64,000 nucleotides of DNA from Psammoneis japonica. Lineage: Eukaryota. How positions within the stretch are numbered: position 1 is the stretch's first letter; each line of letters begins with the position of its first letter. The stretch covers positions 248,001 through 312,000 of the forward strand of contig QPGO01000063.1 in assembly GCA_008632985.1 (NCBI GenBank), given 5' to 3'. This document shows, piece after piece, positions 1-64,000 of the stretch. The position numbers were made by a program, and so were the translations under genes. Under the pieces are notes generated by a model. The model made no database searches. It saw nothing but the letters and a program-made list of their open reading frames with translations, and was not told the DNA's origin.

Positions 1-2
1 AG

Positions 3-635
3 GCCGCCTCTACGCCCTGTCAGGACGGCGACCGTTGCACTTCGTTTGGAGGTGGCGAGGGCGATGCGGACCACTGCGATGGAGCCGGATCTTGCGTGGG
101 CACTCCTGTGGATTGCTCCTCGTTGGATGATCAGTGCAACGTTGGTGTTTGTAACGCCAGTACTGGTGCTTGCGAGGCTGATCCAAAACCCGACTCCACT
201 CCATGTGAAGATGGCAATAAATGCACCTCTGAGACTGGAGCCGAGGCCTCCAGTGACCATTGCTTCGATGGTGTCTGCACAGGCGTCCCCGTGGACTGCT
301 CTGGGTTCGAGCCTTGTACGGATGGCTGCGACCCTAACACAGGCTCTTGCATTGTGCGAGACAATGGCTACACCTACAAGTGCGGCACTACCATCTACCT
401 TTGTGGGGTGAAGGAGGACGAGTTGACTGTATCTGGAAAAGGAAAGAAGAAGTCATATCAACTTGGTAACTGCGGTATCGGAAGTGCCAGACGCTTTGAA
501 GAATTGGACGATACCTGTCTCGGGGCCGCCCTGCCCGACATTTGTGATAATGGAGCTGACCGCTCAAACACTGTTGTTGCCGAATGTGTTCCTGGTGTAG
601 GCTGGCACAATTGTGACATTCTACTTGGCGATTAG
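3..635 (+). CDS. 3' part of a Cys-rich repeat protein (Dictyostelium-type C-x-D-G-x-x-C-T repeats), probably extracellular; 5' end lies before the window
   Basis: Frame is open from position 3 (AASTPCQDGDRCT...DHCDGAGSCVGTPVDCS) and the unit repeats (STPCEDGNKCT...DHCFDGVCTGVPVDCS). Stop TAG at 633-635. Confidence 0.7.
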   Translation, partial: AASTPCQDGDRCTSFGGGEGDADHCDGAGSCVGTPVDCSSLDDQCNVGVCNASTGACEADPKPDSTPCEDGNKCTSETGAEASSDHCFDGVCTGVPVDCSGFEPCTDGCDPNTGSCIVRDNGYTYKCGTTIYLCGVKEDELTVSGKGKKKSYQLGNCGIGSARRFEELDDTCLGAALPDICDNGADRSNTVVAECVPGVGWHNCDILLGD

Positions 636-1436
636 AGTACCTTCTTATCACAACGAGTGGTGCTGGTGCTGATTGGTAAGAATGGCATATATGTTGAGCG
701 TGCCTGAAGCGCACGTTGAGTGTTGATCTAGCGACGCGACTCACATGAAGTTTCTCTTCCGTCTTTTGCGTAGTGCGGTAAGTGGCTGGATGGACGAAGT
801 GGTATTAGGCGTAGCGTAGAGATGGAGGTGAGGGATCGATGGAATTTGGCAGGAGTGGAGAGTGGTGGATGCATTTACATGATATATTACAGAAGGAAAA
901 GGAGAGACGAAGGAAAGGTGTCGTCAAGAGAAATACATATTATCGTCGATTTGTTTGCATATTTTAAATTTGAAGATATCGGTAAAGCCTTGGTCAATGG
1001 GACGAGAAAAATAAACGTTGTTTACGAGACAACGAAAAATCCTCATTGATGCAAGAGAAAAAACCTTTTAACTATACGTGAAACGACAGTGGTAGTCTAA
1101 TAACTGGCTTATAGAGCTCGGTATGGTTGAATGATGGCGTTGAGTTTCGTAGCATACAATTGTCGTTCGTGTGATGCATCAATGGAGCGACGAAAGATGC
1201 AAACCGGCGGCATGGTCAATGGTCGATCGACCGGTGTGGTGGCAGTCGGCCTATGCACACACCCTTCGTCGCTATTCAAGGCCTCACGGAAGAGGAGCTG
1301 TCGCACGGTTGTTGCAATCGTCGTGACAACTAATTTCTGTCATCTACTAACTTGTTATCAATCCCAGCTTTCCGAAGCTTGCCAAGAAGCAGAAAAGTGC
1401 AGTGGTTGCAACCGATAAATGATGCCAACTGCGTTC

Positions 1437-2528
1437 TCATTGCGTGGATTTGCGCCTTCTCCATGCATCCTCGCAGATACGAGGTGCCGGAATCCAAGTT
1501 CCAAAGCATGCAAAATCAGGGCGATACAGGTTGCATATATCGACAAGAGTAGCATTAGCGTCAGGCTCTGCATACATAACATGCTGTATTGTCTTTTTGG
1601 CAAGATCATTCTTGTTGATGTTGCGCGAGTGATCTGGCTGTTTGGATGTATCACGTAGAAAGGCATGTGCATCTCTCGCAACGTCCTCAGGAATGCCCAA
1701 ATATGCCACCATGGCATCCCAATCATCCAACAGCGTCTCCAGCCTTCCAATAAAAGTCAAATTGGGAGCAAGGTTAGGTGAATCTGCAAGAAACCAGAGC
1801 TGCGGAAGCAAATGTTCGTTGTAGAATCGCCGTTTCACAGAAGCAAAAAAGGCTCTTGCGCGATCGGGTCCTTCTGGCATTCCAAGCCAATCTCCATCAC
1901 CCTCTCCATACCAGTGATATTTGCGGTTTGAGAATTGCAGCATCTGAGAATACATAGACTTGAATCTTGAGATGGGATCACGGAGAAAAGCAACTGCTCG
2001 CCAGGGTCCAGGATGTTCACGACGTGGGTGTACTTTACGTGTTTCACTAAGCCAACGTTGCCGTGTTTCGTTTCCTTCATACAGCGCTTTGACGATTCCA
2101 CTCATGAAACTTGACCCAGCTTTAAAAGAAGATCGCAAAACAACATCGGTGAATGGCAGAGGATCTGTGGTTGTAATTCTTGGCAGACTGTCGTATCTTC
2201 GACGTACGGTTGGATTGTCATCGTACGTTATTGGAGGAGGGATTTTGCCTTCCCATGATGCATAGAGACATGGCGAGTCGACAATACCGGTGTTCGATGA
2301 TGCATCCAGTTCCTGAGAGATCTTGCTTATACCGTATCCCTGAGTTCCACTTTGAAGCAAGGAAGAAGGCAAGGAAGGGTCTAAAACTTTATTCATGGTC
2401 CAAATCATGGAAGCCGCAAATGCAATTACCATTGCAAATACGATAATGTGGCTCTTCATCGACTTGCGCATTCGTGGAGGCATGGTTCCTCGTCTCCGAG
2501 CAAAAGGTTCTTCGACTTCAAGCATCAT
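1437..2528 (-). CDS. Golgi-type carbohydrate sulfotransferase (Sulfotransfer_2 family), type II membrane protein
   Basis: N-terminal TM (IIVFAMVIAFAASMIW), 5'-PSB-like FKAGSSF, 3'-PB FLRDPISRFKSMY, EHLLPQ, FIGRLETL, LYRPDFACFG. First ATG at 2528. Confidence 0.85.
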   Translation of the reverse strand: MMLEVEEPFARRRGTMPPRMRKSMKSHIIVFAMVIAFAASMIWTMNKVLDPSLPSSLLQSGTQGYGISKISQELDASSNTGIVDSPCLYASWEGKIPPPITYDDNPTVRRRYDSLPRITTTDPLPFTDVVLRSSFKAGSSFMSGIVKALYEGNETRQRWLSETRKVHPRREHPGPWRAVAFLRDPISRFKSMYSQMLQFSNRKYHWYGEGDGDWLGMPEGPDRARAFFASVKRRFYNEHLLPQLWFLADSPNLAPNLTFIGRLETLLDDWDAMVAYLGIPEDVARDAHAFLRDTSKQPDHSRNINKNDLAKKTIQHVMYAEPDANATLVDICNLYRPDFACFGTWIPAPRICEDAWRRRKSTQ

Positions 2529-2909
2529 TTTCGAATCAATCCTTCTTGTTTCGTTTTGCTCGTCTTGGTTTCTCCAGAGGATACGCCACTCCACGCTTGA
2601 CGCTGAATTTCTTCCGTAAGAGGTCCAAGGCACAACAACAGCAGTACAGTGAGGGAGGAAGAAGTGATTCGATAAACTCGAACGTACGCGCGAACACGAG
2701 GCCAAAAGAAACTCAAAATCGCACCATGAGTTGCCATGGGCGGAAGAACGAACAAATCTACAGTGCTACTCTACTCTAGAGAGGGCCTCTCTCTGAGTGG
2801 CCGGTCTTAAATTTCCGTGGACGAAAAAGAAAATAAGCCTGGCCACAGCGCTCCACTCTCTAGCTATTCATAGAGAGTAGAGTAGCTGTAGAGAGTAGAA
2901 ACTCTGGAG

Positions 2910-4400
2910 AACACTGTAAAGAACGAACAATAATCTCCCAGGTCTGCCCAGGGAGTGCATCTTGTAGCTGCATGGTCTGGCCGGTGGTCGACCTGCCCCT
3001 TTGACACCTCTTGACACCACCTCGAACACAAAGACAGACACGATTGCTGATTGACAGCCAGACCGTCGCAATTCGCTCGAGCGAGCATGGCGAGAATGAC
3101 AGAAAACGCAACACCGTCGCGGGGAAGCAAACAGGCGCATCCCAATAAGGAGCAGAAAAAAAAAGGGAAGAGCAGTGAATGGAGAAAATGATGCCACAAT
3201 TGCCAATGAAAACAAAAAGAAACAGAACAATGAAAAGCTGCTGGGAGAAGCTGGGAAGCCCGGAGCAGCTCCGCACACAAAAAAATGCAAAAAAGAAGGG
3301 AGACCAGCCCCCTCAAGCTCCCAAGACAGAAGACAAACCCTGTGCCGGAGGAAGCAAGAAACAAGCCAAAACAATGATCAATGCTGTTGCCCCAGCAGAG
3401 GCCCTTGCCATCACAGACAATGATTGAGTGCTGGTGCCACAAAAGAGACAAGTGTGCAAGAGCTGCGGACAATCGACGGTGATTGGCAGACTCAGTGAGC
3501 TAGATGACAGTGGATCCTCTCAAAAAAGCAAGAACAGACATCTGGAAGAATCACCACAGGAAACTTGGATCAGGGCCTTGGACCCCAGTCCAGAGGCCAG
3601 CAAGAATGAAGATGAGCCAGCGGGACCTGTGTTTTGGCCAACGGGCAAAAACCACTTGAGAGCTCTTCAGACAACAGTGAACAGGAAGAGGAGGAACAAG
3701 AGAAGCAGTCTCTAGCCACTTTCAGTGCCACCAGCAGGAGCCTCAAATTCACCAAAGAGGAGGAAAGTCTGGGCAGCAACAAGGGTGGCAGGCTCACTTG
3801 CGCCGATGCAATGCAGCGCATTTGTCGTGATGTGCCCCAGAGAAGGCACTTTGAGCTGTCACCAATGTGATGCATCTCAAGAGCTGGCAGCATGCAAAAA
3901 GCATTGGGGGGCAAGGCAGCCATTGGCACTTGGGGCCCAGAACTCCAGATGGTGTCTCAGAAGAAAAGTTGCAAAAGAGTGCAAAGCACCAGTCAGTTGA
4001 ACTTTTGGTGGCAGACTGTCTCAATCCAAGAGTCAATCAAGAACACAAGTCACACTGCCAGATCAGGCTAATTGCCACAGACAATGCCAGTGCAGAGGTG
4101 GAGAGGAAATGCAGAGAGAGAAGCTGCTTGGAACATTTGGAGAAATTGAAAAAAGCGAATTCACAGTCTCTTGGAATGCAACTCCATGTCAGTGGATGGC
4201 TCCACATGAACGCCAAGACTGTGAGCAAGAGAGCCCTTCAACCATCAACTCAGAAAAGCTCTGGGATTGGCAAACAAAAGAGAGCATGTTGGCTTTCAAT
4301 GGAGAATGACCATGTTGCCCAATGGATGAAAATTCAGCAGGCATTGTGGGCCTGAAAGAAAAATCGAGCTCCAGCACTGACAGGCAAACCATCAGACAGA
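2910..4400 (+). mobile_element. Degenerate unclassified repeat/TE remnant
   Basis: TA- and CG-poor composition like the adjacent identified TEs, fragmented ORFs, no recognisable motif. Confidence 0.35.
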
Positions 4401-4689
4401 CAGAGCTCTCTGATCAACTTGAACCAAGTCAGATCAATGACCACATCAATCAGATGAAGTGGTGGACTTCCTCTCTCCAATTGACTCTCATCCTCACAAT
4501 TTCTCTAACCTGCCAGTGGAACCACCACATTCTTTCAGGTTTGAGCCCAAGCAAGTGTTGCATTGAGCCTCTCTCACCACACTCTTGGCTCTTCTTTTTG
4601 TCCTTTCTTGTTTTGCACCATTGTGCACTCATCTCAGTCGCTGCTCATGACACTTCACCCATCGCCCGCCAATGTTTTGGGGCACCTGC

Positions 4690-7600
4690 TCCATGAGAAT
4701 CCTCGTGGCACTCTCCGCAGTGCTCTGCTTTGCCGCCATTAGCACCATCGATCCTCAAGCCACCCACCACAAATGTCGTGAAGGAATGGCCACCAACACC
4801 AAACTTGCCACTGCTCTGGCCGCTCTTGCTGCTGCAGTCAACAATCTCAACGCAGGCACCGCAGGAGGCTGTGCCGCAGCTGCCGTGCATGTGCTTGTCC
4901 TCGATCCCTTCGAATTGAATGATGCCTTCAACTTGAGCTCTTGCGTGGGAGAATCCGCTTTCAGGCAGGCATCAGCACCCATCGCACTGGCCTGGGACAG
5001 CAATGCTGAGACTTTTCCAGCATTCCTCATGCCACTCAAGGTCCAAGCCAGAGAGGCGCACTGGAGTGCAGCTGAACCTCAGGGCAGAACCACCATGAAT
5101 GGCTGTGACATTTTTGACGTGCATGATCAAATCACAAATGCCCAAGTCAAACCACTTGTGCCACTCATGTCAATGACCAAGCCAAGCAAAACTCCTAGGC
5201 CCTCCATCATTGCCTAAAGGATTCCATCACGGGTGCCATTCACAATGCTGTGTTTGGACAGCACAACAATGCTCCTGCTCATGAGGATGGTGTGGCCTTC
5301 TTGTGGAAACAACTCACTGCCTTTGCCATCACGTCCACCATTCAAATGAGCTCCTCTGCTCTGGATGACATTCTTTGCATGGATCCTGCTGAGTGTGACT
5401 TCCATGTCCCAACTGTCAACTCAAGATTGTCCAACTTGTCTGCCCTGGTCACTGCTCAGCATTGCACCTTGCATCATTCGGAGTGCATCCAGCATGCTGT
5501 CACTGTGTGTGGATGCATTCAACAGCCTCTTTTGTGGTCTCAGTGGGTCACCACCCAAACTGAGAAAACTGAAGCTGGTGCAGTTGCCAATGGCCAGGAT
5601 TTTGTGAACTTGGTGGCTCTCAAGTGTTCCAAGATTGTTGCCAAGGATGGTGACTTCAAGGCCTCCACCAACACCCTTCAAGAGGATGTGGTGGCCATGA
5701 TCACTGCCTCCAAGCACAAATGTGCTGCTGCCTCCCCCAAGAACTCACTGACCAATGATGCAACTCCTCCAGCCAAGAAGAAGAAGAAGAAGACACCTCC
5801 CTTTGCACGTCATTGCAAGACCTCCAATCAAGCTGGTGCAACCCCTCATAAGGTCAGCAACACCAAGGACTGGGACAAGAAGACCTGGCATTTCTGTGAT
5901 TGTCCCAATCATTGTGACCATTCAGGTGGCATGCTCACCCCACCTCCGAGTGCCGTGTGCACCTCAGCTGGCTCAAGACCAAGCAGGAGGATCAAGGTGA
6001 CCCCAGTGCTGACCTCAGCATGCAAGACACCAATGCACTGGCTTCTGCACCCCTGGCCAGTGATGGCATTGCAAATGTTGCCAACGATGCTGCCACCCTT
6101 CTGGCCAATGCGTGTGCTTTGCTGAGCGGCCACACCAAGATCCAGAATCAAATTGCCAATGCACTTGCCTCCCTGCAGGATGAACAAAGGTCATGCCACA
6201 GTGGCATGGCATTGATGTTCCCAGTCTTATTTCCATTGGACCTGTGCATTGCCCTGCCATGGCTCCTCCTTTTGCGTCGCATCCATTGCATCCCGCATTG
6301 CCTTCCTCACCAGTCTGCCTCCTCTGGCCATCAAACTCCGAGGGAGAGTTGGTCCCCTGCAAACCACTGTCCAATTTCTGTCTCCTACAAAGATGTCATT
6401 GTTGAGTCTCCATGACCTTTGTCATCAGTCAATGTCCCCATCCACTGGGTGCCACCTCAACTCTACAGTCCGAAACCAAACCCATCTGCTGCCATGCGAC
6501 CTTGTTGACACTGCCGCCGCCGCACCCCTGTTGGCCAACCAGCAAAGAAAGTGGGACGCCTGCTGTCAGTCCTGACTTTTTGGAACCTGTCATCTGCACC
6601 CCCTGTGTGCACCCTCCCTGGTGCAAACTGTGCTTTGATGAAAGGTGAGGCCTCTTCAGACACAGTCAGACAGCAACAACATGTTGAGACTGCAGTCAAC
6701 AATGTTGCTTCCACTTTTTCATCTCAACTGGGTGACTCACCCTGTCCCCAACAACAATGGAGAGAGCAACAACGCCCTTGATGACCTCAAGAGCCACCCA
6801 TTCTGCTTTGTTGTAGACACCAACAGCATTGAATGATGCATTGACACGGGCGCCAACCGATTTATCTTCAATGACATAAAATTGGTGGAGCAGGTCTTGG
6901 CTTGCGGACTTTCTTCTGGTGTTAAAGGCATGAACAGCAAACTGGTCAGAGTGCATGGATCTGGTGCAATGAAGCTGCCCCTGGATCAGATGATGGACAC
7001 ACTGACACTGTGCCAGCCAAGGGAGCTGTGTGCACACCTGCTTCTCCATGTGATCTGATCCCACCACAGTTGTTGATCAACTCAATGAAAGCCCAGGGAT
7101 GCATTGTTGAACACTCCAGTCATGACAATGTAATGCATCAGTTCTGGCGCTGCAGACCCGATGACCAGAAGTGGCAAAAACTCACTGCTGTTTCCTCCAA
7201 CAACTTTTTCTTCTTCAGCACCAAACTTGGGCACAAGTCCTTTTGCAACCATGCCCATCTCCACGATGCCAAGTGTTGCTTTGCAGTGATTGGAGACTCC
7301 TCCCTGCATGTGGTGAACGACTCCTTGGATGACAAATCCAAAAACACCAACTCCCACCAACAAGTGAGAGAACCAAGGGAGCCGTCAGTGAACCTGGGAA
7401 ACCTGAGGGAGCGCATCAAACCAAGGGAGCCATCAGAAACCCAAGGAAAACTGAGGGAGTGTGTCAAGTCCACCAAGAAAATGAGGAAGCCAAGTTCAGA
7501 TGATGCCCCACATGAGACACTGTGCAATGATTCTGACTTTGATCCAATTGCAAACAGCCCATGAACCACTGTGTTTGATAAAAACAACACCTTGACAGGC

Positions 7601-8420
7601 TCCACGGCACCATCAGACCTGGACATTGTCACCACCCATTGCAAAAAGTAGAAACTGGCCATGATCCATGAAACCCTGGGACACCTGAGCCTTGCCAAAC
7701 CAAGCTGATGGCACGTGTGGGACTCACACCCCAGGAGCTTGCTAACGTGGAGCCACCTGCATGCCCAGGTTGTGCCTGTGGAAAGGCCCAGCACAAACCA
7801 AAGGCAACCAAGGGCAAGAGGAACAGAAATGAGATCAAACCCGCTGCCACTCCCAGACAGGTCATGAGTGTTGACCAACTGGTGAGCTCCACACCCAGGC
7901 TGGTCCCTGCTCACCAGGGCAATCCTGCTGCCACCCGCTGTGATGGCACCACCATGTTTGTGTGCCACTTCTCCGATTTCACCTGCATGCACCTCATGAC
8001 AGTCATGGATGCCGCTGCCACCGTCAAGGCCAAACTTGCATTCAAACACATGGCACAAGCTTGCAGCACACAAGTCCAACATTGCCATGCAGACAATGGC
8101 CTCTTTGACACCAAAAACTTCAAGGCTTTGATCAAACTGCAAATCAGACCCTCAGCTTCTGTGGCATCAATGCTCATCACCAAAACAGCCGGGCCGAGAA
8201 CAGAACAAAAGACATCACCGCAGGTGCATGAATGGCCTTTCTGCATGCTGCCCATTGATGGCCCAAGGTGATGCACCCTTCACTGTGGCCCATGGTGCTC
8301 AAGAACTGCACCAATCTTTGCAATGCCTTTCCTGCCAAGCATGTGCTGGAAGTCAGAAGCAAAAGCAAGATTGTGAAACTGGCAAAGTTCAACAGCTCAC
8401 CTGAATCGCTGTTCTCCAGA
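4690..8420 (+). mobile_element. Ty1/copia (CoDi-like) LTR retrotransposon remnant: gag, protease, integrase; truncated before RT
   Basis: gag from MATNTKLATAL (4786); KTWHFCDCPNH knuckle; protease CIDTGANR (~6840); HETLGH...CPGCACGK zinc motif; integrase VSVDQ-like VMSVDQL, CHADNGLF, FCGINAHHQN, SLWPMVLK. Many stops and frameshifts. Confidence 0.9.
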
Positions 8421-10360
8421 TGGGCAAATTGGCACCACCAATCAACATCATTGAGAGATTGGCACTCTGTGCCAGTGTCAAGTGGCTGTGTTCAACAGGG
8501 TCACTCTGATTGGAGGCATCAGTCCTGGACATCCTCATCTTTCATTGGAAATCATGTTTGAAGAGTCTTTGCACTGCAGGGTTAGAGTGCAATTTGCCAC
8601 CTTGATCCACAAGCACACATTTGTTGTGGGATTTTTTGGTGAGTGCTCCTCCAGGAATTGGCTGATCCACACAATGGGAGCATGGCCTTGGAGACACAAG
8701 CAGTGCACCATGGAGACATCAGGTGTGTGGATGCAGATTGTGATCCAACAAGTCTCACCATTGAGACCTGCACAGTCCACCACATGGTCCTTGTTCTTGG
8801 ACTTAAAACCAGAGAATGCAAAATCCACAGTTGAGCCTTGATGCAGCTGGGCAGCAATCTGAGCAGAATTGAGTGGGGCCAGCCAGGTTCTTGGTCTGCT
8901 TTGCACAAATGCAAGAGGGGCAAGCATCCAAGGGGGCGTGCCACGGTCAAATCTTTTTGATGCCATCAATGTGTTGGTGAGCATTGTGCAAGCAATGAGA
9001 AGAGAGCAATCCACAGAAGAGGGCCACCCCAGCCTGGGACCAGCAACGCCTTTGAGAAAATTAGACACCTTCTCTTGGTCTCAGCCACTGGCTCTCCCAG
9101 ATCAAGGTTGTGTGCCTTCTGGCAACACTGGACATGCTGGTCAAAGGTGACCCCACCTCTGCCAGCCCACTTTGTGGTTGCTGTCTGAGAATGCAGGCAG
9201 TTTTTCCCAGCAGCAGTGGCAGCAGTCCCTTCCACTTGCCTCTCAAGTGCAAGAAAAACCTTGTGCCCATTCCAGGTGTGATTGAATGGATTGATGGGGG
9301 CCCACCTGGGTCCTTCAAAAACAAGTTGTTTGAGCACATAACTTTCCTGGTGCAAGGCAGTTGCAATGAGGTCCTTGTTGATTGCACCACAGTTCTTGGC
9401 ACAAATTTTGTCCATGACATCCAAAGTTTTGCAAACCACATGGAGTGGTGGAGCCAGAGTGACTGTGTTGAAATGGTGGCAGAGTTTCGCCTGGTAGAAC
9501 AGCTCCCCCCACTTGACAAAGTCACGCATCTGGGCAAGGAGAGAGGCCTTGCGCAAGTCTTGTTGTCTGACTCATCCTCCTTCTGAACATTGTCCAGCTC
9601 AGCCAGGCCCCCAGCCCACTTGGTGGGGCAACAATGTTGCTTGCAGCTGCAGCAGCTTGCCCCCCACACCTTTGGACAGTCTCCAGCTGTGCATGGAGTG
9701 CCTTGAGGTTCCCATTGGTGGCACCCTTTCTGAAAACCTCAATCATGTCCATGACAGACCATTTTGCACCAAAGATGGCCAGATGAAATGGGGCGCGCAA
9801 AAGATTTTGCTGCACAAGCCACGTGCAACTCAGTGTCTCCCCCCCCCCCCCCCCCCGACACATTCCAAGCAAGTCATGCAAACATGTCATGTGCTCTTTG
9901 TGTGCAAAAGACAAGTTCCAGTCACTGATGTGTAATCTTGGCCCATTTGTTGAGTTCCAATGCATCCCTTCCTTTCTGCGCAATTTCTGCATGAATTTGG
10001 CACCACGATTTCCCGTCTCACAAAAAAATGCCATGCTTGTGAAGAATGCACAACACAGTGTTCAACAAGACTCAATGAAAGAAAAATGCTTTTCCAGAAC
10101 TTTGCTCAATGGAGGACAGCTTTGGCAAATGTGCTTTGTGGCTTTGCAATGTCTGATTGTCACTTGCCATCAAGTGTTGAATCACACAGGAGAAGCATGG
10201 TGGAAATCTTCTGTGCACGACCCCATTTTTCAGATTTTCTGTCTGTCATCTTCCATGCAAAATGGTCTGTCATGAATCTTTGAGTGGTGGCATGTTCATG
10301 GGCTCCAGGCCTGAGACCCAGCCCAATCAGGCAAGCATCAAAAACAATGGTCACAACTTG
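8420..10360 (-). mobile_element. Second copia-like element (gag to protease) in opposite orientation, interrupted by a MITE
   Basis: gag-like NGHKVFLALERQVEG...TFDQHV...KAHN..LGEPVAETKKVSNFLKG. Possible protease LDTG near 8480. Confidence 0.65.
9750..10274. mobile_element. ~525 bp MITE-like insertion with imperfect terminal inverted repeats
   Basis: CATGACAGACCATTTTGCA at 9750 and its reverse complement ending at 10274. Similarity extends about 60 bp (AAATGGGG..GCA.A.AAGATTT). Confidence 0.7.
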
Positions 10361-12273
10361 CAAAAGGTCTTCTTTTGAGGGCAAGTGCAAAATGTGATGT
10401 TGCAAATGTTGTCACTTTCAGAAAAAGTGGTGTGAAAATGAGTGGTAGCTCATGCAAGGAATGCCAACCAATGGAAATGCATGACAGCAAACAATGAGTG
10501 ACAATTAAAATCCTCACATGAGTGCACCCCACACATGTCTTGGCATGTGCGCATCACACTCATGCAATGTCCAATGGGCAAAATGTCTTCTCTTTCACAA
10601 TTGCACACAGCTGCAATGAATGTTGCAATTGTGCAAGCAACCATGGACCTGCGGTGCTTGTCACAAAAATCTTCCAACTGCGGCAGTTTGCAAAGCCGTC
10701 ACAATGTCTGTTCTGGACTTCTGAACAAAGCAAGACATTGACAGCTCTGACAAAGTGAGCAAAGCATGCTCCAGTTGTTGAGAAACAGACAAAATGCAAC
10801 AGAAGACAGTGGATGCAGCAACCAACAGACATTTGAAAAATTTGTGGGGTTGCTCCTCTGTGCCACCCAGACATGGAGCTTTGTCATGCACATTGGCTTT
10901 GTTCCTGGAGCACCTTCCTTTTCCCTCTTTTAGAGTGCTGTGCAAGAGGAGGAGCAGACAGTTCCACTTCTGAACAGCAACTGCCACCTTCCTTCAGTGC
11001 TGTTGGTGTGAGGAAATGATGTTGTCATTTTGGCTGTCCTTGTTGGCCCCCACTCTAGACCAGAAAATGACTCTTGTTCCTGCCAAAACTCCAGTCTGTC
11101 CCTTGCCCCCAAAAACTTCAATCTGCTCCCCATTGTCTGGGTTTTTACAAAAAGAACATTTTGCGCACAAAACTTGCTAAGAGCAAACAATGACCACCCA
11201 GATCAGGTTCCACAAAGCTCAAACAGCACAGGGGTGGCACATTGAGAGAGTCTTTGCTGCACAGGTGTTGCGCAGCTCATTTTGGTGCTCTCATCACAAC
11301 AGGCAGCATTTGCACACCATCTCCACAGTTGCTTGAGCCTCAGACATTTTGACTGGCAAGGTCTTCTTCTGTCTCATCTTTCTTTTTACCCACTTCTTGA
11401 TTTCCAAAGCTTTCTCAGCAAAAAGGACATGAGAGCAGCTCTGGCTCTCACATGACAATGAACAACAACAACAACAGAAGGCTGGGGAGGTCACAATGTT
11501 TTCATTTCTTCCATGTCTTCACAGTGAGAAAAACTTGAGCATGCAACCAAAGGGTGCAGCGGACAACGGATGGACATGTGGACATCCAGAAAGGGAGTTG
11601 CACGCATGGAGCCAAAAAATGTGCGTGCACGTCAACCTCATTTCCACAAGCAGTGGCGGCACGGCAGGCAAAAAACACAACCATGGCAACCACAATGGCA
11701 AAAGCCACCACAAGTGCAGCGTTGCCTGCTGCCAGCAAATCATCGTTCACCTGAGCCCAATCAGGAAGATGTCAACATGACATCATGCGTGTCTTTTTGG
11801 TTGTCACGAGAGCAAGAGCCAAGCAATTAGATTGGTGTTCATGTTGGCAGGTTCACAGGATTGGGGTTAAAACGTGATCTGAATGGTGAAGGGGTGTGGG
11901 GTGAGCAGTTGTCACAAAGACCGCAAGTCATCCGAGCACCACACTGTCCAAAAATGGAACTTGGCTTCCAGGTTCCCGCCCAAACATTGCCCACAAATTT
12001 TTATTTGGCATTTAACAAGAGAAAATTCCAGGCCATTTTTCTGCATGTGCCTTGTGACCATTGAGGTTTTCATGCTCAATGACTGGCACAAATTGCTCAG
12101 TGGACTTTTGCACAAATTCCACTGTTTTCTGGGTTTTTGGGGTTAAAACGGTGGTTGCCGTTAAGTGCCGTTAAAAGAAAAGGGCCACATGATTTGTGAC
12201 CAGATGTGACTCTTGTCAAACAATGACTCAAGCCAGCCGGCATCTTGAATCAAAATTTGTCAAATTGGATGAC

Positions 12274-13348
12274 TGTGACAAAATGTGCGGCTGCTGCCAC
12301 TTTGGCAGCTCATCCCCTTGTGCTCTCTCAGGCTGGCCAACGGTGTTGGTGCACTGCTCACTCAAGATGGGGAAGGAATCCAGAATCCTGAGTGGGGCAT
12401 GGGTGGGTGGGCATCTGAGACTTTTGCAGGCGAGCGGCATTTGTTGCATGTGTCATTCGCATGACACGTGAGATGTGCAATGAACCATTCTACAGCAATG
12501 CTCCTGAAACTGCCTCCTTGCTTCTTGATTCTTTGTCCCTCTCAAACAAACACGAAGAATGAGGAGCTCTCTCTCAAACCATTCATGTCAGGCTGTCAGT
12601 TTCTCTGATGGAAGGACAGACACAAATGCAGCACATCAGACTGGACCGCAACGTTTCCGCCAAAATCCTTCCCACTTCCACACTCTGCTGTGACAGCAGC
12701 TGCTGCCACTTTGGTGGCTCCTCCCCTTGCACTCTCTCAGGCCAGTCAACAGTGGTGTTGGTGGCAAGCACTTCTTTGCTGGGCCAGTGCACTGCCCACT
12801 CAAGACAGGGAAGGAATCCAGAATCCTGAGTGTCTCCACCACAGGGCCAAATGGCGCCGAATTGGGAAGGGTGGGTGGGCACCGGCAGACAATCCAAAAT
12901 GACTTGGTGGGAGCAGAGGTGGGCAATGACCTCAAAGCATCTGTCCACAGAGGGAGTGGATGGAAGGGAGAATGAGAAGTGTTGTTGCAAAAGGAGGGGA
13001 GGAAAACTTTCTGGCAAGGCATGGAAAACCTTGATGCAAAACCTGGGCAAAAAACCTGGCCAAGCTAGAAAAAGCAGCATCTGAGACTTTTGCAGGCGAG
13101 TGGCATTTGTTGCATGTGTCATTTGCACGACACGTGAGACACACAACGAACCATTCTACAGCAATGCTCCTGAAATTGCCTCCTCGCTCCTTGATTCTTT
13201 GTCCCTCTCAAACAAACACAAAGAATGAGGAGCTCTATCTCAAACCATTCACATCAGGCTGTCAGTTTATCTGATGGAAGGACAGACGTCAACACAACAC
13301 GTCAGGCCAGACCACAATGTTTCTGCCAAAATCCTTCCTGCTTCCACT
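12274..13348. repeat. Tandem direct duplication (units ~12274-12682 and ~12689-13348, first unit internally deleted); possibly LTR-derived
   Basis: 12411-12680 aligns with 13077-13347. Both units start TGTGACA..CTGCTGCCACTTTGG. Differences are mostly CG/TG/CA swaps. Confidence 0.85.
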
Positions 13349-13773
13349 GCGACAGACAATTTCCCAAAAGCTTGCCTGCACCTCTTTCGCCCCCTTCCAT
13401 TTCAAAGCACAATTCACAGCTGCAATGTCTCAAACAGCAGCAACAACAGCCGCCTTGTGAGTGCAGTCAAATTGCTGCAGCAGAAAAAGCGGCAACAACA
13501 GCAAGCACACAAATGAGTCAAAAATGCAACTGGACAAAAGAGGACATCACCTGCCATGGTGGTTCTGCCACAACTGCAAAGACAAACAATTGCATCGTTG
13601 CAGTTCTTGGCATTGCCAACCTGTGGTGCGTCATGGCAAAAAAATTTGCGTGCATTCAACCGTGCAAAAAAATCCATTCTAATCCATTCTGGCAAACAAA
13701 GAGTCAATGACAAATGCATCAATTTCATGTGACTGCAGCACTGCACTGGTTCACATTGTGCACTTGACAAAAA

Positions 13774-14782
13774 CAACATGCTGAGGCAATGGATGCAATG
13801 TCTCTTCCAAGCATGAATTCAAATGAAGGTCATGCCCACACCAGCCACACCATTCAATCAAACATTCAAGCATGCCCACACCGGCAGCAGTGCAGATGGA
13901 GCTGACAAATGGAGCATTGATGGTTGAATGTGTGACATCTGCAAAAACAAAGAGCATGACTTTTGTGAGGAATTTGTGCAACACATCATGAAAAACTGCT
14001 GCTGGTTGTTTTGGCAAGAACCGTTGTTGTTGCACAAGCACAAACGGTGCACAGAAAATGCAGTGCAAAATGTCTTGCCGGTGCAACAGCACAGTGCGCT
14101 TGTAGACCAGTGTCAGGTGGGTTCCAGTTCTTTCTAAAACACAGTCAAGGGGGTCATCCCCACGTTTGTCCTGGAATCATTGCCGAGGCATTTAAATCAG
14201 ATTTTTTACAGTGTCAGTTCTTGAATGCAAAAATTGTCTGCACTGGCACCCAATCATGCATGAAGACGAGAACATCAAGCACCGTGATCAAGGCACTGCG
14301 ATGGCAGAAATCTAACATTTCTCCAAAATGCAGTGGTCCGTCCACAAACATTTGGTGTGTCAGTGACTTTGACACACAACAAACACAAAATGGATGAGAG
14401 TTGGCAGATGGACATCCACAGACTTGTGGCTTGATGTTTTCACCATGGTGAAGCATGGTGGAATTCATGACAAATCATTCAAAACACAAGCTGTTCAGCC
14501 AAATTTGAGCTAAAAAAGCTGCAAATGACCCCCCCAAGAGTTTTTGCATGTTGTGTCACCCACAAATTCCTCACAAAAGTCCGTGCTTTTCAAGTGCAAC
14601 ATTTGGATGTTTTTGCAGATGTTGCACATTCAACTGTCTCGACACTCCATTTGTCAACATCTTTCAACACTGCTGTCATGCTCAAATGTTTGATTCATTG
14701 GCATGGCAGGCGTGGGCATGACCTTAATTTGAGTTCACATTCATGCATGGAGAGACATTCCAAATGTTGCCTCAGCATGTTG
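13774..14782. repeat. Degenerate inverted repeat pair (13774-13997 and 14539-14782)
   Basis: CAACATGCTGAGGCAA...AAGGTCATGCCCAC...TGACAAATGGAG...GACTTTTGTGAGGAATTTGTG is present on opposite strands. Confidence 0.8.
14149..14534. mobile_element. Kolobok-like MITE family 1, heavily mutated copy
   Basis: GGGGGTCAT...ATGACCCCC termini, flanks TCAA/CCAA (degenerate TTAA). Homologous to 21820-22094 and 22218-22610. Confidence 0.8.
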
Positions 14783-14789
14783 CAACTTG

Positions 14790-16000
14790 CAACAACTGCT
14801 GCCATGGTTGCTGTGGAGGCAGCCGGAAAGAACACACCTGACGGTGCAACTGTGAGGTCCAGTGCTTTTCTCACAGCACAAGTTGAGAACTCGAGCATCA
14901 CCAGGAAAGCACAGACACCGACTTCTGCTGCATCAACCTGCCGCACCCTCAAAGATGCACAGTGGCAAAGACAACCAAAAAAGGAAAAAATGATCATGAC
15001 AGCGCCCTCCTCAACATCACATTTGCATGGGCCTCCAACACAGAGTGCTGAGGCAACCTTGGCATCTGGCCATGGCAACTCTGCGTCATCATGCAAATCC
15101 GACATGCACTTGGATGTTTTCCAATGAGACCACGACAATCCTTCTCATCTTTTTGGCACCCATTTTTGCGGGCACACGTTGAGCCACATTTCTGTCACTG
15201 TGCAAGCCAACTGGTCCTTTGGTGCTTCCTGTTGCAGCAACAAATTCTGGACAAATGTGCACTTCATTTGAGAGCATCTTGGTGATTGCATCCTTCACCT
15301 TTTCAAACACTTCCAGCCAAATCGCCAAGCCAAGCAAAGAACAAAAGTCCATTGCCCCAACAAGGATTTGGTTGGGGCATCTCTTTCTTCTAGAGTGCTC
15401 TTTGACCAATTTGGCCTTGCCCACAGGGCAAAGTCATTGGCTGGATGGGGGGTGAAATTCTCGTGAGAAACTGCATGCAGTCATCGATGCGGCCAATGAT
15501 GTGAACCTGAAACTGGGAACAAGCTTGGCATGGGACACTTCCACAGCATGGAATTGGTCTGGTTTTCTGTGAGCATTTTCATTTGAGCCCAGTGCTCCTC
15601 ATCTTTCAATGGTCGTCTCTTTTTTGATGGCATGCCCCTGCTCCGAGTCTCCTCTTTCTTGACCTTTTTGATGAGGTTGTTTGCGTCAGTTGATCGTGTT
15701 GGGTTGCCTTGGTTTGACCAAACATTCCATAGCATCAACCAGTTTGGCACACAGCTAAAAATTGCCTTCTTCCAGCATTCCAATGAACTTGACCTTGCTT
15801 GCTTGTGGTTCGGGCGTTCCAGCCCATGCGCACCTTTAGATTCATCCACCACTTGACATCGTCAGGGGTCGACAAGTCACCCCATCAAGAAGTGACATGA
15901 GTGCCATCAAGGTTGGCTTGCAATATTTTTAGATGGCATGGTCTCCGTTGCATTGTTGCACAAATCGATCAGAAACTCGACAAACACCACGCAACAACCC
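14790..16000 (-). mobile_element. Crypton (CryptonS-like) tyrosine-recombinase transposon remnant
   Basis: RSSSLECWKKAI...GNPTRS...NLIKKVKK; QILVGAMDFCSLLGLAIWLE; GPVGLHSDR (HxxR box); WKTSKCMSDLHDDAELPWPDAKVASALCVGGPCKC (catalytic Tyr position reads His). Confidence 0.8.
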
Positions 16001-16445
16001 AGTTGTTTCAATGCGAAAAAAATTCCCGTGCTTCCTCCACAAAAGTGTGGAAGGTGCGGTCGCTGAAGGGGAGCGAGGGTCAGCACAACATGCAGAATTC
16101 AATGGAGAAATGCAACATGGGTTGCATTCCCGGGACAATGCACCGGCAGAGAGCAGAGCAAAGAGCTGCGGCACTTCTACCGTGCAGTGTCATGTGGTGG
16201 CACGTGGCACGCACACACGCACCGCACGCACGCAGCGCATGCAGTGGCGCAGGCGCAGCAACGCACGCACGTACGATAAGTATGTACCCTACCCTACCTA
16301 CTTCTAGTCTACGCACGAAACGGACAACGAAGCGCAGCACACAAAACCATTTCGAATCCATGATGCCACGCACTGCCAGCAATCAGCAGGGGAGCCCTTC
16401 CGCAACTTGGCAGAGAGAAAAGGCCTCGTTTCCGTCGCTTTGACC

Positions 16446-17054
16446 ATGATGATGAGACTTGTTGGGCTTCTGTCGCTGTGGACATTGTGCCTGACATCAT
16501 GCTGCAGTGCCTTTGTTTTCATCAATGCACCAAAGGCATCATTCACCACCAAGTTATTCCAATCCTACATTCCGCCTCCGGGCAAACGCCCCAAACCGCA
16601 GGGCGGCGACATGGCGTATATTCAAGAAAATGTACAACGCCAGATGAACACCTTTGACGCCATTCGACAAGTCGGTAATCCCGATTCCATCTTGGATGTG
16701 TATGTTCGAGTGCCATTTCGAAACGAGTATTGGTTTGTCGGCAAACTTGCCACGTGTGTTGATGTGAATGTGGCAATTGCGAGACAATTGAATTTGATTG
16801 AAGAACACGCGACACGGCTTAGACCGGTGGAGTTGGGACGAAGTTTTGGTTCTCTACAAATCTGGACCGCGCCGGGGAACTCGGAGCTATTGGTGGCGGA
16901 TGGAACACAAGAACTGACGCGACGAAAGCGGCATGTTGACGGGTGCGAAGATGTGGATTTGAAACTCGTTGGCTTTGATGCACAAGTAGTCACCAACAAG
17001 GGAGTTGGATTTTTTGTTGTACGAAACTATGATGAAGCAAAAGGAGCACCCTAA
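16446..17054 (+). CDS. Hypothetical plastid-targeted protein
   Basis: Signal peptide followed by CSA-F motif (ASAFAP-like). Intact ORF with normal Tyr/CpG content. Confidence 0.8.
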   Translation: MMMRLVGLLSLWTLCLTSCCSAFVFINAPKASFTTKLFQSYIPPPGKRPKPQGGDMAYIQENVQRQMNTFDAIRQVGNPDSILDVYVRVPFRNEYWFVGKLATCVDVNVAIARQLNLIEEHATRLRPVELGRSFGSLQIWTAPGNSELLVADGTQELTRRKRHVDGCEDVDLKLVGFDAQVVTNKGVGFFVVRNYDEAKGAP

Positions 17055-17637
17055 GCCTTGAGATCTGCAAAGTGCCAAATGGTCAATGATGACGAGATTA
17101 ACTTCTCATACGGAATTGTCGTCTTGTGGAGTTGGTCTTTCAAGGATAGTCGTATCATTCATCAGCGTAAATGCTAGTTAGCAACCACTGATGTAGTGCT
17201 GTAGGGCCTAGCACAGAATGGAGGAAAGGACAATGGATCGTAAAAGATATCAATGCCCGCCAGCTGCCGCACATACTGTACCACATACTCGTACGGGTAC
17301 ATACCATGCATCACGGCGCCTTCGTATCGAAATGCTCATGATGGAGCTGAACAGGACCGTACTATGGTATTGCATGCATTGCTGCTGAGAACCAATCGTT
17401 CCAAGTCATACCGGCTACAAGCTAGAGTGTGATGAATACTACAGGATATTGTATGGGACTTTGACCAATGAATTTTGAGTGGGAAAAGGTAAACTTCTAA
17501 TCAATGCAAGGCGTTCGCTTTAGCATTTGCTTGGGGCGGTTAGTGCACAAGGAAGCTCCGCCCAGAATCTCGCCTCTCGTATATACTGTACAAGCAAACA
17601 ACACAGTCGACTCATGAAAACAAGACAGGACGCTCTT

Positions 17638-19730
17638 CTACCTGGCCATATCAGTGTAGCTCTGCCAAGCCTTGTGATAGGCTTGAGGAAATGATAGTTT
17701 CGGGTCGTCTTCTTGAAGACGTTTGGCAAGGTAGCACAAGAGTGCATTTGCAAGGCGAAGCGTACCAAGGTGTCCAAGGACGCTGCTCGCACCGAGGCAT
17801 CCGCCATACATTGCACCAGTGACTGAAGGAAGAAAGGCATCGCTTCCGGCAAGATAGAGTCCAGGGACTTGAGTGCGAGGATTGGTTGTCCAGTCGCGAT
17901 TGATTGGTGCAAACATCTCGGGCGTACACTTGGTGCCATACGAACCTCCACGATAGGACGAGAGAAATGTCACTTCTGTCAAGGGAGTGCCGAGATGATG
18001 GTACTCGACTTTTCCTTTGACTTGAGGAACAAAGTCGAACAAGATATCGAGCAAGTGTTTCGTAAGCTTCTCCTTGACTTGCATGTACTCGTCTCCACGG
18101 TTCCTCACTGGCTTATCAGCCCACTTCTCGAAATACTCGTAAAGCCCATCGGAAATGAGAATGCAGTTGCTCGTACCGGGGAATCGTTTCTTCCATGTCG
18201 TATCCTTGGTGCATGGGAAACCAATGTATACCGTCGGGGGTCTCACTTCCGTTGGATTCGCAAAATACGTGTCAAAAGCATCATCCAAGTCGTAGCCATT
18301 GAAATACCACAGGTTATGATTTGGAATGCCAAGCTCGTCTGGGTCTCCCGTGATTTTGCAGAACAAAAAGACGTGACCGTGGCTCTGACGAATAGACCTT
18401 TGTTCTGGGTCCTGAAACTGCTCTACGACTGGAAGATCTTGGGGAAGCAGTTTGTTGTAGAGATTGTAAACGCTCGTGGCACAAACCACATTCTTGGCCC
18501 GAATCTCGGTCAAAGGGACGGTGCTTTTGTCGGTAGCTGCAGCAAGTGCCGACGTGTTACTGACACGAACACCGACCGCACGTCCCTTTTCGACAATAAT
18601 CTCGCGTACCGTGGCATCCACAAGTGCTTCTCCACCAAAGCACCGAACAGCGGATGTAGCTCTCATGGAATAGTTTTGAGTGGCCCCGACAGTGTAGCTA
18701 CCGCCGTCCATGTAATGAGTGGCAGTAACTCCATGCGCTGCAAGAGTCGCCTCTTTTGGTTGCACAGCGTAATCACCAATTGGATGAGTCGCCACTGCTT
18801 TGAGACGACGAATCGACGGATCCGGTTCAGGACCACATGGTGCCTTGGGACAGTTCTTGAGTAGTTCGTCGCGACTGTAGCCTAGAGTAAAGACGGCATA
18901 CTGTGCATCGCGAACCGTCATGGCAGCAAACGTCATTAATCTGTTCAAGAATGGAGCGCAAGTGTAAGCAAATGGTGCTACATTGAGTGATGAGAAACGT
19001 GAAGCATGACGTACGTGTCTGTACGATCTTTGACGAGGAAGTGTAGCCACTTTGGCAGAATACGACTCATTCCAAGAGCCACGAATCCGCTGTTGATTTC
19101 ACGACAAATCGCAAGCCACACGGCAGTTCGTTCCTTTAACGTTTCATCCTCTGGATCAATACGATCAGAGAGATCCCGAATGACTTGAGCTTCTCCAGGG
19201 TAGAACGGGTATGAGTAATTGTTGGGAGCACCTTCCTTGACGTTGGTGTCACGCGGAAAGACTACTTCGTCATATGGTTCATCAGGAGGAAAGGCTTGGA
19301 ACTTTTGTACACCGTGAGTCATGAAATCCATGACGGCTCCTGCACGTGCCGTCTTGTCAGCCATATCACTGGGAACATAGTGTAGACCAGTGTCCCATTC
19401 GCAGTTATGTTCTCGAAATGAATGTGTGCATCCGCCGGTGACTAGATGCTGCTCCAACACCAAAACCCGTTGACCTGATTGAGCAAGGAGATTTGCACAC
19501 GTTGAACCACCTGAACCACTGCCAATCACAATAGTGTCAAGCCTGGAAGGAACGAGGCCGGGTCGAAAGTGATCTGCACGACGAGGAACAATCCTGCGTG
19601 GAGCAGGAAAAGTTTGAAGATAAAGCAGAAATGACGCCAAGGCAAAAGCGAGGAGTAGAAAGAGCGATACAAGGACTGCAAGTGACGGAGACTGCATCCA
19701 CAAGACTTGAAGTTGAGTAATGATAATCAT
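17638..19730 (-). CDS. RETSAT: All-trans-retinol 13,14-reductase-like / phytoene-desaturase-family FAD oxidoreductase; 2 exons (19730-19015, 18940-17638)
   Basis: N-terminal TM, DTIVIGSGSGG Rossmann motif, VLVLEQH..GGCTHSF, EWDTGLHY, GTPLT, PGLYLAGSD. The 74 bp GTACGT...AACAG intron (18941-19014) restores the frame. Confidence 0.9.
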
Positions 19731-20005
19731 GTTTTGTTTCGTTTGTTGATATGGTTTTTGTGGTGTCAAGTGTCAAGGAGGGTTCTCGTTCTCATCGATC
19801 TGGGATTGATCTCATGGCGCGCTTCTCATCGCAAAGGTGTGACTTTCGTCCTTGGCCCAATTGGGCAATGCGCTTAACAGATCCCATCGCCAGCGGCACG
19901 CAACACACTGGGATTGAGCACATCACATTATGTCGCAACATCTACACGGTAGGCCTAGAGAGAGAGTATCTAGGGCCCCTAACGTCTGTATTCCCCTTTA
20001 ATTAT

Positions 20006-21370
20006 TTACCATGTCTTTTCCTTATGACGCACCCCGTTATGCGTGCTACCGTTCTGTTTCACCCCGTTCTGCTTCACTCCATTTTGCATCGAACATGAAC
20101 ATTTAGGTGCTTGTTGTCTCCTCGCAGCATACCACGCACCAATCAAGAAGAATGGTAACGAAAGTGCGACATAGAGGCCACCAACAACAATTAGACCAAC
20201 CAACAGCTTACTTCCAAAATCGTGCATGTGTTCCGCATCAAACTCGTTTGAAATAAAGTAGGCAACCCCGCCGTCTTCTCTGTAGATGTGCAAAAAGGCA
20301 TCAATCAGTGTCCATGGTCGAATGTTTCGTTTGCCATTAAAGAGTCCAACGGTATGCCATACTCTCCAAGGACGCTCTTGGATTGTAACCAAGTCGCTGA
20401 GGGTCTGGCCCCACATTTTCCAATCGAGCGAGTACACCTTTCCGTGCGGTAGATTGCGATGGTCATCTGGACCCTGACGGGAGGATGCAAATGAAATAAA
20501 CACTTGTGCACGCTCTGTTTCATCGGTATGCCTGCCTCCCGAGTGCCATGTGTCTGTATTGTACAACAAAGCATCTCCCTGATTGACTTCCGCAAACACG
20601 TTGCAGGGTACATTGTGATGTATGTAGTTTTCAAAGCTGTCGTCATAGTGCTCCACCAACTCTGGGTTGTTAAAGAACTCCGCTTCCATGGCATCATAAT
20701 CTGCATCAGGCTGTTCACAGATATGTGTTCCAGGACACAGCCCCGTTGCTCCCATCTCTCGCGTCGTGTCTTGCAGAGCAATCGCCAATGTGTATTCTGG
20801 AACAAACAAGTCCGGATACTTGGCCGAAGACGCACCCGTGTCGGAATGAAATCCCTGTTGTAATGCCCCCTTCTTGCTAGTAATTACAGAAAAGGCCGTA
20901 AGTGAGGCTTCGGGTCCAACAAGGGAGTCGATCAAGGGTCTCAGCCTCTCGTGCGTAAAGACCTCCTTGAAAACTTGTTGAACAATTGGTGCCGTATGCG
21001 GCGGCATGATGCGATGACGATTTTCCTGTGCAATGACATAGGCTGATTCGAGCTTTTCATTGGCATCTAAAACATATTCTCGAAAAATGCTTGCAGTTTT
21101 CTTGGAGAGTACAGATGGAACAATCACAGAACCGTGTTCTCGAGCAACCTTATATGCCTCGCGTTGAGACATGTTTTCCTCCATCACAAGGTCATCCATA
21201 AAATCAGTCGTTGGGCCACAATTTCCAAGACCCTCCTTGTCTTCCAAATCATGAAGCTCCAAGGATGGCCCATAGACACGGCTGACGTAATACGCACCTC
21301 CACAGAAGATATACGCAATCACAAAGATGCAATGCGCAAGCAAAAGTACAGCTACGAGCAGCTTCATCAT
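20006..21370 (-). CDS. Phytanoyl-CoA dioxygenase (PhyH)-family 2OG-Fe(II) oxygenase with N- and C-terminal TM helices
   Basis: QGFHSD (HxD), IALQDTT..MGATGLCPGTH, GDALLYNTDTWHSGGRH. Start is uncertain and an upstream exon is possible. Confidence 0.85.
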   Translation of the reverse strand: MMKLLVAVLLLAHCIFVIAYIFCGGAYYVSRVYGPSLELHDLEDKEGLGNCGPTTDFMDDLVMEENMSQREAYKVAREHGSVIVPSVLSKKTASIFREYVLDANEKLESAYVIAQENRHRIMPPHTAPIVQQVFKEVFTHERLRPLIDSLVGPEASLTAFSVITSKKGALQQGFHSDTGASSAKYPDLFVPEYTLAIALQDTTREMGATGLCPGTHICEQPDADYDAMEAEFFNNPELVEHYDDSFENYIHHNVPCNVFAEVNQGDALLYNTDTWHSGGRHTDETERAQVFISFASSRQGPDDHRNLPHGKVYSLDWKMWGQTLSDLVTIQERPWRVWHTVGLFNGKRNIRPWTLIDAFLHIYREDGGVAYFISNEFDAEHMHDFGSKLLVGLIVVGGLYVALSLPFFLIGAWYAARRQQAPKCSCSMQNGVKQNGVKQNGSTHNGVRHKEKTW

Positions 21371-21819
21371 GGTTATAAACAACACCTATGACAATCAAAA
21401 CTCGTTGCCAAGCACTTTATGAGAGGAATATTGCTGGGGGTCAAGACAGAGAGTCAAAAGAGCAATGCAGCGTGATGAGGGCCTATCCATACCCGGTAAG
21501 GCCTATTCTTGCGTCGGTTGAGGAGTCTTGAGTCGTCATTGTCGCATGTCTCAACCGACCCACGACCCAACGGATCAATTTTTTGTGGCAGGACCTACGC
21601 CAGAGAGCCAGTCGTGTAATTACAAATACTTGTAGAAGTAATAAATCTTGAATGTATAAATAAAAATGCTATTATCGTTTACATATTATGTCTGGGCGCC
21701 CCGAAAAACCCGGGATTCAGTCCCGGGTTTTCCACTACAGTACCGGTAGCCGTTAGCCGTTGAACGGAAAGATCCAATAACCATTGATCATTACTCAGAG
21801 GTTTTAGTCGGGATGTTAA

Positions 21820-22094
21820 GGGGGGTCATCCCCGCGTTTATCCTAAAATTACCGTTGCATTTGAATAAGGTTTTTTATAGTGTTTATTTTTGAATACAAG
21901 AATTATTCATAGTCACACCCGATCGCGCACGAAAACGAGAACCATCACCACCGCGACCGAAGCACGACGATGATGACAATCATCGATATTTCTCAAAAAC
22001 GTAGTTTGCCGTCTACCAACTTTTCATGTATATACAATCTTTGATACATAACAAACATAAAATAAATGAGAGTTGGTAGACGGACCACCTCCGT
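21820..22094. mobile_element. Kolobok-like MITE family 1, unmutated copy running into the N gap
   Basis: TTAA|GGGGGGTCATCCC left end; TA- and CG-rich. Confidence 0.8.
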
Positions 22095-22213
22095 NNNNNN
22101 NNNNNNNNNNNNNNNNNNNNNNNNNNNNNNNNNNNNNNNNNNNNNNNNNNNNNNNNNNNNNNNNNNNNNNNNNNNNNNNNNNNNNNNNNNNNNNNNNNNN
22201 NNNNNNNNNNNNN
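22095..22213. other. Assembly gap
   Basis: Run of N. Confidence 1.
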
Positions 22214-22217
22214 TTAA

Positions 22218-22610
22218 GGCGGGTCATCCCCCACTTTTTTTAGCTCGAATTTGGCCGAATAGCTCGTGATTTGCATGATTTTTCTTGAATTTCACCGTGC
22301 TTCACCGTGGTGAAAACATCAAGCCATAAGTCTGTGACGGAGGTGGGCCGTGCGTCAACTTTCATTTATTTTATGCTTGTTGTGTATCCAAGGTCACACA
22401 CACATCAAATGTTTGCACACGGACCACTGCGTTTTGACTTGTGTCGATGTCACCGTCATCGTCGTGCTTCGATCACGGTGCCTGATGTTCTCGTTTTCGT
22501 GTGCGATCGGGGGTGAGTGCAAATGATTTTTGCATTCAAAAATGAACACTGTGAATGTCCTCATTCAAATGCCACGATAATTTCTAGGACAAACATGGGG
22601 ATGACCCGCC
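22218..22610. mobile_element. Kolobok-like MITE family 1, complete 393 bp copy, inverted relative to the other two
   Basis: TTAA|GGCGGGTCATCCCCA...TGGGGATGACCCGCC|TCAA. A TTAA target with GG..CC ends fits Kolobok rather than piggyBac. Confidence 0.85.
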
Positions 22611-25600
22611 TCAATGACTGTTCACCCTTCAAATGACACATCTGACGGTTGGAGTTACATTGGCATTTTGGGTTTTTTGCAGTGACGCATCACTGCAGAA
22701 ATGTCACCTGAGTCTACGTTGAAAAGCTGATGACTGCAAAAAAAAAAAAACCGCAGCCACCACCATTGTCGTCAAAGCAACATGCTCAGTGAATCGGAGC
22801 ATCAATGTCGTGATGAAGATGGCCGCCTCTGAAAGCACCAATGAAGCGTTTGGTGGAATGGCAGCACAACAACCAGGGCCACCGCTGCACATGACGGCCA
22901 CAGACTTTGGTCCCGCAACCATGGAGGACCAACTGGTGAACCCGAGCACATCCTTGAGGATGAGACAGAGACGGGAGATGGTGGTGACAGTGACGAAGAG
23001 CATGAGAATGTCAATGACATTGATGGAGCTCGTGCTGAAGCCCATTTGGAACGGTTGAGATCGCGTGTTGTGGACCAAGACAGTGACGAACAGACTGTGG
23101 CTGACAACGACCATGCTGCCTTGCCACTGCACCATGGTGAGCATGACCCGTCGGCACAGTTGAACGTTCCAGGCACTCCTGAAGGGTGGCAGCTGCCTGA
23201 AATAAAAGCAGACAAGGGGAGCCACCATTTGCTGATGTGGACAATCCCGGAGGGTGGAGCAGACATGCATTCCGCCCTGAGTTTGAGGCAAGAGGGGAGA
23301 AGGAGTGCATTCATCACAGCTTGCCAACTGGTGCCATGCCAGCACCTGAGAATTCGGAAGGGAAATGAATTTCCCATGGATGGTGGTTCTTTTGTCAGGG
23401 ATGGGATCGGCCCATGTCCAGCGATGATGTTGCTGATGATGACAAAGATCTGATGTTGTCACTGCCAAACAGATCGGGTGCATCAAAAGACAACCTGTTT
23501 CCAGGCATTGGGAAAGGATCATTGGACACAGGTGTGTTGTGATCGTTGGGAATGAAAGCTGAGCGGATGAAAAATCGGGATGCTTTGTTTTTCTGTCAAC
23601 TGATTCTGCCAATTGTGACACCACACGGTCGGGTGTCAACTCAGACCCCAGAAAGTCATTCTACAGCGAAGTGGAAACATGTTCAAACTTGCACACCGTG
23701 GGAGAGTTGAAGCCATGCTCTTCATGTGCACACCAGTTCAAACTTGTGAGCATCCAGGAGCTTGTCAGATTTGATGGAGTGATTGTCCGAGACGGCATCA
23801 AGGGTGGCAGTGACAGAGCCACACACCGCAGGTGGATGGCTGATGGATCCGACTGCAACTCAGATGTGTCCTTGTCAATTGGTCATTCATGTTGGCTTCA
23901 AATGAAGCAAGTGCTGAAGCCATGCAACAACATGACATCCCCCCAGAAGAGGAGAAGCTGGGTGCAACCCGGCCCACAAGTGCAACATGACATGCGCGAC
24001 AACAGTTCACAATGTCAATGCGACAACACACCATGCAGAATTGGATCAATGTGGTGACGAAACCACCTGGGGCCATGCAGGTTGTGGCGAAGCTGGCAGC
24101 AGGATTGCCGGTTGCACAGTTGGAAAGCCCGGCATCACCAAGGGAGGTCAGACAGTGATCATGTCGATGCACACCGGATCCGACCTCGGGCTCATGTTCA
24201 CCGACACAAATTGCACCCAAGGACAGATGGATGGGGTGCCATGGGCCCAACAGAAATCTGTGTGATCTTGGAACAAGCAGGCGAAATGGTGGATTTTGGC
24301 AGAATGGGTGACGACGCCGGACCCAAGAAGACATTCCAAGGAAAGCCACACATGACATGTGACAACTGCTTTGACACTGACTGCAGTTCAGACTGGATTG
24401 GAGAAAATGGCCATTTGGCTGCATTTACACGTCAAAGGGATCGGCTGCCTTTGGGTGTGCCAGGGAAGTGCTTTCAGAAAAAACAAACACCACCCAATGC
24501 AAGATGTCGAAAGCAGCAAGGTTCAATCATCCGATTGTTGCTGTCAAGACTGTGGCGCCCACACGCAGTGCTGAGGGATGCCAGCGTGTGCTTTGCTCAT
24601 TTCAATCAACCTCGTTGTGCAACATTGCTGCTGTGAATGCCCTCAACGAGTGTAACAAATGTGTGAGGCATCGGGAAACAGGCAGAAACGAGAGCAAGCG
24701 ACACTGGGCAATCGAGATGAATGAAGCCCATGATCTGTGTCTTTCAACTTGCTCACGAACTGATTCAATGGATCATTGCATCAAAAATGCAAAGATGTTC
24801 CATTGCTCTTGGAAGTGTTGGCATTCTGCCACGAACCACGGTGAGGCCATGGCCATCGTCATTGCACATGACATGCATTTGGAAGTGGCGAAGGGTGGGT
24901 TAGACTTGTCTTGGAAAGACGACAGTCCAGTGGGTCACTGGGAGTTCCGAGAACAACTCTCAAGACAGATGCTGCAGCATCACCCTGAAGCACGTTTGTG
25001 CCATGGTGACTCCGCAATGCGGGTTGCAACGCAACAAAACCATCAACAAAGAGTGGCTTTGGAACAAACGACAACGACTCGCAATTTTGTGACACCAGAA
25101 CAATGCCAACACGCTCAGCAGGGTGGAAATGAATCTCGTCTGTGTCACAGTGTGCTGCGCTTGTGTTGTCACTTCGATGCGGTGTCCACCAGCCACAAGC
25201 ATCCAAGGGTCTGTGTTTGGTGCGGGGCAGACTCGCACTCGAGTTGTGACCTGTGTGGGAAACCATTGCACTTCCCTGCCAACCAAGGCGCAAGCGGCAA
25301 GAAGACCTGTTTCCTTGACAGTCATGATGCACTGTTGTGTGGGCTTGGCAGGGAAGACACTCAGCTGTTTTCAAACAAATGCAAGACTGACTGGACACCA
25401 CCATCAATCACGGTGAAGAGACAGAATGCAAATCACATCAAAAGTCTCATTGAACAGCAGGACAGCAATGCCACATAAAATGTTAAATTCTTTGTTCAAC
25501 ATTGTAAGCAGCAGCAGCCATGCAGTGGATCAAGTGATCTATTTTCTGTAAGAACTGGGAAGCAAAGTCACATCGGGTTCTAAGAAATGGCAAAATTACG

Positions 25601-25769
25601 CAGAAAAAGCACTGCGAGCCAGGTGAATAAAAACCCGGGTTTCAATCCCGTGTTTTCATTTTGGGGTTCAAACCCGCATTTTCAAAAACCAGGGATTCAG
25701 TCCCGGGGTTCTGGTGCCAAGACTAAACGACAAGTGTGTTGACACCAAATTGCCGATAGAAAAGTTAAA

Positions 25770-26850
25770 GCTCATGGGGATGCCCTCAAAACGATCCTCA
25801 GGACCCCACCCAACCTTCAGGCCAGAGCTGTCAAGCGCAGCACCAAGACTGGAGCGTGGCTGTCAGCACACCCTTCGATGCTGAACGGCACGGAACTCTC
25901 ATGCCAAGAGTTCCGCGACGCACTCTTTCTAAGGTGTGGCGGTGCTCCACCCGACCTCCCATGCTCTTCAGTGCAAGAAGGGCGGCCCAGTCATCTCACG
26001 ACATGATGAAGTACGTGACAACCTTGGAGACCCAATGGGCAAGGCTTGCAAACCTTCCTGCGCACGCGACGAACCTCTGATCAACCCCGCTGGTCACAGC
26101 GCGGGAAATGCAAGCACCCCCAACAGCACTTCAGGAAACACCAACTCCAACAAGTCCAAGGATGGCGATTGTGAAGACCTTCTCGGCATGAGATTTTGGG
26201 ATGGAAGGACAGACATGGTGACGGACATTTGCATCCCCGACACGGACGCGAAGTCACACCTGTCCAAAACACCAGAAGAAGTCCCAGCAAGCCACAAATG
26301 TGAAAAGAAGCGCAAGTGCCTCCAGCCATGTCTGGAACAACGCCGTCATTTCACACCATTCGTTGCATCATGCGATGGGCTTTTTGGCAAAGAAGCCAAG
26401 GCGATGCTCTGCAAGACAGCATTGAAACTTTCAGATGAGTGGCAAAAGCCACATTCTGAAGCATGCGGCTGCGTTAACGCAAGGATGAGCATCACCACAG
26501 TCAGGGCAACCCACCGTTGCCTCAGGGGATCCCACATTCCCACCTCTCAGATCAGCTCCAGGCAACCCCAGTGGGAGGATGGTGCAGGTCTGTCCCTCTG
26601 CAAACACCAAATGACCCGGATGCAATTGACCACCACCTGTCCAGACCATGTGCCAAATGACAGTCCACAGACATGCTGATGCCATGCCCAGAAGACAACA
26701 AAAACCCACCATCACAAAGGAACACCGCGCCAGAATCAGTTCAAAAGTTCGCGTGCACTGCCTGTGAAAATGCGCGCATCAACTGCCCCTCACTTGCACG
26801 ACTGCACTAACTGTGCAACATCCATTTTCTCCATTGCCGAAATGGCTCCA
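25770..26850 (+). mobile_element. 5'-truncated non-LTR retrotransposon (CRE-like, restriction-like endonuclease domain)
   Basis: HALQCKKGG...RHDEVRD, D..DTDAKS, EKKRKCLQPCLEQRRHFTPFVASCDGLFGKEA, ARMSI..VRATHRCLRGS, PQWEDGAGL. Confidence 0.85.
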
Positions 26851-27299
26851 TCGCTCAGGGGTGCATTGTCAAAAACATGATCAAGTAAATCCATTCTCTC
26901 CACCCACTCTCTGTCAGCAGCTGGCAGTGGCCAGCTGCCGGATGAGGCTCAGCCACTCACAGTCTCAGTGAGACAGTGACACACAACAATCAACAAGATG
27001 CTTCTAAAGGCCTGTTGCAACTAAAAAGGCATTGAGTGACAGAGAAGTGTGTGACCTTTTTCCATGGCTGCTCATTTTCCCCTCCAACAACAGGTCATCA
27101 TCACCCACATGTGCTCCACTGGTGAAGCACAAACAATTGATGCCCGTGCTTCTGATTTCACTCAGTCCCCTCAAAATGTTTCTAGCAAGCTTGATGGGCA
27201 CAATTCAATCCAAATGACACCAAATCTTCAAACACAAACACAGAGCCACGCCCACTGAGCATGGAAAAGAAACCCAGCTGGGGCCGGGAAGACAGCCAC

Positions 27300-29800
27300 C
27301 ATGCTGCTCGAACCCAAGCCAGCACCCACATCCTGAGCTCAATGCGCAAACTTGTCCAACAGGAAATTCCACCACACTGATGCCACAACCTTTGTGAACA
27401 GATCTGAGAGGTTGGTCTCAGCATGCTCCTTCTTCACAATCCTCCGACAGCCCCCGCAGCATCAGCTTCTCATCACTGGACTGTGATGACACATGATGGA
27501 GCAATGCTTCTTATTCTTAAGTGCAGACTCAGGAATGGAGCAATTCTTGTGCATGGCCTTGTTGTCACAAAAAATGATGGCAGGCCCTTTGATCAGAACC
27601 CCAAACATTTGAAGCTTGTGGCATGGACCTTCGATCAGCTCAATGGCGCTCTTGAGTGCAACAATCTCTGCTCCAAATGCACTGGCCTCCACAGCATTCC
27701 AGTGCTTTGAGTGCCACATGGGGGGTGCCTGGAAGAGGAAGATCAAAATGCCTGCATGACTGCAATGATCAGCAACATTGCTGGCACAACCAGTGTCAAC
27801 AAAACAATGCATTGACACTGCATTTCCTTGAGCTGGTGGTGTTTTTGGCAGGATGGCTTCTTCCTCTGCTTCATGGTGGAAACCAAACAAAACCACACTT
27901 GGCAAATCTCCACTTGTTGATCACCAGGTGTGTGGGGTCAAACACCACTTGTCCCTTTGGAGCCTGTTTGAGATGTGCAATGATGTGCAGCACCTGCTCC
28001 AAATGACTGATTTGAGGCAGGACAGAGTGAGGTGAGCAGACACCAACAAAACTTCCAAGTGAGTGTCCACTCTGTTGAGCTCCACAGCCCAAACCAACAT
28101 GCCAATTGATTCCTGCAGCATCTAACTTGTGTCCGTCATGTCCAACTCTGGCTTGCATCTGCTGCTCAATGGGTTGTTGCCTTGCCAGAAAAGCACTTTC
28201 CTTCCTTGCCAAGTTTGTCTTTGATGTTCTAGACAGCTGCCTTTTTGCAGCACTTCTCTGCCAACATTGACCAACTGGAGGTGGTGCCATCACCTGGGTC
28301 CATCTTGGAAAGAATGGCCCGGACAAGAATCAGGTTTGGCCACCTTGTCACCCTTGAGTTTGAACTTGGACTTGATGCCATCTGACATCTTTGTGGGTGC
28401 ATGATTGATCAACAGCACACATTCAACATGAACTAAAATGTGCTTGCAGTGCTTGAATCCATTGGGTCTCACTGCAGGTTGCACCATCCACACCCAGGGT
28501 TTGGTCTCACTTGGCTTGCAACCCAGACTGCAAAGCATCTCCAGCACCTGGAAAGCCCTGAGTGCTGCTCCTGAACTCTTCAATCCACAGAGTGCTCTGA
28601 CTGCAATCATGATGCACCCTTCATCCTTGCCAAATTCCTTTGAACTTGCATGAGTTGAAATCTTCTCCCCACAAGGGGCAGTGAGGCAGGCACTCTGGGT
28701 GTCAGAGGCAAAAACTTGCAAGCACAGCAAATGCAAGAGCAATCCTTGCCAAATGCCCAGAGATGACAGAAGAGCAAGTGACAGTGGTGGGAGACTCACA
28801 GTGGCATGCCCCCCTGTGACCATCCCAGCTTTGTGATAAAAATTCTCTCCTGTCTTGATGTCCTCAAAGACCATGTGACACTTGACCTCTTGGAATCCTG
28901 GTGCCATTTCATCAGGCCAGCCTTCAAATTTCTTGAGTGCTGCCCAAACGAGCATTCTTCATCTCCATGCAAATGGCATTGCCACTCACATGGTCTGGCT
29001 CCATCACCTCCTTGACACTCTTGGGGATCTGTGCACCAAACCTTGTGGGTCTGGAACCAATGCTTTGACTTGACTTTCACAAGGGAACACTTGCATGTCC
29101 TCAAGATGTGAGGAACCCACCAAGCAAATGCTGGTTCCTTGGAGACCTTGTGCTGAATGGTGAACTTGACTTGGCAACCTGGACTGGAGAGCTCTCCTTT
29201 GCAACCTTCAGGTTGACCCAAGCTGGACTCATGCTCCCATCCTTCCATTGAAACAAAAGCTCCCCCATCTTTTGGTGGTCTTGTGCCACTTCCAATTGCC
29301 TTGCTCAGTCTCAAAGAATGCAGTCTTGGGAATGTCCACATTCAAATGACAGTCAATGGTTTCATCAAACAAAACACATTGATTCCTGTCCTCTCGCAGA
29401 TCTGTGCAAACACATCCATGGCAATGGAGTCAGCTGAAAGTGCAGTGGCATGACCATCATGGTGCTTCACCTGACACATTCTGGCATCGAGAGTGGGACC
29501 ATCATTTGCAGCCCCAATCAGAACACTGTTGGCACCCCTCAACCTCTTCACAATGTGTGCAAACTGGGGGCCATCATTGTCTCTGGGAAGTCCAACCTCC
29601 ATTGGTGGTCTCGCAGAATGATCACAGCATCCGAGTGACACCGCTGCATGATCCACCTGGCAGGGACAAGAATGTTCCAAGCGGAACTTGTGCAGAGATG
29701 ATGAAAGGATCATGGCCGTTGATTGTGGCTCTGTGACTTGGCACATTCCAACAGCAAAAGAGATGCCACTAGAAGGAGCAACCATGGTTTTCAAGGATGT
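27300..29800 (-). mobile_element. Ty1/copia (CoDi-like) pol remnant: RT and RNase H
   Basis: EPAFAWWVPH, PGFQEVKCHMVF, ALCGLKSSGAA, degenerate YVDD (ILVHVEC), RNase H CFVD...WHSK...VEASAFGAEIVALK...IFCDN...KKHCSI. Confidence 0.9.
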
Positions 29801-31157
29801 GGGTCACAAGGGGTGTGACTTCTTGTGGACCGCTCAAGGAGGTTTGAAAGGCACTTCCAGACCAGGGCTTTGTCACACAGCAGTCAACCAGAATGGATTT
29901 TGGAAGCCCAGCAGCTCTGCAACCACATTGACAAAAGAAAAGCTTCAACAATGCATTTGCAAAATGAGTTCTCAGCATGGCACCACAACAAAGGCTGTGC
30001 AAAGTGCACCTGTGTTGTGCCACAGCAGAAGGCTTGCTGCCATTGCATCACCCCACTTCAAATGTGAGAGTGCAGCACAATTTCAGAATTCACAATTGAA
30101 ATGGTTTGGACATGCTTGCCTCACGAAAAGCTTTTCCTTGTGTTGTTCATTCTTGCAGTCCTGCATGGTGATGGAGTGGGATCAGAATCACTTGAACATC
30201 TCAAAGCAACAGAGATCAGCACAATGATCCTTGAGCCGGAAAACAAGACGACACTTTTTTCAAACATTCACAAAAAGATCCAGCAAGTTTCTCCAGCATG
30301 CTGCTGTTGTGACTCTTGCAGTTTTGGCATTGCAAAATCTTCCAACATTTGCATGTTGTTTGCTCTGCTGGAGGGACAGCAATGGCAAAGATGAGGATGT
30401 GACTTGGCTCTTCAAGGTGTTGCAAGGCTCTCATTTCCGCTCCCCATCGTCATGTTTCTGCCGGAGTGGAAGCCAGGGAAGCAACTCCACTTTCTCACCC
30501 CATCTCTGTTGGGCTTGCACATGATTCAGCTGGCAAAATGCTTTCCTGTGTGCACAATTTATCACTTCACATTTGTGCTTTCTTTGCACGAGTTTTGCAT
30601 TTGTTCATCACACAAAGCACCCTTTCTCTTGGTGTCGTGGAGTGACTTTGAGAGGATGTTTGTCCTTCATCTTGACACTGGGCCATGTTGTTTGGTGGAG
30701 TGTGGTCCATTCAAATTGCATGTAAAACTTTGTGGCACAGGTTGGTTGTGTGGAAGTTTTCGAAAAGCTTTTCTCTCCAACTGCACAGCAAGGCATTCAC
30801 CTGGCAGACAAGATCATTGCCTGCAATTGTGGCTCTGCACCTGCAGCTCGTGATGCCTTGAAGCCCCCCGCAGATGATGCGACAATAGAGCAGGAGATCC
30901 CTGGACGAATGTTGGACCATGCCGTGTCATAGCCCAACGTCATCTGGGTTTTCATTTTCTGGATTGATGCGTTGATGGTCCGAGCGGTCGGTGGCAAGAT
31001 GCTGTATTTTACGAACGGGAATGGCGATGTCTTTTTTTGTGCGAGAAAATTTCGACACTGTGGCACGAAGCGATAACGGCAAGATCCGCACACGTCATCA
31101 ACCAGATCCGTCGCCTCATCCATCAATCAACGCGAACGCAACTTGACCGTACCCAGC

Positions 31158-32168
31158 ATGACGATGAGCGTTCTGAAATTAGTGCCGTCCAGGCTGTTTT
31201 GCATTTGTGGGATAGTGCTACTGGCTTTTAGCCATGGTTTTTCTTGCAATGCTTGGGCCCCAAGTTCGAGCCTCAAGAAAACAGCGCGGTTGGCTCACGG
31301 TGCCACACGGTTGTACGTGAAGAAGGGAACTCCTTCATTTGTTTCAGAGAAAAACAGTAACGAATCTGAAGAAGAAAAGAACGTATCTCTGGCATCACAG
31401 GTGAAACCTGAGTCTCTAATGGCAAGCGCTTTAGTTCCTTTGGCGCTCTTGATGTTTCCAGAAAACGCACACGCCGCGGGGAGTCCGTCCGTGATTGGTT
31501 CTGCGTTTGTAGCCTATGGACATTATTTGAGTCTGCTGGTGACTGCCGCATGCATCACGACGGAACGATTCACTATCAAGCCAAACATGACTGGAGAGGA
31601 GGAAGATCGTATTGCGATTGCTGATACAGTTCTTGGGTGAGCATGGAATGATCTACTGTATGTTGACGCAACAACAACTTTCGTCATCTTTGACTAACAT
31701 TTCTTGCTCATAAACAATACATCTAGATTGGCAGGTGTCTTGTTGGCTTATACTGGATACTTGCGGGTCGTTGAGTATGGCAAGGGTTGGGAGTTTTACG
31801 CCCACGAGCCAATCTTCTGGCTCAAGATTGCCTTTGTTGGAGTATTTGGTGGCCTGTCGTTCTTCAACACTATAATTATCATTCAGCTATCGGTCGCAAA
31901 ACGGCAGGGTGAGACCTTGGAGCCAATGTCAGAAAAGTTGGCAGATCGAATGAACAGAATTTGCACGGCCGAGCTTTCTGCTCTGGCTAGCATTCCGTTG
32001 ACGGCGACACTCATGTCTCGTGGCGTCTTGTACAGTGACGAAATTCCTTGGCAGATTGGAGCAGGATTTGCGTTTCTCGTGTTTGGTGGTGCAAGCTACA
32101 AGTATGTTTCGGATGCTCTGAATTGGAAAGAAGACCTTGATGAAATTGAAACAAGTGCTGAATCCTAA
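31158..32168 (+). CDS. DUF2214-family membrane protein, probably plastid-targeted; 2 exons (31158-31636, 31727-32168)
   Basis: Signal/transit region, AYGHYLS, GYLRVVEYGKGWEFYAHEPIFWLK, IPLTATLMSRGV. Intron GTGAGC...GACTAAC...TAG (31637-31726). Confidence 0.85.
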
Positions 32169-32535
32169 TTGCTTTCTTGCACAAAGGTCGCAAGTAGTTG
32201 AAATCCTGCGAGCTAATACCGGTTCATGCTGCCTACTCACACTGTAGTTGCCATGCGCTTGTTTAGTGCACCATCGCAAGAAATAAAAACGTTTTTTTCT
32301 GCTTTAGAACAAGGGATAAAATGAGCAAGGTCGACTTTGGACTTCCGCAATAGCAACTCAAAAATTGGGTCCCGCGTTGCATTCGCGATCGAGTCACGAG
32401 CAACGGCGACGGCACCATGATCTCAACACCTGTTGCGCTGCCGTTCGAATTCGAAGCTTTCGCTCATGGTGACTCGTTTGTATCTCTTTATTGTGTCCCT
32501 ATTTTTAACGCCTCTTTGGCATGAACCATCATGCT
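32001..32535 (+). repeat. Direct repeat copy 1 (pairs with 44639-45205); includes a truncated 5' stub of the 45136 gene at ~32466-32535
   Basis: Colinear alignment over ~540 bp. Confidence 0.95.
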
Positions 32536-32739
32536 TGAATTTCGATCACTCACTAACTAGTACTCTTTTGTGACGTGCCAGTCCGTTCTTCCCCCGTCAA
32601 AGATCTGACAGGCGACGCGCGATTGTGCACGCGCATCGGCGACAAACACGAGAACACGAAACACGAGCGCATAACATCACGATGGCGGCGTCCACTCCTC
32701 TTTTTTTGACAAGCTAAGTCTGGATAGAGGACAAAGAAG

Positions 32740-35700
32740 ATGGCTTCCAACCCATCATCGCCTCGGAAACACAGCAAGAGTAATCCAGTTGTGTCATCAC
32801 TGCCCCATCGATCGCCTCATCCCTATTCTGCAATTGCGTCTTCTCCGAATCGGCGACATGCGGTGGTTGCAGGAAAAGATACCTTGACCGTCCTCGAGGT
32901 CGGACCTCAAGGATTATCTCATGAGAAATCGTTTCGAATCTCTCAGGTACGTGTACTATATGGCGACTTGCATCAACTTAGTTTTGATCTGATATTGAAG
33001 TTCTCATCCTTTCTTCCGCATGTTTCTGTTTTTGCCAGCACTTTCAATCCTCTTCTGTCGAATCCACCTCAAACAACAGCAGCAAGCAAGCACAAGACGA
33101 CAAAACGTATGGAGACATTCGGGAAACATTTGGTCTTAAATCACGTCCTGCACCAAACATGAGAACAAGTGGTGAATCCAGTGTAAATTGTACTCACGTT
33201 GCCTGGAGTCTACCGCAAGTGCCGAGCGAATTTAGCATGAGTGAGACGTTCAACGACAATGAAACACCACTGACGTCGTCCATAAACTCGGCAACTTCCA
33301 TGAGAGACCATTCAAGCAGTCACAACCAGCAGGCTGACACCCTGATTGCTGTTGCTGGATCGAACGGAATGGTGGTTATTTGGAATGCCGACAAATCCAT
33401 CCTTTCCCCGTCATCAAATCAGAATCCCATGCCAGAAGCGGTCTTGACACAACACGGTCGGGCTGTAAACAAAGTGGCATGGCACCCAACCGGAAAGCGA
33501 CCCGAACTCTTACTTTCTGCCTCGCAGGATTCGACGGTCAAGCTCTGGGAGCGTTCCACCAACGATCGAGGCTCACAAGAAAGCAACGTGCCCGGTTTGC
33601 GTTCGTGGTTTGGAATGCAACTGCACACGACAAAGGTTGCTAATCAGTCCGTCTCGTGGCGTTGTAAGTTTACCTTTCAACCTCATTCCGAAGCTGTCCG
33701 GGATATTGCGTGGAGTCATTTTGACGACAATGGTAAGAAACGAATCATGATTCCCCTTTTTGTATATTGTGCGTTCCCGACAGCTCACGCGACACGTTTA
33801 GTTTTTGCCATGGTGACGGGGAGCGGATGTTTGATTGTCTACAATATCACCGCACCTGCTCGACCATGGGTTAAGATTGCCGCACATTCGGGAGATGCAA
33901 CCACCCTTGATTGGCATCCTAGACATCCATACATCGTCGCGACCGGTGGGGGGAGTCAGGATCAGCGAGTAAAGAGTAAGTAGGCGGGAATCGTTGCAAG
34001 ATGTAACCGGGACGAAACCGCATCCGCTCTAATTGCTTATCATTTTATTTATTTGCCGCCTCTAGTTTGGAATCTTGAAAGTAGCATGGACCTTTCCAAA
34101 CGAGATGAAAAGAACGTGGCGAAGAACTCGCTGTCTGCCAGATCTGAGTACAGTCATGCGTCAACAGCATCGGAGAACTCAAATGACGAGACTGTCATTC
34201 GTTCCGGGTAAGTGCGTACCGCTGGAGGCTCGATTCTATGCTGGCGCCTTTTGATTCTAAGAAACGTTTCGTCTTGCCTGCAGATCATCGACACCACGAG
34301 GAAACAGTCTACACGAGATGGAGATAAACCCTGTGCCACTGGCCAGCTACAATTCCGCCACGCGTTCATTGTCATCGTCCACAGTGTCGCTAAACTCGAC
34401 ATTGACATCCAACAAGTTTGTCGCTACGGCTACTCGACACGTTTTATCGATATCCGCATCTGTCACGCACCTAAAATGGAGACCACCCAGCGGCAGCACT
34501 CAGAGCTCATCCATGGACAGCAGTGGTGCTGTGCTCAACCGTCATGATGCCATGTTGGCGGTAGCAACCGCACCAATCAAAGGCGCGCATGCGGGTGGCT
34601 CTGGTGTACTGAGCCTTTGGTCTCACCATAGACCTTTTATGCCTTTGAGTGTTTTGGAGGGGCACAGCACCGGAGCTGTGACAGACTTTGTTTGGCTTGA
34701 TACTCCTCGCTCGTCTGACACCGATCCGTTCTCACCATTTGAATCAGCTAGAATACCTGGAAGTATGTTTCCGCATGAAACAGAGGTGGAGAGTAGTTTG
34801 CATCAAAAACCCACGTCCGGTATATGGCAGCACGTTCTAAGCGTAGGTCGAGATGGCAGGTGCTTGCTACAGAGCTTCGCTCGAGGTGAGTACATGAAGA
34901 ACTACCGTTTGTCACCTACAGAGCGAGACCCTGTCAAGCTCAACCTCTGTTTATTTATTTCAAAAAGGCGACCGCCCAATCTCTCGTGTTCCTCCATCCT
35001 GTTTCGCAATGGCAAACTTGTCGCCGTTTCAGAGTGGCTATGGATCGTTGCAGATTTGCGCCGTTCACCAACGCGTTCCTTCGAGCATTAAGGATGACTT
35101 TCGTTTGACGGGATTGCGCCGTGATGAAATCACCGCCCGTGCGCCTGGGGTTTTTCAAGAGTTACCATTGCCTGAAGTTGAGAAAGAGAAGCGAACTGAA
35201 AATAATAGACAAGTTGTTGAGGGAGTTCGGCATCCAGGTGAGACATCTTTGATGCGTATCTCTTTTTACGATCACGCGTTTCTTGGGTCTCATTTTTGCT
35301 TCGTTGTTCAGCGACTTCGCCAAAGCTTGTTATCAGCGTATTGGATGACGGCGATCTGGATGGAAATGGGATCCCGATTTCGGGATTGCAGGCTCCTTTT
35401 ATGATAGCACCTGAGGTCGTGCATCTGTCAAGATTTGCGAACTCTTACAAGCTCTACCTAGACAATGCATGTCCAACCCGTGTTGATTTATGTTTTCATA
35501 ACGGCGATGTAGCTGAACGGTATCGTTGTGGCCCGCTTGCACGAATGTGGAGGATGCTTGCGTCGACACTACAAGGCTCTGGCCTTACAGATCTGCCCAC
35601 ACGCGGATCCACCTCCAGTAATGCAATGGAGTTTGTACTCTTGCCTGCTCTTCGTTCACTTCTGGAGCAGAGGGCAGATGCTGGGGATGCTCAAACCTGC

Positions 35701-36663
35701 GTTGCACTCTGCGAAGTTATGCAGGTCATAGAGCCACAGGGTACTCGAAAAGGCGATGCAGCAACGAAGCCCGGAGATGCAGTTACCGGGGACGGGGAAA
35801 CGCGAATACCTGGGCTTGAAGTGAGTTTCATTGTCGTTCTCCAGTGCACTCTCATGGTACTTCACTCACTCATGGTCGTTCGTTTTACCGACAATGAAAC
35901 AACTTATTGCAGTTGAACCTTGTTCGAGAATGGTATCTTTCCTATATTGATCTTTTACAGCAGATGTGCCTTTTCTCCCAAGCGTCGAACTTGATTCGCA
36001 ATTGTAATGACTCGTTCATTGGGGGCCTTAACCAGCAGTCAACAACGTACGTTATCTCTCCATACTTCAGTTTTTGTTGCTGTTGGTTCGTATATCTTTT
36101 GTCGCACACATTCCCTCACCTGCGTTCGCCAATTGTGCATTTCGCAGCGTCCATGAATCTTGCCCGCATTGTCACAAACCGCTCCATGGAGAAGGAATAC
36201 AGTCAATTACCAGGCGAACTTGTAAAAGCTGTCGAAGACGCGTCGGGATGTGCTTCTTATGCCATGAACCTGTTACAGGTGTCTTTGTCTGGTGCCCTGG
36301 GTGTGGTAAGTGCTTGCAAGAACGCTCATTGTAATCATTACCGGTCTATCTCACCGTTCTTGCCTGTGCGATCAAGGGCACGGAGGGCACCTGGACCATG
36401 CGCTTCAATGGTTCGGGGGAATGAGTGGAAAACCAGTTCGCGAGATGTGCCCGACGGGCTGCGGTACGTGCATTTTGATTGGGCAGTAGGAGTTACTCTA
36501 CTTTCGCTGTGCTCAAACTTACAAAATGATGAATTTGTACGTGGACCCAGGTCATAAATGCAATCTTGTACAGCAAGTCAGCGCTTTTCCAAAGACGGCA
36601 TCTTTGCTCCGGACTTCGCCAGCTACGCGTACTAACATCGACGAACCAATTCCATTGGCATGA
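32740..36663 (+). CDS. WDR24: GATOR2/SEACAT subunit WDR24 (Sea2/Rtc1), multi-exon
   Basis: WD40 blades (HGRAVNKVAWHP, LLSASQDSTVKLW, SEAVRDIAWS, AHSGDATTLDWHP), GDAQTCV, EWYLSYIDLL, LNQQSTT, C-terminal zinc/RING CFLCHEPV.GVFVWCPGCGHGGH...CPTGCGHKCN across several GT-AG introns. Confidence 0.9.
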
Positions 36664-37099
36664 GAAATAAATTCAAGAGCTCAATCGCTTTTCGCCTCGC
36701 GAACTCGAGATAATTCTTGTTCCTCATTGGTTAAAACTCGATGCATCGGGAATGTCCAATAGCAAGAGCTGCCGCGTGAAACTGAATGACCTGTCTTGGC
36801 GCTGAGTGGTGTGGCACTCGAATTGATGCAAAAATCCTGATCAGTCATCTTGCAAACAAGGCTGGATGACCTGCGAGATCAAAGGAGGACGTGCTGTACG
36901 TATGGGGACCACTAAGTAGCCTCGACAGATCCAAATCTCCCTGCTGGTAATTCTTGGATGTAGCTGACGGAGTCGGGGGCTGTGCCTGTCTTGTGTCCAA
37001 TGACGTCGATCCGGTCCAAGTCATGAGGGCGCTACAAATGTAGAGAAATCGTTCATGTGACCAGAGCAAAACCCTTTCTAAATTGACATTTGTCTTTTC

Positions 37100-39270
37100 A
37101 ATTTCTGTCGTAAACATTGACACTTGATTCATGTTGATGCACTTTTTCCTCTTTTCTCCTTTCAAACACTGCAATCATCTGAGTACCTTCTCCTGCATGG
37201 GAAAGAAAGTGCAGGAAGGGACGATTTCCTCACTAAACCCAGCTTTTTCGTTGGACCAACAGAACTGGAGAATGGCACTGCATTTCCACTCGAAGCAGTC
37301 AAGCTGCAAATCCACCTCATTTTCGAGCTTTATGAAAGACGCAGTGTTCAGTTGCTGCCTGTTCGCACCATTCATCAATCAGGAGAGTGTCACCAATGCA
37401 AAGGCGGGCACCGCCATGGCAAAATGCAGAGTTCCCAAAAGCCGACTACGGGGAACATGAGTTTGGCTTTGAACATTCCACCAACAAAATGTCTGTGACC
37501 CAGACCAAAACGGTGGCCAGATTCCATCCCAGCAGCATGTGGGCTGGCCGACAACCCCCATGTGTTCACAATGATCCAATCCAAGAAGAGGGTGCGATGT
37601 GTGGCTGTGATCATGCCCCTTTGTCATGACACAGCAAGTTCATGACATTTTCCAGTGCTTGCATGGGCTGGATTGCAATTTTCAGCCAGGCAGAAGGTGC
37701 CAGAATGAGGGAGCATGTTGCTGTGAGTGGTGTGATTTTTCACTTGCAGTTTGCTTGGAGAGGTTCTCAGAGGCTTGAGCCCTTCAGAGCAGCAGACCTT
37801 CTCAGCTTGTCCTGGCTGGGCCAAACAACTGAAACTTGTGATTGCAAAGATGAAGGGGAGATGAGCAATTTTCATCTTGGATCATCATGGAAAGAAGAAG
37901 AAAAATGCAAACAACACTCAGAAAGTGCCAAAGCACAGACACAGCTCCCAAGCCCCCAGGTGCAAGAACTCCCCAGAGGTCAATCAAGCTGAGGTTTTAA
38001 AAAAGACACCAAGACCAATTGAAGCAAACACAAACACTGCAATCATTGTTCAAAGTGTGGGCACAATCAAGAGAAGTGAATTTGTGCTCACCTTTTCCTT
38101 TGTCAGCACCAGCGATTGCTTCATTGTTTTTGTGTTTTTTGTGAGCAGCCAACCACAACAGCCACCCTCTCTGCAGCAGTGCACTTTGCAGCTCTTGTTC
38201 TGTTGCCAATGGGAAAATGCAAAGTCTTCAGCACCACCGCCCAACCATTGCTGACACAGAGAAGTTCAACACTCTTGAGCAACAGAGCAATTGCAGGAGG
38301 TTGCACTCCCATTTCCCACACAGTCTGTGAAACAACTCCTTCATCTCATGAACAATTTCAGCCTCACCTTGCATTGCACCCTCCCACAGTGCATGAGCAA
38401 AGTTGCCAAACTCTTGCACAGCTTGCACAATGTTGAAAAGCCAAGAAAAATTGCATTTTGAAATCCATTTGCTGGGCTTGACGAATGGGATTTGTGTTTC
38501 TTTTGCAGCAGCTCTGTTGGTCTGTGAAGCTGTGGAGGGTTTTGCATCATTTCTTGCCCCATGTAATGCAGCCAATTCTGATTTCTGCATTGGCATCTGG
38601 CTCTTCTTTGCCTTTGTAATTGCTGCCATTGTTGACCCCACTCTCTGCTGCACTCCTCTGCACTGGAATCTGCAATGGCGCTGCTGATAAATCTGGCTCC
38701 ATTCTCAGCTGTTTTTCACTTTTTGCCCACCTCATCACTGCTGAGATCATTTTCTCCTTCTTGTGTTTCTTGAAGCCTGTGAGTTGCCCTTGCTCTCTGC
38801 ATCTCCATGTCCCACTTGTGACACAGGCTGAGAAACAGTTTGACAAGCCAGTCTCAACATCATGAGTCATCGATGCTCTTGCTTGCATCAGAGCATGCAC
38901 TCTGCATCACTCACGACATTGTTGCAACCATTGCCACTGTTGCGGAGCACACCAAATCCACTGACCTGGGGCACCCCCAGCTGGTGACTTTGCCATTCCA
39001 TGCCAGTTGCTGGCTGTGCGTTCCTGCAGTTCCACCTGCCTGCCTGCCTGAAGCCTTTGCCCCCCCAAGATTGCAGCCAATCCTGGCCCTCTGCCACCTT
39101 CCATGTTCCAAGGGAAAGCCTTAAATGGAGCACCACAGGAAAAGAAAGGCCTTGTCTTTGTGGAATGAACAAATGGGGTGTGCCGAAAAACCCGCACTCC
39201 ACTCAATTTTGCCAATTGTCTCGTTTCCTGTGTGGCTGCAAGAACCGGTCAATTGACAACCGTTGCATTC
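37100..39270 (-). mobile_element. Degenerate DNA-transposon-like remnant (possibly EnSpm/Plavaka-type)
   Basis: KWISKCNF...VQEFGN...LWEGAMQGE...MKELF resembles the G..R..W...E..K segment of such transposases. TA/CG-depleted. Confidence 0.45.
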
Positions 39271-39502
39271 TGCTCTCTAACTGGAGAGCATGCTCTAGCT
39301 GGCTAACTGCCAGGCCCTGGCAGAGCAGCCTCTCCACTTAGCTACTCTCTCTAGCTGCTAGCTGCTCTCTCTAGCTCTAGCTGGTAGAGAGAGTAGAGCT
39401 CTGCTGGTGGTGGCTGGCAGAGGTGCTGCAGAGTCTATTTCCACTCGAAGTAGTCAACCTGAAATCCACCTCATTTCTCATTTCTTGTCTGAGCCTTGCG
39501 CC

Positions 39503-40278
39503 ATGGCGTTGCCTTTGCGGTGGATCCTTCTCGTGACACTGCAATTGTCACTAAGTTTTGTTGAACTGTCAAGTGGCTTCTCCATACCGCTTCCTCATCG
39601 AAAGCTCATTGCATGTAGCAGCGCCTTTGGAAACAACCTTGGCATGCACGATCACAAGACAACTCTGCATGGCAGCAGCAGCAGCAGCGACAGCAGCGTA
39701 GAGGAGAAGAAAACGTCAAGCAGCAGCAACCGGAAGCCCTTGTTTCCATTTCATGAAGCAAGGAAAATCGCCAGAGGACATGGGTTTGGGTCACGAGAAG
39801 AATTTATTGAATACTCTTGTCCAGGTAGGTAAGCTTTCTCAGCGTCACAACACACCGTTCTTGGTTGCTACTTTGCGATCATCTGCACGCATCACTGTGG
39901 AGAGTTCTTGTTTGTTGTAAGTTTCTCACTGGTGCTTTACTTGACAAATCATTTTGCACCTTATGGATGCCATGACTTCTCATGGTAGGAGCTTATCAAT
40001 TGCCCAAAAATGCGGACGAGGTGTGGGAAAAGGAATGGAGAGGCTGGGATGATTTTCTTGGTACACCTTTAACGTTCTCAGAGGCTCGAGCAGTTGCCCA
40101 AACGCTCTCTTTGGATACTCAAGAGGACTATATGACACTCATAAAGCAGAAGGATAACTTGGAAGCAATGAAGAACTACGATGAACGGGCGAGCCGTCTT
40201 CCGTTTCGTCCTGATCTAAAGTTCAAGCAAGAATGGATCTCGTGGGAGGATTGGTTGGGATGCGGGACAGAAATGTGA
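39503..40278 (+). CDS. Plastid-targeted protein with two 'phage-integrase repeat'-like units; 2 exons (39503-39824, 39989-40278)
   Basis: Signal peptide + SSG-F. Repeats F.EAR..A...(S/T).E(E/D)....LP...D.....EW..W.D(F/W)LG. GT-AG intron joins CPG-AYQLP. Confidence 0.75.
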
Positions 40279-40822
40279 AATTAAGCGTTATTGATTGCGT
40301 ACCATATCCTTTTTGGAGGCTTGCAGCCTTGTCGTGTTATCGATTGAGTCTTCGTGGCTAATCTCGTCGATACCGTAGTATTGTAAGGTGGCGTCAATCT
40401 GTCGCCAAAGCCTTGATCGCAACTAGCATTCACATACTCTAGAGGCCCTACAGTCGGGTACGCGGGGAAGGTTCATCCTTCTCTCCGACAAGCAAATTGG
40501 CGCCGGCACTACGATAAGTTTGAGACTCGGTATCCTTTGGTGCGACGACTCCCACAGTTGTGGAAAGGAGAAACCTCTATCGTCGTTGCGTCATATCTTT
40601 TCGCTGGCGGCAAATTTTTTTAGTGCATTTGATGGAGCGTCTAGCTACAACCGTTACACTCTAGTTTAGCATTTGACAGCGAGGATCTGCAAGCAATCTT
40701 GGTCATTATGTAACCTTTTCATCAGACAACAGTTGCAGCTTATCATCCATGCCACAATAGTGCAGCCCAGCAAGCGCCAAGAAAACGCGATCGCTCCGAC
40801 CACAACCACTCATGAGAAGTTG

Positions 40823-43800
40823 TCACTGGTCTGCTTTGTCCTTTTCTCCGTCCATTTCACTGGAGGAGCGGACAAGCTTCCTGCCGACCAAGCCGCGTGT
40901 AAAACTAGCACTCAAAGCAGGCAAATCGCTTGTCGCTAAAGCCGCAGATGACGGCCCGAGTTCAGTTGCAACCGTTCCAAATATGTTTGAGGCGTGCCCT
41001 CTGATAGTACTATCGTCATTGAGCGACAAGGACGTTGTCTTTGCACGTTTCTTTGCGTTGCTGACATTTATTACAGGCGCATCCGTTGACGACAACATGC
41101 TTCGTCGTTTCTTGGACACGCTACCAACAAGACCCTTCATATCACTGGCAGAGGATCCTCCCTCTAGCAAAAGGATTTCTCCTTTGCTCGTCAATACATA
41201 CAGCTTGATTAATGGTGCCGCCTTGTTCGAAATAGGTGCTTCTGTGGCAGTAGGAGACACTGGTATCCAGGCAGAGGACTGCTGCATCTTTAGTTTGTCA
41301 GCGTCGACACCGATTGCACGAACGTGTCCGTCAAGAAACCACGTCATGGCTTTTCTTCTTGCTGTGTCGTCCGGGGCATGCCTGTCACCGTATCTAAAAG
41401 GATGACTTGACTCTGTTTAGCATATCGGCGATAGACGGAAACTGCCACCAATCGTCTCGAGAAAGTACTTGAACATCGGACACACGGGCATATTGTTGCT
41501 GCTGATCAAAGATACCATGAGACCAACCATTGTCGGTGTTGCTTTGCTGGGGAAACACAGATTTCATTGAAACGCCGTTTCTTGACCTTGTCAGTAGCGC
41601 ATCCCGGATGAGGGGTGTATATACAAACTGGATCGACTCCACGGGGGCATCGTCGTCATCCAAATGTCTTAATGAGTGCAGCATTGTGGCGTTCTCGTGA
41701 TCCCACAACGTCACCATGTGTCCAAACGCTATCGCCAATAAAGACCCGTCCGAAGAAAAGGCAATGCCGTTGGGGCTTGTGCCAAAGTTAGAAAACCCAC
41801 TGGGAGTAGTAATCTTGTACTGACAGACCCATGTTGTTTTGTCATTGTCATTACTTGCATAGCCTTGTCCTTTATGCCATATCCGAAAGGCGTTTTCATC
41901 ATTACTCGCAGTTGCCACAAAAGAGCCACAGCTAGACATTGCCACGGATGTGACGGTGTTTCCTCGTCCATGGGGGTTGGTCATGGATGCCGATAATACA
42001 AAGGAGGACGCATCTCTAGCACTACTTTTCTCTGATGACTTTGTCCAAAATTTCAAGGTATGAACAACTCCCAAGAGGGTCCTTCTGTTTCTGTTGCCAA
42101 CAAGAACATAGGGCGCAGCACCCACCGAGTTTTCACTCCACACCGCATCGACCGTGACCAATTCATTTGAAGCAAAGGCGACATGTTCGACACGAGGCAT
42201 TGGCATATCTACATCAAAGTCTTCCGTCTTGGACACAAAGTTGTGTGGGACCACTTCGAGTTTGGAAACGACACGTTCTTGATCCACGTGGTACCAATGC
42301 AAACAACCGGGTGAACCGTCCATACCTCGAAGAATAATGACTCTGGACTGATTCGTGCTAACGCCATTGACGATTTCATAGGTTGAATCACGGTGCTTTT
42401 GGCTTGGCTGCTGCTGTTGCTGAATCGGCAAGCCTTGAATCTTCCATTGCTGTGCAAAGTTATGACTCGCCAGTGCTACCAGAGAATTGTCTTGACAGTA
42501 AACCAAGACTGTGCTTTCCATACTGGACACATGCAAGATGCTACCCTTTGCAATTCGTGGCAGCATATCGGTAGGCTTGGATGTAGAGCGCGACAATTGC
42601 CAATTCACCAAGACGGATTCCATACCTCCCGTGTACAAAATGTCAGAGTTGTTGTTATCATACGCCAGAGTCGTCACGGCGTGTGCATGCCAATGGAGCT
42701 TTCGCATAATGATGCGAGTCGTCGGATGAGGCGGTTGCTTATTCTTTGAATTTTCTTGCTTTCTCAAAAATCGAGCGCTTCGTAGTACTCCAAGACGGCG
42801 GCAAACACATCCACAAGGATGCGCACGTCACCCTCGCGGTGTCCACACGCCAAGTCGTTCTTGGATACAGCCAAGGCGGTCAAGGGACTGTTGGCTGGCA
42901 TGGTGAACGTAATGCTTGGTAAAGTCGAGTTTGCTCCTTCTGCGGTTGAGCTGAATAGTTCGTGGTGAATCGAAATGGATGCTGGACGACCAATAATCAC
43001 AAAGACGTCTTGGTGCATGTTCTTGGATTGGCAAGGACGACACGTTGACAAGAGAGTAAAGGGAAAAGCATTGACCCCCCTTTTCACCCGGCCCTTGATC
43101 TTTTCCACCTTGGTCACTTGAGCGAGAACGACATTTGTGTCGTCCTTTTTGTTGTAGGGTGGAATGACAAGACGCATCAGTGCCATGGAGTGTGATTTCG
43201 TCTTTGACTTTGTTTCCTTTAATTCTTGCTCTTTGTGCTTGGTGGTAGTCGCATCCTGACCCATCAAAACAAACACCAAGGATCCCTCGTCATTGATTGG
43301 TTGCAGCGGAGGTACCGTCACGTGCAGCAGTGGCGCTGGATTGTCGTTCTTGTCACACCTAAACACTCGTCGGGGTTCATGGCACGGTCCTTTGAGATAG
43401 TACGGGCCAACACTTCTGGATTCATTGCTGCTACCAGCTTTAGTCCTTACAAGATTATTCAGCGGAAATTCTTGAAGTGTTCCATTGGTACAGGCAACAA
43501 GTACAACGTATTCAAAGAGCTCGTCTTCAATGGCGGGATATGATACGGATTCTTCTTCGTCGTCGTCACTACTGCTATCGTGTTGATCTTTTTCTAACGG
43601 TGGAGACTTGATTTTACCAATACGAGCCACTGCAACGCCATGGATACCGACCCCCAGTTTGTCGAGAATCAAATTGGCGACAAATTGCCCCGTTTCACCA
43701 GCAAGTACTCGAACATGACTGGATTGAGGCAGCAACACGAAACGTTCTTTTTTGTCGTTTACTCGTGGAGTCAGGATTGGTTCCAAGACACTCCATGATG

Positions 43801-43900
43801 GCACTGTACTGTATTTCTTAGGGATTACTGACGCGTTGTTTCCCAGTAGTGCACCCCCGACACGCTTTGCCGTTGTTGCTGGTGATGTTGGTTCTGTCAT
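40823..43900 (-). CDS. WDR75: WDR75/UTP17 (Nan1) SSU processome WD40 protein, with three apparent 1-nt frameshifts
   Basis: KLHWHAHAV..L.Y, LYTGGMESVLVNWQL, LPRI, TLKFW, AFSSDGSLLAIAFGHMVTLWD, C-terminal LPALSASF. Confidence 0.8.
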
Positions 43901-44638
43901 GGCTTTAAGCAGAAAAATGAAGTGAGCTTGGAGAGGGGAGCTGAAGGGGGCAGTGGAACAGGTTATGTGGTTGGAAGTATCGCTGGAGGAACAGGTTATG
44001 TGGTGAAAAATCAATCCTTCCGATTGCGAGCTCGTCGACTTCCGAAAATATCACCAGAAAAAAGAAAAACTGGAAATGCATTCCTAACAACCATAAACGA
44101 ATATAAATTTCGCGGGCTCGAAAAATCGTCAGAAAAAAGAAAAACTGCTGTTGCTCCTGCCTTTGGGATGCCTGAATGCGTCTTCCAATTTTATGAAGAA
44201 ATGAGCAGGTGGTGGCACAAGAGTGCTGAAAACCTTCCCAAGGGTTGCTGGGTTGAAAGTTTGCTGCTGACTGACACGCGAGAGCATTGCGAACTGGCGC
44301 CGCTGGAGGAAGCGAGCCGGGAGCTGTCAATTGGTTGTTTGCTTCTTTTGCAAGAGAGCAGATGGCAGAAAGCAAATGGATTTTGTGAAATGTCTCATTG
44401 GGGTCAATGTGCTGAGGATCAAAACTCTGGAGAGTGTGGTTGGCGCGGCTCAGAAGCTGTCGAAAACCAAGCTCTTGGCTTGGGAGCTCATCGCATGATT
44501 GCCTGTGCCACCTTGATGGGAGTGATTGTTGATGTCCAGCATCATGATTCAGCTTTTTTCTGCAAAGGCATGGAGACTTGGAAATGGTTGCAGAAGGAGT
44601 GTGGTCTTGGTGCGCTGCGACTGGCGCTTTCTCTGCTC

Positions 44639-44803
44639 ATGGCAACGCTCATGTCTCATGGCGTCTTGTGCAATGACGAGATTCCTTGGCAGATTGGAGC
44701 AGGATTTGCATTTCCTCTCTTTGGCAGTGTAAGCTGCAGGTGTGTTTTGGATGCTCTGAATTGGAAAGAAGACCTTGATGAAATCGAGACAAGTGGGCTG
44801 TGA
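44639..44803 (+). pseudogene. Dead 3' fragment of the DUF2214 gene (start of direct repeat copy 2, 44639-45205)
   Basis: ATLMSHGVLCNDEIPWQIGAGFAF..FGSVSCRCVLDALNWKEDLDEIETS versus intact ATLMSRGVLYSDEIPWQIGAGFAF..FGGASYKYVSDALNWKEDLDEIETS. Confidence 0.95.
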
Positions 44804-45135
44804 GTCCCAGCTCTCCCTGCGTTCTTGCACAAAGGTCACAGGCAGCTGAAAGCCTGCGAGCTAATGCAGGTTTATGCTGCCTACTCACACCACAGTTACC
44901 ATGCGCTTGTTTAGTGCATCATCGCAAGAAATAAAAAAGTTTTTTCTGCTTTAGAACAAGGGATAAAATGAGCGAGGTCGACTTCGGACTTTCGCAACAG
45001 CAACTGAAAAATTGGGTCCCGCTTTGCATTCGCGATCGAGTCACGAGCTCGGCGACCGGCGACGGCACACTGCACCATAATCTGAATACCTCTTGCGCTG
45101 CTGTTCGAATTCGAAGCTTTCGCTCATGCTTAACA

Positions 45136-45957
45136 ATGATGACTCGATTGCGTCTCTTTATTGTGTCCCTATTTTTCATGCCTCTATGGCATGCACCATC
45201 ATGCTGTACTGCGTTTGGCTCGTTCTCGTTGTTGCCACGGGAAAATAGAATGACAAAAACAAACGGTGGTGTCTTTTCAAAGCGCAAGGATGATAATGAT
45301 GACGACGAACATCTATTCATGAACTTGTTTCAACAACAAAATCATCTTGATGACAAGAACGAAAAGAGGAATTACCAGCAACTCTCATTTTTCATGGAAA
45401 AGGCAAAATCACAAGAACAACCACCAAGTCTCGCAGCGACGGATTCTGACGATTCGTCACCCGAAGCCGTGATTCACAGAGTACTGACTGCGTTCTCCCA
45501 GAGTGAAAATGAAAAGGACATTTCAAAGGCTACCAAACTAGCATTTCAAGTTTCTGCACGTGACGAGGCAAAGGAAGGCGAGAATCATCGCCGCAAGAGC
45601 TGGAGGTCACAACAGGCTTCAAAAAACCATCAGCGGGGTTTGAGCTATGAAGACTTCCATTCCGAATTGATCTCGACTTATGCTTTTCTATTTGGGTGTG
45701 ACGTGTATTCTTTTGCAGGTCGGCCTGTCTACAACGATGAAGGTCAATGTTGCTTTTGTGTCGTGGTCCAGCGGGTCCAGAGCAATCACAAGGTGTTTTA
45801 CGACAAGGGAGTTGGGACATTGAATGTGGTGCGGCCTTTTTCATTCTGCATGGAACAGTCAGAAAGTGACAAATGGATCATTCAAAGTGTTGACCAAATT
45901 TCATTTGGATTCTGGCAAGCTCAGTGTGTAACTGACAAGTATGACACAGACATTTGA
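45136..45957 (+). CDS. Hypothetical plastid-targeted protein, C-terminal DUF4864/NTF2-like region
   Basis: Signal peptide + CTA-F. SPEAVI...L.AF...AF...F..M.Q....WII.SV pattern. Confidence 0.7.
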   Translation: MMTRLRLFIVSLFFMPLWHAPSCCTAFGSFSLLPRENRMTKTNGGVFSKRKDDNDDDEHLFMNLFQQQNHLDDKNEKRNYQQLSFFMEKAKSQEQPPSLAATDSDDSSPEAVIHRVLTAFSQSENEKDISKATKLAFQVSARDEAKEGENHRRKSWRSQQASKNHQRGLSYEDFHSELISTYAFLFGCDVYSFAGRPVYNDEGQCCFCVVVQRVQSNHKVFYDKGVGTLNVVRPFSFCMEQSESDKWIIQSVDQISFGFWQAQCVTDKYDTDI

Positions 45958-46399
45958 AAGGATTTGTAGCTTGTAAAGGAGAATGGCAGGACTGCGTAGC
46001 CACAGTCGGATTCCTTTTGTTTTGTACGAATCGCTTCACTGGCTTTGAACTGGAGACATGGCTAAAACAGCGAAGCTTGGAGATGTCAGGATGAGAAGGG
46101 CTCAAGATTATTCCTTCAGTTTGAGTGGTCAAAATACCAAATGGCGGGCTGCATTCTCTCTAGCTGTCAATATAATATCTCTGTCCGTTTGGAAGTACCT
46201 CTCTCTACGATTATATCAAATGATACGCACGGAACCAAAACCAGCTAGTTGAATGCTGCTCATGCTTTGCAATATCTTGCGTATGAGCTTTTGCGAACTC
46301 CTCGCACTGAAAATATCGATTCCTTTCCTACTGTCTCTATCTCTACCCTCTCTAGACTCATGGTGGAGAGTGTCTCTAGAGAGGCTGCACACTGGCACA

Positions 46400-49300
46400 A
46401 TAACAGTGGTCAACTATTTCTTCGTCCCTTTTTTTGGCGTCACATTTCTCAAAGCCATCTCAACCATAAGAAATGTGTGCGGTAGGATCTTCAGGTCTCT
46501 TTGGTGCTACCAACCAGGCTGGCACCGAACTTGAATACTTTTATCAAGCTGAGACTCAAGTGGATGAAGATACAGTGAGTGGATTCTGTCTGTGTTTGCA
46601 AGAAAACTCTCAACATTTCACTCCTGTCTGCTTGGGTTTCCTCCAAAAGCTGGAGGAAATGGGTCAACTGGGAGAAACCGACTTTGACCTTCATTTCGTT
46701 GCAACGGGTGTGGGCAAGGCATGGCACAAGCTTGGCCAACTCGGACAGGACACCTTGTCTCCAGCATCTGCCACCAGTTCTTTGACCACAGACAATTTTG
46801 TGAGCCTTTCCCCCAGTTCTTGCACTCTCATTGGGTCAGTGAAAAAAGCAGTGAAGAAGGAAATGAGCAAAAAGCACGTGGCAGCATTTGTGGCCAGCTC
46901 CACAGCAGTGCTTGCAATCTGAGCAACCAGCTCATGGTTAATGCCGACCATCGTCACAAAGAGCTTTTGGGAAAAGTCAATGAAACTGGCACAATGGCAT
47001 TGGAAAAAAATGATGAAGCTGGCATGAAGAGTTGGAAAAAGTTGATGGAACTGCTGGCGTGCACATGCTTTGCTGGTTTGCAGTCTCTGCAGCAGTCTGT
47101 GCAGCAGGAGGCAACAACTCTCTGCAGCACTTTGTTCAGCAGGGCAACAAGCCTTGCCAGGTGTCCATGTCAACCATGATGGCCTGTCTTGAGTTCACTG
47201 GCAAGAGGGTGGGAGTCGATGTTTGGGACAGCAAGTTGGACCGCATGATGGTGGACCAGCTGGCAGCTCCACCTCAAGGCACAGTGCTTGAAAAAGATGA
47301 GTGGCACAAGTCCAGAAGAGAGGGCTTCAAGGGCATTGCTTTTCTAGCAAATGCCAGCTGCCGCCCACTTCAAAGACAGCAAGAAGTGGGCCCACATGGA
47401 GGTGGTGGCCTGCACCGACTGGCCTGTGTTTGCTGGCTCCGAACTCAAAAAGAAGTGCATCTCTGAGCTCCAAGTTTGCAAAGCCAAAGGTGCGCATTGG
47501 GTTTGTGGGGCTTTGTTTGTGGGGCTTTATCCACAGGATTGACATGTTTGCATGGACACTGTGCCACGCCAGTGCCGGGGAAAGGACATCTCTGTGACTC
47601 TCGATGGCCAGTGCAAAAGAGGTGCCGCTGCTCATGCTGCCACTGCCGCTGCTGGTGCTGGCACCACTGGTGCCACTGACACTTTTGCACTGGCATTGTT
47701 GCTGCCATTGTAACCACAGGTGGCATTGCAGCTGCTGGCACTGCCGCTGCTGCAGTGTTGAGATGACAAGACAAGTCACGCAGTGTCGACAAAGTGGGCA
47801 GGAGCAAACCACCACCAGTTGCCACTTGTCATGAATGGCAAAAATGCCACACCTCCACCACATTGGCAGCCATGCCAAGTGCAACATTGCCATCATCGTT
47901 GTCACTCCGAGAGCAATGAGCTGGCCTGCTGTGCTCCAGTTTGGGGTTGATGTTGTGGCCACATTGTGGGCATGCCTTTTTGGCTTTGGGGCTTTCCTGT
48001 CGTCTTGGGCTCTTCCTTGATCTTTTTGGGATTTCTGGCTTTCACAGTTTTTGCTTGTGAGTGTTGAGCATGCCAGCAAAACAAGAAGCCACCCAATGGT
48101 CACACTTTTCCTTTCCACAAGGGGCTGCATGTGCCCCATTGGCGGTGGCACACAGCAACCATCTTTGTGACCTGTCTGGGCCTTTCTCAAAAATCACAGG
48201 GTTGGCTTTCCCGGTTTTGCAAATTTGAGAACCTTGTGCTCCCACATGGTTTTTGCAATTGCCAAGATTTGCGGGTTTCTTGTCACACTTGGCAATCTCC
48301 ACTTTTGGGTGGCTCTTGAGGTGCTCTGTCAAGTTTTCTTGGCAGTTTCCAACAAAAGATCAAGGCGCAGTTGGACAAGGAAGCATGCTGTTTGAACAGT
48401 TTGGGACGTGGCACAAACTTCTTTATGAGCTCGCACTTGGGCATGTTGGTCTTCTCTTTTCTGGGCTCCCACTCCTGCCAAAATCACCCCCATGATCACA
48501 GAGGGGACAAGTGCTCATCTTGTCAAGAATCACCACTCATCTCTTGCCAGACATGCCTCACTTCAAAGTGTTTGCTGGAGCCACAGCATGGAAGTTGTTG
48601 TGGTGAATGCAGCTGCGATGCTTGGCAATCGCTGGGTGATCAACATGGACAGTTGAAGCCAGCTGTGGGCCAAATGGAGCCAAGCAAGGCATTGTCATTG
48701 GGCCTGGGGCAGAGAAGTGGGCGGGTGGAAACTGGGTTTGCAGGCTCAAGATGAATGTCCCCATCTGGTGAGTTGGTGCCAAACACATTCACACACCAAA
48801 ATTTTTGCTGAAGTGAGCCCAGGTGCAGGCCCGCATTGATTTTGAGTTTTCATCCAACAATGAGAAGGTGGTGCGCACTCAGGAAATGGAAACAAACACC
48901 AGCTTTCCCAGGGTTCCCTTGGAAGACTTTGTTGTGACTCATGAGGAGCAACTTTCTGTTGATGATCCACCTGATCTTACTGCAGCTGCTGCATCTTGAA
49001 CGGGCTGTTGGCCGACATCAAAACAGCCATTGTGTGAAGGACAAAGAAGTGCACCAGCTGTCACTTGGTGTTTTCAGCCTGCTGCTGCTGCTGGAGAATC
49101 TCCCGGTGCTGTGGAAGAAAGAGGCAAGCCAGCGCTGGAGGAGTTTGCTGAAGCAGAGGATGTGATGACAATGGCTGTGGAGCCTGCTGCTGCTGGGGAT
49201 GAAGCAGAGTTGGGCAAGTCCACTGAGGTGGATGAGGTGCAGGGTGTGCCAGTGGATGAAACAGATGGGACAGCATTGGAGGAGCCTGCTGAAGCAGAGG

Positions 49301-52300
49301 ACATGACAGTGGTGGCTGTGGAGCCTGACACTGCTGCTGCTGCTAGGGATGAAGTGGAGCTGGACAATGAGTCTACCCCAAAGTGGATGAGATGCAGGAC
49401 TTGACAGTGGACAAAAGAGGTGAAACAGTGTTGGACAAGTTTGCCAAAGCAGAGGACACAATGACAATGGCTGTGGAGCATGCTGGAGAATTGCGTGTTG
49501 CCACAGAAGTTGCGATGCTGGCAGAAACTCATGGCAAGTCAAGAGGACACAAGGGACCAGGCCCAAATTTTCAAGGGGGCTGCCACTCAAGAAGGCTTCT
49601 TCATCAAATGGAGGTCCAACACTCCTTTTTAAAGTGGAAGCACTGGTGGTGCACTCGGCAACACAGTGCCACAACCTTTTGATGATTCTTTGCCCAGTGA
49701 TCCACAGGAAGAGCAAAACAAGCAGCAGAATGATGGGCAAACTGCTGGTGCTGGTTGTTTGCTGTTGAGTGCTTTGCCAACAAGCCAAGGTTCTGCCCAA
49801 GTGCTTTGAGTTCCCCACTGAGGGAAGAGCCGGGCTGTGGCTTTGAACACAGCAATGCTTTGTGTCACACAAAACCAGAGCACAAGCGCGGTGTCAAGTT
49901 GGGATGCGATGATGAGCGTGAGTGTGGTGTCGAGTTGGGGCACAACGGCGGGGTTGACAATGGTGACAGCTCTGCCAGTGAGCCTGGTGTCAAGTTGGGG
50001 TGCGATGATGGGGCTGAAGTGGGTGGTGGCTCCACCAGCAAGCCTGGCACATTGTTTTTGACCAGGTTTGTCTTTGTCTCACTTGCTCTGGGGGCACTTG
50101 TTCTTGCACCTGTGTCAAATTGGGGGTTTGACTTGACGAAGCTGAGTGACACATCAAAATTGCAAGATGGTTGGCTTCTCTGGATTGCCAGGCTGGCCAT
50201 CATGAAAAAACCATGATGGTTGTGTGAGCGGACCAATGGCAGGAGGCAATCATTCCAGGAAATGACAGTGGCTCAACTCAAGAGCTTTGGCGTTCAGGAG
50301 CTGACAAGTGGCAAGAGGAGGCAGTTGCTCCAGGGAAAAACAGCTGCTCAGCATCAGCGCCCCCAAGCTTGTCAACAGAGACACAGCAAACTCCAAGACA
50401 GGCAGCGCTGCAGCACATGCAACTTCGAAAAGTTCTTTGTCATGGATGCAGCTGCATCTTTTTTTGGGATTTGGCAAAACTTTTGACATTGTGTGGGCAG
50501 GCCACATGGGAGCAAATCTGTGAAATCAGCTTGTCAGAAGATTTTTGACATTGTGTGGGCACATCATTTGCCTGTTCGTTGGAGCCGTTTGTGCCTTCCT
50601 TGTTGGAGCTGTTTGCATTGCTTGTGTGCCACGAAACATGCTGAGGTGCTTGGCAAATGTGGAGGTGCCAAAGGAGATGTCAGATTGGACGTCAACTCCA
50701 AGGGCTGCGTCTGCACATGGGGCTGGACCCCAACAACAGGTTGCAGCCAGTGTTGTGCATCAGGGGTGTTGGTTGCAACAGAGCCATCGGCAGCCCCGTC
50801 TCTGGAGCTGAAGCATGCAACAAATGGCAAGTGTGGGAGTGCGGGGCGGGAAATGATGTGGACATCTCAAAGGGTGCCATTGACTTGCAGAGCACATTGT
50901 CAAAAAATGCACAAATCGGTCGCCGTGCAACCTGCACCTGAAGCACGCAACAACAAATGACAAGTGCAAGAGTGTGGGAAAAGAGTTTGAGTGTAGACAC
51001 CTCAAACACCTCAAAGTTTGGTGGACTGTCTCTTGTGAGGTGCATTGTCAAAAATTGTGCGGCTCGCATCTGAGCCGGACAACAGATTTGGCGGAGTTTC
51101 AGGCAGCTGTGCCCAACATCAGATCGGGCAGAGCTTCGGCAGCTGTGCCTGGCAACAGATTGGGCGGAGCTTCGGCGGCTGCGCGGCTTGCATCTGAGCC
51201 CGACAACAGACCGGGTGGAGCTTCAGCGGCTTTGGCAGTGGGGTGGGAGCCTCAGCGGCTTCGGGAGGCCACACTGGGGGCAAACCTGCAAAGTTGCTGT
51301 GATCAATTTTCCTGCCAGGGCAGCAGCAATCGTTGCGGCCCAGGCCCGGGCTGGGCTGTCGACCACAACAGCAAATGACAACGGGCCGGGTGGAGCTTCA
51401 GCGGCTTCGGCAGCAGGCAGAGCCTCACAGGCTTTGGGAGGCCACACCACTGGGGCAAATCTGCAAAATTGCTGTGGTCAATTTTCCCATCAGGGCAGCA
51501 GCAAATCGTCATGGCCTGGGCCTGACAACAGCAAACTCCAAGACAGACCGCGCTGCAGCACAACTTTGAAAAGTTTGCAGTGGATGCTGTTGCATTTTTT
51601 TGGGGGATTTGGCAGAACCTGTGTGGGCAGGCCACACCAGGGCAAATCTGTGAAATTGCTGTGGTCAATTTTCCCGCAGCAATCGCCATGGTTCAGGACA
51701 ACAACAAACTCCAAGACGGGCAGTGCTGCAACACAACTTCCAAAATTTTGTCGTGGGCACACACCGATGCATCTTTTTTTGGGATTTGGCAGAACTTTCC
51801 ACCAACATCCCTGTGACATGCAATGAAAACCAAAGGCTGCCGCCCAAGGGAACCCAGACTGTGCTTCAGCACAACTTCGAAAAGTTTGTTGTAGATGCTG
51901 TTGCGTTTTTTGGGGGGATTTGGCAGAACCTGTGTGAGCAGGCCACACCGGGGCAAATCTGTGAAATTGCTGTGGTCAATCGTCATGGTTCAGGACAACA
52001 ACAAACTCCAAGACAGGCAGTGCTGCAGCACAACTTCCAAAATTTTGTCGTGGACACATTGCTGCATCTTTTTTTGGGATTTAGCAGAACTTTCCCCAAC
52101 ATCCCTGTGACATGCAATGAAAACCAAAGGCCCCAACCCAAAACTCCAAGAACTTCAAAAAGACATCCTGACATGGGCATGAATGACCTCATCGTTGTTT
52201 TGCAATGAAAACCAATGGCCACAACTGGAAACCCCAAGAACTTCGAAAAGTTTGTGGTGGACACACGGTTGCATCTTTTTGGGATTTAGCAGAAATTTCC

Positions 52301-52930
52301 ACCAACCATCCTGACATGTCGTTTTGCAATGAAAAACCAACGGCCCCAACAGGAAAAATGACCAGCTGCAGTCTGCTGAGGGGTTGTGCCACAGCTGAGG
52401 TGTCATGGCTATTTTTGTCTTGCGTTGCCCAAAGTGTTAAAAGAGAAAATTATGCATTATCTGGATTCAAATCTGATTGGCCGCAAGGTACAATTTTTAT
52501 AAGTAAAGTCGTGGACGACATGTCAGAGTCACGGATTGAATGCAACGCAAAAATGGTTGTTTTGGGATTGAGAAGAACTTCCTATCAATGTCCTGACATG
52601 GGCATGACCTCCCATCATTTTGTAATAAAAACCAATGGCCCTAACCCGGAATGGCCAGCTGCAGCGTCTGTTGAGGGATTGTGGCTGTTGCCGGAGGGAG
52701 TGTGGCCATAGTTGTCATGGCTATTTTGTCTTGCGTTGCCCTAAGTGTAAAAAAAAATTAAACAAGAAGACTGCGAGATTATCTGAATTAAAATCTGATT
52801 GGCCTCAAGGTCACCATTTTTATAAATACAGTCGTGGATGACATGTCAGAGTCACGGATTGAATGCAACGCAAAAATGATAGTTTTGCATTGGAAACCAA
52901 CGGTTCATGGCTAGTCTGTTGAGGAGTCCT
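46400..52930. repeat. Degenerate repeat block, unclassified, with internal tandem arrays (~140-155 bp x3 at 49080-49520; CAAACTCCAAGAC..GCTGCA.CAC units at ~50387, 51532, 51705, 52002; duplicated segment 52375-52565 / 52670-52890)
   Basis: Visible repeated units. TA/CG-poor up to ~52400, TA-retaining afterwards. Confidence 0.7.
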
Positions 52931-52936
52931 GATTAA

Positions 52937-53445
52937 GGATGAATCGTCGTTGAGGGGTGTTTTTAAAATAACTCGTGATTTCATAATTTTCTCTCGTACT
53001 TCGCCCGTGTTATTTTTCGATGCCTCTGATCGCCCCCAAACACTTATGAGTGTGTCTAGCCCCCATCAGGGCTGTTAGACCTAAACTACACTTTTCAACC
53101 TTCAAACGCCAATTATCGCATTTATTGCGGTTGTTATATTCGACAAACCGCTATTTTTTGCCAAAATCGGACTGTTTATGGTGGATAAGCCGTAACTTTC
53201 CAGGAAAGGCCGATACTTGGCGTTTGATTGGCTATACATTCTACGGTCGTTATTCTAGAGATCCCAAGCCTTGATATTCATTGTCCATGCATTCTACCGG
53301 TATGATGTCTAACGAACGGACAAAGTTCGACCCATCACTGAGTTCTTTTGGGGGGAACGCGCGCATTATTAGTACTACGAATCCGGGGTATTTTTAAATA
53401 TTTACGAGCTCTAAATAAAATCGACCGCTAAACGACGATCCATCC
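52937..53445. mobile_element. Kolobok-like MITE family 2, complete 509 bp
   Basis: TTAA|GGATGAATCGTCGTT...AACGACGATCCATCC|TTAA. Confidence 0.85.
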
Positions 53446-54495
53446 TTAATGAAGGGGCCATAGTTGTTGCTGAGGTGTTATGAAAAGAGGAAAACTACGA
53501 GATTATGTAGAGAGGTTGTGTTCAAATCTGATTGGCCACTAGGTTGCCCTCAAGATAAAATAGCAGAGAAAAAGGAGATTGAAGAATAAAATCATTTTAA
53601 AGAAATTAGCACTGAAACGGATGGCATGGCTAACAAAGATTCTCCAGAAACAACACATTGATCAAAAAAGCACCCCAAAAATGTTGAATGGACGAGCCAG
53701 AACAACCTTGAATGGAATTATTAATAGCATCCATATCAAAACATTCTAGATAACGGTAACCAGAAGAAAAAGCACCAAAACAGAAGGCTTGTGGAGATTC
53801 TGTTTTTCTTTTTTTTCTACAAGACGTGTTCCAATTAAACCAGGAAGATTCTTGTGGATTGACCTAAGATGAGCAAATGTTTCCTCAGTGTGTGCATGTA
53901 TTTGTAAGAGGATAAGAAAAGCAAAGGTGAAGAATACGCATCGATTGGTGTAGATTGTAGTAAGATGAGTGTCAAAATTTTTCTCTTGTAAATAAAGGAG
54001 TTGTGACCTCGTTCAGTTCTCGGTTCGAATTCGGTTTTCAAAAATTCAGTTGTTATCCAACAACATGCAAATGGAAATCATGTTGTGTGTTGGCACATTT
54101 TTCACAACTACTCTGGCATTAGGGACTGTGTATAAGATCTATTCGCCAAATTCGAGAAGAATGTTACAAAGTTTGGAAGAAATTAGTAGCAGCTAGATGC
54201 CTTGTAACGTCTGATATAATTATAACAAATGCATTTTGAATACAGAATTTTGTTTTGCACCCAGTCGATCGTTCTCAAAAACGAAAGGCAAATACACACC
54301 ATAAGTTGGTGGAAAGGAAACTGCAATTCATGAGACTTTTGGAAAAACATGCGACTGTTAGTTAAGTCTTGCTCAGTGAAATTCAGAATTTTTATATGCA
54401 TATTACGACTTATGTGGCCAAAATACGAGCTAGAAAGATAAATGATGTGTGTTTTCACTTCATTTTGTTTATTTATGCTGTTCTTGTTGTTTTAA

Positions 54496-54936
54496 GGCTG
54501 GATCGATGTTTAGCGGTATTTTTTTAAATAGCTCGTGATTTTATAATTTTCTCGTACTTCGCCCGTGTTATCTTGCGATGCCTCTGAGCACCCCCAAACA
54601 CTTATGTGTGTGTCTAGCCCCCATCAGGGCTGTTAGACCTTTATATGAACTACACTTATCAACCTTCAAACGCCAATTATCGCATTGGGTGCGGTTGTTA
54701 TATTCGATAAACCACTGTTTTTCGCCAAAATCGGACTGTTAATGGTAGATAAGCCGTAACTTTCCAGGAAAGGCCGATAATTGGCGTTTGACTGGCTATA
54801 GACATATCTAGGGTCGTTATTCTAGAGATCCCGAACCTTCATATTCAATGTCAATGCATTCTATGATGTCTTACAAACGGACAAAGTTCGACCTGTCGCT
54901 GAATTTTTTTTTGGCGAACGCGCGCATTATTAGTAC
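54496..54936. mobile_element. Kolobok-like MITE family 2, second copy, right end missing
   Basis: TTAA|GGCTGGATCG; colinear with 52937-53380. Confidence 0.85.
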
Positions 54937-55040
54937 GAAGATTCCATCAGCCCGTGACCCATTTAGTTGTTGTTTATGGTCCATCTTAGGTCCATAAGCT
55001 CATATTTTCAATAGTCTGTAGATAGTAATTCGCACTTGAG

Positions 55041-55923
55041 GCCAACCCTCTAACCGAGCGAAAAAGAAAATGAAAAAGACGAAATAGCTTTTAGTGATGT
55101 AGGCCGTATGCTCTGTATTTTTGAACAGCATGGGTTGTTCAGTCCAAATCAATTAATAAAATTGGAAGAATGATCATTACGTGGAACTATTTTTCAGAAG
55201 AGCTCGAAATTGTTGTAAAATTGGGATTGCCGGCGTGTTAGGAGAAATATTCGGCTTTTCCGGGCTGTTAATAAAAATAATTGACTCTAAATTGTACACG
55301 AAACGGCCGCAGTAGAAAATTTGTATCGAACAGTAAGTGAGTTGTTTGTCGATGCGCTATTTCTAGTTCATCTGTGACAGACCTTTTGCACTCAAATAAT
55401 TTGCCGGTCTTGCCTTTTTTCTTTCCACTTGACAACCACAATTAAATCACCACAACATAAGCCCGCTGTATTTGCACCGAACAAAAAGAATAGCACCCTC
55501 AGCTCCGTAAAAAATAATTGTACACGAAACGCCGCAGTAGAAAATTTGTATCGAACAGTAAGTGAGTTGTTTGTCGATGCGCTATTCTAGTTCATCTGTG
55601 ACAGACCTTTTGCACTCAAATAATTGCCGGTCTTGCCTTTTTTCTTTCCACTTGACAACCACAATTAAATCACCACAACATAAGCCCGCTGTATTTGCAC
55701 CGAACAAAAAGAATAGCACCCTCAGACTAAGAAAAATATGGCGGTTCTAATGGTGTTACTTTTGTTGTCATAAGGTAGACATTCGATGCCGTCATGGGCC
55801 ATCATCATCATTCTCCGTGCTGGTTAGTCGTGTGAAGCCAGTTAGGTCACCAAAACGCAAAACAAGAAAAAGAGATGAGGCTGGCTCTTTTTCATTTTCT
55901 TTTTCGCTCGGCTAGGGTTAGCC
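55041..55923. repeat. Segment bounded by ~38 bp inverted repeats and containing a ~225 bp tandem duplication (55290-55503 / 55516-55725)
   Basis: CCGAGCGAAAAAGAAAATGAAAA at ~55053 and its reverse complement at ~55888; near-identical tandem units. Confidence 0.75.
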
Positions 55924-56264
55924 TAAAGCACCCCAAAGATAACACAATCTGCACTCAAAAATCGCTTTCGACCAAATGCGCACTACTTTTTGCCATACCA
56001 GAGTGTTGCCTGGTGAATTCGTGGATGCGGTGTTAAGTAGAGATCTGTTTTTTGGCGAGCTCCTAACTTTTTCAACCGGGGAACTTTTTCCTCTCATGCA
56101 TAAACGATAGTTATGACCATGCGCGATCCAATTCCTTCGTAACGAGCTCACAATTTTTTTCTTTTAAAACTAACATACGAAAATCCTTAAAACCGCACAC
56201 ATTTGCTCTGCGCTTACCTCGAACGAGAACAGAAGTCTACGACAAATTACGTAGAAATATATCG

Positions 56265-56465
56265 GTATTTCCTGAAAAGTTAGTTATGGCTTATCTCCCA
56301 AAAGTAGTGCGAAATCCGATAATCGATAATTGGCGTTTGAAGGTTGATAAATGTAGTTCACATAAAGATTAATACCGGTAGCCCTTATGGGGGCAAGACA
56401 CACTCATAAGTGTTTGGGGGTGCTCAGAGGCGTCGCAAAATAACACGGGCGAAGCACGGGAAAAT
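56265..56465 (-). mobile_element. Inverted partial third copy of MITE family 2
   Basis: Reverse complement reads CTTCGCCCGTGTTAT...CCCCCAAACACTTATGAGTGTGTC...CAACCTTCAAACGCCAATTATCG. Confidence 0.75.
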
Positions 56466-57373
56466 GGAAAAAATACTTGAGGGGGGTGCAAAAATCGATT
56501 ATTTTAGGAGAGTATTACACCTTCTAAGGCCGGCAACAGACTAATCCACACTTTCAGTACACTGTAGAGTGCTGTAAAAGTGAATGAGGATTAGCTTGTG
56601 GCGCCAACAGTTGCGAATTCGAGATGTAGAGTGAGTTCAGTCTTGGCCTGACGTCTCTCATCTTGGACATGATTAGCACTCCAAGTGCTACACGCAGAGC
56701 CCTAGTTGCCAATTAGGACTACCCAGTCAGGCTTTTGACGATTCTCCAGGTCATGTGTCATTTCATTGTGTCATGAAGCTACAAATTCATGTTTGTTCAA
56801 TCTTCGTTCCAGCAAAGCAGATCATTTTCCTCACCATGCAGTATGTCAATCAGCTTTCCACTCAGTAGATATTGAGGCCTCTTCAACTTATGCACACCAA
56901 TTTTCTCAGTGTTTTATGAACCTACTAGGGATAGTTTATAACCCTAACCTTTTATGTCCATCTTAGGTCAGGTTAGGGTTTGTCATTTTGTCGTGTCATG
57001 AGTGACAGGTTCTCAGAAGAATCCATTATACCGGCATTCACCACACTACTGTAAAAATTTCTTTGTTGAATTTCTATGCCGAGCGAGGCTGGCCTGTCCA
57101 ATGTATGCTGGCCGACCATCTCTCATTAACGACAACCTACCTGCCTCCCCCAATGCATCCGGACGCCGGAGGGACCGTGGACGAGGTTGTGAGCGCGCGC
57201 GATAGCGCGCATAATTTCGATAAAATATCAAATAATATCTGCATGTCAAACGTGGTGAACACGATTTTAGAAGAGATGCTTACCTTACGCCTCCTCATCA
57301 GAGATAAAATTGTTCGCTTTGGCTCTAATTACTTTTAACAAAGTAGTGACCGCCATTGGTGGTCACTTGTTAA

Positions 57374-58313
57374 CCCTTTGACACATGGCCACTATTTGGG
57401 GCCTGGCCCCAAATAATGCGCCATCCTGATTGGTCTAAATAAATTAATCCATAAGTAAATTTTGGCGGGAAAATAACGGCTAAATCGCTTGGGGCCTGGC
57501 CCCAAATAAGGTTCGAGTGACGAATGTGCTCGAGGCATTGAAAGATTTTAATGGCTGTTTACGTCGATTGTTGCACTGGTGTGTTGAGCGATCACACGCG
57601 AAAAATCAGACGAGAAAACGAGATTTTTTGCCTCCGCAACAGCGTCCAAAGATGGCGACTCGACCGCCATTTCGGCGGCCGGAGAAAATGGCGGGAAAGC
57701 TGCAACCGTTATGTAGGAATCTCAGATTTCAGAATTATTTGTTGGTGGAAACAAAAAATGAAAAGGAATGGTTGAAAGTACCGTGTGGCAACAAATGTCA
57801 AACCACCATAAGTTCGATTCTTGTTTTTACTTGTTGACGAAAAGTCAAATCTTACGGTACCAAAATGATCAACAATCAACATGAAAGTTACGATTTAGAT
57901 TAAATTAAGCATGGTTGTTTTGATCGTGTTGTTTTTATTTATCTCAGACAACGACAAGGTGGTCGCCGTGTCGCCAACCTGACATTGTCAATTTCCCCCT
58001 GATTTGCCGTGTTGTTACTCGTCTGTGATTGACACACCGTTGATTCGGATAGAAAACAATTATGTGGCTAAAGTATTAACTAAATAGACATATATAAATA
58101 CATAGAGTTTATGCTGTGAAGACCTGTCAGAATAGAGAGTAAATGGGGTCTCGCGTCCTGAAACCGCCATTGTCGAGTCGTCGTGGTTCCCGTTCGCAAG
58201 AGCAGGCGTCGTGCTCAAATCGTGGTCGTCAAGATTCCGTCAGACAAAATGTCTGACCGTTAAATTCTTATTTGGGGCCTGGCCCCAAATAAGCAATTTC
58301 ATGTGTCAAAGGG
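57374..58313. mobile_element. Non-autonomous piggyBac-type element (940 bp), intact
   Basis: TTAA|CCCTTTGACACATG...CATGTGTCAAAGGG|TTAA with a perfect 14 bp TIR. Subterminal palindrome TATTTGGGGCCTGGCCCCAAATA near both ends plus a third partial copy. Confidence 0.95.
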
Positions 58314-59534
58314 TTAAACTACTTTTTGAAAACTGGCGTTTCCCTTGGGCTTGCTCAAAATTCGCCACGCATGGTCATGGCATTTCACTAGCCGCCATGA
58401 CTCGTGCACCCCCTTCCCCCTCCAACCTCCCGCCCACTCACAGCCGGGCGCGAGGCGGGAGGAGCAACTCGAGCCCAGTTGGTCTACTGGGACGACATGG
58501 CCGTGTGAAAGAGGGACTCCACACCGTTCCGTTGCCTTCCGCCAACCTCTTTCTTCGAAAGTTGATTTCATCCGACACCAGTCCTCCGACATCACCTGAT
58601 GTCAAGACTCTCCCTGACGGTAATCCCATGGAACCACGTCAAGATCAGGGGAGGGATCAAGATCAGGGGAGGGTGAGGAAACCCGTTGAAACCATTTGAA
58701 TTGGAATGTTCAGACCGTCCCGAGGAATCAGGATTTGACGTGCCACCTCCAACCGCATCTCTACGTCCGTCCCTTCATGGACATCTATCTCCCAATGTCG
58801 CGTTTGACACCAGACAAGAGATTTTTGAAGGCAATGTCATCAAATTTTCGTCCGATGAACGTTGTGCACAGTTTGACACTGGGCCTGTGTCTCCTTTGCA
58901 GTGACCAAGATCTGGTCCACCACTGCCAGGCCGTGCCCCCTCGAGGTCAATCCGATACTCGGCGATGCTGCTGTTCCCCATGGCTTCGGCTGTCTATGTG
59001 TCCCCAGCACGGGTTGGTGCCGCGTGGACATTATGTACGTTTGCTTCTTTTTCTAACTTTTGTTGCTGTTTGGTTTCGTCATAGGGCTCATTTCTGCCGC
59101 TTCCTCCCGGGCATTCCTATTGGGATTGTCGCAGCCAGCTGTGCACCTTGACGTTGAGTGTCACCGTCGACAAGTGGGCGGTCCCCGACGCAGATAAGTT
59201 CCTAGGTTGGTTCCTTGAATAGCATCAACGACTCTGCGAAGAAGCATAAGGCTAAAACTATCGACAAAAATGCAGATGTTCTCTAGAGACACAAGGGATA
59301 GAAGAGCTGCTTTTGTTGCTGTACACTCCAGTCAAAAAAAATCTAGAGTACCTCGTGGAAAAGGAAACTAATTCAAACTGGCTCAATGAATGGCTGCATT
59401 CACGCCAGCCAGGTCTCACAAGCTCCGAATCTGTCTTCAAGAATCACCGACAATTGCACCAAAACTAAATGCAAGCTTTGAGTAAAATGGTGTATTCTTC
59501 TTGAAGATGGTGGCCTTCGAATCCAACAATGACT

Positions 59535-61550
59535 CTAGAGGTCGACAGTGTCGGGAGCTGCTTTATACTGTCTCTCGTTGGCATTGGCGTCAATGTTTCT
59601 AATAATGTCATCAATTTCCTCGCCCGAAAGCAACATTGCGTTCACAATGGGCACCTCAGAGGACTTGTTACTTCGATACGACACCTCGATTTCTTCCTTC
59701 AGCATGGATTCACCTTTTGTGTTTTCTGGAATGGGGATGCTCCATTGGATCGAGCTGCCGCTCGTAGAGGACGGCGCAATGTCTTGTGAATAAGAAAGCT
59801 CAGAATCTAGCGACATTTCTTGGTCTTCGACGGGTTCCATGTTTCGGTCGACTGTGCCAGAATCGTCAACTTCATGACGAAAGTAGCGATTAATTGAATG
59901 GCGTTTTCGCACAACCAGCAACCCAGCAAGAGCCGCTCCCACAGCGGCCCCAGCTATCAATGCGGGAGCAAGAGCAGATGAACTGCCACCACCGCCGCGC
60001 CTTTCGTTTGACACGTTGCCCTCCAAAACACCAGATGCGCCTCCAATTGCACTGGATCGGTCGTTGAACCCTTGAAACTCGATTGCAGTAATTTCGGGAT
60101 TTGACGTCTGAACGCTTCCCCCGTCAGCTAGCTGCTCAGCAACAAAGGGTTCGATATCATTCAGCAGGTCGGAATCCGACATTTCTTCGCCCAAGTAGGC
60201 GACAGTAAATCCGTCAACTACAGTGATGCAGGAACCATTGCCAATCTCAGAGATTGGACAGTCTGACGGATCAAGTGTGCTAGACACCACAGTCTCCTCA
60301 GAGTCAACCAAGAACGACACAAAGTCAGTGCCGTCGTCGTCGTTCAGATTTCGAACAATTTCGAGGCGCCGTCTTGCGAAGCTGCACTCCAAGAATCGAG
60401 ATGCCATGGAGGAGTGAATGCCACCTTGTACGTTGTTTGCTATCTCCGCAGCATCAAACCCAGGAGCAATCACCATGGCGTATTCAAATTCCAAAGTGCT
60501 CATAGTTGTTGGCGACGATGACGCGGGATCTTTGATGCATGCCGATATCGTTTTGCTTCCAAGAGTTTCTGCAAAGAACAATTGCTCTGTAGGCTCAAAG
60601 GAAGGAGACCGTGACGGCATGTCACTCGGTACAGCAGAAGGTGACTCAGATGGCGTGCTTGAAGGAGATTGTGTCGGAAACCTCGTCGGAGCATTGGTTG
60701 GAGCGCTTGTAGGTCTGGACGTTGGTTTCATTGTTGGTTGTGGGGTCGGCTGTGGTGTTGGAGGAGCCGTTGGCTCTTTCGTGGGTGGTGGCGATGGTGC
60801 TGGAGTCGGTGGGGGCGTCGGTTGCGTTGTTGGAGGTGGAGTTGGTGGAGGCGTCGGTGCTGAAGTCGGAGGGGGCGTCGGTTGCTTTGTTGGTGGTAGT
60901 GTTGGTGGGGGCGTCGGCATTTTTGTTGGATTAGAAGTAGGAGGACGTGTCGGTGGAGGAAGTGACGGTTGAGGAGTCGGCTGCTGGGTTCGAATGCTCG
61001 ACGGCGAAAGCGTCAGGGGCACAACCGGCGTTGCAGGGGGAGGCATCGTTGGTCCAGGCGTTGGAGGGCGCGTAGGGTTAGGTGAGGGCCTTGTGGTCGG
61101 AGATGGAGATGGCTGCGGTGTTGGCTGAGGAGTGGGAAGAGGCGACGGCGGCGGTGTTGGAGGAGGTGTCGGCAGAGATGTTGGACGTTGTGACGGCGAT
61201 GGGGTCGCTTGAATCGGGTCTGTCAATGGAGGCGCAAGGTCAAATTTCGGCGTTGGACTAATTGTCGGTGCCGCTGTCGTAGAGGGCACGGTGACGCACC
61301 CTTCCTTGTTGCTGGCGCTGCCACCCTTCTTACCACCACTGCCACCCTTCTTGCTGCCCTTCTTTCCACCCTTCTTTCCGCTGCCACCGCAAGATACGGA
61401 TTGAATGCCGAGATTGCTTCGTACCATGGTCGCATCGCCATCCTGTATTGATCTAAACATATTTGCCTTATCCGGGACCGAGTGTGGCAGCGAAGTCGAT
61501 GTGACAACGGCGCACAACACAAGGAGCGTCAAAGTTCTAATGAATGTCAT
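59535..61550 (-). CDS. Single-pass membrane glycoprotein with Lys/Gly-rich segment and long Pro/Thr (PT) repeat region; candidate cell-wall/surface protein
   Basis: Signal peptide MTFIRTLTLLVLCAVVTS, SGKKGGKKGSKKGG, ~220 aa of PTxxPT/PSxxPS, RRRL, TM ALIAGAAVGAALAGLLVV followed by RKRH. Confidence 0.85.
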   Translation of the reverse strand: MTFIRTLTLLVLCAVVTSTSLPHSVPDKANMFRSIQDGDATMVRSNLGIQSVSCGGSGKKGGKKGSKKGGSGGKKGGSASNKEGCVTVPSTTAAPTISPTPKFDLAPPLTDPIQATPSPSQRPTSLPTPPPTPPPSPLPTPQPTPQPSPSPTTRPSPNPTRPPTPGPTMPPPATPVVPLTLSPSSIRTQQPTPQPSLPPPTRPPTSNPTKMPTPPPTLPPTKQPTPPPTSAPTPPPTPPPTTQPTPPPTPAPSPPPTKEPTAPPTPQPTPQPTMKPTSRPTSAPTNAPTRFPTQSPSSTPSESPSAVPSDMPSRSPSFEPTEQLFFAETLGSKTISACIKDPASSSPTTMSTLEFEYAMVIAPGFDAAEIANNVQGGIHSSMASRFLECSFARRRLEIVRNLNDDDGTDFVSFLVDSEETVVSSTLDPSDCPISEIGNGSCITVVDGFTVAYLGEEMSDSDLLNDIEPFVAEQLADGGSVQTSNPEITAIEFQGFNDRSSAIGGASGVLEGNVSNERRGGGGSSSALAPALIAGAAVGAALAGLLVVRKRHSINRYFRHEVDDSGTVDRNMEPVEDQEMSLDSELSYSQDIAPSSTSGSSIQWSIPIPENTKGESMLKEEIEVSYRSNKSSEVPIVNAMLLSGEEIDDIIRNIDANANERQYKAAPDTVDL

Positions 61551-62040
61551 CGTCGGTGGCAAACGATTGTTGTATGTCGCGTACTTCCCTCTCAACATAT
61601 CTCTCAAAAGCGATTATTAAAGCGGGATGGCGTTGTAAAGGATGGGACTCTTGTTGGTGCAAAGAGTCGCCGAATTGTTTCTTTTGTCGAAGGTGCGCTT
61701 CATTGGAGCCAAATCTCGCCGGATCCGGGATTTGTGTGAACTGTTCAATCGTGGAAATTATGATCATATTCATTGATGTTAGTAGATTTATCTATTCCCG
61801 TGATCAACTCTGCGGTTGTACCAGCCGGCACGGAGATGTACGCCGTTGTGAATCGTGGTTCCGGACGACAGACGGATGAATCTATTCGCGATCGATCGAT
61901 CGATCGATCGATTCACTTTTTGAATCGAAGATTTGCAGATAAAGATTACCGATTACCATACAGTATCGTTCGAGTGATCGCTTGCGCCTGATGCATGTCT
62001 TGCTCTTACTGATAGCTTGTAAAAGTAAAAGTTGAAAGTG

Positions 62041-62126
62041 TGGAGAGACCTGCCTACAGGCACCCAAAAATCACCTAACACGTTGGAGAGATCTGCCTAC
62101 AGGCACCCAACAATCACCTAACACGT
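62041..62126. repeat. 43 bp tandem duplication
   Basis: TGGAGAGA(C/T)CTGCCTACAGGCACCCAA(A/C)AATCACCTAACACGT x2. Confidence 0.9.
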
Positions 62127-62520
62127 AACACGTTGCATTCCTTCGCATCCCTTCGTCGCCTCCACACTTTCCCATGGCAACAAACAAACACCACACCATC
62201 ATCCCTGTTGAGTTGGTGCGATCGGCGGATCGGGACTACCCACAGTCAGATCCTAACGCTATCAATACTCTCTAGAGTTTTAATTTTAGCTTCACTACTG
62301 AACACAGAAAAATAGAGTACTTGCTAACTACGTATTATCAATTTGCGAGACAATATTCAAGCCATCTTCCCCCCTCAACTTGTGTCACTCACGATGAGAC
62401 CGTTTCAGTAACTCTATCTTTTACTAATGATCTCCACTAAACATGCACTTCCAAACAATCGTCCACAACCCAGTGAAAAGACTACCTCATCACAACTGTC
62501 CGCGCATTCCATCATTCCTT

Positions 62521-62825
62521 CTAGGTCTTAGCTCTACAGGTGGTGACGACTCCTGCAGAAAAACCAGAATTCTTGTTCAAGCCCATGTCAATTGCACCCG
62601 TAAATTCGTCGCGTTTCAAATACGCATTCAATGCAACTGAAACTTCGAGGTTCCCAAATGATGCCGCAACAGCCTTGGAAAAAGCATCGGCCTTGGCGCT
62701 AACCCTGGTATAGGCCTCCGCTTCTGCGTCTCTACAATACTCGTCGATTTTAACTGGCTTACACCAAGGGAATGGGTGGCTACCGCAGAAATCCACCAAC
62801 CACTCTATGCAATTTTGAATCCAAG
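62521..62825 (-). pseudogene. 3' part of a coding sequence cut off at the putative LTR border
   Basis: Open frame TWIQNCIEWLVDFCG...AEAEAYTRVSAKADAFSKAVAAS...TTCRAKT* extends up to the TGTAA junction. Confidence 0.45.
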
Positions 62826-64000
62826 TGTAACTGGCTAGCAGGGGGGTCAGACGGTCGGTGATGACGTTTCGTCACTTATAGGGGTCATTTCATTACTTAA
62901 AGGGTTCGTTGAGTGCCGAGGCGAGTGACCGGGTGCCGAGGCGAGTGATGCAGTGTCTCGCACCTTATTTTTCTGATATATAGTATTAATGACCCTATTA
63001 GATATAACGGAAGCCGTTGTAACGGGCTTCGCTGAAAGCGACCCTCGTTACCTCGGTCTTTCGCTCACAATTTTGTCATCACTGAAGTCTTTATCTCGTA
63101 AAACCTTGCACTGTAATTACAGTCGATTTAAAGAACTGGATGGAGACTAGGAATAATACAAACAAATTGACTAAACGTGAGAAAAGAGAACTACGCGCAA
63201 GAGCAGCAGTTTGGGCTGTTGAGCACCAGAAACAAGTGCAACAACGTAAACGACACGAACAGAATTTGGCGAGCCGAGTGCATCATTTGGAGTCAAAGGT
63301 AGAGTCCCTGGAGAGGACCATTGAACAATTGCATTCCCTTTTTCATGATGAGTGAATCGTTGAAGGAGCCTTGCATTAGCCATGAAGCCAAATTTGAGCA
63401 TTCTGACTTGGAGGAAGTGAAATTGACCCAATCGCATGATGACGGCAGCACTCGTACAAAAAAAGTGTCCGCGTTTTGATGGTGCTCATGGTGTTGAAGC
63501 ATTGTCATTCGTTGAGGATCGTTTTCGTAAAAATTGCTGTGAAATTGGAGCACACTGCTGGCGAGGAATTGTTCGAAAATTTCGAGGAAGTGCTTGCGGA
63601 TGCTGCAGAGGACAAGTGGGCGAACTTGACCAATGCAGTTGACGATGCCGATAAAACTGTCGAGCGTTTTGATCAGGAAATCAATCGTTTTTACTTGTCT
63701 TATTGTGATGATGAAGCGCGTGACACTTTGATTGAACATTTGCCAACTTTGAAAAAACCATTCAAATCTGAAGTGCAGGCGCATGCAGATCGCATGGAAA
63801 CCCTGATTCGGTGCTCCAACAAACTTCCAGGAAATGCTCCTCAAGTCAACGAAGCTCAGAAGAAAAAGATGATGTTCGACAGCTTTCCTCGTCCGTGGCA
63901 TGAGATGTGTGCTCGAGCAGGACGAGCGACAGCGAACGACACTCTCGCTGAGATCATCAGCCACATGAACAACGAGAAATCTTTTGCTGACAAGAGCAGC
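62826..64000 (+). mobile_element. Ty3/gypsy-like LTR retrotransposon 5' part: putative LTR 62826-63121, small coiled-coil ORF 63140-63355, frameshifted gag from 63345
   Basis: TGTAA...TTACA termini. gag-like ELFENFEEVL...KW...LKKPF...HADRMETL...LPG...KKMMFDSFPRPW...LAEIISHM. No canonical tRNA PBS was seen. Confidence 0.65.

Follow-up and report, generated by a model that had tools for sequence, protein, structure and literature searches.

A 64-kb stretch of the genome of the diatom Psammoneis japonica (the window) contains five blocks, 30.3 kb in sum, in which TpA dinucleotides are nearly absent, with an observed/expected ratio (o/e) of ~0.06 vs 0.58 for the remaining window. The change behind this loss is A:T>G:C and is confined to TpA. 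The best explanation, which we consider probable, is an in-place hypermutation of DNA from TpA to TpG/CpA in delimited domains of dead retrotransposons and other repeats.

Composition and limits of the low-TpA blocks

Block limits were obtained by segmentation, and composition along the window was followed in 1-kb sliding windows. An earlier note on this DNA had claimed five TA-poor, TG/CA-rich blocks, and segmentation places their limits within ~100–150 bp of the claimed ones:

2941..16270, no strand: low-TpA block 1, a degenerate-repeat mosaic of 13.3 kb (61 TA, o/e ~0.07; CG o/e 0.25)
22390..30880 (start approximate), no strand: low-TpA block 2, 8.5 kb, from composition and segmentation
37241..39290, no strand: low-TpA block 3, 2 kb (8 TA)
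44111..44870, no strand: low-TpA block 4, 0.76 kb (3 TA), its last ~230 bp lying within a segment duplicated at 32003–32535
46551..52400, no strand: low-TpA block 5, 5.9 kb, containing short repeats, both tandem and dispersed (14 TA, o/e 0.04)

Pooled, the blocks hold 117 TA (o/e 0.06), with CG at 0.29, TG at 1.80 and CA at 1.68, while the corresponding ratios of the remaining window are 0.58, 0.96, 1.21 and 1.21. When block 1 is taken as far as 16270, 121 TA are found vs ~1094 expected at the flanking o/e (Poisson log10 p ~-308). In the blocks ~90% of the TpA sites have been erased, and the genes next to them are untouched. In the sliding windows, TA o/e is 0.02–0.13 over ~3001–16000, 23001–31000, 37001–39000 and 47001–52000 and 0.4–0.8 elsewhere. 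Within the 64-kb window, this check of TpA and CpG o/e, which had been proposed earlier, returned TA loss together with TG/CA excess and sharp limits; the loss ends within <100 bp at the block edges. The GC content of the blocks is ~0.49–0.52. TpA is scarce throughout the window, as the o/e of 0.58 outside the blocks indicates, and the host genes of the window are diatom-like by protein similarity. The low-TA windows are consecutive, in runs of 2–13, with TG/CA o/e of 1.4–2.3, and these values lie within the window thresholds of a preprint on the alga Bigelowiella natans (Mettrop et al., bioRxiv 10.64898/2026.01.13.699255).

Lost tyrosines and the mutational spectrum

Blocks 1 and 2 contain three unrelated retroelement remnants:

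6215..8549, plus strand: Copia-type polyprotein remnant (gag, protease, integrase) without the RT part, equivalent to residues ~1–790 of homologues of 1300–1600 aa
25750..26680, plus strand: C-terminal domain remnant of an RVT_1-type retroelement protein (2319 homologues at E<=0.001)
27342..29620, minus strand: second Copia-type polyprotein remnant (RT-RNase H part), equivalent to residues ~647–1400 of homologues

Homologues of the first remnant carry PF13976, PF07727 and PF22936, those of the second Copia-type remnant carry PF07727, and PF00078 was found in 2 of the 7 long homologues scanned for the RVT_1-type remnant. The blocks thus hold differing elements in both orientations. A protein homology search of blocks 3, 4 and 5 gave no recognisable coding remnant. 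For blocks 1 and 2, the Copia and RVT_1-type remnants establish a transposon origin, in line with the earlier view that the A>G process is limited to transposon-derived blocks.

Together, the three remnants contain 26 conserved Tyr columns, none of which is Tyr now, and 22 of which are Cys or His (13 Cys, 9 His). The nine columns at 6215..8549 read Cys six times, His twice and Pro once, with Arg kept at 5/16 positions; the 14 columns at 27342..29620 include six His and five Cys, with Arg kept at 5/20; and the three columns at 25750..26680 have become two Cys and one His. Other residues in the same polyprotein comparisons are kept (F 12/14 and 12/15, K 16/17, H 14/15, P 22/25). Tyr is mostly kept in 42 metagenomic relatives of the 6215..8549 element (e.g. 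12–15/20, with 0–3 Cys/His), whereas the window copy keeps 0/8 despite retaining 75% of conserved positions overall. The individual substitutions listed in the earlier note were all recovered. YHADNG reads CHADNG through a TGC codon at 8083 (Tyr in 19/20 homologues), and ALYGLKSSG reads ALCGLKSSG through a Cys codon at 28587–28589 (Tyr in 8/8 homologues). Similarly, KKKYL reads KRKCL through TGC at 26317 (Tyr in 118/145), and KPYS reads KPHS through CAT at 26452 (Tyr in 114/147). Collectively, the loss of TA is mutational, as the codons of conserved Tyr are now TGY or CAY.

The changes depend strongly on context. TA>TG/CA occurred at 19/23 sites vs 7/178 for the equivalent changes in AA, GA, CA, TT and TG contexts (Fisher p 2.5e-17). 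A refutation named earlier, A>G being no more frequent at TA than in other contexts, was not what these counts show. At the first base of codons, A>G is found in 8/13 cases after T and in 1/81 otherwise. By preceding base, TA>TG accounts for 11/23 and AA>AG for 2/46, a poor fit to the Pol-eta-like WA repair once proposed as the agent. In the TT context, T>C occurred at the second base in 0/29 cases, and TT>CT in 3/29.

The wider context matters as well. Comparing the blocks with the normal part (scaled), RTAY counts are 3 vs 356, YTAR 59 vs 264 and mixed contexts 59 vs 663, in agreement with the description of TAC, TAT, GTA and ATA as most depleted. Survival of TA by the 3' base is 0.04 for T, 0.056 for C, 0.115 for G and 0.183 for A. 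The product excess in the blocks is +736 for TGY/RCA vs +419 for CAY/RTG, in an accounting that takes the ancestral tetranucleotide make-up of the blocks to equal that of neighbouring DNA. Collectively, 5'-TAY on the strand bearing the changed A is preferred; RTAY is erased nearly completely and YTAR least. The A>G process is strand-symmetric, as had been proposed, with both Cys and His among the products of Tyr. A runs test for strand-coordinated changes detected no strand clustering in the blocks (z between -0.4 and +0.35); hits fall on either strand independently from one site to the next. The sequence cannot by itself separate an A deaminated in 5'-TAY from a modified T in 5'-RTA of the opposite strand.

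Relation to CpG decay and to repetition

CpG decay is also present in the blocks, where first-base G>A is found in 25/45 codons after C and in 2/137 otherwise, which suggests 5mC. Its extent differs along block 2, with CG o/e of 0.45–0.6 in the left part (to ~26900) and 0.05–0.15 in the right part. 5mC deamination in methylated transposons is at work in these blocks too and leaves identical products; however, it is unable to remove TpA, and TA is fully lost where CpG is still near normal. At both edges of block 1 (2941–3140 and ~15900–16270), CpG density is normal and TA is zero. In contrast, related elements elsewhere (L011–L015, L036, L037) have CG o/e of 0.03–0.2 yet TA o/e of 0.6–0.7. The 25750..26680 remnant keeps Arg at 11/14 positions while keeping Tyr at 0/3. 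The TpA loss is therefore independent of 5mC-driven CpG decay, which was rejected as the sole cause, and the distinction drawn earlier between the two processes is upheld.

Repeat copies inside and outside the blocks permit direct comparison:

14141..14517, minus strand: copy of a ~300–390 bp dispersed repeat within block 1, TA-poor and CpG-poor (4 TA, 6 CG)
21816..22094, minus strand: another copy of this dispersed repeat, lying directly outside block 2 on the left side of the gap at 22095–22213, with normal TA (23 TA, 19 CG), serving as the unmutated control
32003..32535, plus strand: duplicated segment in normal-TA DNA, paralogue of 44641–45205, serving as the comparison copy

Between the block 1 copy and the outside copy, there are 18 TA>TG/CA changes and 3 in the reverse direction. 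The repeat arms on either side of the 22.1 kb gap have 23 TA outside vs 5 inside, with 18 TA>TG/CA changes (9 TG and 9 CA) and 0 reverse, and their CG counts are near equal (17 inside vs 19 outside). The duplicated part of block 4 has 2 TA vs 7 in its paralogue, both small numbers. In the non-TE flank at 44641–44870, 5 TpA changes stand against 1 reverse, beside 14 other transitions, a faint hint that the TpA process might spread into this flank.

The earlier label of a repeat-restricted "reverse RIP" is not supported, as TA is normal in the repeats outside the blocks: the copy at 21816–22094, the segment at 32003–32535 and the 86–98% identical repeats at 52.9–56.5 kb, which include a 462-bp pair of 86% identity at 52933/54492 and a 98.6% tandem at 55290–55725. 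Being repeated is thus not enough to trigger the process. RIP makes C>T changes, mostly CpA>TpA, by which TpA is gained. Ascomycete RIP resembles the present case in that saturating, dinucleotide-specific transitions kill transposons and leave genes intact; however, the direction is opposite, as TpA is removed here and CpA/TpG raised, and RIP is triggered by duplication, whereas these outside repeats are untouched. RIP was rejected, as C>T at CpA was not the change found and the duplicates at 52933/54492, 55290–55725, 21816–22094 and 32003–32535 keep TA. The Discussion of the B. natans preprint likewise gives C>T as the change made by RIP (bioRxiv 10.64898/2026.01.13.699255).

Candidate mechanism, rival explanations and known systems

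In the in-place hypermutation that we favour, the A:T pair of TpA would be converted to G:C at the DNA level, in domains that may correspond to silenced, methylated chromatin. Targeting would follow chromatin or foreign-DNA status and not repetition as such. The outcome would be irreversible inactivation of the element, since the rewriting reaches all Tyr codons and all TAA/TAG. The likeliest chemistry might be a deamination that turns adenine in DNA into hypoxanthine, carried out by an enzyme of deaminase fold, TadA/ADAT2-like or other, a tentative choice that carries somewhat less than half of the total weight. The natural tRNA substrate of TadA/ADAT2 presents A34 after U33 and often before C35, a U-A-Y context, and this likeness is the sole argument for the TadA/ADAT2-like candidate.

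The same domain-limited process might instead start from thymine, with a TET/JBP-type dioxygenase making 5hmU (or a derivative) at TpA to mark DNA for silencing; C would then arise through mispairing or defective repair. TpA is self-complementary, so that T>C within RTA and A>G within TAY are one and the same change, which suits this chemistry; however, 5hmU pairs with A and is weakly mutagenic, and no TC-context effect appears in the TT counts given above, so that we judge it unlikely. In a dinoflagellate, 5hmU is a TE-enriched, TE-directed modification, and earlier work cited there reports that T is replaced preferentially in TA and TC; as far as that source goes, 5hmU marks DNA epigenetically, and TpA>CpA mutation is not reported to come from it (PMC11572971). 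Editing during retrotransposition, by ADAR- or APOBEC-like activity on RNA or cDNA with subsequent insertion of the mutated copies, would turn block edges into insertion edges, and it would accommodate their sharpness and the retroelement remnants counted for three blocks. ADAR hyper-editing of repeat dsRNA and APOBEC3 editing of retroviral cDNA also leave deaminase-type transition clusters in mobile elements. In contrast, the change here is fixed in DNA on both strands, which are hit about equally (13 Cys vs 9 His) and without strand-coordinated runs (z ~0). The AA context is spared (2/46), and the preferred 3' neighbour is Y, with survival lowest before T, unlike the G preferred by ADAR. ADARs are, to our knowledge, metazoan. 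Moreover, ~90% saturation is implausible in a single passage, and the short non-coding repeat differs according to its position inside or outside a block. Strand bias and the 5' U/A and 3' G neighbours of ADAR-like or retro-cDNA editing were thus not found, and this explanation was rejected as very improbable. The B. natans preprint notes that ADAR favours U before the edited A and reports mutations arising in place in integrated DNA (bioRxiv 10.64898/2026.01.13.699255).

Contigs built from k-mers of a DNA run, at a word depth of ~35–65, match 27543–32140, spanning the right edge of block 2, and 37472–39523, covering most of block 3, with 1–5 differing letters each. The TG/CA bases, for which a raw-read test had been suggested, are thereby supported by a single run, the only one to match the stretch, which is possibly the assembly's own sample and hence not independent. 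This dependence and the one scaffold gap in the window leave some room for a reading without mutation, either as a sequencing or assembly artefact or as a stable modified base at heterochromatic TpA read as G/C by polymerases. However, the contigs agree to 1–5 letters per 0.8–2.4 kb across low-TA DNA and a block edge, and other contigs on the multi-copy part, differing mostly at CpG/TpG/CpA, restore TA at only 2 of the 25 places listed, both of them edge positions. Polymerases that read a base as G in vitro would also copy it as G in vivo, and a reading without mutation is less probable still than editing during retrotransposition. The least probable is a non-targeted bias of silent DNA, through Pol-eta-type WA errors, GC-biased gene conversion or relaxed selection with 5mC decay. 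The general under-representation of TpA and the CpG decay of the blocks would agree with it; however, WA errors should affect AA and TA alike, gene conversion should lift all A/T>G/C changes, yet block GC stays at ~0.49–0.52 with other contexts unchanged, and relatives with extreme CpG decay keep normal TA.

The earlier statement that no named system exists is superseded by the 2026 preprint, in which TpA>TpG/CpA hypermutation of foreign DNA in B. natans is shown by mutation accumulation (Mettrop et al., bioRxiv 10.64898/2026.01.13.699255). As reported there, A>G or T>C makes up 230/231 of the mutations that arose de novo in two viral regions, and the text places all of these on TpA. The targets are integrated NCLDV/virophage DNA, RT and DDE domains are over-represented among TpA-depleted CDS, and some of the lines mutate in real time at ~1e-7 to 1e-6 per site and generation. 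Both cases share A>G/T>C solely at TpA with TpG or CpA as the product by strand, the restriction to foreign or TE-derived regions in an otherwise normal genome, and long-term TpA depletion with CpA and TpG enrichment in clustered 1-kb windows. In contrast, that host is a chlorarachniophyte (rhizarian) and the present one a diatom (stramenopile), and viral insertions are affected there but retrotransposon remnants here. Rho is 0.45 in the NCLDV region, whereas depletion here is near saturation (o/e 0.06). CpG decay coincides here, while the term "CpG" does not occur in the preprint text, and the 5'-TAY preference has no counterpart among flanking preferences in its main text. Mutations were measured live there, whereas the diatom process is known from its trace in the sequence. 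A search of the literature for diatoms found nothing comparable. In kind, the process matches what was measured in B. natans, where viral DNA integrated in the genome is hypermutated at TpA only, and the diatom case joins a rare and just-described type of hypermutation reported for an unrelated alga.

It is a serious possibility, although short of probable, that diatoms possess an active dsDNA editor, guided by chromatin or foreign-DNA status, that acts on silenced transposons and changes 5'-TAY to TGY at a higher rate than that of 5mC decay. Such an editor might be shared with chlorarachniophytes, through ancient origin or horizontal spread among marine algae, or might be convergent. If true, it would represent a natural adenine (or thymine) base editor programmable by context and a second, RIP-independent pathway of genome defence by mutation in eukaryotes.

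Composition and content of the TpA-depleted blocks

In 1-kb windows, the observed/expected ratio (o/e) of TpA falls to 0.02-0.13 at about 3-16, 23-31, 37-39 and 47-52 kb and lies at 0.4-0.8 elsewhere, with 0-1 TA per 200 bp within the low-TpA stretches versus 5-10 outside. Segmentation delimited five blocks, at the edges of which the TpA transition spans less than 100 bp.

Low-TpA blocks obtained by segmentation
Block 1: 2941-16270
Block 2: about 22390-30880
Block 3: 37241-39290
Block 4: 44111-44870
Block 5: 46551-52400

When the blocks are pooled, TA o/e is 0.06 (117 sites) versus 0.58 in the rest of the window, and CG o/e is 0.29 versus 0.96. TG (1.80 versus 1.21) and CA (1.68 versus 1.21) are raised, while the remaining dinucleotides are approximately normal. 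With block 1 taken to 16270, the five blocks together contain 121 TA, whereas the flanking o/e predicts about 1094; about 89% have been lost. The block coordinates and description in the earlier note, which had proposed hypermutation of TpA to TpG/CpA in repeats, are borne out by the sliding windows, the segmentation and the pooled ratios.

Pfam identified no transposable-element (TE) domain in 239 stop-to-stop ORFs (at least 70 aa) of the blocks, and TE homology became visible solely through large-database searches.

Elements recognised in the blocks
27342-29620 (-): Copia-type polyprotein remnant, RT-RNase H part; homologues of ~1400 aa with PF07727
6215-8549 (+): second, different Copia family, gag-protease-integrase part; homologues with PF13976, PF07727 and PF22936
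25750-26680 (+): third element, C-terminal domain of ~1000-1160-aa proteins; RVT_1 in two of the seven homologues scanned

The named members of the block-1 Copia family (6215-8549) come partly from the diatom Cylindrotheca. A profile of eight Copia homologues matched the blocks solely at 27345-29602, and no coding remnant was recognisable in blocks 3, 4 and 5.

Between the blocks lie genes of ordinary eukaryotic type, which encode a sulfotransferase, an amine oxidase/retinol-reductase-like protein, PhyH and WD40 proteins. For one host gene, the named relatives that match best are diatom proteins (Cyclotella cryptica, 72%; Thalassiosira exigua, 70%; also Seminavis, Nitzschia and Fistulifera), which assigns the window to a diatom rather than to Bigelowiella. 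The retinol-reductase/amine-oxidase-like gene at 17638-19769 (-), whose nearest database relative is 92% identical (JGI sample), consists of overlapping ORFs in differing frames (18978-19769 and 17638-19050), probably owing to a short intron. Additionally, a 690-aa ORF lies at 59535-61607 (-). It combines a long mucin-like stretch rich in Pro, Thr and Ser with a hydrophobic segment at the C-terminus, lacks a Pfam match and may encode a protein associated with the cell surface or the frustule. The region 52450-58000 is AT-rich (GC 0.39-0.44) and without long ORFs, and has normal TA and CpG. Its local repeats are a 462-bp pair at 52933/54492 (86% identity) and a tandem of 223 bp with 1.9 copies at 98% (55290-55725).

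Mutation of TpA at conserved codons and in repeat copies

The window codon was read at alignment columns where the homologues agree. None of the 26 conserved Tyr is kept across the three elements, and 22 of them have become the one-step products TGY or CAY.

Fate of conserved Tyr columns
Copia, block 2: 14 columns, 0 kept; 6 His, 5 Cys, 2 Leu, 1 Phe
Copia, block 1: 9 columns, 0 kept; 6 Cys, 2 His, 1 Pro
Third element (25750-26680): 3 columns, 0 kept; 2 Cys, 1 His

Other residues in the same alignments are largely kept (Phe 12/14 and 12/15, Lys 16/17, His 14/15, Pro 22/25). Arg is kept in just 5/20 and 5/16 columns of the Copia alignments and is replaced by Gln, His, Cys, Trp or stop, the mark of CpG decay. 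Among 42 metagenomic relatives of the block-1 Copia family, most Tyr are retained (for example, 12-15/20) and Cys/His number 0-3. The block-1 copy retains Tyr at 0/8, yet it keeps 75% of all conserved positions, above most of these relatives.

At inferred TA sites, 19/23 are now TG or CA, versus 7/178 for identical base changes in the contexts AA, GA, CA, TT and TG (Fisher p 2.5e-17), so that A>G/T>C substitutions are restricted to TpA. Similarly, A>G at the codon first base occurs in 8/13 cases after T versus 1/81 otherwise, and G>A in 25/45 after C versus 2/137 otherwise. This context restriction indicates two strictly dinucleotide-bound processes, one removing CpG and the other removing TpA. 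Moreover, the Tyr outcomes (13 Cys versus 9 His) show that both strands are struck. The loss of TA in the blocks is thus mutational and TpA-specific, and these counts support the core inference of the earlier note, namely that silent TE DNA undergoes a second process, which is strand-symmetric and TA-specific.

Along the blocks, no strand-coordinated clusters of TG or CA were detected (runs-test z -0.40 to +0.35, a test that native TG/CA dilute). With the window's normal DNA as reference, survival is 0-1.3% for ATAC, ATAT, GTAC and GTAT and 18-31% for TTAA, CTAA, CTAG and TTAG, with mixed contexts intermediate; by class, 3 RTAY, 59 YTAR and 59 mixed sites survive versus 356, 264 and 663 (scaled) in normal DNA. 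This pattern fits a one-strand rule in which the A is altered where it lies within 5'-TAY. The excess over the scaled normal count is 736 for YTGY+RCAR and 419 for YCAY+RTGR, rough values that assume a similar starting composition.

A dispersed repeat of about 300 bp has copies on both sides of a block edge.

Copies of the ~300-bp dispersed repeat
21816-22094: outside block 2; TA 23, CG 19
22337-22614: inside block 2, beyond the assembly gap; TA 5, CG 17
14141-14517: inside block 1; TA 4, CG 6

Measured from the outside copy, the block-2 copy carries 18 TA>TG/CA changes and 0 in the opposite direction; for the block-1 copy, the counts are 18 and 3. The TpA process therefore acts in place and is limited to domains. 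Furthermore, TA is normal in the copy at 21816-22094, in the repeats of 86-98% identity at 52.9-56.5 kb and in the paralogue at 32003-32535. Repetition is thus not sufficient for TpA loss, and the "repeat-induced" framing of the earlier note is not supported.

The copies at 21816-22094 and 22337-22614 are in inverted orientation and flank an N run (22095-22213), the only assembly gap of the window; this ~280-bp repeat probably belongs to a high-copy family, which may have given rise to the gap. A 566-bp duplication at 83% identity (44641-45205/32003-32535) spans the upstream region and first ~80 codons of ORFs, one of which begins near 44968, and has the look of a minor duplication in a gene family, the copies lying within 13 kb of each other. 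In its in-block part, TA>TG/CA occurs 5 times, the reverse once, other transitions 14 times and transversions 8 times, numbers too small to weigh.

Independence from CpG decay and read support

TA-free yet CpG-normal DNA is present at the block edges 2941-3140, about 15900-16270 and 22400-22575. In the left part of block 2, CG o/e is 0.45-0.6 alongside TA o/e of 0.03-0.2, and the retroelement there keeps Arg at 11/14 columns and Tyr at 0/3. Conversely, related metagenomic Copia loci have CG o/e of 0.03-0.2 while TA stays at 0.6-0.7. Collectively, these observations indicate that the TpA process is separate from, and faster than, CpG decay, so that CpG decay alone is ruled out as an explanation.

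These loci, seven Copia relatives from marine metagenomes (L011-L015, L036 and L037), have CpG o/e of 0.03-0.20 and normal TpA (0.60-0.71); their hosts have heavy TE methylation and lack the TpA process. At five other Copia loci (L003, L020 and L040-L042), TpA is partly reduced (o/e 0.20-0.40), CpG is low and TG/CA is high. The RTAY preference is absent from these five (ratio 0.47 versus 0.44; Fisher p 0.75), and they were not counted as further cases of hypermutation.

The window was also compared with k-mer contigs of two public sequencing runs, X1 and X2. X1, taken by guess to be DNA, contains 68% of the sampled words of 24000-30000. Its matching contigs, at a word depth of about 35-65, differ by 5 letters over 27543-28908, 1 over 28888-29688, 2 over 29725-32140 (across the block edge) and 5 over 37472-39523. 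This match excludes consensus or polishing error, although X1 may be the assembly's own data and is thus not independent confirmation. In the left, multi-copy part of block 2, the differences of other X1 contigs from the window are mainly transitions (290 places versus 72 with transversions). Of 25 listed differing places within low-TA DNA or at its edge, 11 are TG/CA in the window and CG elsewhere, 6 belong to three adjacent TG<->CA doubles, 2 are CG in the window versus CA, 2 restore TA (both at a block edge) and 4 are other changes.

Summed X1 contig depth, which does not equal copy number, is 445-2175 over 22300-26898 (2175 at 22300-22956) versus about 50-75 in genes, which hints at many copies. 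With the same limit, depth over block 3 (37411-39381) is about 35-40 versus about 55-65 in its flanks, and block 3 might be a hemizygous insertion. X2 looks RNA-derived because its contigs omit GT..AG introns in genes. Its cover, near zero in the low-TA bins of 22957-30840 and zero in 37411-39381, was not counted as evidence. The segments omitted from X2 contigs at 31636-31725 (90 bases) and 39823-39986 (164 bases), with GT..AG borders, are introns of the flanking genes.

Candidate mechanisms, precedent and significance

The process is a TpA-bound A:T>G:C mutation that strikes either strand independently, with a preference for TAY. It stays within domains and depends on neither CpG decay nor repetition. 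RIP is ruled out because its direction is opposite and the window case has no duplication rule. ADAR or cDNA editing does not fit, as both strands are struck, no runs occur, the AA context is left alone and Y is the preferred 3' base. Similarly, WA errors of Pol-eta, a candidate in the earlier note, are a poor fit to changes at 2/46 AA versus 11/23 TA.

The affected domains would be silenced, 5mC-bearing chromatin, as suggested by the CpG decay, and the TpA process may be enzymatic and targeted. As the chemistry we favour adenine deamination in DNA, for which a TadA/ADAT2-like enzyme, or another with the deaminase fold, could be responsible; the tRNA context of TadA/ADAT2-like enzymes, U33-A34-C35, resembles TAY. 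The main rival is a thymine-side route through 5hmU made by TET/JBP at TpA. TET/JBP-made 5hmU marks dinoflagellate TEs and reportedly favours TA and TC (PMC11572971). Since the A of TAY pairs with the T of RTA, sequence alone cannot split the two routes; however, a TC-context effect is absent, which speaks mildly against the thymine route.

To our knowledge, no targeted A:T>G:C mutation of nuclear DNA had been described before a 2026 preprint on just one rhizarian alga. This preprint, on Bigelowiella natans, was the one matching phenomenon in a full-text search (Mettrop et al., bioRxiv 10.64898/2026.01.13.699255), and it has overtaken the view in the earlier note that no precedent exists. As reported there, 231/302 nuclear mutations in mutation-accumulation lines fell in two integrated viral regions; 230/231 of these were A>G or T>C, all on TpA according to the text, at a rate of about 6e-7 per site per generation and in only some lines. 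TpA-poor CDS were enriched in RT and DDE domains, and an ADAT2-like deaminase was proposed as the agent. The words "diatom", "CpG", "trinucleotide" and "flanking" are absent from the preprint text, the supplements of which may give flanking bases. The window case represents this kind of process in another algal lineage, unrelated to the first; here it has reached saturation, lies in retrotransposons and comes with further detail. No report of TpA hypermutation in diatoms was found in the literature searched, a scope that leaves out most subscription journals.

TpA hypermutation is therefore not a one-species oddity and reaches the diatoms, an ecologically dominant and genetically tractable group. 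The testable detail added here comprises the 5'-TAY preference, the sharp domain edges, the independence from CpG decay and the lack of duplication dependence. Diatom TE annotation is also affected, as the blank Pfam result on the block ORFs illustrates. Moreover, TpA o/e below 0.15 with TG/CA above 1.5 provides a genome-scan marker for mapping the lineages that have the process and the genes that co-occur with it, and such a map is the practical path to the enzyme. Collectively, the results extend an almost unknown process of genome defence by mutation to diatoms, with concrete tests.

Follow-up and report, generated by a model that had tools for sequence, protein, structure and literature searches.

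Hypermutated domains exist in this genome. Within the window, the 64,000-nt stretch of Psammoneis japonica DNA that was analyzed, ~46% of the sequence lies in sharply bounded blocks whose edges are resolved to tens to a few hundred bases:

2970-16000, no strand: hypermutated block 1 (TpA o/e 0-0.17, CpG o/e 0.06-0.6 in 500-nt windows)
22400-31000, no strand: hypermutated block 2 (TA lost throughout)
37300-39270, no strand: hypermutated block 3, from dinucleotide composition
44192-44730, no strand: mini-block depleted of TA only (0 TA in 538 nt; 17 CG left, CpG o/e 0.52)
46500-52300, no strand: hypermutated block 4, which contains tandem-like repeats

Taken together, the blocks (29,400 nt, GC 0.499) contain 122 TA (o/e 0.07) and 544 CG (o/e 0.30), with CA and TG at o/e 1.69 and 1.80, whereas the rest of the window (34,471 nt, GC 0.471) contains 1371 TA (o/e 0.57) and 1807 CG (o/e 0.94). 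The frequency lost from TA and CG (0.0695) matches that gained by CA and TG (0.0662), and GC content is almost equal in and out of the blocks. The explanation that we consider probable is a region-specific hypermutation of the host genome, in which two transition processes, one at TpA and one at CpG, would act in place within sharply bounded domains, with the copies of a MITE as bystanders.

Three MITE copies sample this larger feature, one inside, one across the edge of and one outside the hypermutated stretches. The original prediction of three copies of one TTAA-flanked MITE was correct in sequences and coordinates, and the copies can be aligned over their length:

14145-14540, + strand: MITE copy B (4 TA and 6 CG in 396 nt), deep in block 1
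21816-22094, + strand: MITE copy A (22 TA and 18 CG in 279 nt), TTAA target at 21816-21819
22095-22213, no strand: 119-N assembly gap separating copies A and C
22214-22614, - strand: MITE copy C, full length (9 TA and 23 CG in 401 nt)

All three share the terminal inverted repeat GG(G/C)GGGTCATCCCC. Copy A is unconverted, lies outside the blocks and is truncated at its right end by the assembly gap. Copy C spans the left edge of block 2 near 22390, and the rightward gradient claimed for it was recovered, with seven TA within 22215-22385 and only two from there to 22614; it adjoins the gap in a high-copy repeat, and a chimeric contig end or assembly chimera could lie at this block edge. Its targets read TTAA at 22214 and, as predicted, TCAA at 22611, while the left target of copy B reads TCAA, such that the five visible target sites comprise two TTAA, two TCAA or TTGA and the unrecognizable right site of B. 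The copies had been taken to capture three stages of mutation; they are better read as three positions, and with private transversions balanced among them (12 in A, 9 in B, 12 in C), copy A is not visibly younger than B or C.

Judged by the alignment, the loss of TA and CG among the copies is one-way far beyond chance, which bears out the claim of a real mutation process converting both to CA/TG. TA in A corresponds to CA/TG in B at 16 sites versus 1 in reverse (p 2.7e-4) and to CA/TG in C at 16 versus 0 (p 3e-5); CG corresponds to TG/CA at 9 versus 0 sites from A to B (p 0.004) and at 13 versus 1 from C to B (p 0.002). The 41-nt A/B pair first offered as illustration was reproduced exactly: CA/TG replaces TA five times and TG replaces CG once, with a single further difference. 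It is, however, the cleanest part of the same alignment and does not represent the whole, in which identity between copies is only 71-76% (A-B 195/275, A-C 209/276 and B-C 294/391 aligned sites). Each pair also carries 24-38 transversions and 22-36 other transitions.

In which direction did these changes run? Parsimony on three sequences places 11 changes from CA/TG to TA on copy A, B and C agreeing there, and A might on this basis be the derived copy, made TA-rich by RIP-like C to T change at CpA/TpG. This reading is barely credible: A is also the most CG-rich copy, for which the same dinucleotides would have to undergo the reverse transition; the abnormal composition is found in the blocks and not in the rest of the window; and B and C differ in their product at two sites where A has TA (A=TA, B=TG, C=CA). 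An outgroup is provided by a neighboring relic in block 2:

23258-25457, + strand: hypermutated piggyBac-type transposase relic, split over three or more reading frames

The longest frame of the relic spans 24381-25478 (365 aa). Among six homologues, Tyr is the majority residue in 14 columns; the relic fills these with Cys (7), His (4), Phe (2) and Ser (1) and never with Tyr, such that homologue Tyr (TAY) aligns with Cys or His (TGY/CAY) in 11/14. At 15 further upstream positions with Tyr in a homologue, it has Cys seven times, His four times, other residues four times and again no Tyr. Tyr is therefore retained at none of the positions where homologues have it, while other residues are conserved (Trp 6/6, Phe 7/8, Ala 11/13). 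Derivation of copy A is refuted by this comparison, and the originally proposed direction, from TA/CG-rich to CA/TG-rich, is settled by the aligned outgroup together with the two sites of differing product. B and C do share their product at 8/10 doubly converted sites, so some of these conversions may have come with a source copy that was converted beforehand and not have been made in place.

Family members outside the window vary in the same way. Onto the MITE map 645 contigs of run X1, which is possibly the assembly's own source data and not fully independent of it; A>G and T>C make up 58/114 of the variable places in the family in this run, and transversions 19. A family consensus of CA/TG at A's TA sites had been named as a sign that A is derived. 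At nine of these sites 41-68% of the family depth in a sequencing run of the organism is indeed CA/TG; we read this as most copies being converted, and not as A being derived. The gap and the high-copy repeat at the A/C junction invite the suspicion of an assembly or sequencing artefact, to which we attach negligible probability: contigs of runs X1 and X2 match copy A exactly, in pieces, hundreds of family members in both runs vary likewise between TA and CA/TG, and the pattern is dinucleotide-specific over ~29 kb and coherent at the codon level.

Duplicated sequences within the blocks bear on whether the changes were made in place:

12411-12681 and 13077-13347, no strand: in-block duplicate pair with 6 CA<->TG double changes and 10 CG<->TG/CA changes
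13774-13997 and 14539-14782, no strand: inverted repeat around copy B with 9 CA<->TG double differences between its arms

From its sequence, the first pair records ancestral TA or CG being resolved separately in its two copies after duplication. Three of the five in-block duplicate pairs carry such CA<->TG doubles (6, 9 and 12) and the other two carry 0, versus 1, 0 and 0 in three pairs outside blocks and 2 in one intermediate pair. An alternative hypothesis is that the blocks are foreign (for example viral) DNA that was already poor in TA and CG, or that selection acts against these dinucleotides, with no in-place mutation. Most block sequence is indeed without recognizable origin, and the one precedent found concerns integrated viruses. 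Within the window none of the 138 block ORFs scored above the Pfam cut-off and no recognizable content was found in the blocks except the relic and the MITE, such that a description as silenced mobile DNA is established for only a small part of them. This alternative is nevertheless strongly disfavored, since in block 1 conversion has reached copy B, a member of a host-wide MITE family, along with its target site, the conversion edge crosses copy C, three of the five in-block pairs show the doubles and every Tyr codon of the relic is converted. We know of no genome with a native TpA o/e as low as 0.07. Within the window, hypermutation appears to track position and not repeat status or age; for repeat status the comparison shows this, as copy A and the left part of C are unconverted despite a family of hundreds of copies, and the repeat-rich region at 52.5-58 kb is likewise unconverted.

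The surviving sites reveal the sequence context of the loss. R-TA-Y makes up 4/122 of the surviving TA in blocks versus 360/1364 outside, and Y-TA-R 58/122 versus 269/1364 (p 1e-14), a pattern consistent in 4/4 blocks; by this measure TpA loss prefers R-T-A-Y and is weakest in Y-T-A-R, with T-A-G and T-A-A the slowest contexts in blocks. A per-strand reading of this preference is weakly supported: at MITE sites with one favored strand the product matched prediction 17:6 (p 0.035, B and C not being fully independent), and at relic Tyr codons after a pyrimidine 4:4. Strand-coordinated runs were not seen in the blocks (runs-test z for CA/TG order -0.46 to +0.30), and the composition shows a dinucleotide-specific change made without them.

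On the block counts, TpA loss also outpaces CpG loss, and the two are partly uncoupled. The original prediction treated both as one process; we regard them as partly separable because the TA-erased stretches 22715-26808, 44192-44730 and 63701-64000 and copy C retain CG. In block 2, CpG o/e is 0.52-0.59 in 22715-26808 and 0.12 in 27183-30560. Much CG is kept as well at 63701-64000. Copy C has lost 16 TA sites relative to A and only ~4 CG sites, retaining 13/18 of A's CG. Moreover, TA and CG edges are offset by ~170-200 nt at two block borders; at the sharp left edge of block 1, dense TA ends at 2965 and CG density falls only after ~3136.

We infer the chemistry, the enzyme, the targeting by chromatin or methylation and the present activity of the process as follows. 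The domains would be gene-free and extend up to gene borders. In them a fast, near-saturating process would convert A:T to G:C only at TpA, most strongly in R-T-A-Y (T-A-pyrimidine on either strand) and least in Y-T-A-R, changing sites singly and on either strand to TpG or CpA according to the strand attacked, presumably because a deaminase, TadA/ADAT2-like or other, is recruited to silent chromatin and deaminates adenine in the DNA there. A second, slower process, probably deamination of 5-methylcytosine in methylated silent DNA, would cause decay of CpG to TpG/CpA in largely the same domains, faster at A/T-flanked CpG, as is seen in the blocks. GC would stay near normal because the two changes shift it oppositely, and the domains would lose TAA/TAG stop codons, all Tyr codons and the coding sense of trapped transposons.

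TA being palindromic, sequence alone cannot tell whether T or A is attacked. T to C on one strand is A to G on the other, and the R-T-A-Y preference can be read equally as R-T, so that the thymine of TpA, for example hydroxylated or hypermodified to mispair with G, might be the target under the same regional targeting. This we consider doubtful: A to G change by way of inosine, through deamination of adenine, is established, TadA/ADAT-type enzymes have a known T-A preference, and we know of no T to C reaction in DNA that is both established and comparably efficient. Somewhat less doubtful, although still unlikely, is a single deaminase system, guided by chromatin and active on both A and C, that turns TpA and CpG alike into CpA/TpG in marked domains. 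TA and CG loss co-localize in 4/4 large blocks, jointly balance the CA+TG gain and are both faster with A/T-type flanks, and ADAT2 enzymes that deaminate A and C in DNA are cited in a preprint on Bigelowiella natans (bioRxiv 10.64898/2026.01.13.699255). However, TA-erased stretches keep a CpG o/e of 0.5-0.95, copy C lost TA and kept CG, the edges are offset at two borders, and 230/231 B. natans hypermutations described there are A:T to G:C, all of those at TpA.

That 2026 preprint is the sole precedent that we found in the literature for a targeted process of this kind, and because the window is diatom-like by protein matches and B. natans, a chlorarachniophyte, is an unrelated alga, this looks like a second lineage. 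According to this preprint (Mettrop et al., bioRxiv 10.64898/2026.01.13.699255), in mutation-accumulation lines of B. natans A:T to G:C change occurs at TpA only, giving TpG/CpA, in integrated viral regions, and its genome holds 124 clusters of windows in which TpA is depleted and CpA+TpG is enriched; as here, particular regions are affected, transposon and viral genes are among the targets and many long ORFs cannot be annotated. Rates were measured in those lines, whereas our process is read only from its traces in the DNA. Depletion here comes close to saturation, with a TpA o/e of 0.07 in the 46% of the window that the blocks cover, versus a Rho of 0.45 in the B. natans giant-virus region. 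As to the co-localized CpG loss and the R-T-A-Y flank preference found here, a text search of the preprint's main text returned none of the words 'CpG', 'flanking' and 'context'.

Other known systems resemble the pattern in part. Fungal RIP is likewise a defense-like, dinucleotide-specific transition hypermutation that ruins transposons, but it changes C to T mostly at CpA, makes TpA and lowers GC, whereas here TpA is destroyed and GC is level; RIP is also triggered by duplication, whereas here a family hundreds of copies strong has members that escape outside the blocks. ADAR hyper-editing and APOBEC3 editing similarly leave clusters of deaminase-type transitions on selfish or foreign sequence, both acting on retroelements and viruses. 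ADAR favors a 5' U and a 3' G and, to our knowledge, is confined to animals. In contrast, the blocks lack strand-coordinated runs, T-A-G is among their slowest contexts and the changes fall on chromosomal DNA, a DNA transposon among it. When methylated CpG decays in silenced transposons, TpG/CpA likewise arises in gene-free, transposon-bearing DNA, faster at A/T-rich flanks, but this accounts for the CG half only and cannot remove TpA. In diatoms, DNA methylation is depleted when DNMT5a is lost, and young transposable elements are released from repression (PMC9998398).

The MITE was originally called Kolobok-like. It shares with Kolobok, as described in PMC6004289, the TTAA target and a purine-purine terminus (here GG), and the name is unproven on these two features. 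The window yielded no Kolobok transposase; its sole transposase is the piggyBac-type relic, ~640 bp from copy C, and piggyBac also targets TTAA. In a within-window repeat comparison the MITE and the surroundings of the relic had no sequence in common, and the MITE ends, GGG...CCC, are the reverse of the CCC...GGG ends of piggyBac.

Across the window the observed/expected ratio (o/e) is 0.35 for TpA and 0.63 for CpG, and both ratios are distributed bimodally along its length. Scans of TpA and CpG o/e resolve four blocks in which TA and CG are rewritten to CA/TG, and which sum to 29,400 of the 63,871 counted bases (46%).

Hypermutated blocks
~2970-16000: block 1
22400-31000: block 2
37300-39270: block 3
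46500-52300: block 4

Inside the blocks 122 TA (o/e 0.07) and 544 CG (0.30) remain, with CA and TG at o/e 1.69 and 1.80, and outside them stand 1371 TA (o/e 0.57) and 1807 CG (o/e 0.94). The frequency lost by TA and CG in the blocks (0.0695) is balanced against that gained by CA and TG (0.0662). GC content is normal in the blocks (0.499, and 0.471 outside), so that scans based on GC content or on a RIP index miss them. The same pattern appears in 11 of 32 2-kb windows, which combine a TpA o/e of 0.02-0.13 with a mean CpA/TpG o/e of 1.67-1.85; ten of these group into three runs, of at least 6, 4 and 4 kb. When TA-poor stretches are merged (0.2-4.2 kb), their CA+TG o/e is 1.45-1.98. The left edge of block 1 is sharp, in that TA is dense up to 2965 and the next TA dinucleotides lie at 3146 and 3501. 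Exactly at the right border of this block, TA recurs every 4-5 nt in 16272-16310, before an open reading frame (ORF) at 16308-17054.

How the blocks acquired this composition can be read from three TTAA-flanked copies of one MITE. The original prediction that these are copies of a single element is borne out by self-comparison and alignment: the copies align along their entire common length and carry a common terminal repeat, GG(G/C)GGGTCATCCCC. In the window self-comparison A, B and C are the only copies, and the repeat core lies only at their ends. Three loci from a scan of viral contigs with the target-site duplication and repeat motif, and four from a scan of a metagenome with both repeat cores, were all chance matches otherwise unlike the MITE.

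MITE copies and adjoining gap
21816-22094, + strand: copy A, 279 nt, ending at the assembly gap; TA 22 and CG 18 (in 274 shared columns, TA 22 and CG 18)
14145-14540, + strand: copy B, 396 nt; TA 4 and CG 6 (in 274 shared columns, TA 3 and CG 6)
22214-22614, reverse orientation: copy C, 401 nt; TA 9 and CG 23 (in 274 shared columns, TA 5 and CG 17)
22095-22213: assembly gap of 119 N, which cuts off copy A

Pairwise changes between MITE copies (ratios are forward:reverse changes)
A to B: identical 195/275; TA to CA/TG 16:1; CG to TG/CA 9:0; transversions 27; other transitions 27
A to C: identical 209/276; TA to CA/TG 16:0; CG to TG/CA 4:1; transversions 24; other transitions 22
C to B: identical 294/391; TA to CA/TG 7:2; CG to TG/CA 13:1; transversions 38; other transitions 36

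The changes are strongly one-sided (binomial p = 2.7e-4 for 16:1, 3e-5 for 16:0, 0.004 for 9:0 and 0.002 for 13:1), and the C-to-B split of 7:2 at TA is not significant (binomial p = 0.18). A 41-nt pairing of A and B previously offered as an illustration matches exactly, yet no other stretch is as clean, and the full-length copies are far more diverged. Among the 22 TA sites of copy A, five are still TA in C but converted in B, one is TA in B but converted in C, and two have different products in B and C. At 8 of the 10 sites converted in both copies the product is the same, and some conversions may therefore come from a partly converted source copy. The target sites are altered as well: of the five visible ends two are TTAA, one is TCAA and one TTGA, the latter two each one TpA step from TTAA, and the fifth is unrecognisable. 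The left target site of copy B has been converted together with the element.

A search of X1, a sequencing run of the same organism, returned 645 contigs matching the MITE at a likeness of at least 80%, and the family thus has hundreds of members. Variable places in these sequences are mostly transitions (27 A>G, 31 T>C, 21 G>A and 16 C>T), against 19 transversions. No contig covered positions 21600-21681. At three dinucleotides of copy C (22524/5, 22552/3 and 22562/3) both positions vary; the table holds marginal letter shares only, so that a mixture of TA, CA and TG is compatible with the data at these sites in unphased form. A family consensus had been suggested as a means of telling whether A is the derived copy, and X1 approximates one: at nine TpA sites of A, G or C makes up 41-68% of the summed depth. 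The majority of MITE copies appear converted, and for this reason a simple majority consensus is misleading and does not make A derived.

Independent evidence for the direction of change comes from a transposase remnant within block 2.

Transposase relic
23258-25457, + strand: piggyBac-type transposase relic, in at least three reading frames (tblastn)

Its homologues match with E values from 3e-68 to 3e-6, and two of the six aligned carry PF13843 (DDE_Tnp_1_7), which we take to be the piggyBac transposase family. The longest frame (24381-25478, 365 aa) has no Pfam match. In the 14 columns where tyrosine is the majority residue among the six homologues, the relic has seven Cys, four His, two Phe, one Ser and no Tyr. 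Retention at other majority columns is high for Trp (6/6), Phe (7/8), Ala (11/13) and Cys (7/8) and amounts to 129/219 over all non-Tyr columns summed, which gives 0/14 a chance of roughly 4e-6. A further 15 upstream positions with Tyr in a homologue show seven Cys, four His, four other residues and again no Tyr. The codons at these positions are now TGY and CAY, at 22 of 29 homologue-Tyr positions in all with no Tyr kept, and Tyr accounts for 0.3% of residues in the relic frame compared with 3.6-5.6% in the homologues. This loss sets the direction as TAY to TGY/CAY and rules out the reverse reading in which copy A is the derived copy; with the MITE ratios of 16:1, 16:0, 9:0 and 13:1, it upholds the previously proposed conversion of TA and CG to CA/TG. 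Around the relic only weak inverted-repeat pairs were found (the best being 27 nt with 74% complementarity, at 22651 and 26700), none of them convincing as the terminal repeats of its element. Directly after the relic, a TA-bearing island inside block 2 (25476-25760) contains the motif aaaaacc-gggattcagtcccggg, also present at 21704-21730 immediately left of copy A; the island may be a younger small insertion spared conversion.

The relic and MITE copies are the only mobile DNA recognised in the blocks, and no viral genes were seen there. All genes recognised by Pfam (a sulfotransferase, an amine oxidase, a PhyH dioxygenase, WDR75 and a WD40 protein) lie outside the blocks, which come as close to them as a few hundred bases. 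The best named relatives of the PhyH and WDR75 ORFs are from diatoms (Cylindrotheca, Asterionellopsis, Seminavis and Mayamaea), with identities of 34-46%, and neither ORF retrieved a near-identical protein; on these grounds Bigelowiella natans is rejected as the source of the window. Also outside the blocks are two minus-strand ORFs without a Pfam family, at 59535-61613 (692 aa) and 42764-44050 (428 aa). Within the 29 kb of blocks, 140 stop-free frames of at least 90 aa occur, spread over the two strands and often overlapping, because the loss of TAA and TAG stops creates many long false ORFs. Pfam was run on 34 ORFs of at least 150 aa and then on 104 more of at least 90 aa from the 140 listed, the other 36 being mostly already scanned; none of the 138 block ORFs reached a curated cut-off, the longest frame of the relic included. 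Gene finders would over-predict in such blocks, and genuine transposon genes there escape Pfam, as does the one real gene relic.

What determines which DNA is converted? The original prediction read copies A, C and B as three stages of one process. They are better read as three positions with respect to the blocks: outside for A, across the left edge of block 2 for C, and deep within block 1 for B. Private transversions are equal among the copies (12 in A, 9 in B and 12 in C). A conversion edge passes through copy C, which has seven TA sites in 22215-22385 and then only those at 22578 and 22585; this edge adjoins the assembly gap, and an assembly chimera is possible there. Adjacent CA<->TG double changes are expected where the two members of a duplicate have each converted an ancestral TA or CG on their own. 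Such doubles number 6, 9, 0, 0 and 12 in five in-block duplicate pairs, 1, 0 and 0 in three pairs outside the blocks, and 2 in one intermediate pair. Conversion occurs in place, with some of the MITE conversions perhaps inherited.

Copy A and the left portion of copy C come from a family with hundreds of members, yet are unconverted. Beside block 4, the AT-rich stretch 52500-58000 (GC 0.35-0.43) has normal TpA (o/e 0.5-0.97) and is unconverted. It holds direct, inverted and tandem repeats, among them the pairs 52933-53384/54492-54945 (86% identity) and 55290-55502/55516-55725 (98.6%), and so repeats alone do not attract the process. These unconverted repeats, together with the equal private transversions, argue against a homology-triggered process such as fungal RIP and favour one that acts on chromosomal domains. 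A separate duplicate, 32003-32535/44641-45205 (83% identical, ~530-565 nt), is located in or close to long ORFs without a Pfam match and shows no asymmetry in TA (7 vs 5) or CG (7 vs 4).

Loss of TA and loss of CG, previously treated as a single process, are two processes, in that TA loss is more complete and the two are partly uncoupled. In the relic sub-block, 22715-25476 and 26012-26808 retain 5 and 1 TA at a CpG o/e of 0.52 and 0.59, and CpG o/e falls to 0.12 in 27183-30560. No TA is left in 44192-44730 or 63701-64000, where 17 CG and a CpG o/e of 0.95, respectively, are found. Relative to A, copy C has lost 16 TA sites and only about 4 CG sites, and copy B has lost both; at two borders the TA and CG edges are offset by ~170-200 nt. 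The CpG survival ratio within blocks is 1.97 for CCGC and 1.61 for CCGG, compared with 0.71-0.79 for A/T flanks. Better survival in G/C flanks fits the spontaneous decay of methylated CpG. From these sequence patterns, the CpG half would be 5-methylcytosine deamination of methylated DNA, the TpA half would be adenine deamination, and the blocks may be targeted through chromatin. PMC9998398 describes, for loss of DNMT5a in diatoms, depleted DNA methylation and de-repressed young transposons.

The TA dinucleotides that survive have distinct neighbors. R-TA-Y accounts for 4/122 of surviving TA in blocks and 360/1364 outside, and Y-TA-R for 58/122 and 269/1364. This bias (p = 1e-14) is present in each of the four blocks and is unchanged when block edges and the TA-bearing island are left out. 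Read per strand, it hints at a T-A-pyrimidine preference. The direction of the products agrees with the strand favoured by such a rule at 17:6 in the MITE copies (p = 0.035, with sites that are not fully independent) and is 4:4 at Tyr codons after a pyrimidine. A preference of this kind is similar to the U-A-C target of TadA and to the bias of adenine base editors derived from TadA. ADAR hyper-editing prefers a 3' G and leaves strand-coordinated clusters. The T-A-R contexts are those that survive best in the blocks, and no strand-coordinated clusters were found along them; the order of CA and TG is random (runs-test z from -0.46 to +0.30, lag-1 autocorrelation 0.003). This randomness indicates sites hit singly on either strand, not in strand-coordinated bursts, and ADAR-type hyper-editing is rejected on both counts. 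Fungal RIP, which is triggered by duplication, changes C to T at CpA and so creates TpA; the window shows the opposite direction, and unconverted copies occur in a family that numbers hundreds.

Full-text literature searches for TpA to TpG/CpA hypermutation returned a single report, a 2026 preprint on integrated viral DNA in Bigelowiella natans (10.64898/2026.01.13.699255). In its available text, 231 of 302 mutations in mutation-accumulation lines fell in two regions of integrated viral DNA, and 230 of these were A:T to G:C changes, all on TpA; the genome held 124 clusters with depleted TpA and enriched CpA+TpG, and an ADAT2-like enzyme was a candidate (10.64898/2026.01.13.699255). Here too the A:T to G:C transitions are confined to TpA. 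The two cases differ in that the B. natans mutation rate was directly measured, at ~1000-fold elevation, whereas the window is known from its sequence footprint, and the organisms belong to different eukaryotic supergroups. Beyond B. natans, the window adds saturation-level depletion, a flank preference, co-located CpG decay and a role for chromosomal position, not repetition, in deciding which DNA is hit; the words 'CpG', 'diatom', 'flanking' and 'context' are absent from the preprint's main text.

If confirmed genome-wide, TpA-directed hypermutation in the window would be a second case, phylogenetically distant from the first, and what was a peculiarity of one species would become a candidate for a widespread eukaryotic genome defence. 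The window suggests a natural adenine-editing enzyme that works on chromosomal DNA, and it offers testable specifics: a preference for R-T-A-Y, action on single sites of either strand, targeting of domains and not of repeats, and slower co-located CpG decay. It is conceivable, though rather improbable, that diatoms and chlorarachniophytes share an old chromatin-guided DNA adenine-editing defence. In such a defence, an R-T-A-Y base editor would act on chromosomal DNA, marking silent domains and not repeats, alongside CpG methylation and deamination or through the complex that they use, and would erase transposons and viruses at unchanged GC.

The MITE was previously described as Kolobok-like. 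Kolobok elements have a TTAA target and two-purine (RR) ends in the available text of PMC6004289. The MITE shows both features, with TTAA at two of five visible ends and termini reading GG(G/C)GGGTCATCCCC. Assignment to Kolobok is unproven, because piggyBac elements likewise target TTAA and the sole transposase in the window, ~640 bp from copy C, is the piggyBac-type relic. The termini of piggyBac elements are CCC...GGG beside TTAA; those of the MITE read TTAA-GGG...CCC-TTAA and do not place it with piggyBac, and the window self-comparison found no sequence shared by the MITE and the surroundings of the relic. Copy B is flanked by the arms of an inverted repeat of ~71% identity (13774-13997 and 14539-14782), as if it had landed within or next to a different inverted-repeat element.

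Follow-up and report, generated by a model that had tools for sequence, protein, structure and literature searches.

Faster loss of TpA than of CpG, kinetically uncoupled, in hypermutated transposon blocks of an apparently diatom genome

RESULTS

In the transposon-derived blocks of the window (the whole 64-kb stretch of DNA analysed here), TA is lost faster than CG and the two losses are kinetically uncoupled, though they occupy the same domains. For both changes we could establish the direction and the dinucleotide specificity, as well as their common location and unequal completion. We consider it probable that the silenced transposon domains of this apparently diatom genome are subject to two mutational processes at once.

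Seven TA-depleted blocks

A two-state HMM on P(A|T) called seven sharp-edged blocks that together take up 30.8 of the 64 kb (48% of the window). Their TA o/e is 0.04-0.12, against 0.47-0.64 in the host DNA between them, where CG o/e is 0.85-1.02. From host to blocks, the strand-symmetrised o/e falls from 0.59 to 0.06 for TA and from 0.96 to 0.31 for CG, and rises from 1.20 to 1.73 for CA/TG; every other dinucleotide shifts by at most 0.13. The 1-kb bins at 3001-16000, 23001-25000, 26001-31000 and 47001-52000, for example, have TA o/e of 0.12 or less and a mean TG/CA o/e of 1.63 or more. In a mass balance, the deficits of TA (37.8/kb) and CG (33.6/kb) add up to 71.5/kb, and the excess of TG+CA is 66.6/kb.

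The largest block (13.2 kb; 2969..16176) has a TA o/e of 0.07 and a CG o/e of 0.26, in agreement with the first-pass annotation, which had described 3-16 kb as more degraded and low in both dinucleotides. The block at 22387..25469 (TA o/e 0.049, CG 0.56, TG 1.84, CA 1.69) carries a piggyBac-like remnant, and that at 25772..30878 (TA o/e 0.053, CG o/e 0.25 overall) carries non-LTR and copia remnants; within the latter, CG o/e drops to 0.05-0.15 in the 1-kb bins of 27-30 kb, which had likewise been singled out as more degraded. Three further blocks called by the HMM lie at 37117..39276 (TA o/e 0.062, CG 0.21), 44108..44855 (TA o/e 0.043, CG 0.54; its right edge falls within a partial duplicate of a host gene 3' end) and 46576..52406 (TA o/e 0.038, CG 0.30). 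The last stretch, 63305..63988, is TA-poor and CG-intact, with 6 TA (o/e 0.12) and 35 CG (o/e 1.0), and extends past the window end. It holds a single long open frame, gag-like as judged by eye and lacking a Pfam match, and could be an element at an early stage of hypermutation or one that is TA-poor by nature.

TAA and TAG stops together fall from 19.3 per kb of strand in the host DNA to 2.7 in the mutated blocks, and their near absence leaves long open frames in all six frames. Pfam scans of 90 such frames (14 from 22.7-30.2 kb and 76 from the other blocks) returned no family at E <= 0.01, and 12 of the 14 frames in 22.7-30.2 kb gave five chance-level matches at E <= 10 (best E 0.032). Because direct Pfam scans came back empty, element identities were taken from homologue searches.

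TA and CG in 22700-26850

The first-pass annotation had pointed to this region (4151 bp) as one in which TA is nearly gone while many CG remain, and the counts confirm it. There are 21 TA, compared with 239.2 +/- 11.6 in 1000 mononucleotide shuffles (minimum 207), and 150 CG, compared with 273.1 +/- 12.1 (minimum 234); the CG-rich string cited near 26060 is found there. Eleven of the 21 TA are concentrated in an island starting at 25476. Outside it, 22700-25475 has 6 TA (o/e 0.037) and 94 CG (o/e 0.52), and 25772-26850 has 4 TA (o/e 0.075) and 47 CG (o/e 0.60).

Two open reading frames had been noted as containing no Tyr, and this is correct for both. The 336-aa frame at 24468-25478 includes 23 Cys and 24 His, the 247-aa frame at 25936-26679 includes 16 Cys and 12 His, and Tyr is absent from each. 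Neither frame is a gene; long frames open up in the mutated blocks as stops are lost.

Three element remnants with different CG loss

The piggyBac-superfamily transposase remnant (23258..25478, forward strand) is spread over three frames. It was correctly identified at the outset, as seen from a tblastn map and from nine homologues at E <= 1e-3, of which two (P0006 and P0009) bear PF13843 (DDE_Tnp_1_7); residues 2-580 of P0006 align to it. Its 13 conserved Tyr columns now read Cys (7), His (5) and Ser (1), with no Tyr, and 4 of its 12 CGN-Arg codons have been lost, 8 being retained.

Downstream on the same strand lies a 5'-truncated non-LTR retrotransposon remnant of R2/CRE type (25743..26854; CG o/e ~0.6), recognised by homologues, a tblastn match at 25743-26607, Foldseek and a change point. 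It encodes a C-terminal zinc-knuckle and restriction-like endonuclease domain. The first-pass label 'CRE-like' holds at the level of an R2/CRE-type non-LTR element with a C-terminal restriction-like endonuclease only. There are 2319 homologues, with RVT_1 in two of the five full-length ones (>= 1000 aa). For a structure model of homologue P0019 (pLDDT 81.1), the top seven Foldseek matches are R2 proteins (E 2.9e-5 to 1.7e-3); a profile search of PDB sequences with this family gave no match at E <= 1. Each of its three conserved Tyr codons has become Cys or His, and two of eight CGN-Arg codons have been lost.

The third element, on the reverse strand at 27342..29620, is a Ty1/copia-type pol remnant: all eight homologues bear PF07727 (RVT_2-type), and in the alignment map it matches residues ~647-1400 of 1400-aa polyproteins that have the Ty1/copia order. 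Its 21 conserved Tyr columns include 9 His, 8 Cys and 0 Tyr, and all 12 CGN-Arg codons have been lost.

With ancestral states inferred from homologues for these codons and from sibling copies for repeats, 32 of the 37 conserved Tyr (TAY) codons in the three elements have become Cys or His (TGY or CAY) and 0 of 37 are still Tyr. The pooled Cys:His ratio of 17:15 indicates no strand bias. CGN has become TGN or CAN in 18 of 32 inferred CGN-Arg codons, and the loss differs between elements (Fisher p=1.1e-4).

The same disparity is seen in composition. Over 30 one-kb windows, TA o/e is homogeneous (0.014-0.121; chi2 23.5, df 29, p=0.75), whereas CG o/e is heterogeneous with a 30-fold spread (0.032-0.996; chi2 196, p=1e-26), and the two are uncorrelated (Spearman rho 0.20, p=0.30). 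CG loss runs from none to near-total across blocks and steps at element junctions, while TA is saturated in every block; at the 26854 junction CG density falls in step (P(G|C) 0.142 vs 0.030, LR 49.8) and TA is flat across. With TA uniformly at its floor, CG varying 30-fold and no correlation between them, we conclude that TA loss is faster and kinetically uncoupled. This is what the first-pass annotation had proposed, and in each copy examined TA>TG/CA is ahead of CG>TG/CA. Its further wording, that A>G at TA saturates first, holds as to saturation; A>G on one strand and T>C on the other are indistinguishable, as TA is its own complement.

Sibling repeat copies and targeting by domain

A short repeat of high copy number allowed the changes to be read by direct alignment. 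The unmutated copy used as the ancestral-state reference lies at 21816..22094 on the forward strand and begins TTAA-GGGGGGTCATCCCC; summed contig depth reaches 5677 in the bin 22214-22880, which contains a sibling copy, against ~60 for single-copy DNA. That sibling (22236..22621, reverse strand) spans a block edge, and when aligned to the unmutated copy it has TG or CA at 16 of 22 TA sites and has lost 4 of 18 CG. In a fully mutated copy at 14141..14517 (forward strand), aligned in the same way, TG or CA stands at 15 of 18 TA sites, with one TA retained, and at 9 of 17 CG sites. Pooled, the two alignments give 31 of 40 ancestral TA converted to TG or CA; between two unmutated repeats aligned as a control, 24 of 31 TA were retained and the changes showed no bias.

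An unmutated member of this family thus lies only 300 bp from a mutated one. The block edge at 22387 falls within a repeat copy and that at 44855 within a duplicated host-gene fragment. These observations show that TpA mutation targets domains, not sequence families. A 452-bp repeat pair at 52933/54492 (86% identical) is unmutated.

Sequence context of TA mutation

The surviving TA (n=115) have a skewed context, with 4 RTAY and 56 YTAR, compared with 28.5% RTAY and 21.1% YTAR in unmutated relatives (chi2 66.8, p=3e-15). An additive two-strand model gave 3'-neighbour rates of 2.19 for T, 1.72 for C, 0.89 for G and 0.58 for A (LRT 75.6, p=3e-16), with only a moderate fit (deviance 13.9, df 6, p=0.03) and with host or metagenomic 4-mer frequencies standing in for ancestral composition. 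These rates favour a pyrimidine as the 3' neighbour of the affected A. Sorting Tyr>His and Tyr>Cys changes by the base preceding the codon gave no trend, the numbers being too small.

TadA and ADAT2-3 naturally target A34 after the invariant U33, and C35 comes next in bacterial tRNA-Arg. Such a 5'-T-A-C-3'-like target context would match the 5' T and 3' pyrimidine seen here, as a resemblance only.

DISCUSSION

Proposed mechanism and alternatives

We propose that the faster process would be a TpA-specific transition mutator (A:T>G:C, turning TA into TG or CA) that acts about equally on both strands, prefers a 3' pyrimidine and leaves a floor of ~5% surviving TA. It would be of the same kind as the process described in a 2026 report on viral DNA integrated in the Bigelowiella natans genome, and presumably consists of enzymatic adenine deamination in DNA, with an ADAT2/TadA-like deaminase as the leading candidate. 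The slower process would be ordinary CpG>TpG/CpA decay, most likely through 5-methylcytosine deamination in CpG-methylated transposons. It would build up in each element with time since insertion or silencing, such that the CG level may reflect age; the CG differences between elements could instead reflect methylation levels or starting CG content. The CG>TG/CA change is limited to particular regions, as expected of decay driven by 5mC, methylation itself being a prediction.

Could one enzyme do both? A single DNA deaminase of dual specificity (A in TpA; C or 5mC in CpG), much faster at TpA so that TA saturates first, seems improbable to us. The kinetic uncoupling by itself is compatible with one enzyme working at two rates, for a high TpA rate and a low CpG rate predict the same saturation order. 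The two losses also coincide exactly in the blocks they occupy and have TG/CA as their common product, CG loss climbs with TA loss in the partly mutated copies (22% with 73%, 53% with 83%), and ADAT2 enzymes able to deaminate A as well as C in DNA are cited in the Bigelowiella preprint (10.64898/2026.01.13.699255). However, related elements elsewhere lose CG yet keep TA. Among 78 metagenomic loci of the non-LTR family, none of 1940 600-bp windows has TA o/e <0.2, and several loci are CG-depleted (L006 0.21, L069 0.29, L078 0.37). Moreover, 63305-63988 combines its low TA with an undiminished CG content, 5mC deamination in CpG-methylated diatom transposons already accounts for CG loss, and only one of the 211 Bigelowiella mutations is GC>AT, the others being at TpA. 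The metagenomic relatives and this mutation spectrum support the first-pass view that two distinct processes are at work, with the qualification that the Bigelowiella rates were measured in a member of another supergroup.

The adenine-directed reading of the faster process has a competitor of its own, in which the mutator acts on the T of TpA by oxidation or modification (of the 5-hydroxymethyl- or 5-formyl-uracil type), and the altered base mispairs with G to give T>C. All our counts suit it equally, TA being self-complementary, and the 5hmU of dinoflagellates shows a preference for TpA and TpC sites. We nevertheless think it unlikely: our analysis gave no evidence of such T modification here or in diatoms, TadA/ADAT acts on a U33-A34-C35 substrate to which the 5'-T and 3'-pyrimidine context is similar, and the Bigelowiella authors found an ADAT2 candidate. 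ADAR-like A-to-I editing of transposon RNA, fixed in the genome via retrotransposition, would share the 5' U preference that the preprint describes as typical of ADARs. This route is very hard to reconcile with the piggyBac element, the short TTAA-flanked repeat and the duplicated host-gene fragment being mutated as hard as the retroelements, with the evenness of the strands (Cys:His 17:15), with a preferred 3' pyrimidine, the opposite of the 3' G of ADARs, or with same-family copies differing by location.

Also very improbable are an artefact of miscalled modified bases and a composition that is not mutational because the elements arrived, or were selected, TA-poor. Modified bases can give systematic miscalls in some long-read assemblies, and the runs carry no record of their sequencing platform. 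Against this, the copia block is reproduced by run X1 contigs whose depth (~60) is that of single-copy DNA: they differ from the window at 5 letters over 27543-28908 and at 1 over 28888-29688, an agreement that is not independent proof because run X1 may be the data behind the window's assembly. Conserved Tyr replaced by Cys or His, together with broken frames, indicates decay and not adaptation, and one repeat family has an unmutated sibling in the same window.

Relation to known systems

The closest precedent comes from Bigelowiella natans, whose integrated viral DNA undergoes TpA>TpG/CpA hypermutation (Mettrop et al., bioRxiv 10.64898/2026.01.13.699255). Of the 211 mutations in the NCLDV region of mutation-accumulation lines, 210 were TpA changes of the A>G or T>C type; u(AT>GC) was 6.85e-7 vs 3.9e-9 for u(GC>AT). 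The de novo rate in these lines was ~1000-fold over background. Common to both cases are transitions at TpA only, to TpG/CpA, in discrete foreign or mobile DNA with the rest normal, and a long-term signature in which successive 1-kb windows are poor in TpA and enriched in CpA+TpG. The TpA-poor predicted genes of Bigelowiella are enriched in reverse transcriptase and DDE domains, and here we find piggyBac, copia and non-LTR remnants. The cases differ in extent: here ordinary transposon islands make up 48% of the window and are saturated (TA o/e ~0.05), whereas the Bigelowiella NCLDV region stands at 0.45, with 124 clusters genome-wide. The blocks here also show CpG decay, and the available preprint text makes no mention of CpG; a 3'-neighbour preference is measurable here, and the terms 'trinucleotide', 'context' and 'flanking' are absent from the main text of the preprint, although its supplements may differ. 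The Bigelowiella rates were measured de novo, whereas the footprint here is read from assembled sequence only. Finally, the host genes here look diatom, not chlorarachniophyte as in B. natans. The best named homologues of WDR75 are those of the diatoms Seminavis robusta (41%) and Mayamaea pseudoterrestris (34%), with other named stramenopiles and fungi at 29% or below, and a cluster in which Bacillariophyta are commonest ranks second in an Atlas search. An Atlas search with an amine-oxidase exon matched bacterial clusters only and was uninformative as to lineage.

Fungal RIP changes C to T mainly at CpA, which raises TpA, and is triggered by duplication, with both copies mutated. The likeness lies in a genome defence in which dinucleotide-specific transitions ruin transposons and leave a strong dinucleotide skew. 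Here, however, TpA is erased (o/e 0.59 to 0.06) with CA/TG going up, unmutated and mutated copies coexist 300 bp apart, and the 86% identical pair 52933/54492 is untouched. The 5mC-driven CpG decay of vertebrates and CpG-methylating diatoms resembles the slower change, with CG>TG/CA in transposon blocks only, Arg CGN becoming TGN or CAN and a host CG o/e of ~1, but it accounts for the CG half of the signal only; diatom transposons are reported to be CpG-methylated (PMC9998398, PMC5124317). APOBEC3 and ADAR of animals also carry out deaminase-type, context-specific hypermutation of parasitic nucleic acids, but on cDNA or RNA intermediates and with strand bias, whereas resident DNA is hit here on both strands, a DNA transposon included.

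Apart from the Bigelowiella preprint, our literature search retrieved no relevant report of TpA hypermutation, either from diatoms or from other organisms. Of the papers retrieved, PMC9258296 (diatom plus hypermutation) deals with immunoglobulin hypermutation and PMC13196603 with viral, not host, methylation.

Implications

Targeted A:T>G:C hypermutation of DNA has so far been known from a single 2026 chlorarachniophyte preprint. If ordinary transposons of a diatom-like genome bear its footprint, in saturated form, this would show that such a defence is not a one-species oddity, that it acts on transposons besides viruses, and that it shares its targets with CpG methylation while the TpA clock runs much faster. 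As the 5'-T and 3'-pyrimidine rule mirrors the U33-A34-C35 anticodon-loop substrate of TadA/ADAT2, the mutator could be a tRNA deaminase paralogue recruited to DNA, and the 3'-neighbour rule is a testable handle on the enzyme. More tentatively, diatoms, and by extension perhaps a large part of the SAR supergroup, may possess a DNA-editing defence in which TpA adenine deamination is targeted by chromatin domain to silenced transposon islands, in bursts that end before CpG decay becomes visible, with the paralogue serving as a natural adenine base editor. In practical terms, the CG level within a TA-erased element may serve as a relative insertion clock. Hypermutated blocks also open false ORFs and escape Pfam, so that transposon content is underestimated and 'orphan genes' are overcalled.

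Additional observations

Depth in run X2 was 0 in 10 of the 13 bins in 22881-30884 and in all 3 bins in 37555-39555, which is not evidence on expression. Among the 40/1427 'other letter' rows there are at least four CA<->TG double differences, which ancestral TA or CG would fit equally.

The TA-retaining island has a near-host TA density: 11 TA over the 296 bp of 25476..25771, and 10 TA (o/e 0.42) over the 291 bp of 25476..25766, its extent in the HMM. It may be a piggyBac-type miniature element, with a TTAA-containing direct repeat as the one feature that fits; a terminal inverted repeat was not found. The island is flanked by direct repeats containing GTTAAA and holds three copies of a GGGTTCAANCCCG-like unit; its TA at 25505 is CA in other genomic copies.

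TA-depleted blocks

Over the whole window, observed/expected (o/e) ratios were 0.35 for TA, 0.63 for CG, 1.45 for CA and 1.47 for TG. A hidden Markov model with two states, built on P(A|T) and run with parameters of our own choosing, called seven TA-depleted blocks (2969-16176, 22387-25469, 25772-30878, 37117-39276, 44108-44855, 46576-52406 and 63305-63988), 30.8 kb in sum, with TA o/e of 0.04-0.12. The remaining host-like DNA has TA o/e of 0.47-0.64 and CG o/e of 0.85-1.02, with the exception of a 291-bp island. TA, CG and CA/TG are the only dinucleotides that set the blocks apart from host DNA, and the two deficits added together (37.8/kb for TA, 33.6/kb for CG) come close to the TG+CA excess of 66.6/kb.

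For 22700-26850, the first-pass annotation had described scarce TA, many persisting CG and two open reading frames lacking Tyr (24468-25478, 336 aa; 25936-26679, 247 aa). Counting agrees on all three points: 21 TA are present against 239 +/- 12 in shuffles, 150 CG against 273 +/- 12, and 0 Tyr in each frame. However, these are not real ORFs; TAA and TAG together number 2.7 per kb of strand in the blocks, down from 19.3, and the long open frames there are by-products of this stop loss. The window contains 226 open frames that reach 90 aa or more, and host-like DNA holds only 73 of them.

Block 46576-52406 contains degenerate tandem/dispersed repeats at 51056-52350 and 49111-49485 (68-88% identity). 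At 63305-64000 there is an open frame, gag-like by eye and cut off at the window end; its 63305-63988 portion has 6 TA in 684 bp, retains two Tyr and has full CG (o/e 1.0). This is either a newly hit element or a naturally TA-poor one, which would be interesting as a mutator escape.

Identity of the transposon remnants

Pfam scans of the block open frames found no family, and we turned to their relatives. Frame 24381-25478 has nine at E <= 1e-3, two with the piggyBac transposase domain PF13843, which upholds the earlier piggyBac assignment; the piggyBac relatives align to 23258-25478 (+), spread over three frames. All eight relatives of the minus-strand frame 28290-28958 carry the Ty1/copia RT domain PF07727, and the copia relatives align to 27342-29620. 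Frame 25933-26679, with 2319 relatives, matches the last ~220 residues, at the C-terminus, of proteins that can reach about 1100 aa. Two of five long relatives tested gave a weak RVT_1 match, and a Foldseek search with the modelled structure of one relative (P0019; pLDDT 81.1) returned R2 retrotransposon proteins as the top seven matches, followed by PD-(D/E)XK cap-snatching endonucleases. The RVT_1 and R2 matches identify 25743-26854 (+) as a non-LTR element that has lost its 5' part and belongs to the R2/CRE group, which carries a restriction-like endonuclease; the earlier label 'CRE-like' thus holds at group level only. The summed contig depth in sequencing run X1 (single copy ~60) is 557-983 for piggyBac, 2170-2335 for the non-LTR piece and 230-276 for copia; by this measure all three families are multi-copy.

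Direction of change

We took the homologue-majority residue at conserved columns as the ancestral state. In the piggyBac remnant, 13 conserved Tyr are now 7 Cys, 5 His and 1 Ser (5 Cys, 5 His and 1 Ser with a stricter cut-off), and the 21 conserved Arg positions include 8 that have remained CGN, 6 with AGR and 4 that now read TGC/CAA/CAT. In copia, 9 of 21 conserved Tyr have become His and 8 Cys, with 0 Tyr left; 9 of 26 conserved Arg are kept, every one AGR, and 12 are now Trp/Gln/Cys/His. The non-LTR remnant has 2 Cys and 1 His at three conserved Tyr, with 6 CGN kept and 2 lost. Pooled over the three remnants, Cys:His is 17:15, and therefore both strands were equally hit.

At DNA level, a short high-copy repeat gave the same direction. 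Relative to its unmutated copy at 21816-22094, 15/18 TA and 9/17 CG became TG/CA in the copy at 14149-14413, and 16/22 TA and 4/18 CG in that at 22337-22614; a control pair in host-state DNA had no such bias. The DUF2214 3'-end and downstream flank are partially duplicated (44641-45205 versus 32003-32535, 83% identity). Only the first ~215 bp of the duplicate are hypermutated (Tyr>Cys three times, Arg>His once); beyond this, 8 shared TA are retained, and the parent gene copy is intact.

TA and CG losses: separate timing, shared location

In 30 one-kb windows within blocks, TA o/e was 0.014-0.121 and statistically homogeneous (p=0.75), whereas CG o/e varied strongly, from 0.032 to 0.996 (heterogeneity p=1e-26); TA and CG were uncorrelated (rho 0.20, p=0.30). 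CGN-Arg kept/lost was 14/6 in piggyBac plus non-LTR versus 0/12 in copia (p=1.1e-4). The uniform TA floor, the variable CG and the Arg difference therefore support the earlier reading that TA loss saturates first, with CG loss coming after it as a separate change. The junction of the non-LTR and copia pieces at 26854 is the exact position of a CG density step. CG depletion was found only within TA-depleted blocks, and to that reading we add that one targeting domain is common to both losses.

The non-LTR family is also represented by 78 metagenomic loci. There, 0/1940 600-bp windows fell under a TA o/e of 0.2, although several loci were CG-poor; the TA process is thus lineage-restricted, and CG decay occurs in its absence. 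Eight of 150 family representatives have no Tyr or almost none; among these, P0166 and P0132 have all their conserved Arg (6/6 each) and P0056 keeps 7/9, without any change to Cys, His, Gln or Trp. In other representatives Tyr is normal but Arg loss is heavy (e.g. P0024, 9/12).

Targeting by domain

Within one repeat family, 300 bp separate a mutated copy from an unmutated one. One block edge cuts through a repeat copy and another through a host-derived fragment, and a 452-bp repeat pair of 86% identity is untouched. Neither sequence family nor repeat status governs the process, and these observations argue for a chromatin-type domain as the target rather than RIP-like homology sensing.

The short repeat, which starts with TTAA-GGGGGGTCATCCCC, occurs at 21816-22094, 22236-22621 (-) and 14141-14517, the first two in inverted orientation flanking an assembly gap (N run 22095-22213). 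Since the bin containing the second copy (22214-22880) has a summed contig depth of 5677 against ~60 for single copy, the copy number may be around 100; the repeat is possibly a piggyBac-type miniature element. The island of near-normal TA density (25476-25766) separates the piggyBac remnant from the non-LTR one. Direct repeats with GTTAAA lie on its two sides, and it contains three copies of a GGGTTCAANCCCG-like unit, which to our eye resembles a tRNA B box. The genome has multiple copies of the island, and where this one has TA at 25505, other copies read CA. The region 52410-57000 is AT-richer (GC 0.39-0.43) with internal repeats (52933-53384 versus 54492-54945, 86% identity; tandem 55290-55502 versus 55516-55725, 98.6%) and no hypermutation.

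Sequence context and mechanism

Surviving TA are non-random: RTAY makes up 4/115 and YTAR 56/115, whereas the corresponding shares in 78 unmutated relatives, a proxy for ancestral composition, are 28.5% and 21.1%; there are no ATAC/GTAT survivors. A model in which the A on either strand mutates independently and its 3' neighbour determines the rate, likewise with a proxy baseline, gave rates of 2.19 (T), 1.72 (C), 0.89 (G) and 0.58 (A). The substrate of TadA/ADAT is U33-A34-C35, which the rule of a 5'-T and a 3'-pyrimidine recalls.

Our results show two dinucleotide-specific transition processes, acting in the same domains on both strands of resident DNA and differing in completion. The TpA process is probably an enzymatic adenine deamination, and the CpG process probably 5mC deamination. 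A thymine-modification route at TpA is improbable, and a single dual-specificity enzyme responsible for both losses, in domains that the losses do share, slightly more so. Far less probable still are RNA editing and artefact; X1 contigs at single-copy depth (~60) match the copia block almost letter for letter, although X1 may be the assembly's own data.

Our literature search found one description of TpA hypermutation, in Bigelowiella natans, and no diatom report. As given in the accessible portion of that preprint (bioRxiv 10.64898/2026.01.13.699255), 231/302 de novo mutations were in two viral insertions, where every AT>GC mutation was at TpA; there are 124 TpA-poor clusters genome-wide, and an ADAT2 enzyme is named as a candidate. 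'CpG', 'trinucleotide', 'context' and 'flanking' do not occur in that portion. From its inputs (211 mutations, 6169 TpA, 3132 generations) we calculate about 1e-5 per TpA per generation and a half-life of roughly 6e4 generations; with GC>AT at 3.9e-9 per G/C site in the same region, such rates would easily explain TA reaching its floor before CG moves. Diatom transposons are CpG-methylated, according to two reports (PMC9998398, PMC5124317).

Host genes

Pfam supports exons of a sulfotransferase (1440-2765, -), an amine oxidase (17641-19772, -), a PhyH dioxygenase (20009-21385, -), DUF2214 (31077-32165, +), a WD40 protein (32988-33980, +) and WDR75 (41397-44050, -). These host genes have long exons and few introns; Bigelowiella is intron-rich. 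Among the named relatives of WDR75, those from diatoms score highest (Seminavis robusta, 41%; Mayamaea pseudoterrestris, 34%), with other named stramenopiles and fungi at 29% at most. In sequencing run X2, a contig skips 164 bases that are bounded by GT..AG at 39822-39987, an intron of a gene at about 39.4-40.3 kb; X2 is therefore probably RNA-derived despite its 'DNA?' label. The sole Rfam match at gathering score in the window is a U2 spliceosomal snRNA gene (58264-58414, +; RF00004, 55.5 bits, E 2.8e-8).

Follow-up and report, generated by a model that had tools for sequence, protein, structure and literature searches.

In ascomycete fungi, RIP changes CpA to TpA, so that TA dinucleotides are created, and both copies of a duplication are mutated. 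RIP can also leak into the DNA that flanks the repeats. CpG, for its part, decays through the deamination of 5-methylcytosine in methylated transposons, and transposon methylation occurs in diatoms.

The only report of TpA-directed DNA hypermutation that we found in the literature is one 2026 preprint on one chlorarachniophyte, Bigelowiella natans, in which an A:T>G:C hypermutation restricted to TpA and to limited regions was measured directly in mutation-accumulation lines (Mettrop et al., bioRxiv 10.64898/2026.01.13.699255). According to the sections of this preprint used here, 230 of the 231 mutations in the hypermutable regions were A>G or T>C, all of these on TpA. The larger of the regions occurs as a single copy; the mutation rate, about 1000-fold the baseline, was elevated in some lines only. 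An adenine deaminase is suggested as the cause, and the Discussion of the preprint names ADAT2/TadA, ADAR and AID/APOBEC deaminases as mutator candidates (bioRxiv 10.64898/2026.01.13.699255). Our literature search found no report of TpA hypermutation in diatoms. Here, we analyse a 64-kb window of the diatom Psammoneis japonica (the whole stretch of DNA under study, to which all positions refer), centring on a duplicated fragment of a host gene.

RESULTS

The duplicated segment and its neighbourhood

The fragment had been predicted to come from a host gene and not from a transposable element. Self-BLAST bears this out: 44641-45205 aligns with 32003-32535 at 83.4% identity over 566 columns (E 1.5e-173). 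This is the sole repeat found for 43001-46500, and self-BLAST of the whole window gave no second such pair. The features of the two loci are as follows.

31158..32168, + strand: intact DUF2214 membrane-protein gene (exons 31158-31636 and 31727-32168; 90-bp GT..AG intron; ATG confirmed)
32003..32535, + strand: duplicated segment, copy 1 (final 166 bp of DUF2214 coding sequence, 3' UTR and the intergenic stretch preceding a WD40 gene with ATG at 32740)
41397..43900, - strand: WDR75-like WD-repeat gene (ATG 43900), divergent from gene X
44641..45205, + strand: duplicated segment, copy 2 (dead DUF2214 end, old 3' UTR, promoter-like DNA and codons 1-23 of the gene that follows)
45136..45957, + strand: gene X, the downstream gene, with a frame open from ATG 45136

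The homology extends for ~370 bp past the DUF2214 stop codon, via intergenic DNA, up to the first codons of the next gene, and copy 2 lacks a poly(A). This rules out a processed (retro-copied) pseudogene, which would be mRNA-limited, intron-less and polyadenylated. Copy 2 thus arose by segmental duplication at the DNA level, which took in the end of the DUF2214 gene and the DNA downstream of it. Its 5' homology possibly starts at ~44632. Left of this point, tblastx and sensitive blastn gave no significant match, and an alignment collapsed to purines and pyrimidines, extending the dead copy further 5', scored 64 against a shuffle mean of 79, that is, below the shuffles.

PF09980 matches both exons of the DUF2214 gene (E 1e-27 and 1.8e-9), and the intron (31636-31726, GT..AG) is skipped in a spliced contig of X2, a run that behaves as cDNA. 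Orthologues of this gene reach 70% identity, and every named one is from a diatom. In 80 metagenome loci encoding DUF2214, most of the long ones being GC-rich non-diatom contigs, we found no relative of gene X or of the WDR75-like, WD40 or PhyH genes. For gene X, which has a signal-peptide-like N-terminus, no Pfam family was found; an X2 contig spans 45187-45833 of it with 1 differing letter. The WDR75-like gene has matches to PF23769 and PF23869 and is spanned by an X2 contig over 41352-43896. X2 cover is absent over 44340-45006 and over the large TA-poor blocks described below, which we do not take as evidence of silence. At both loci promoter-like DNA lies upstream of a gene, ending ~205 bp before ATG 32740 in copy 1 and standing before ATG 45136 in copy 2.

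Direction and extent of the changes in copy 2

Copy 2 was divided into three zones, and the two copies were compared site by site. A change was called forward when a TA or CG site of copy 1 is now TG or CA in copy 2, and reverse when it has the opposite direction.

44641..44861, + strand: zone A, the mutated part of copy 2 (first ~220 bp; three Tyr>Cys changes)
44862..44899, + strand: zone B, the transition zone (forward 2/5, reverse 2/4)
44900..45205, + strand: zone C, the spared part of copy 2 (TA kept at 6/9 sites, CG at 17/21)

In zone A, 9 of the 14 TA/CG sites have become TG or CA, 3 are kept and 2 are otherwise changed; the reverse change is seen at 3 of 7 sites. All five TAs of copy 1 are lost there, four of them through a single transition, and five of the nine CGs are now TG or CA, as the original prediction had noted for several CGs of the dead copy. 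Zone C contrasts with this: only 3 of 30 sites changed forward and 23 are kept, the reverse count is 4/29, and the changes are symmetric between the copies. The two zones differ significantly (Fisher test, p = 4e-4). Within zone A, the counts for the pair are small, so that forward against reverse gives only 9 versus 3 (p = 0.07). Divergence is 16.1% in zone A (27 transitions, 7 transversions) and 7.8% in zone C (12 and 10).

The effect on the reading frame is conspicuous. Translation of the dead copy shows all three Tyr codons converted to Cys, as had been claimed (TAC>TGC at 32032 and 32098, TAT>TGT at 32104). Among 18 orthologues the residues at these positions are 16 Y, 1 S and 1 H; 11 F, 6 Y and 1 A; and 18 Y. 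Cys occurs in none of the 18. The direction of change, TA or CG to TG or CA, is therefore fixed by the functional paralogue together with the orthologues. Other derived changes of copy 2 at residues conserved in the orthologues are R>H (CGT>CAT), T>M (ACG>ATG) and S>L (TCG>TTG). In the old 3' UTR, the two changes reported earlier, GTAG>GCAG (32195) and ATAC>ATGC (32218), are both present.

Copy 1 itself is untouched and its dinucleotide content is normal (32003-32213: TA o/e 0.32, CG o/e 0.85). It retains the third-codon-position CpGs at 32005, 32071 and 32110 and the UTR TAs at 32195, 32217 and 32245. Since copy 1 is spared where a change would be costless, the process does not strike both copies as RIP does, in agreement with the original prediction.

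A TA-free island whose border lies inside the duplicate

Zone A forms the right-hand part of a longer interval that is almost devoid of TA:

44193..44861, strand not applicable: TA-free island, 669 bp of divergent intergenic DNA

The island holds 1 TA where ~27 are expected at the window's normal TA rate (Poisson P ~4e-11), which corresponds to a loss of ~96% of the expected TAs. Its o/e ratios are 0.03 for TA, 0.48 for CG, 1.58 for TG and 1.43 for CA. It is bounded on the left by the WDR75-like gene, whose ATG on the minus strand (43900) is 293 bp away, and it ends 275 bp from ATG 45136. The duplicate fills only its right third. In the remaining left 439 bp (44193-44631), we found no repeat within the window, no Pfam match in either long frame and no detectable homology to anything tested. 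TA loss is equally complete in the duplicate part and in the left part, with no gradient.

Survival of TA/CG sites shifts from 3/14 to 23/30 over ~40 bp inside one duplicate. The expectation that CG and most TA are kept from ~44900 onward holds for the spared part (23 of 30 sites, TA 6/9), but the border proves to be the mixed zone 44862-44899 and not a point at 44900. In this zone, two of the four TAs are kept (CTAA and CTAC contexts) and two are lost (ATAC and GTAG contexts). Because the border falls within a single duplicated segment, it cannot be an insertion junction.

The same signature elsewhere in the window

Loss of TA and CG covers ~46% of the window. In these deserts (29.7 kb), the o/e ratios are 0.07 for TA, 0.29 for CG and 1.73 for CA/TG, versus 0.58, 0.97 and 1.20 in the rest of the window, whereas the other dinucleotides barely differ. 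TA-free gaps of 200 bp or more number 56, and each falls within a desert block or at its edge. By a desert criterion applied to 500-bp windows, 107 of 254 are desert here, versus 0 of 2228 in 80 unrelated metagenome loci. Desert borders are abrupt elsewhere in the window too. TA contexts are biased (RTAY bias), as seen from the TAs that survive. TG and CA products are locally balanced, and over-dispersion as expected from strand-coordinated TG/CA clusters was not above that of normal DNA (chi2/df 1.2-2.4 in deserts versus 1.4-3.4).

The original prediction treated the TA and CG changes as a single signature. This part did not stand, as the two behave as processes of different reach. At other desert edges, TA loss extends some 100-400 bp beyond CpG loss, and in the island TA is nearly exhausted (o/e 0.03) versus a CG o/e of 0.48. 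Two DNA-level processes, TA loss and CpG loss, thus seem to run in the deserts.

Two further elements allowed the changes to be followed outside the duplicate:

14141..14517, + strand: small repeat copy inside a desert, with relatives at 21816-22094 (unmutated) and 22236-22621 (minus strand, partly mutated)
24381..25475, + strand: relic of a piggyBac-like transposase, located in a large TA desert, an independent outgroup-polarised reference

Compared with the unmutated copy, the desert repeat has 16 of 22 TAs changed to TG or CA and 1 kept; the reverse change is found at 1 of 3 sites. The other two copies form an inverted pair, separated by ~140 bp with an N gap between them. Of their 22 aligned TAs, all are present in one copy and 17 are gone from the other. 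This border copy retains 5/22 TAs yet 14/18 CGs. At 8 of 10 sites the two mutated copies agree in their product, as would be expected if they share ancestry; a change in the opposite direction would fit this less well.

For the transposase relic we collected 841 relatives, with PF13843 on relatives P0160, P0141, P0275 and P0278. At 11 conserved Tyr columns the relic has five Cys, five His, one Val and no Tyr, so that 10 of 11 are Cys or His; conserved columns are otherwise kept (W 5/5, N 6/6, L 11/13). The relic is truncated and is degraded beyond its TA and CG sites. The same Tyr loss is seen in 7 of 150 public relatives from other records. Since a DNA transposon and intergenic DNA that is not transcribed are among the targets, the process acts on DNA and not on RNA.

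Desert blocks contain almost no TAA or TAG stops and no Tyr codons, and therefore yield spurious long ORFs and keep transposons from being recognized in domain searches. Accordingly, no Pfam transposon domain was found in 173 desert ORFs (23 + 150), which gave only four sub-threshold chance matches, and the desert ORF 7141-8151 had no homologue among 5542 candidates. An ESM Atlas search with desert ORFs pointed weakly (0.78) to clusters annotated in part as DDE_Tnp_1_7, and HMMER subsequently confirmed this lead.

Finally, the deserts are reproduced by contigs of a DNA run (X1) with a word depth of ~35-90, which show 4-7 differing letters per 1.5-2 kb. In the same desert comparisons there are 15-17 small gaps per 1.5-2 kb between the window and the X1 contigs, which suggests that the assembly is of long-read origin. 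The library type of X1 is not on record, and this run may derive from the same sample as the assembly.

DISCUSSION

A proposed position-defined domain and its alternatives

We consider it probable that copy 2 has been caught in a position-defined silent domain subject to TpA hypermutation and to a slower CpG decay, and that the border of this domain cuts the duplicate at ~275 bp before the start of the next gene. After the duplication, the first ~220 bp of copy 2 would have come to lie within a small mutational domain (44193-44861) situated mid-intergenic between two divergently oriented genes. A first process, fast and nearly saturating, would turn TpA into TpG or CpA (A:T>G:C on either strand). 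A second and slower one would turn CpG into TpG or CpA, most simply by deamination of 5-methylcytosine in silenced DNA. The border would be positional: it runs through the duplicate and not along its edge, the domain keeps ~275-295 bp from both flanking start codons, and the paralogue outside is spared. An enzyme may be the cause. Silent chromatin or methylation may define the domain, in line with the proposal of the original prediction that the process follows local chromatin state, and active promoter chromatin may set its border. In our reading, position decides what is struck, and not sequence or duplication.

The extent of the island bears on two other readings. Mutation may have spilled over from a foreign or transposon fragment at 44193-44631, the real target, and leaked a few hundred base pairs into the host fragment, as RIP does into the flanks of repeats. 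The duplicate being only the right third of the island, the overshoot of TA loss at other desert edges and the transposase relic in at least one large desert all speak for this possibility. We nevertheless regard it as doubtful, given that the left 439 bp resemble nothing tested and that TA loss is as complete in the duplicate as to its left, with no gradient. The stop at the neighbouring promoter might equally reflect purifying selection, which could set the apparent border since at each of the two loci the spared part looks like promoter DNA: the whole intergenic region would have been struck, and mutated alleles of the gene X promoter and 5' end removed. The lower divergence of the spared part and the cDNA-like contig over gene X agree with this. 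However, with ~96% of the expected TAs lost in the island, keeping 6/9 TAs and 17/21 CGs would require nearly all of these sites to be essential. The same stretch is equally unmutated in copy 1, and other borders in the window are just as abrupt, so that we judge selection unlikely.

The remaining explanations have far less in their favour. The desert sequence might be a base-calling artefact at chemically modified TA or CG sites in a long-read assembly, as the many small gaps relative to the X1 contigs could hint. Yet these contigs reproduce the desert letters, the relic is damaged outside its TA and CG sites, and public relatives from other records share the Tyr loss; we call an artefact very unlikely, and go no further than that because X1 may share its sample with the assembly and has no recorded library type. 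Ordinary neutral decay of a pseudogene, with three Tyr>Cys changes by chance, draws on the small counts of the pair (9 versus 3). It is made highly improbable by the TA gap of the island (P ~4e-11), the contrast between zones A and C, the excess of transitions over transversions in zone A (27:7 versus 12:10) and the identical signature in the relic and the repeat family. A process like RIP, set off by duplication and recognizing the 565-bp repeat, would be natural for a direct repeat >400 bp, RIP being the classic repeat-directed mutator. It is scarcely tenable here: the chemistry is the opposite, TA being destroyed, only part of one copy is struck, copy 1 retains its silent CpGs and UTR TAs, and the island reaches 439 bp into unduplicated DNA. 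Moreover, in the sections of the preprint used here the larger hypermutated region of B. natans is confirmed as single-copy (bioRxiv 10.64898/2026.01.13.699255). Least credible of all is RNA editing of a transcript, ADAR-like A-to-I with 5' U preferred, followed by reverse transcription into DNA. The TpA preference does resemble the preference of ADAR for a 5' neighbouring U, a point made in the Discussion of the same preprint (bioRxiv 10.64898/2026.01.13.699255), but the duplicate spans intergenic DNA into the next gene and lacks a poly(A), a DNA transposon relic bears the same signature, and TG and CA products are locally balanced.

Beyond composition, the pair contributes a direction of change, from TA and CG to TG/CA, that is proven by outgroups, the same sequence mutated at one place and spared at another, and a border within one duplicated segment. 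The rule of targeting, whether it lies in chromatin state, in spread from adjoining DNA or in selection, thereby becomes testable at one small locus. A near-saturated end state in a diatom would show that the phenomenon also reaches a group of algae that is ecologically dominant, and the deserts make up close to half of a 64-kb window beside ordinary expressed genes. We put forward, tentatively and at somewhat less than even odds, that diatoms share the TpA hypermutation defence found in a rhizarian alga, which would make this defence old and widespread in the SAR supergroup, and that its targets would be chosen by position or epigenetic state and not by sequence, foreignness or copy number, with sharp borders ~0.3 kb from active gene starts.

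Comparison with known systems

The deserts resemble the products of methylation-driven CpG decay in their low CG content (o/e 0.29 versus 0.97 elsewhere) and in the five of nine zone A CGs changed to TG or CA. However, this decay leaves the TA loss unexplained, and CpG loss lags behind TA loss and reaches less far. With RIP, the process shares the character of a genome-defence-like, dinucleotide-specific transition mutator that ruins transposons and may damage adjacent or duplicated host sequence. Unlike in RIP, TA is destroyed here and CA/TG are raised, the direction being fixed by outgroups, and copy 1, which has a normal composition, is spared along with half of copy 2. The A>I(G) chemistry of polynucleotide deaminases, with its preference for a 5' T or U, would give TpA>TpG; to our knowledge, natural DNA adenine deamination of such a kind is unproven.

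The closest likeness is to B. natans, as far as the sections of the preprint used here describe it. There too, A:T>G:C changes at TpA give TpG or CpA, as at 4 of 5 zone A TAs, 10 of 11 Tyr columns of the relic and 16 of 22 TAs of the repeat. Hypermutation is confined to discrete blocks with unaffected neighbours, the borders being abrupt in our window, and leaves behind clusters poor in TpA and rich in CpA and TpG. Repeats are not needed; here copy 1 is spared, as is one of two adjacent repeat copies separated by an N gap. Transposase and reverse-transcriptase domains are enriched among the depleted genes of B. natans, a further likeness. The differences are nevertheless substantial. B. natans is a rhizarian alga, whereas the Psammoneis japonica locus is from a diatom. 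The targets there are integrated giant-virus and virophage DNA; here the affected DNA includes a host-gene fragment, and one desert holds a piggyBac-like relic. Depletion is mild in B. natans (Rho TpA 0.45 in the NCLDV region) but near total here (o/e 0.07, over ~46% of the window). The sections considered report no CpG component, whereas CpG>TpG/CpA change accompanies TA loss in our window and is read as a second process. The rate was measured directly in B. natans, and here the end state alone is seen. We regard the diatom case as a probable variant of the TpA hypermutation recently described in B. natans.

The duplicated segment and its source gene

The window is diatom nuclear DNA. Its normal parts carry ordinary host genes (sulfotransferase, amine oxidase, PhyH, WD40 and WDR75-like), and the best public orthologues of its DUF2214 gene are 52-70% identical, the named ones all coming from diatoms, with a bolidophyte more distant. 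The intron of this gene (31636-31726, GT..AG ends) is skipped by a contig of a second read run, X2. Although X2 is listed as 'DNA?', we treat it as probably cDNA-like because GT..AG skips of 69-164 bp make up 10 of the 12 joints listed for it. A repeat found by BLAST links the end of the DUF2214 gene to a dead duplicate, with 83.4% identity over 566 columns. The features concerned are the following.

31158-32168, DUF2214 gene, from ATG 31158 to stop 32168, two exons, both matched by PF09980
32003-32535, copy 1, end of the intact DUF2214 gene and downstream DNA
ATG 43900, minus strand, WDR75-like gene
44193-44861, TA-free island
44641-45205, copy 2, the dead duplicate
ATG 45136, gene X

Of the DUF2214 coding sequence, the duplicate includes the final 166 bp; it continues through the 3'UTR and ~300 bp of intergenic DNA into a short ATG-led frame. 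Copying therefore took place at the DNA level, as a segmental duplication rather than through a retro-copy. No homology of the copies was detectable left of ~44632. In copy 2, the ATG-led frame opens the 273-codon frame of gene X, which is covered by an X2 contig at 45187-45833, and in copy 1 (ATG 32466) it ends after 35 codons, ~205 bp upstream of the WD40 gene (ATG 32740). The copies are direct repeats around 12.1 kb (32536-44640) containing the WD40 gene, a TA-depleted block (desert) and the WDR75-like gene; copy 1 retains the intact DUF2214 end and copy 2 the start of gene X. DUF2214 and gene X may once have been neighbours, parted by a large insertion with a target duplication of 565 bp; alternatively, a 565-bp piece could have been copied elsewhere, or a promoter duplicated. 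Synteny between DUF2214 and gene X was found in none of 80 metagenome loci encoding DUF2214.

A mutation border inside copy 2

The mutated part of copy 2 (zone A) forms the right third of the island, which has 1 TA in 669 bp, where the window's normal TA rate predicts ~27 (Poisson P ~4e-11), and observed/expected (o/e) ratios of 0.48 for CG, 1.58 for TG and 1.43 for CA. The island is mid-intergenic, with 293 bp of normal DNA toward the ATG of the WDR75-like gene and 275 bp toward that of gene X. A short local duplication (CAGAAAAAAGAAAAACTG) is present at 44055-44075 and 44131-44150, just left of the island's left border.

According to the original prediction, all three Tyr codons of copy 1 had become Cys in the dead copy; this is what translations and alignment show, and the proposed direction of change is upheld by 18 orthologues, which read Y16/S1/H1, F11/Y6/A1 and Y18 at the three positions, with Cys at none. 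Also derived relative to conserved orthologue residues are R>H (CGT>CAT), T>M (ACG>ATG) and S>L (TCG>TTG) in copy 2.

Fates of TA and CG sites in consecutive parts of copy 2. Every copy 1 TA and CG was followed; forward, TG/CA in copy 2; reverse, the other direction.
Zone A (mutated), 44641-44861: forward 9/14 (3 kept, 2 other); reverse 3/7
Zone B (transition), 44862-44899: forward 2/5; reverse 2/4
Zone C (spared), 44900-45205: forward 3/30 (23 kept); reverse 4/29

Site fates differ between zones A and C (p = 4e-4), and the retention of 23 of 30 sites in zone C agrees with the predicted sparing of the duplicate from ~44900 onward. Divergence is 16.1% in zone A (27 transitions, 7 transversions) and 7.8% in zone C (12 transitions, 10 transversions). 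Forward changes exceed reverse ones in zone A (9 vs 3, p = 0.07); taken alone, the pair is suggestive, short of conclusive. Copy 1 retains CpGs at 32005, 32071 and 32110, where a silent change was possible, and UTR TAs at 32195, 32217 and 32245, so the process did not reach it, as had been claimed.

Deserts across the window

Four large blocks (about 3146-16178, 22715-30560, 37447-39122 and 46571-52287) and the island amount to 29.7 kb, or 46% of the window. The o/e ratios in deserts versus elsewhere are 0.07 versus 0.58 for TA, 0.29 versus 0.97 for CG and 1.73 versus 1.20 for CA/TG; other dinucleotides are near-equal, and G+C is ~50%. Borders are abrupt, and all 56 TA-free gaps of at least 200 bp fall in desert blocks or at their edges. 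A fixed desert criterion applied to 500-bp windows selected 107/254 here versus 0/2228 in 80 unrelated loci. At two edges (2982-3136 and 15811-16270), CpG density is normal ~150-450 bp beyond the point where TAs vanish; the loss of TAs thus extends further, or proceeds faster, than that of CpGs. The deserts recur in contigs of a DNA read run, X1, at 4-7 differing letters per 1.5-2 kb; this support is not fully independent, as X1 may share its sample with the assembly.

Four exact matches to the 10-mer CTCTCTAGCT occur in the window (2856, 39347, 39367 and 46156), each on the normal side of a desert border and within ~400 bp of it; with at most one mismatch there are nine (shuffle mean 1.8; none of 100 shuffles reached 9). 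At 2853-2900 and 39345-39400, it lies within CTCTCTAG...CTAGAGAG hairpin-like tracts, which are candidates for a border or terminal element. X1 and X2 contigs both skip 88 bp with CT..CT ends at 46667-46756, on the left edge of the fourth desert, probably a deletion allele or haplotype difference; the right end of this desert holds degenerate tandem and dispersed repeats of ~100-300 bp units (49111-49485, 50383-52887). The region 52500-57000 is AT-rich (G+C 0.39-0.42) with normal TA content, and its repeats (52933-53384 vs 54492-54945, 86%; 55290-55502 vs 55516-55725, tandem, 98.6%) are free of hypermutation despite duplication.

A three-copy repeat and desert open frames

A small repeat of ~280-380 bp, which may represent a small DNA transposon or the terminal repeats of one, provides an internal control.

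21816-22094, copy in normal DNA, 22 aligned TAs
14141-14517, desert copy, 1/22 TAs kept, TG/CA at 16
22236-22621, border copy, inverted, 5 TAs kept, TG/CA at 16, 14/18 CGs kept

The normal and border copies lie ~140 bp apart, flanking an assembly N gap (22095-22213), and the former is unmutated, so a copy can escape while its neighbour is hit. The border copy keeps 14/18 CGs yet 5/22 TAs, indicating that TAs disappear faster than CGs. At 8 of 10 sites the product is identical in the two mutated copies; the two discordant sites require a TA ancestor, and the excess concordance suggests that some of the mutations were inherited from a common ancestor.

Because the stops TAA and TAG cannot occur without TA, long open frames abound in the deserts (173 of at least 75 codons, in all six frames, e.g. 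43886-44803, 24381-25475 and 7141-8151), which gene predictors would over-call. Homologues are absent for most, and a Pfam transposon domain was detected in none of the 173. The longest (24381-25475) has 841 relatives in a representative library (best 45% identity, E 9e-69), four of them bearing the piggyBac-type DDE domain PF13843. In comparison with 14 relatives, its 11 conserved-Tyr columns read Cys (5), His (5) and Val (1), never Tyr; W is kept at 5/5, N at 6/6 and L at 11/13 other conserved columns. This one transposon pseudogene, with 10/11 conserved Tyr now Cys or His, thus fits the Tyr>Cys/His excess anticipated for pseudogenes. Seven of 150 public relatives (P0207, P0267, P0232, P0240, P0131, P0250 and P0263) have almost no Tyr and carry Cys or His where Tyr is conserved; among predicted proteins in other public records there are therefore hypermutated copies of this piggyBac-like family.

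Position dependence and mechanism

The locus shows the direction of change and a border inside one continuous duplicated segment. It also shows that the process depends on position, since identical DNA is hit at one site and left alone at the other. As to what defines the domain, we favour a putative stretch of silent chromatin bounded by active promoters. Spill-over from a target in the island's left part is a possible though rather unlikely source of the zone A changes; those left 439 bp had no match in any comparison run. That selection kept the promoter clean seems improbable, a reading weakened by the near-complete TA loss inside the island.

Both a DNA transposon and untranscribed intergenic DNA are among the targets, and TG and CA products are balanced (5 Cys vs 5 His in ORF 24381-25475); the process therefore acts on duplex DNA, on both strands. 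No local strand clustering of TG versus CA beyond background was seen in deserts. Among the TAs that survive in deserts, CTAA, CTAG and TTAA contexts are over-represented and ATAC, ATAT and GTAC under-represented, which hints at an RTAY preference; of the zone B TAs, the two retained have CTAA and CTAC contexts. CpG loss lags TA loss and reaches less far, and would represent ordinary deamination of putatively methylated cytosine in silenced DNA. Methylation of transposons is known from diatoms.

Comparison with Bigelowiella natans

A full-text literature search for TpA-directed hypermutation found only a preprint on B. natans (Mettrop et al., bioRxiv 10.64898/2026.01.13.699255) and nothing for diatoms. 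In that preprint, 230 of 231 mutations in two integrated-virus regions, the larger being single-copy, are A>G or T>C, all these at TpA; the rate is ~1000x background, in some lines only, 124 TpA-poor, CpA+TpG-rich clusters are reported in the genome, and an ADAT2-like adenine deaminase is suggested. CpG loss is a feature of the diatom window, outside the B. natans signature as described there. Relative to B. natans, what is new in the diatom window is the lineage, the near-saturating extent, the combination with CpG decay and the position of a host-gene fragment astride a domain border.
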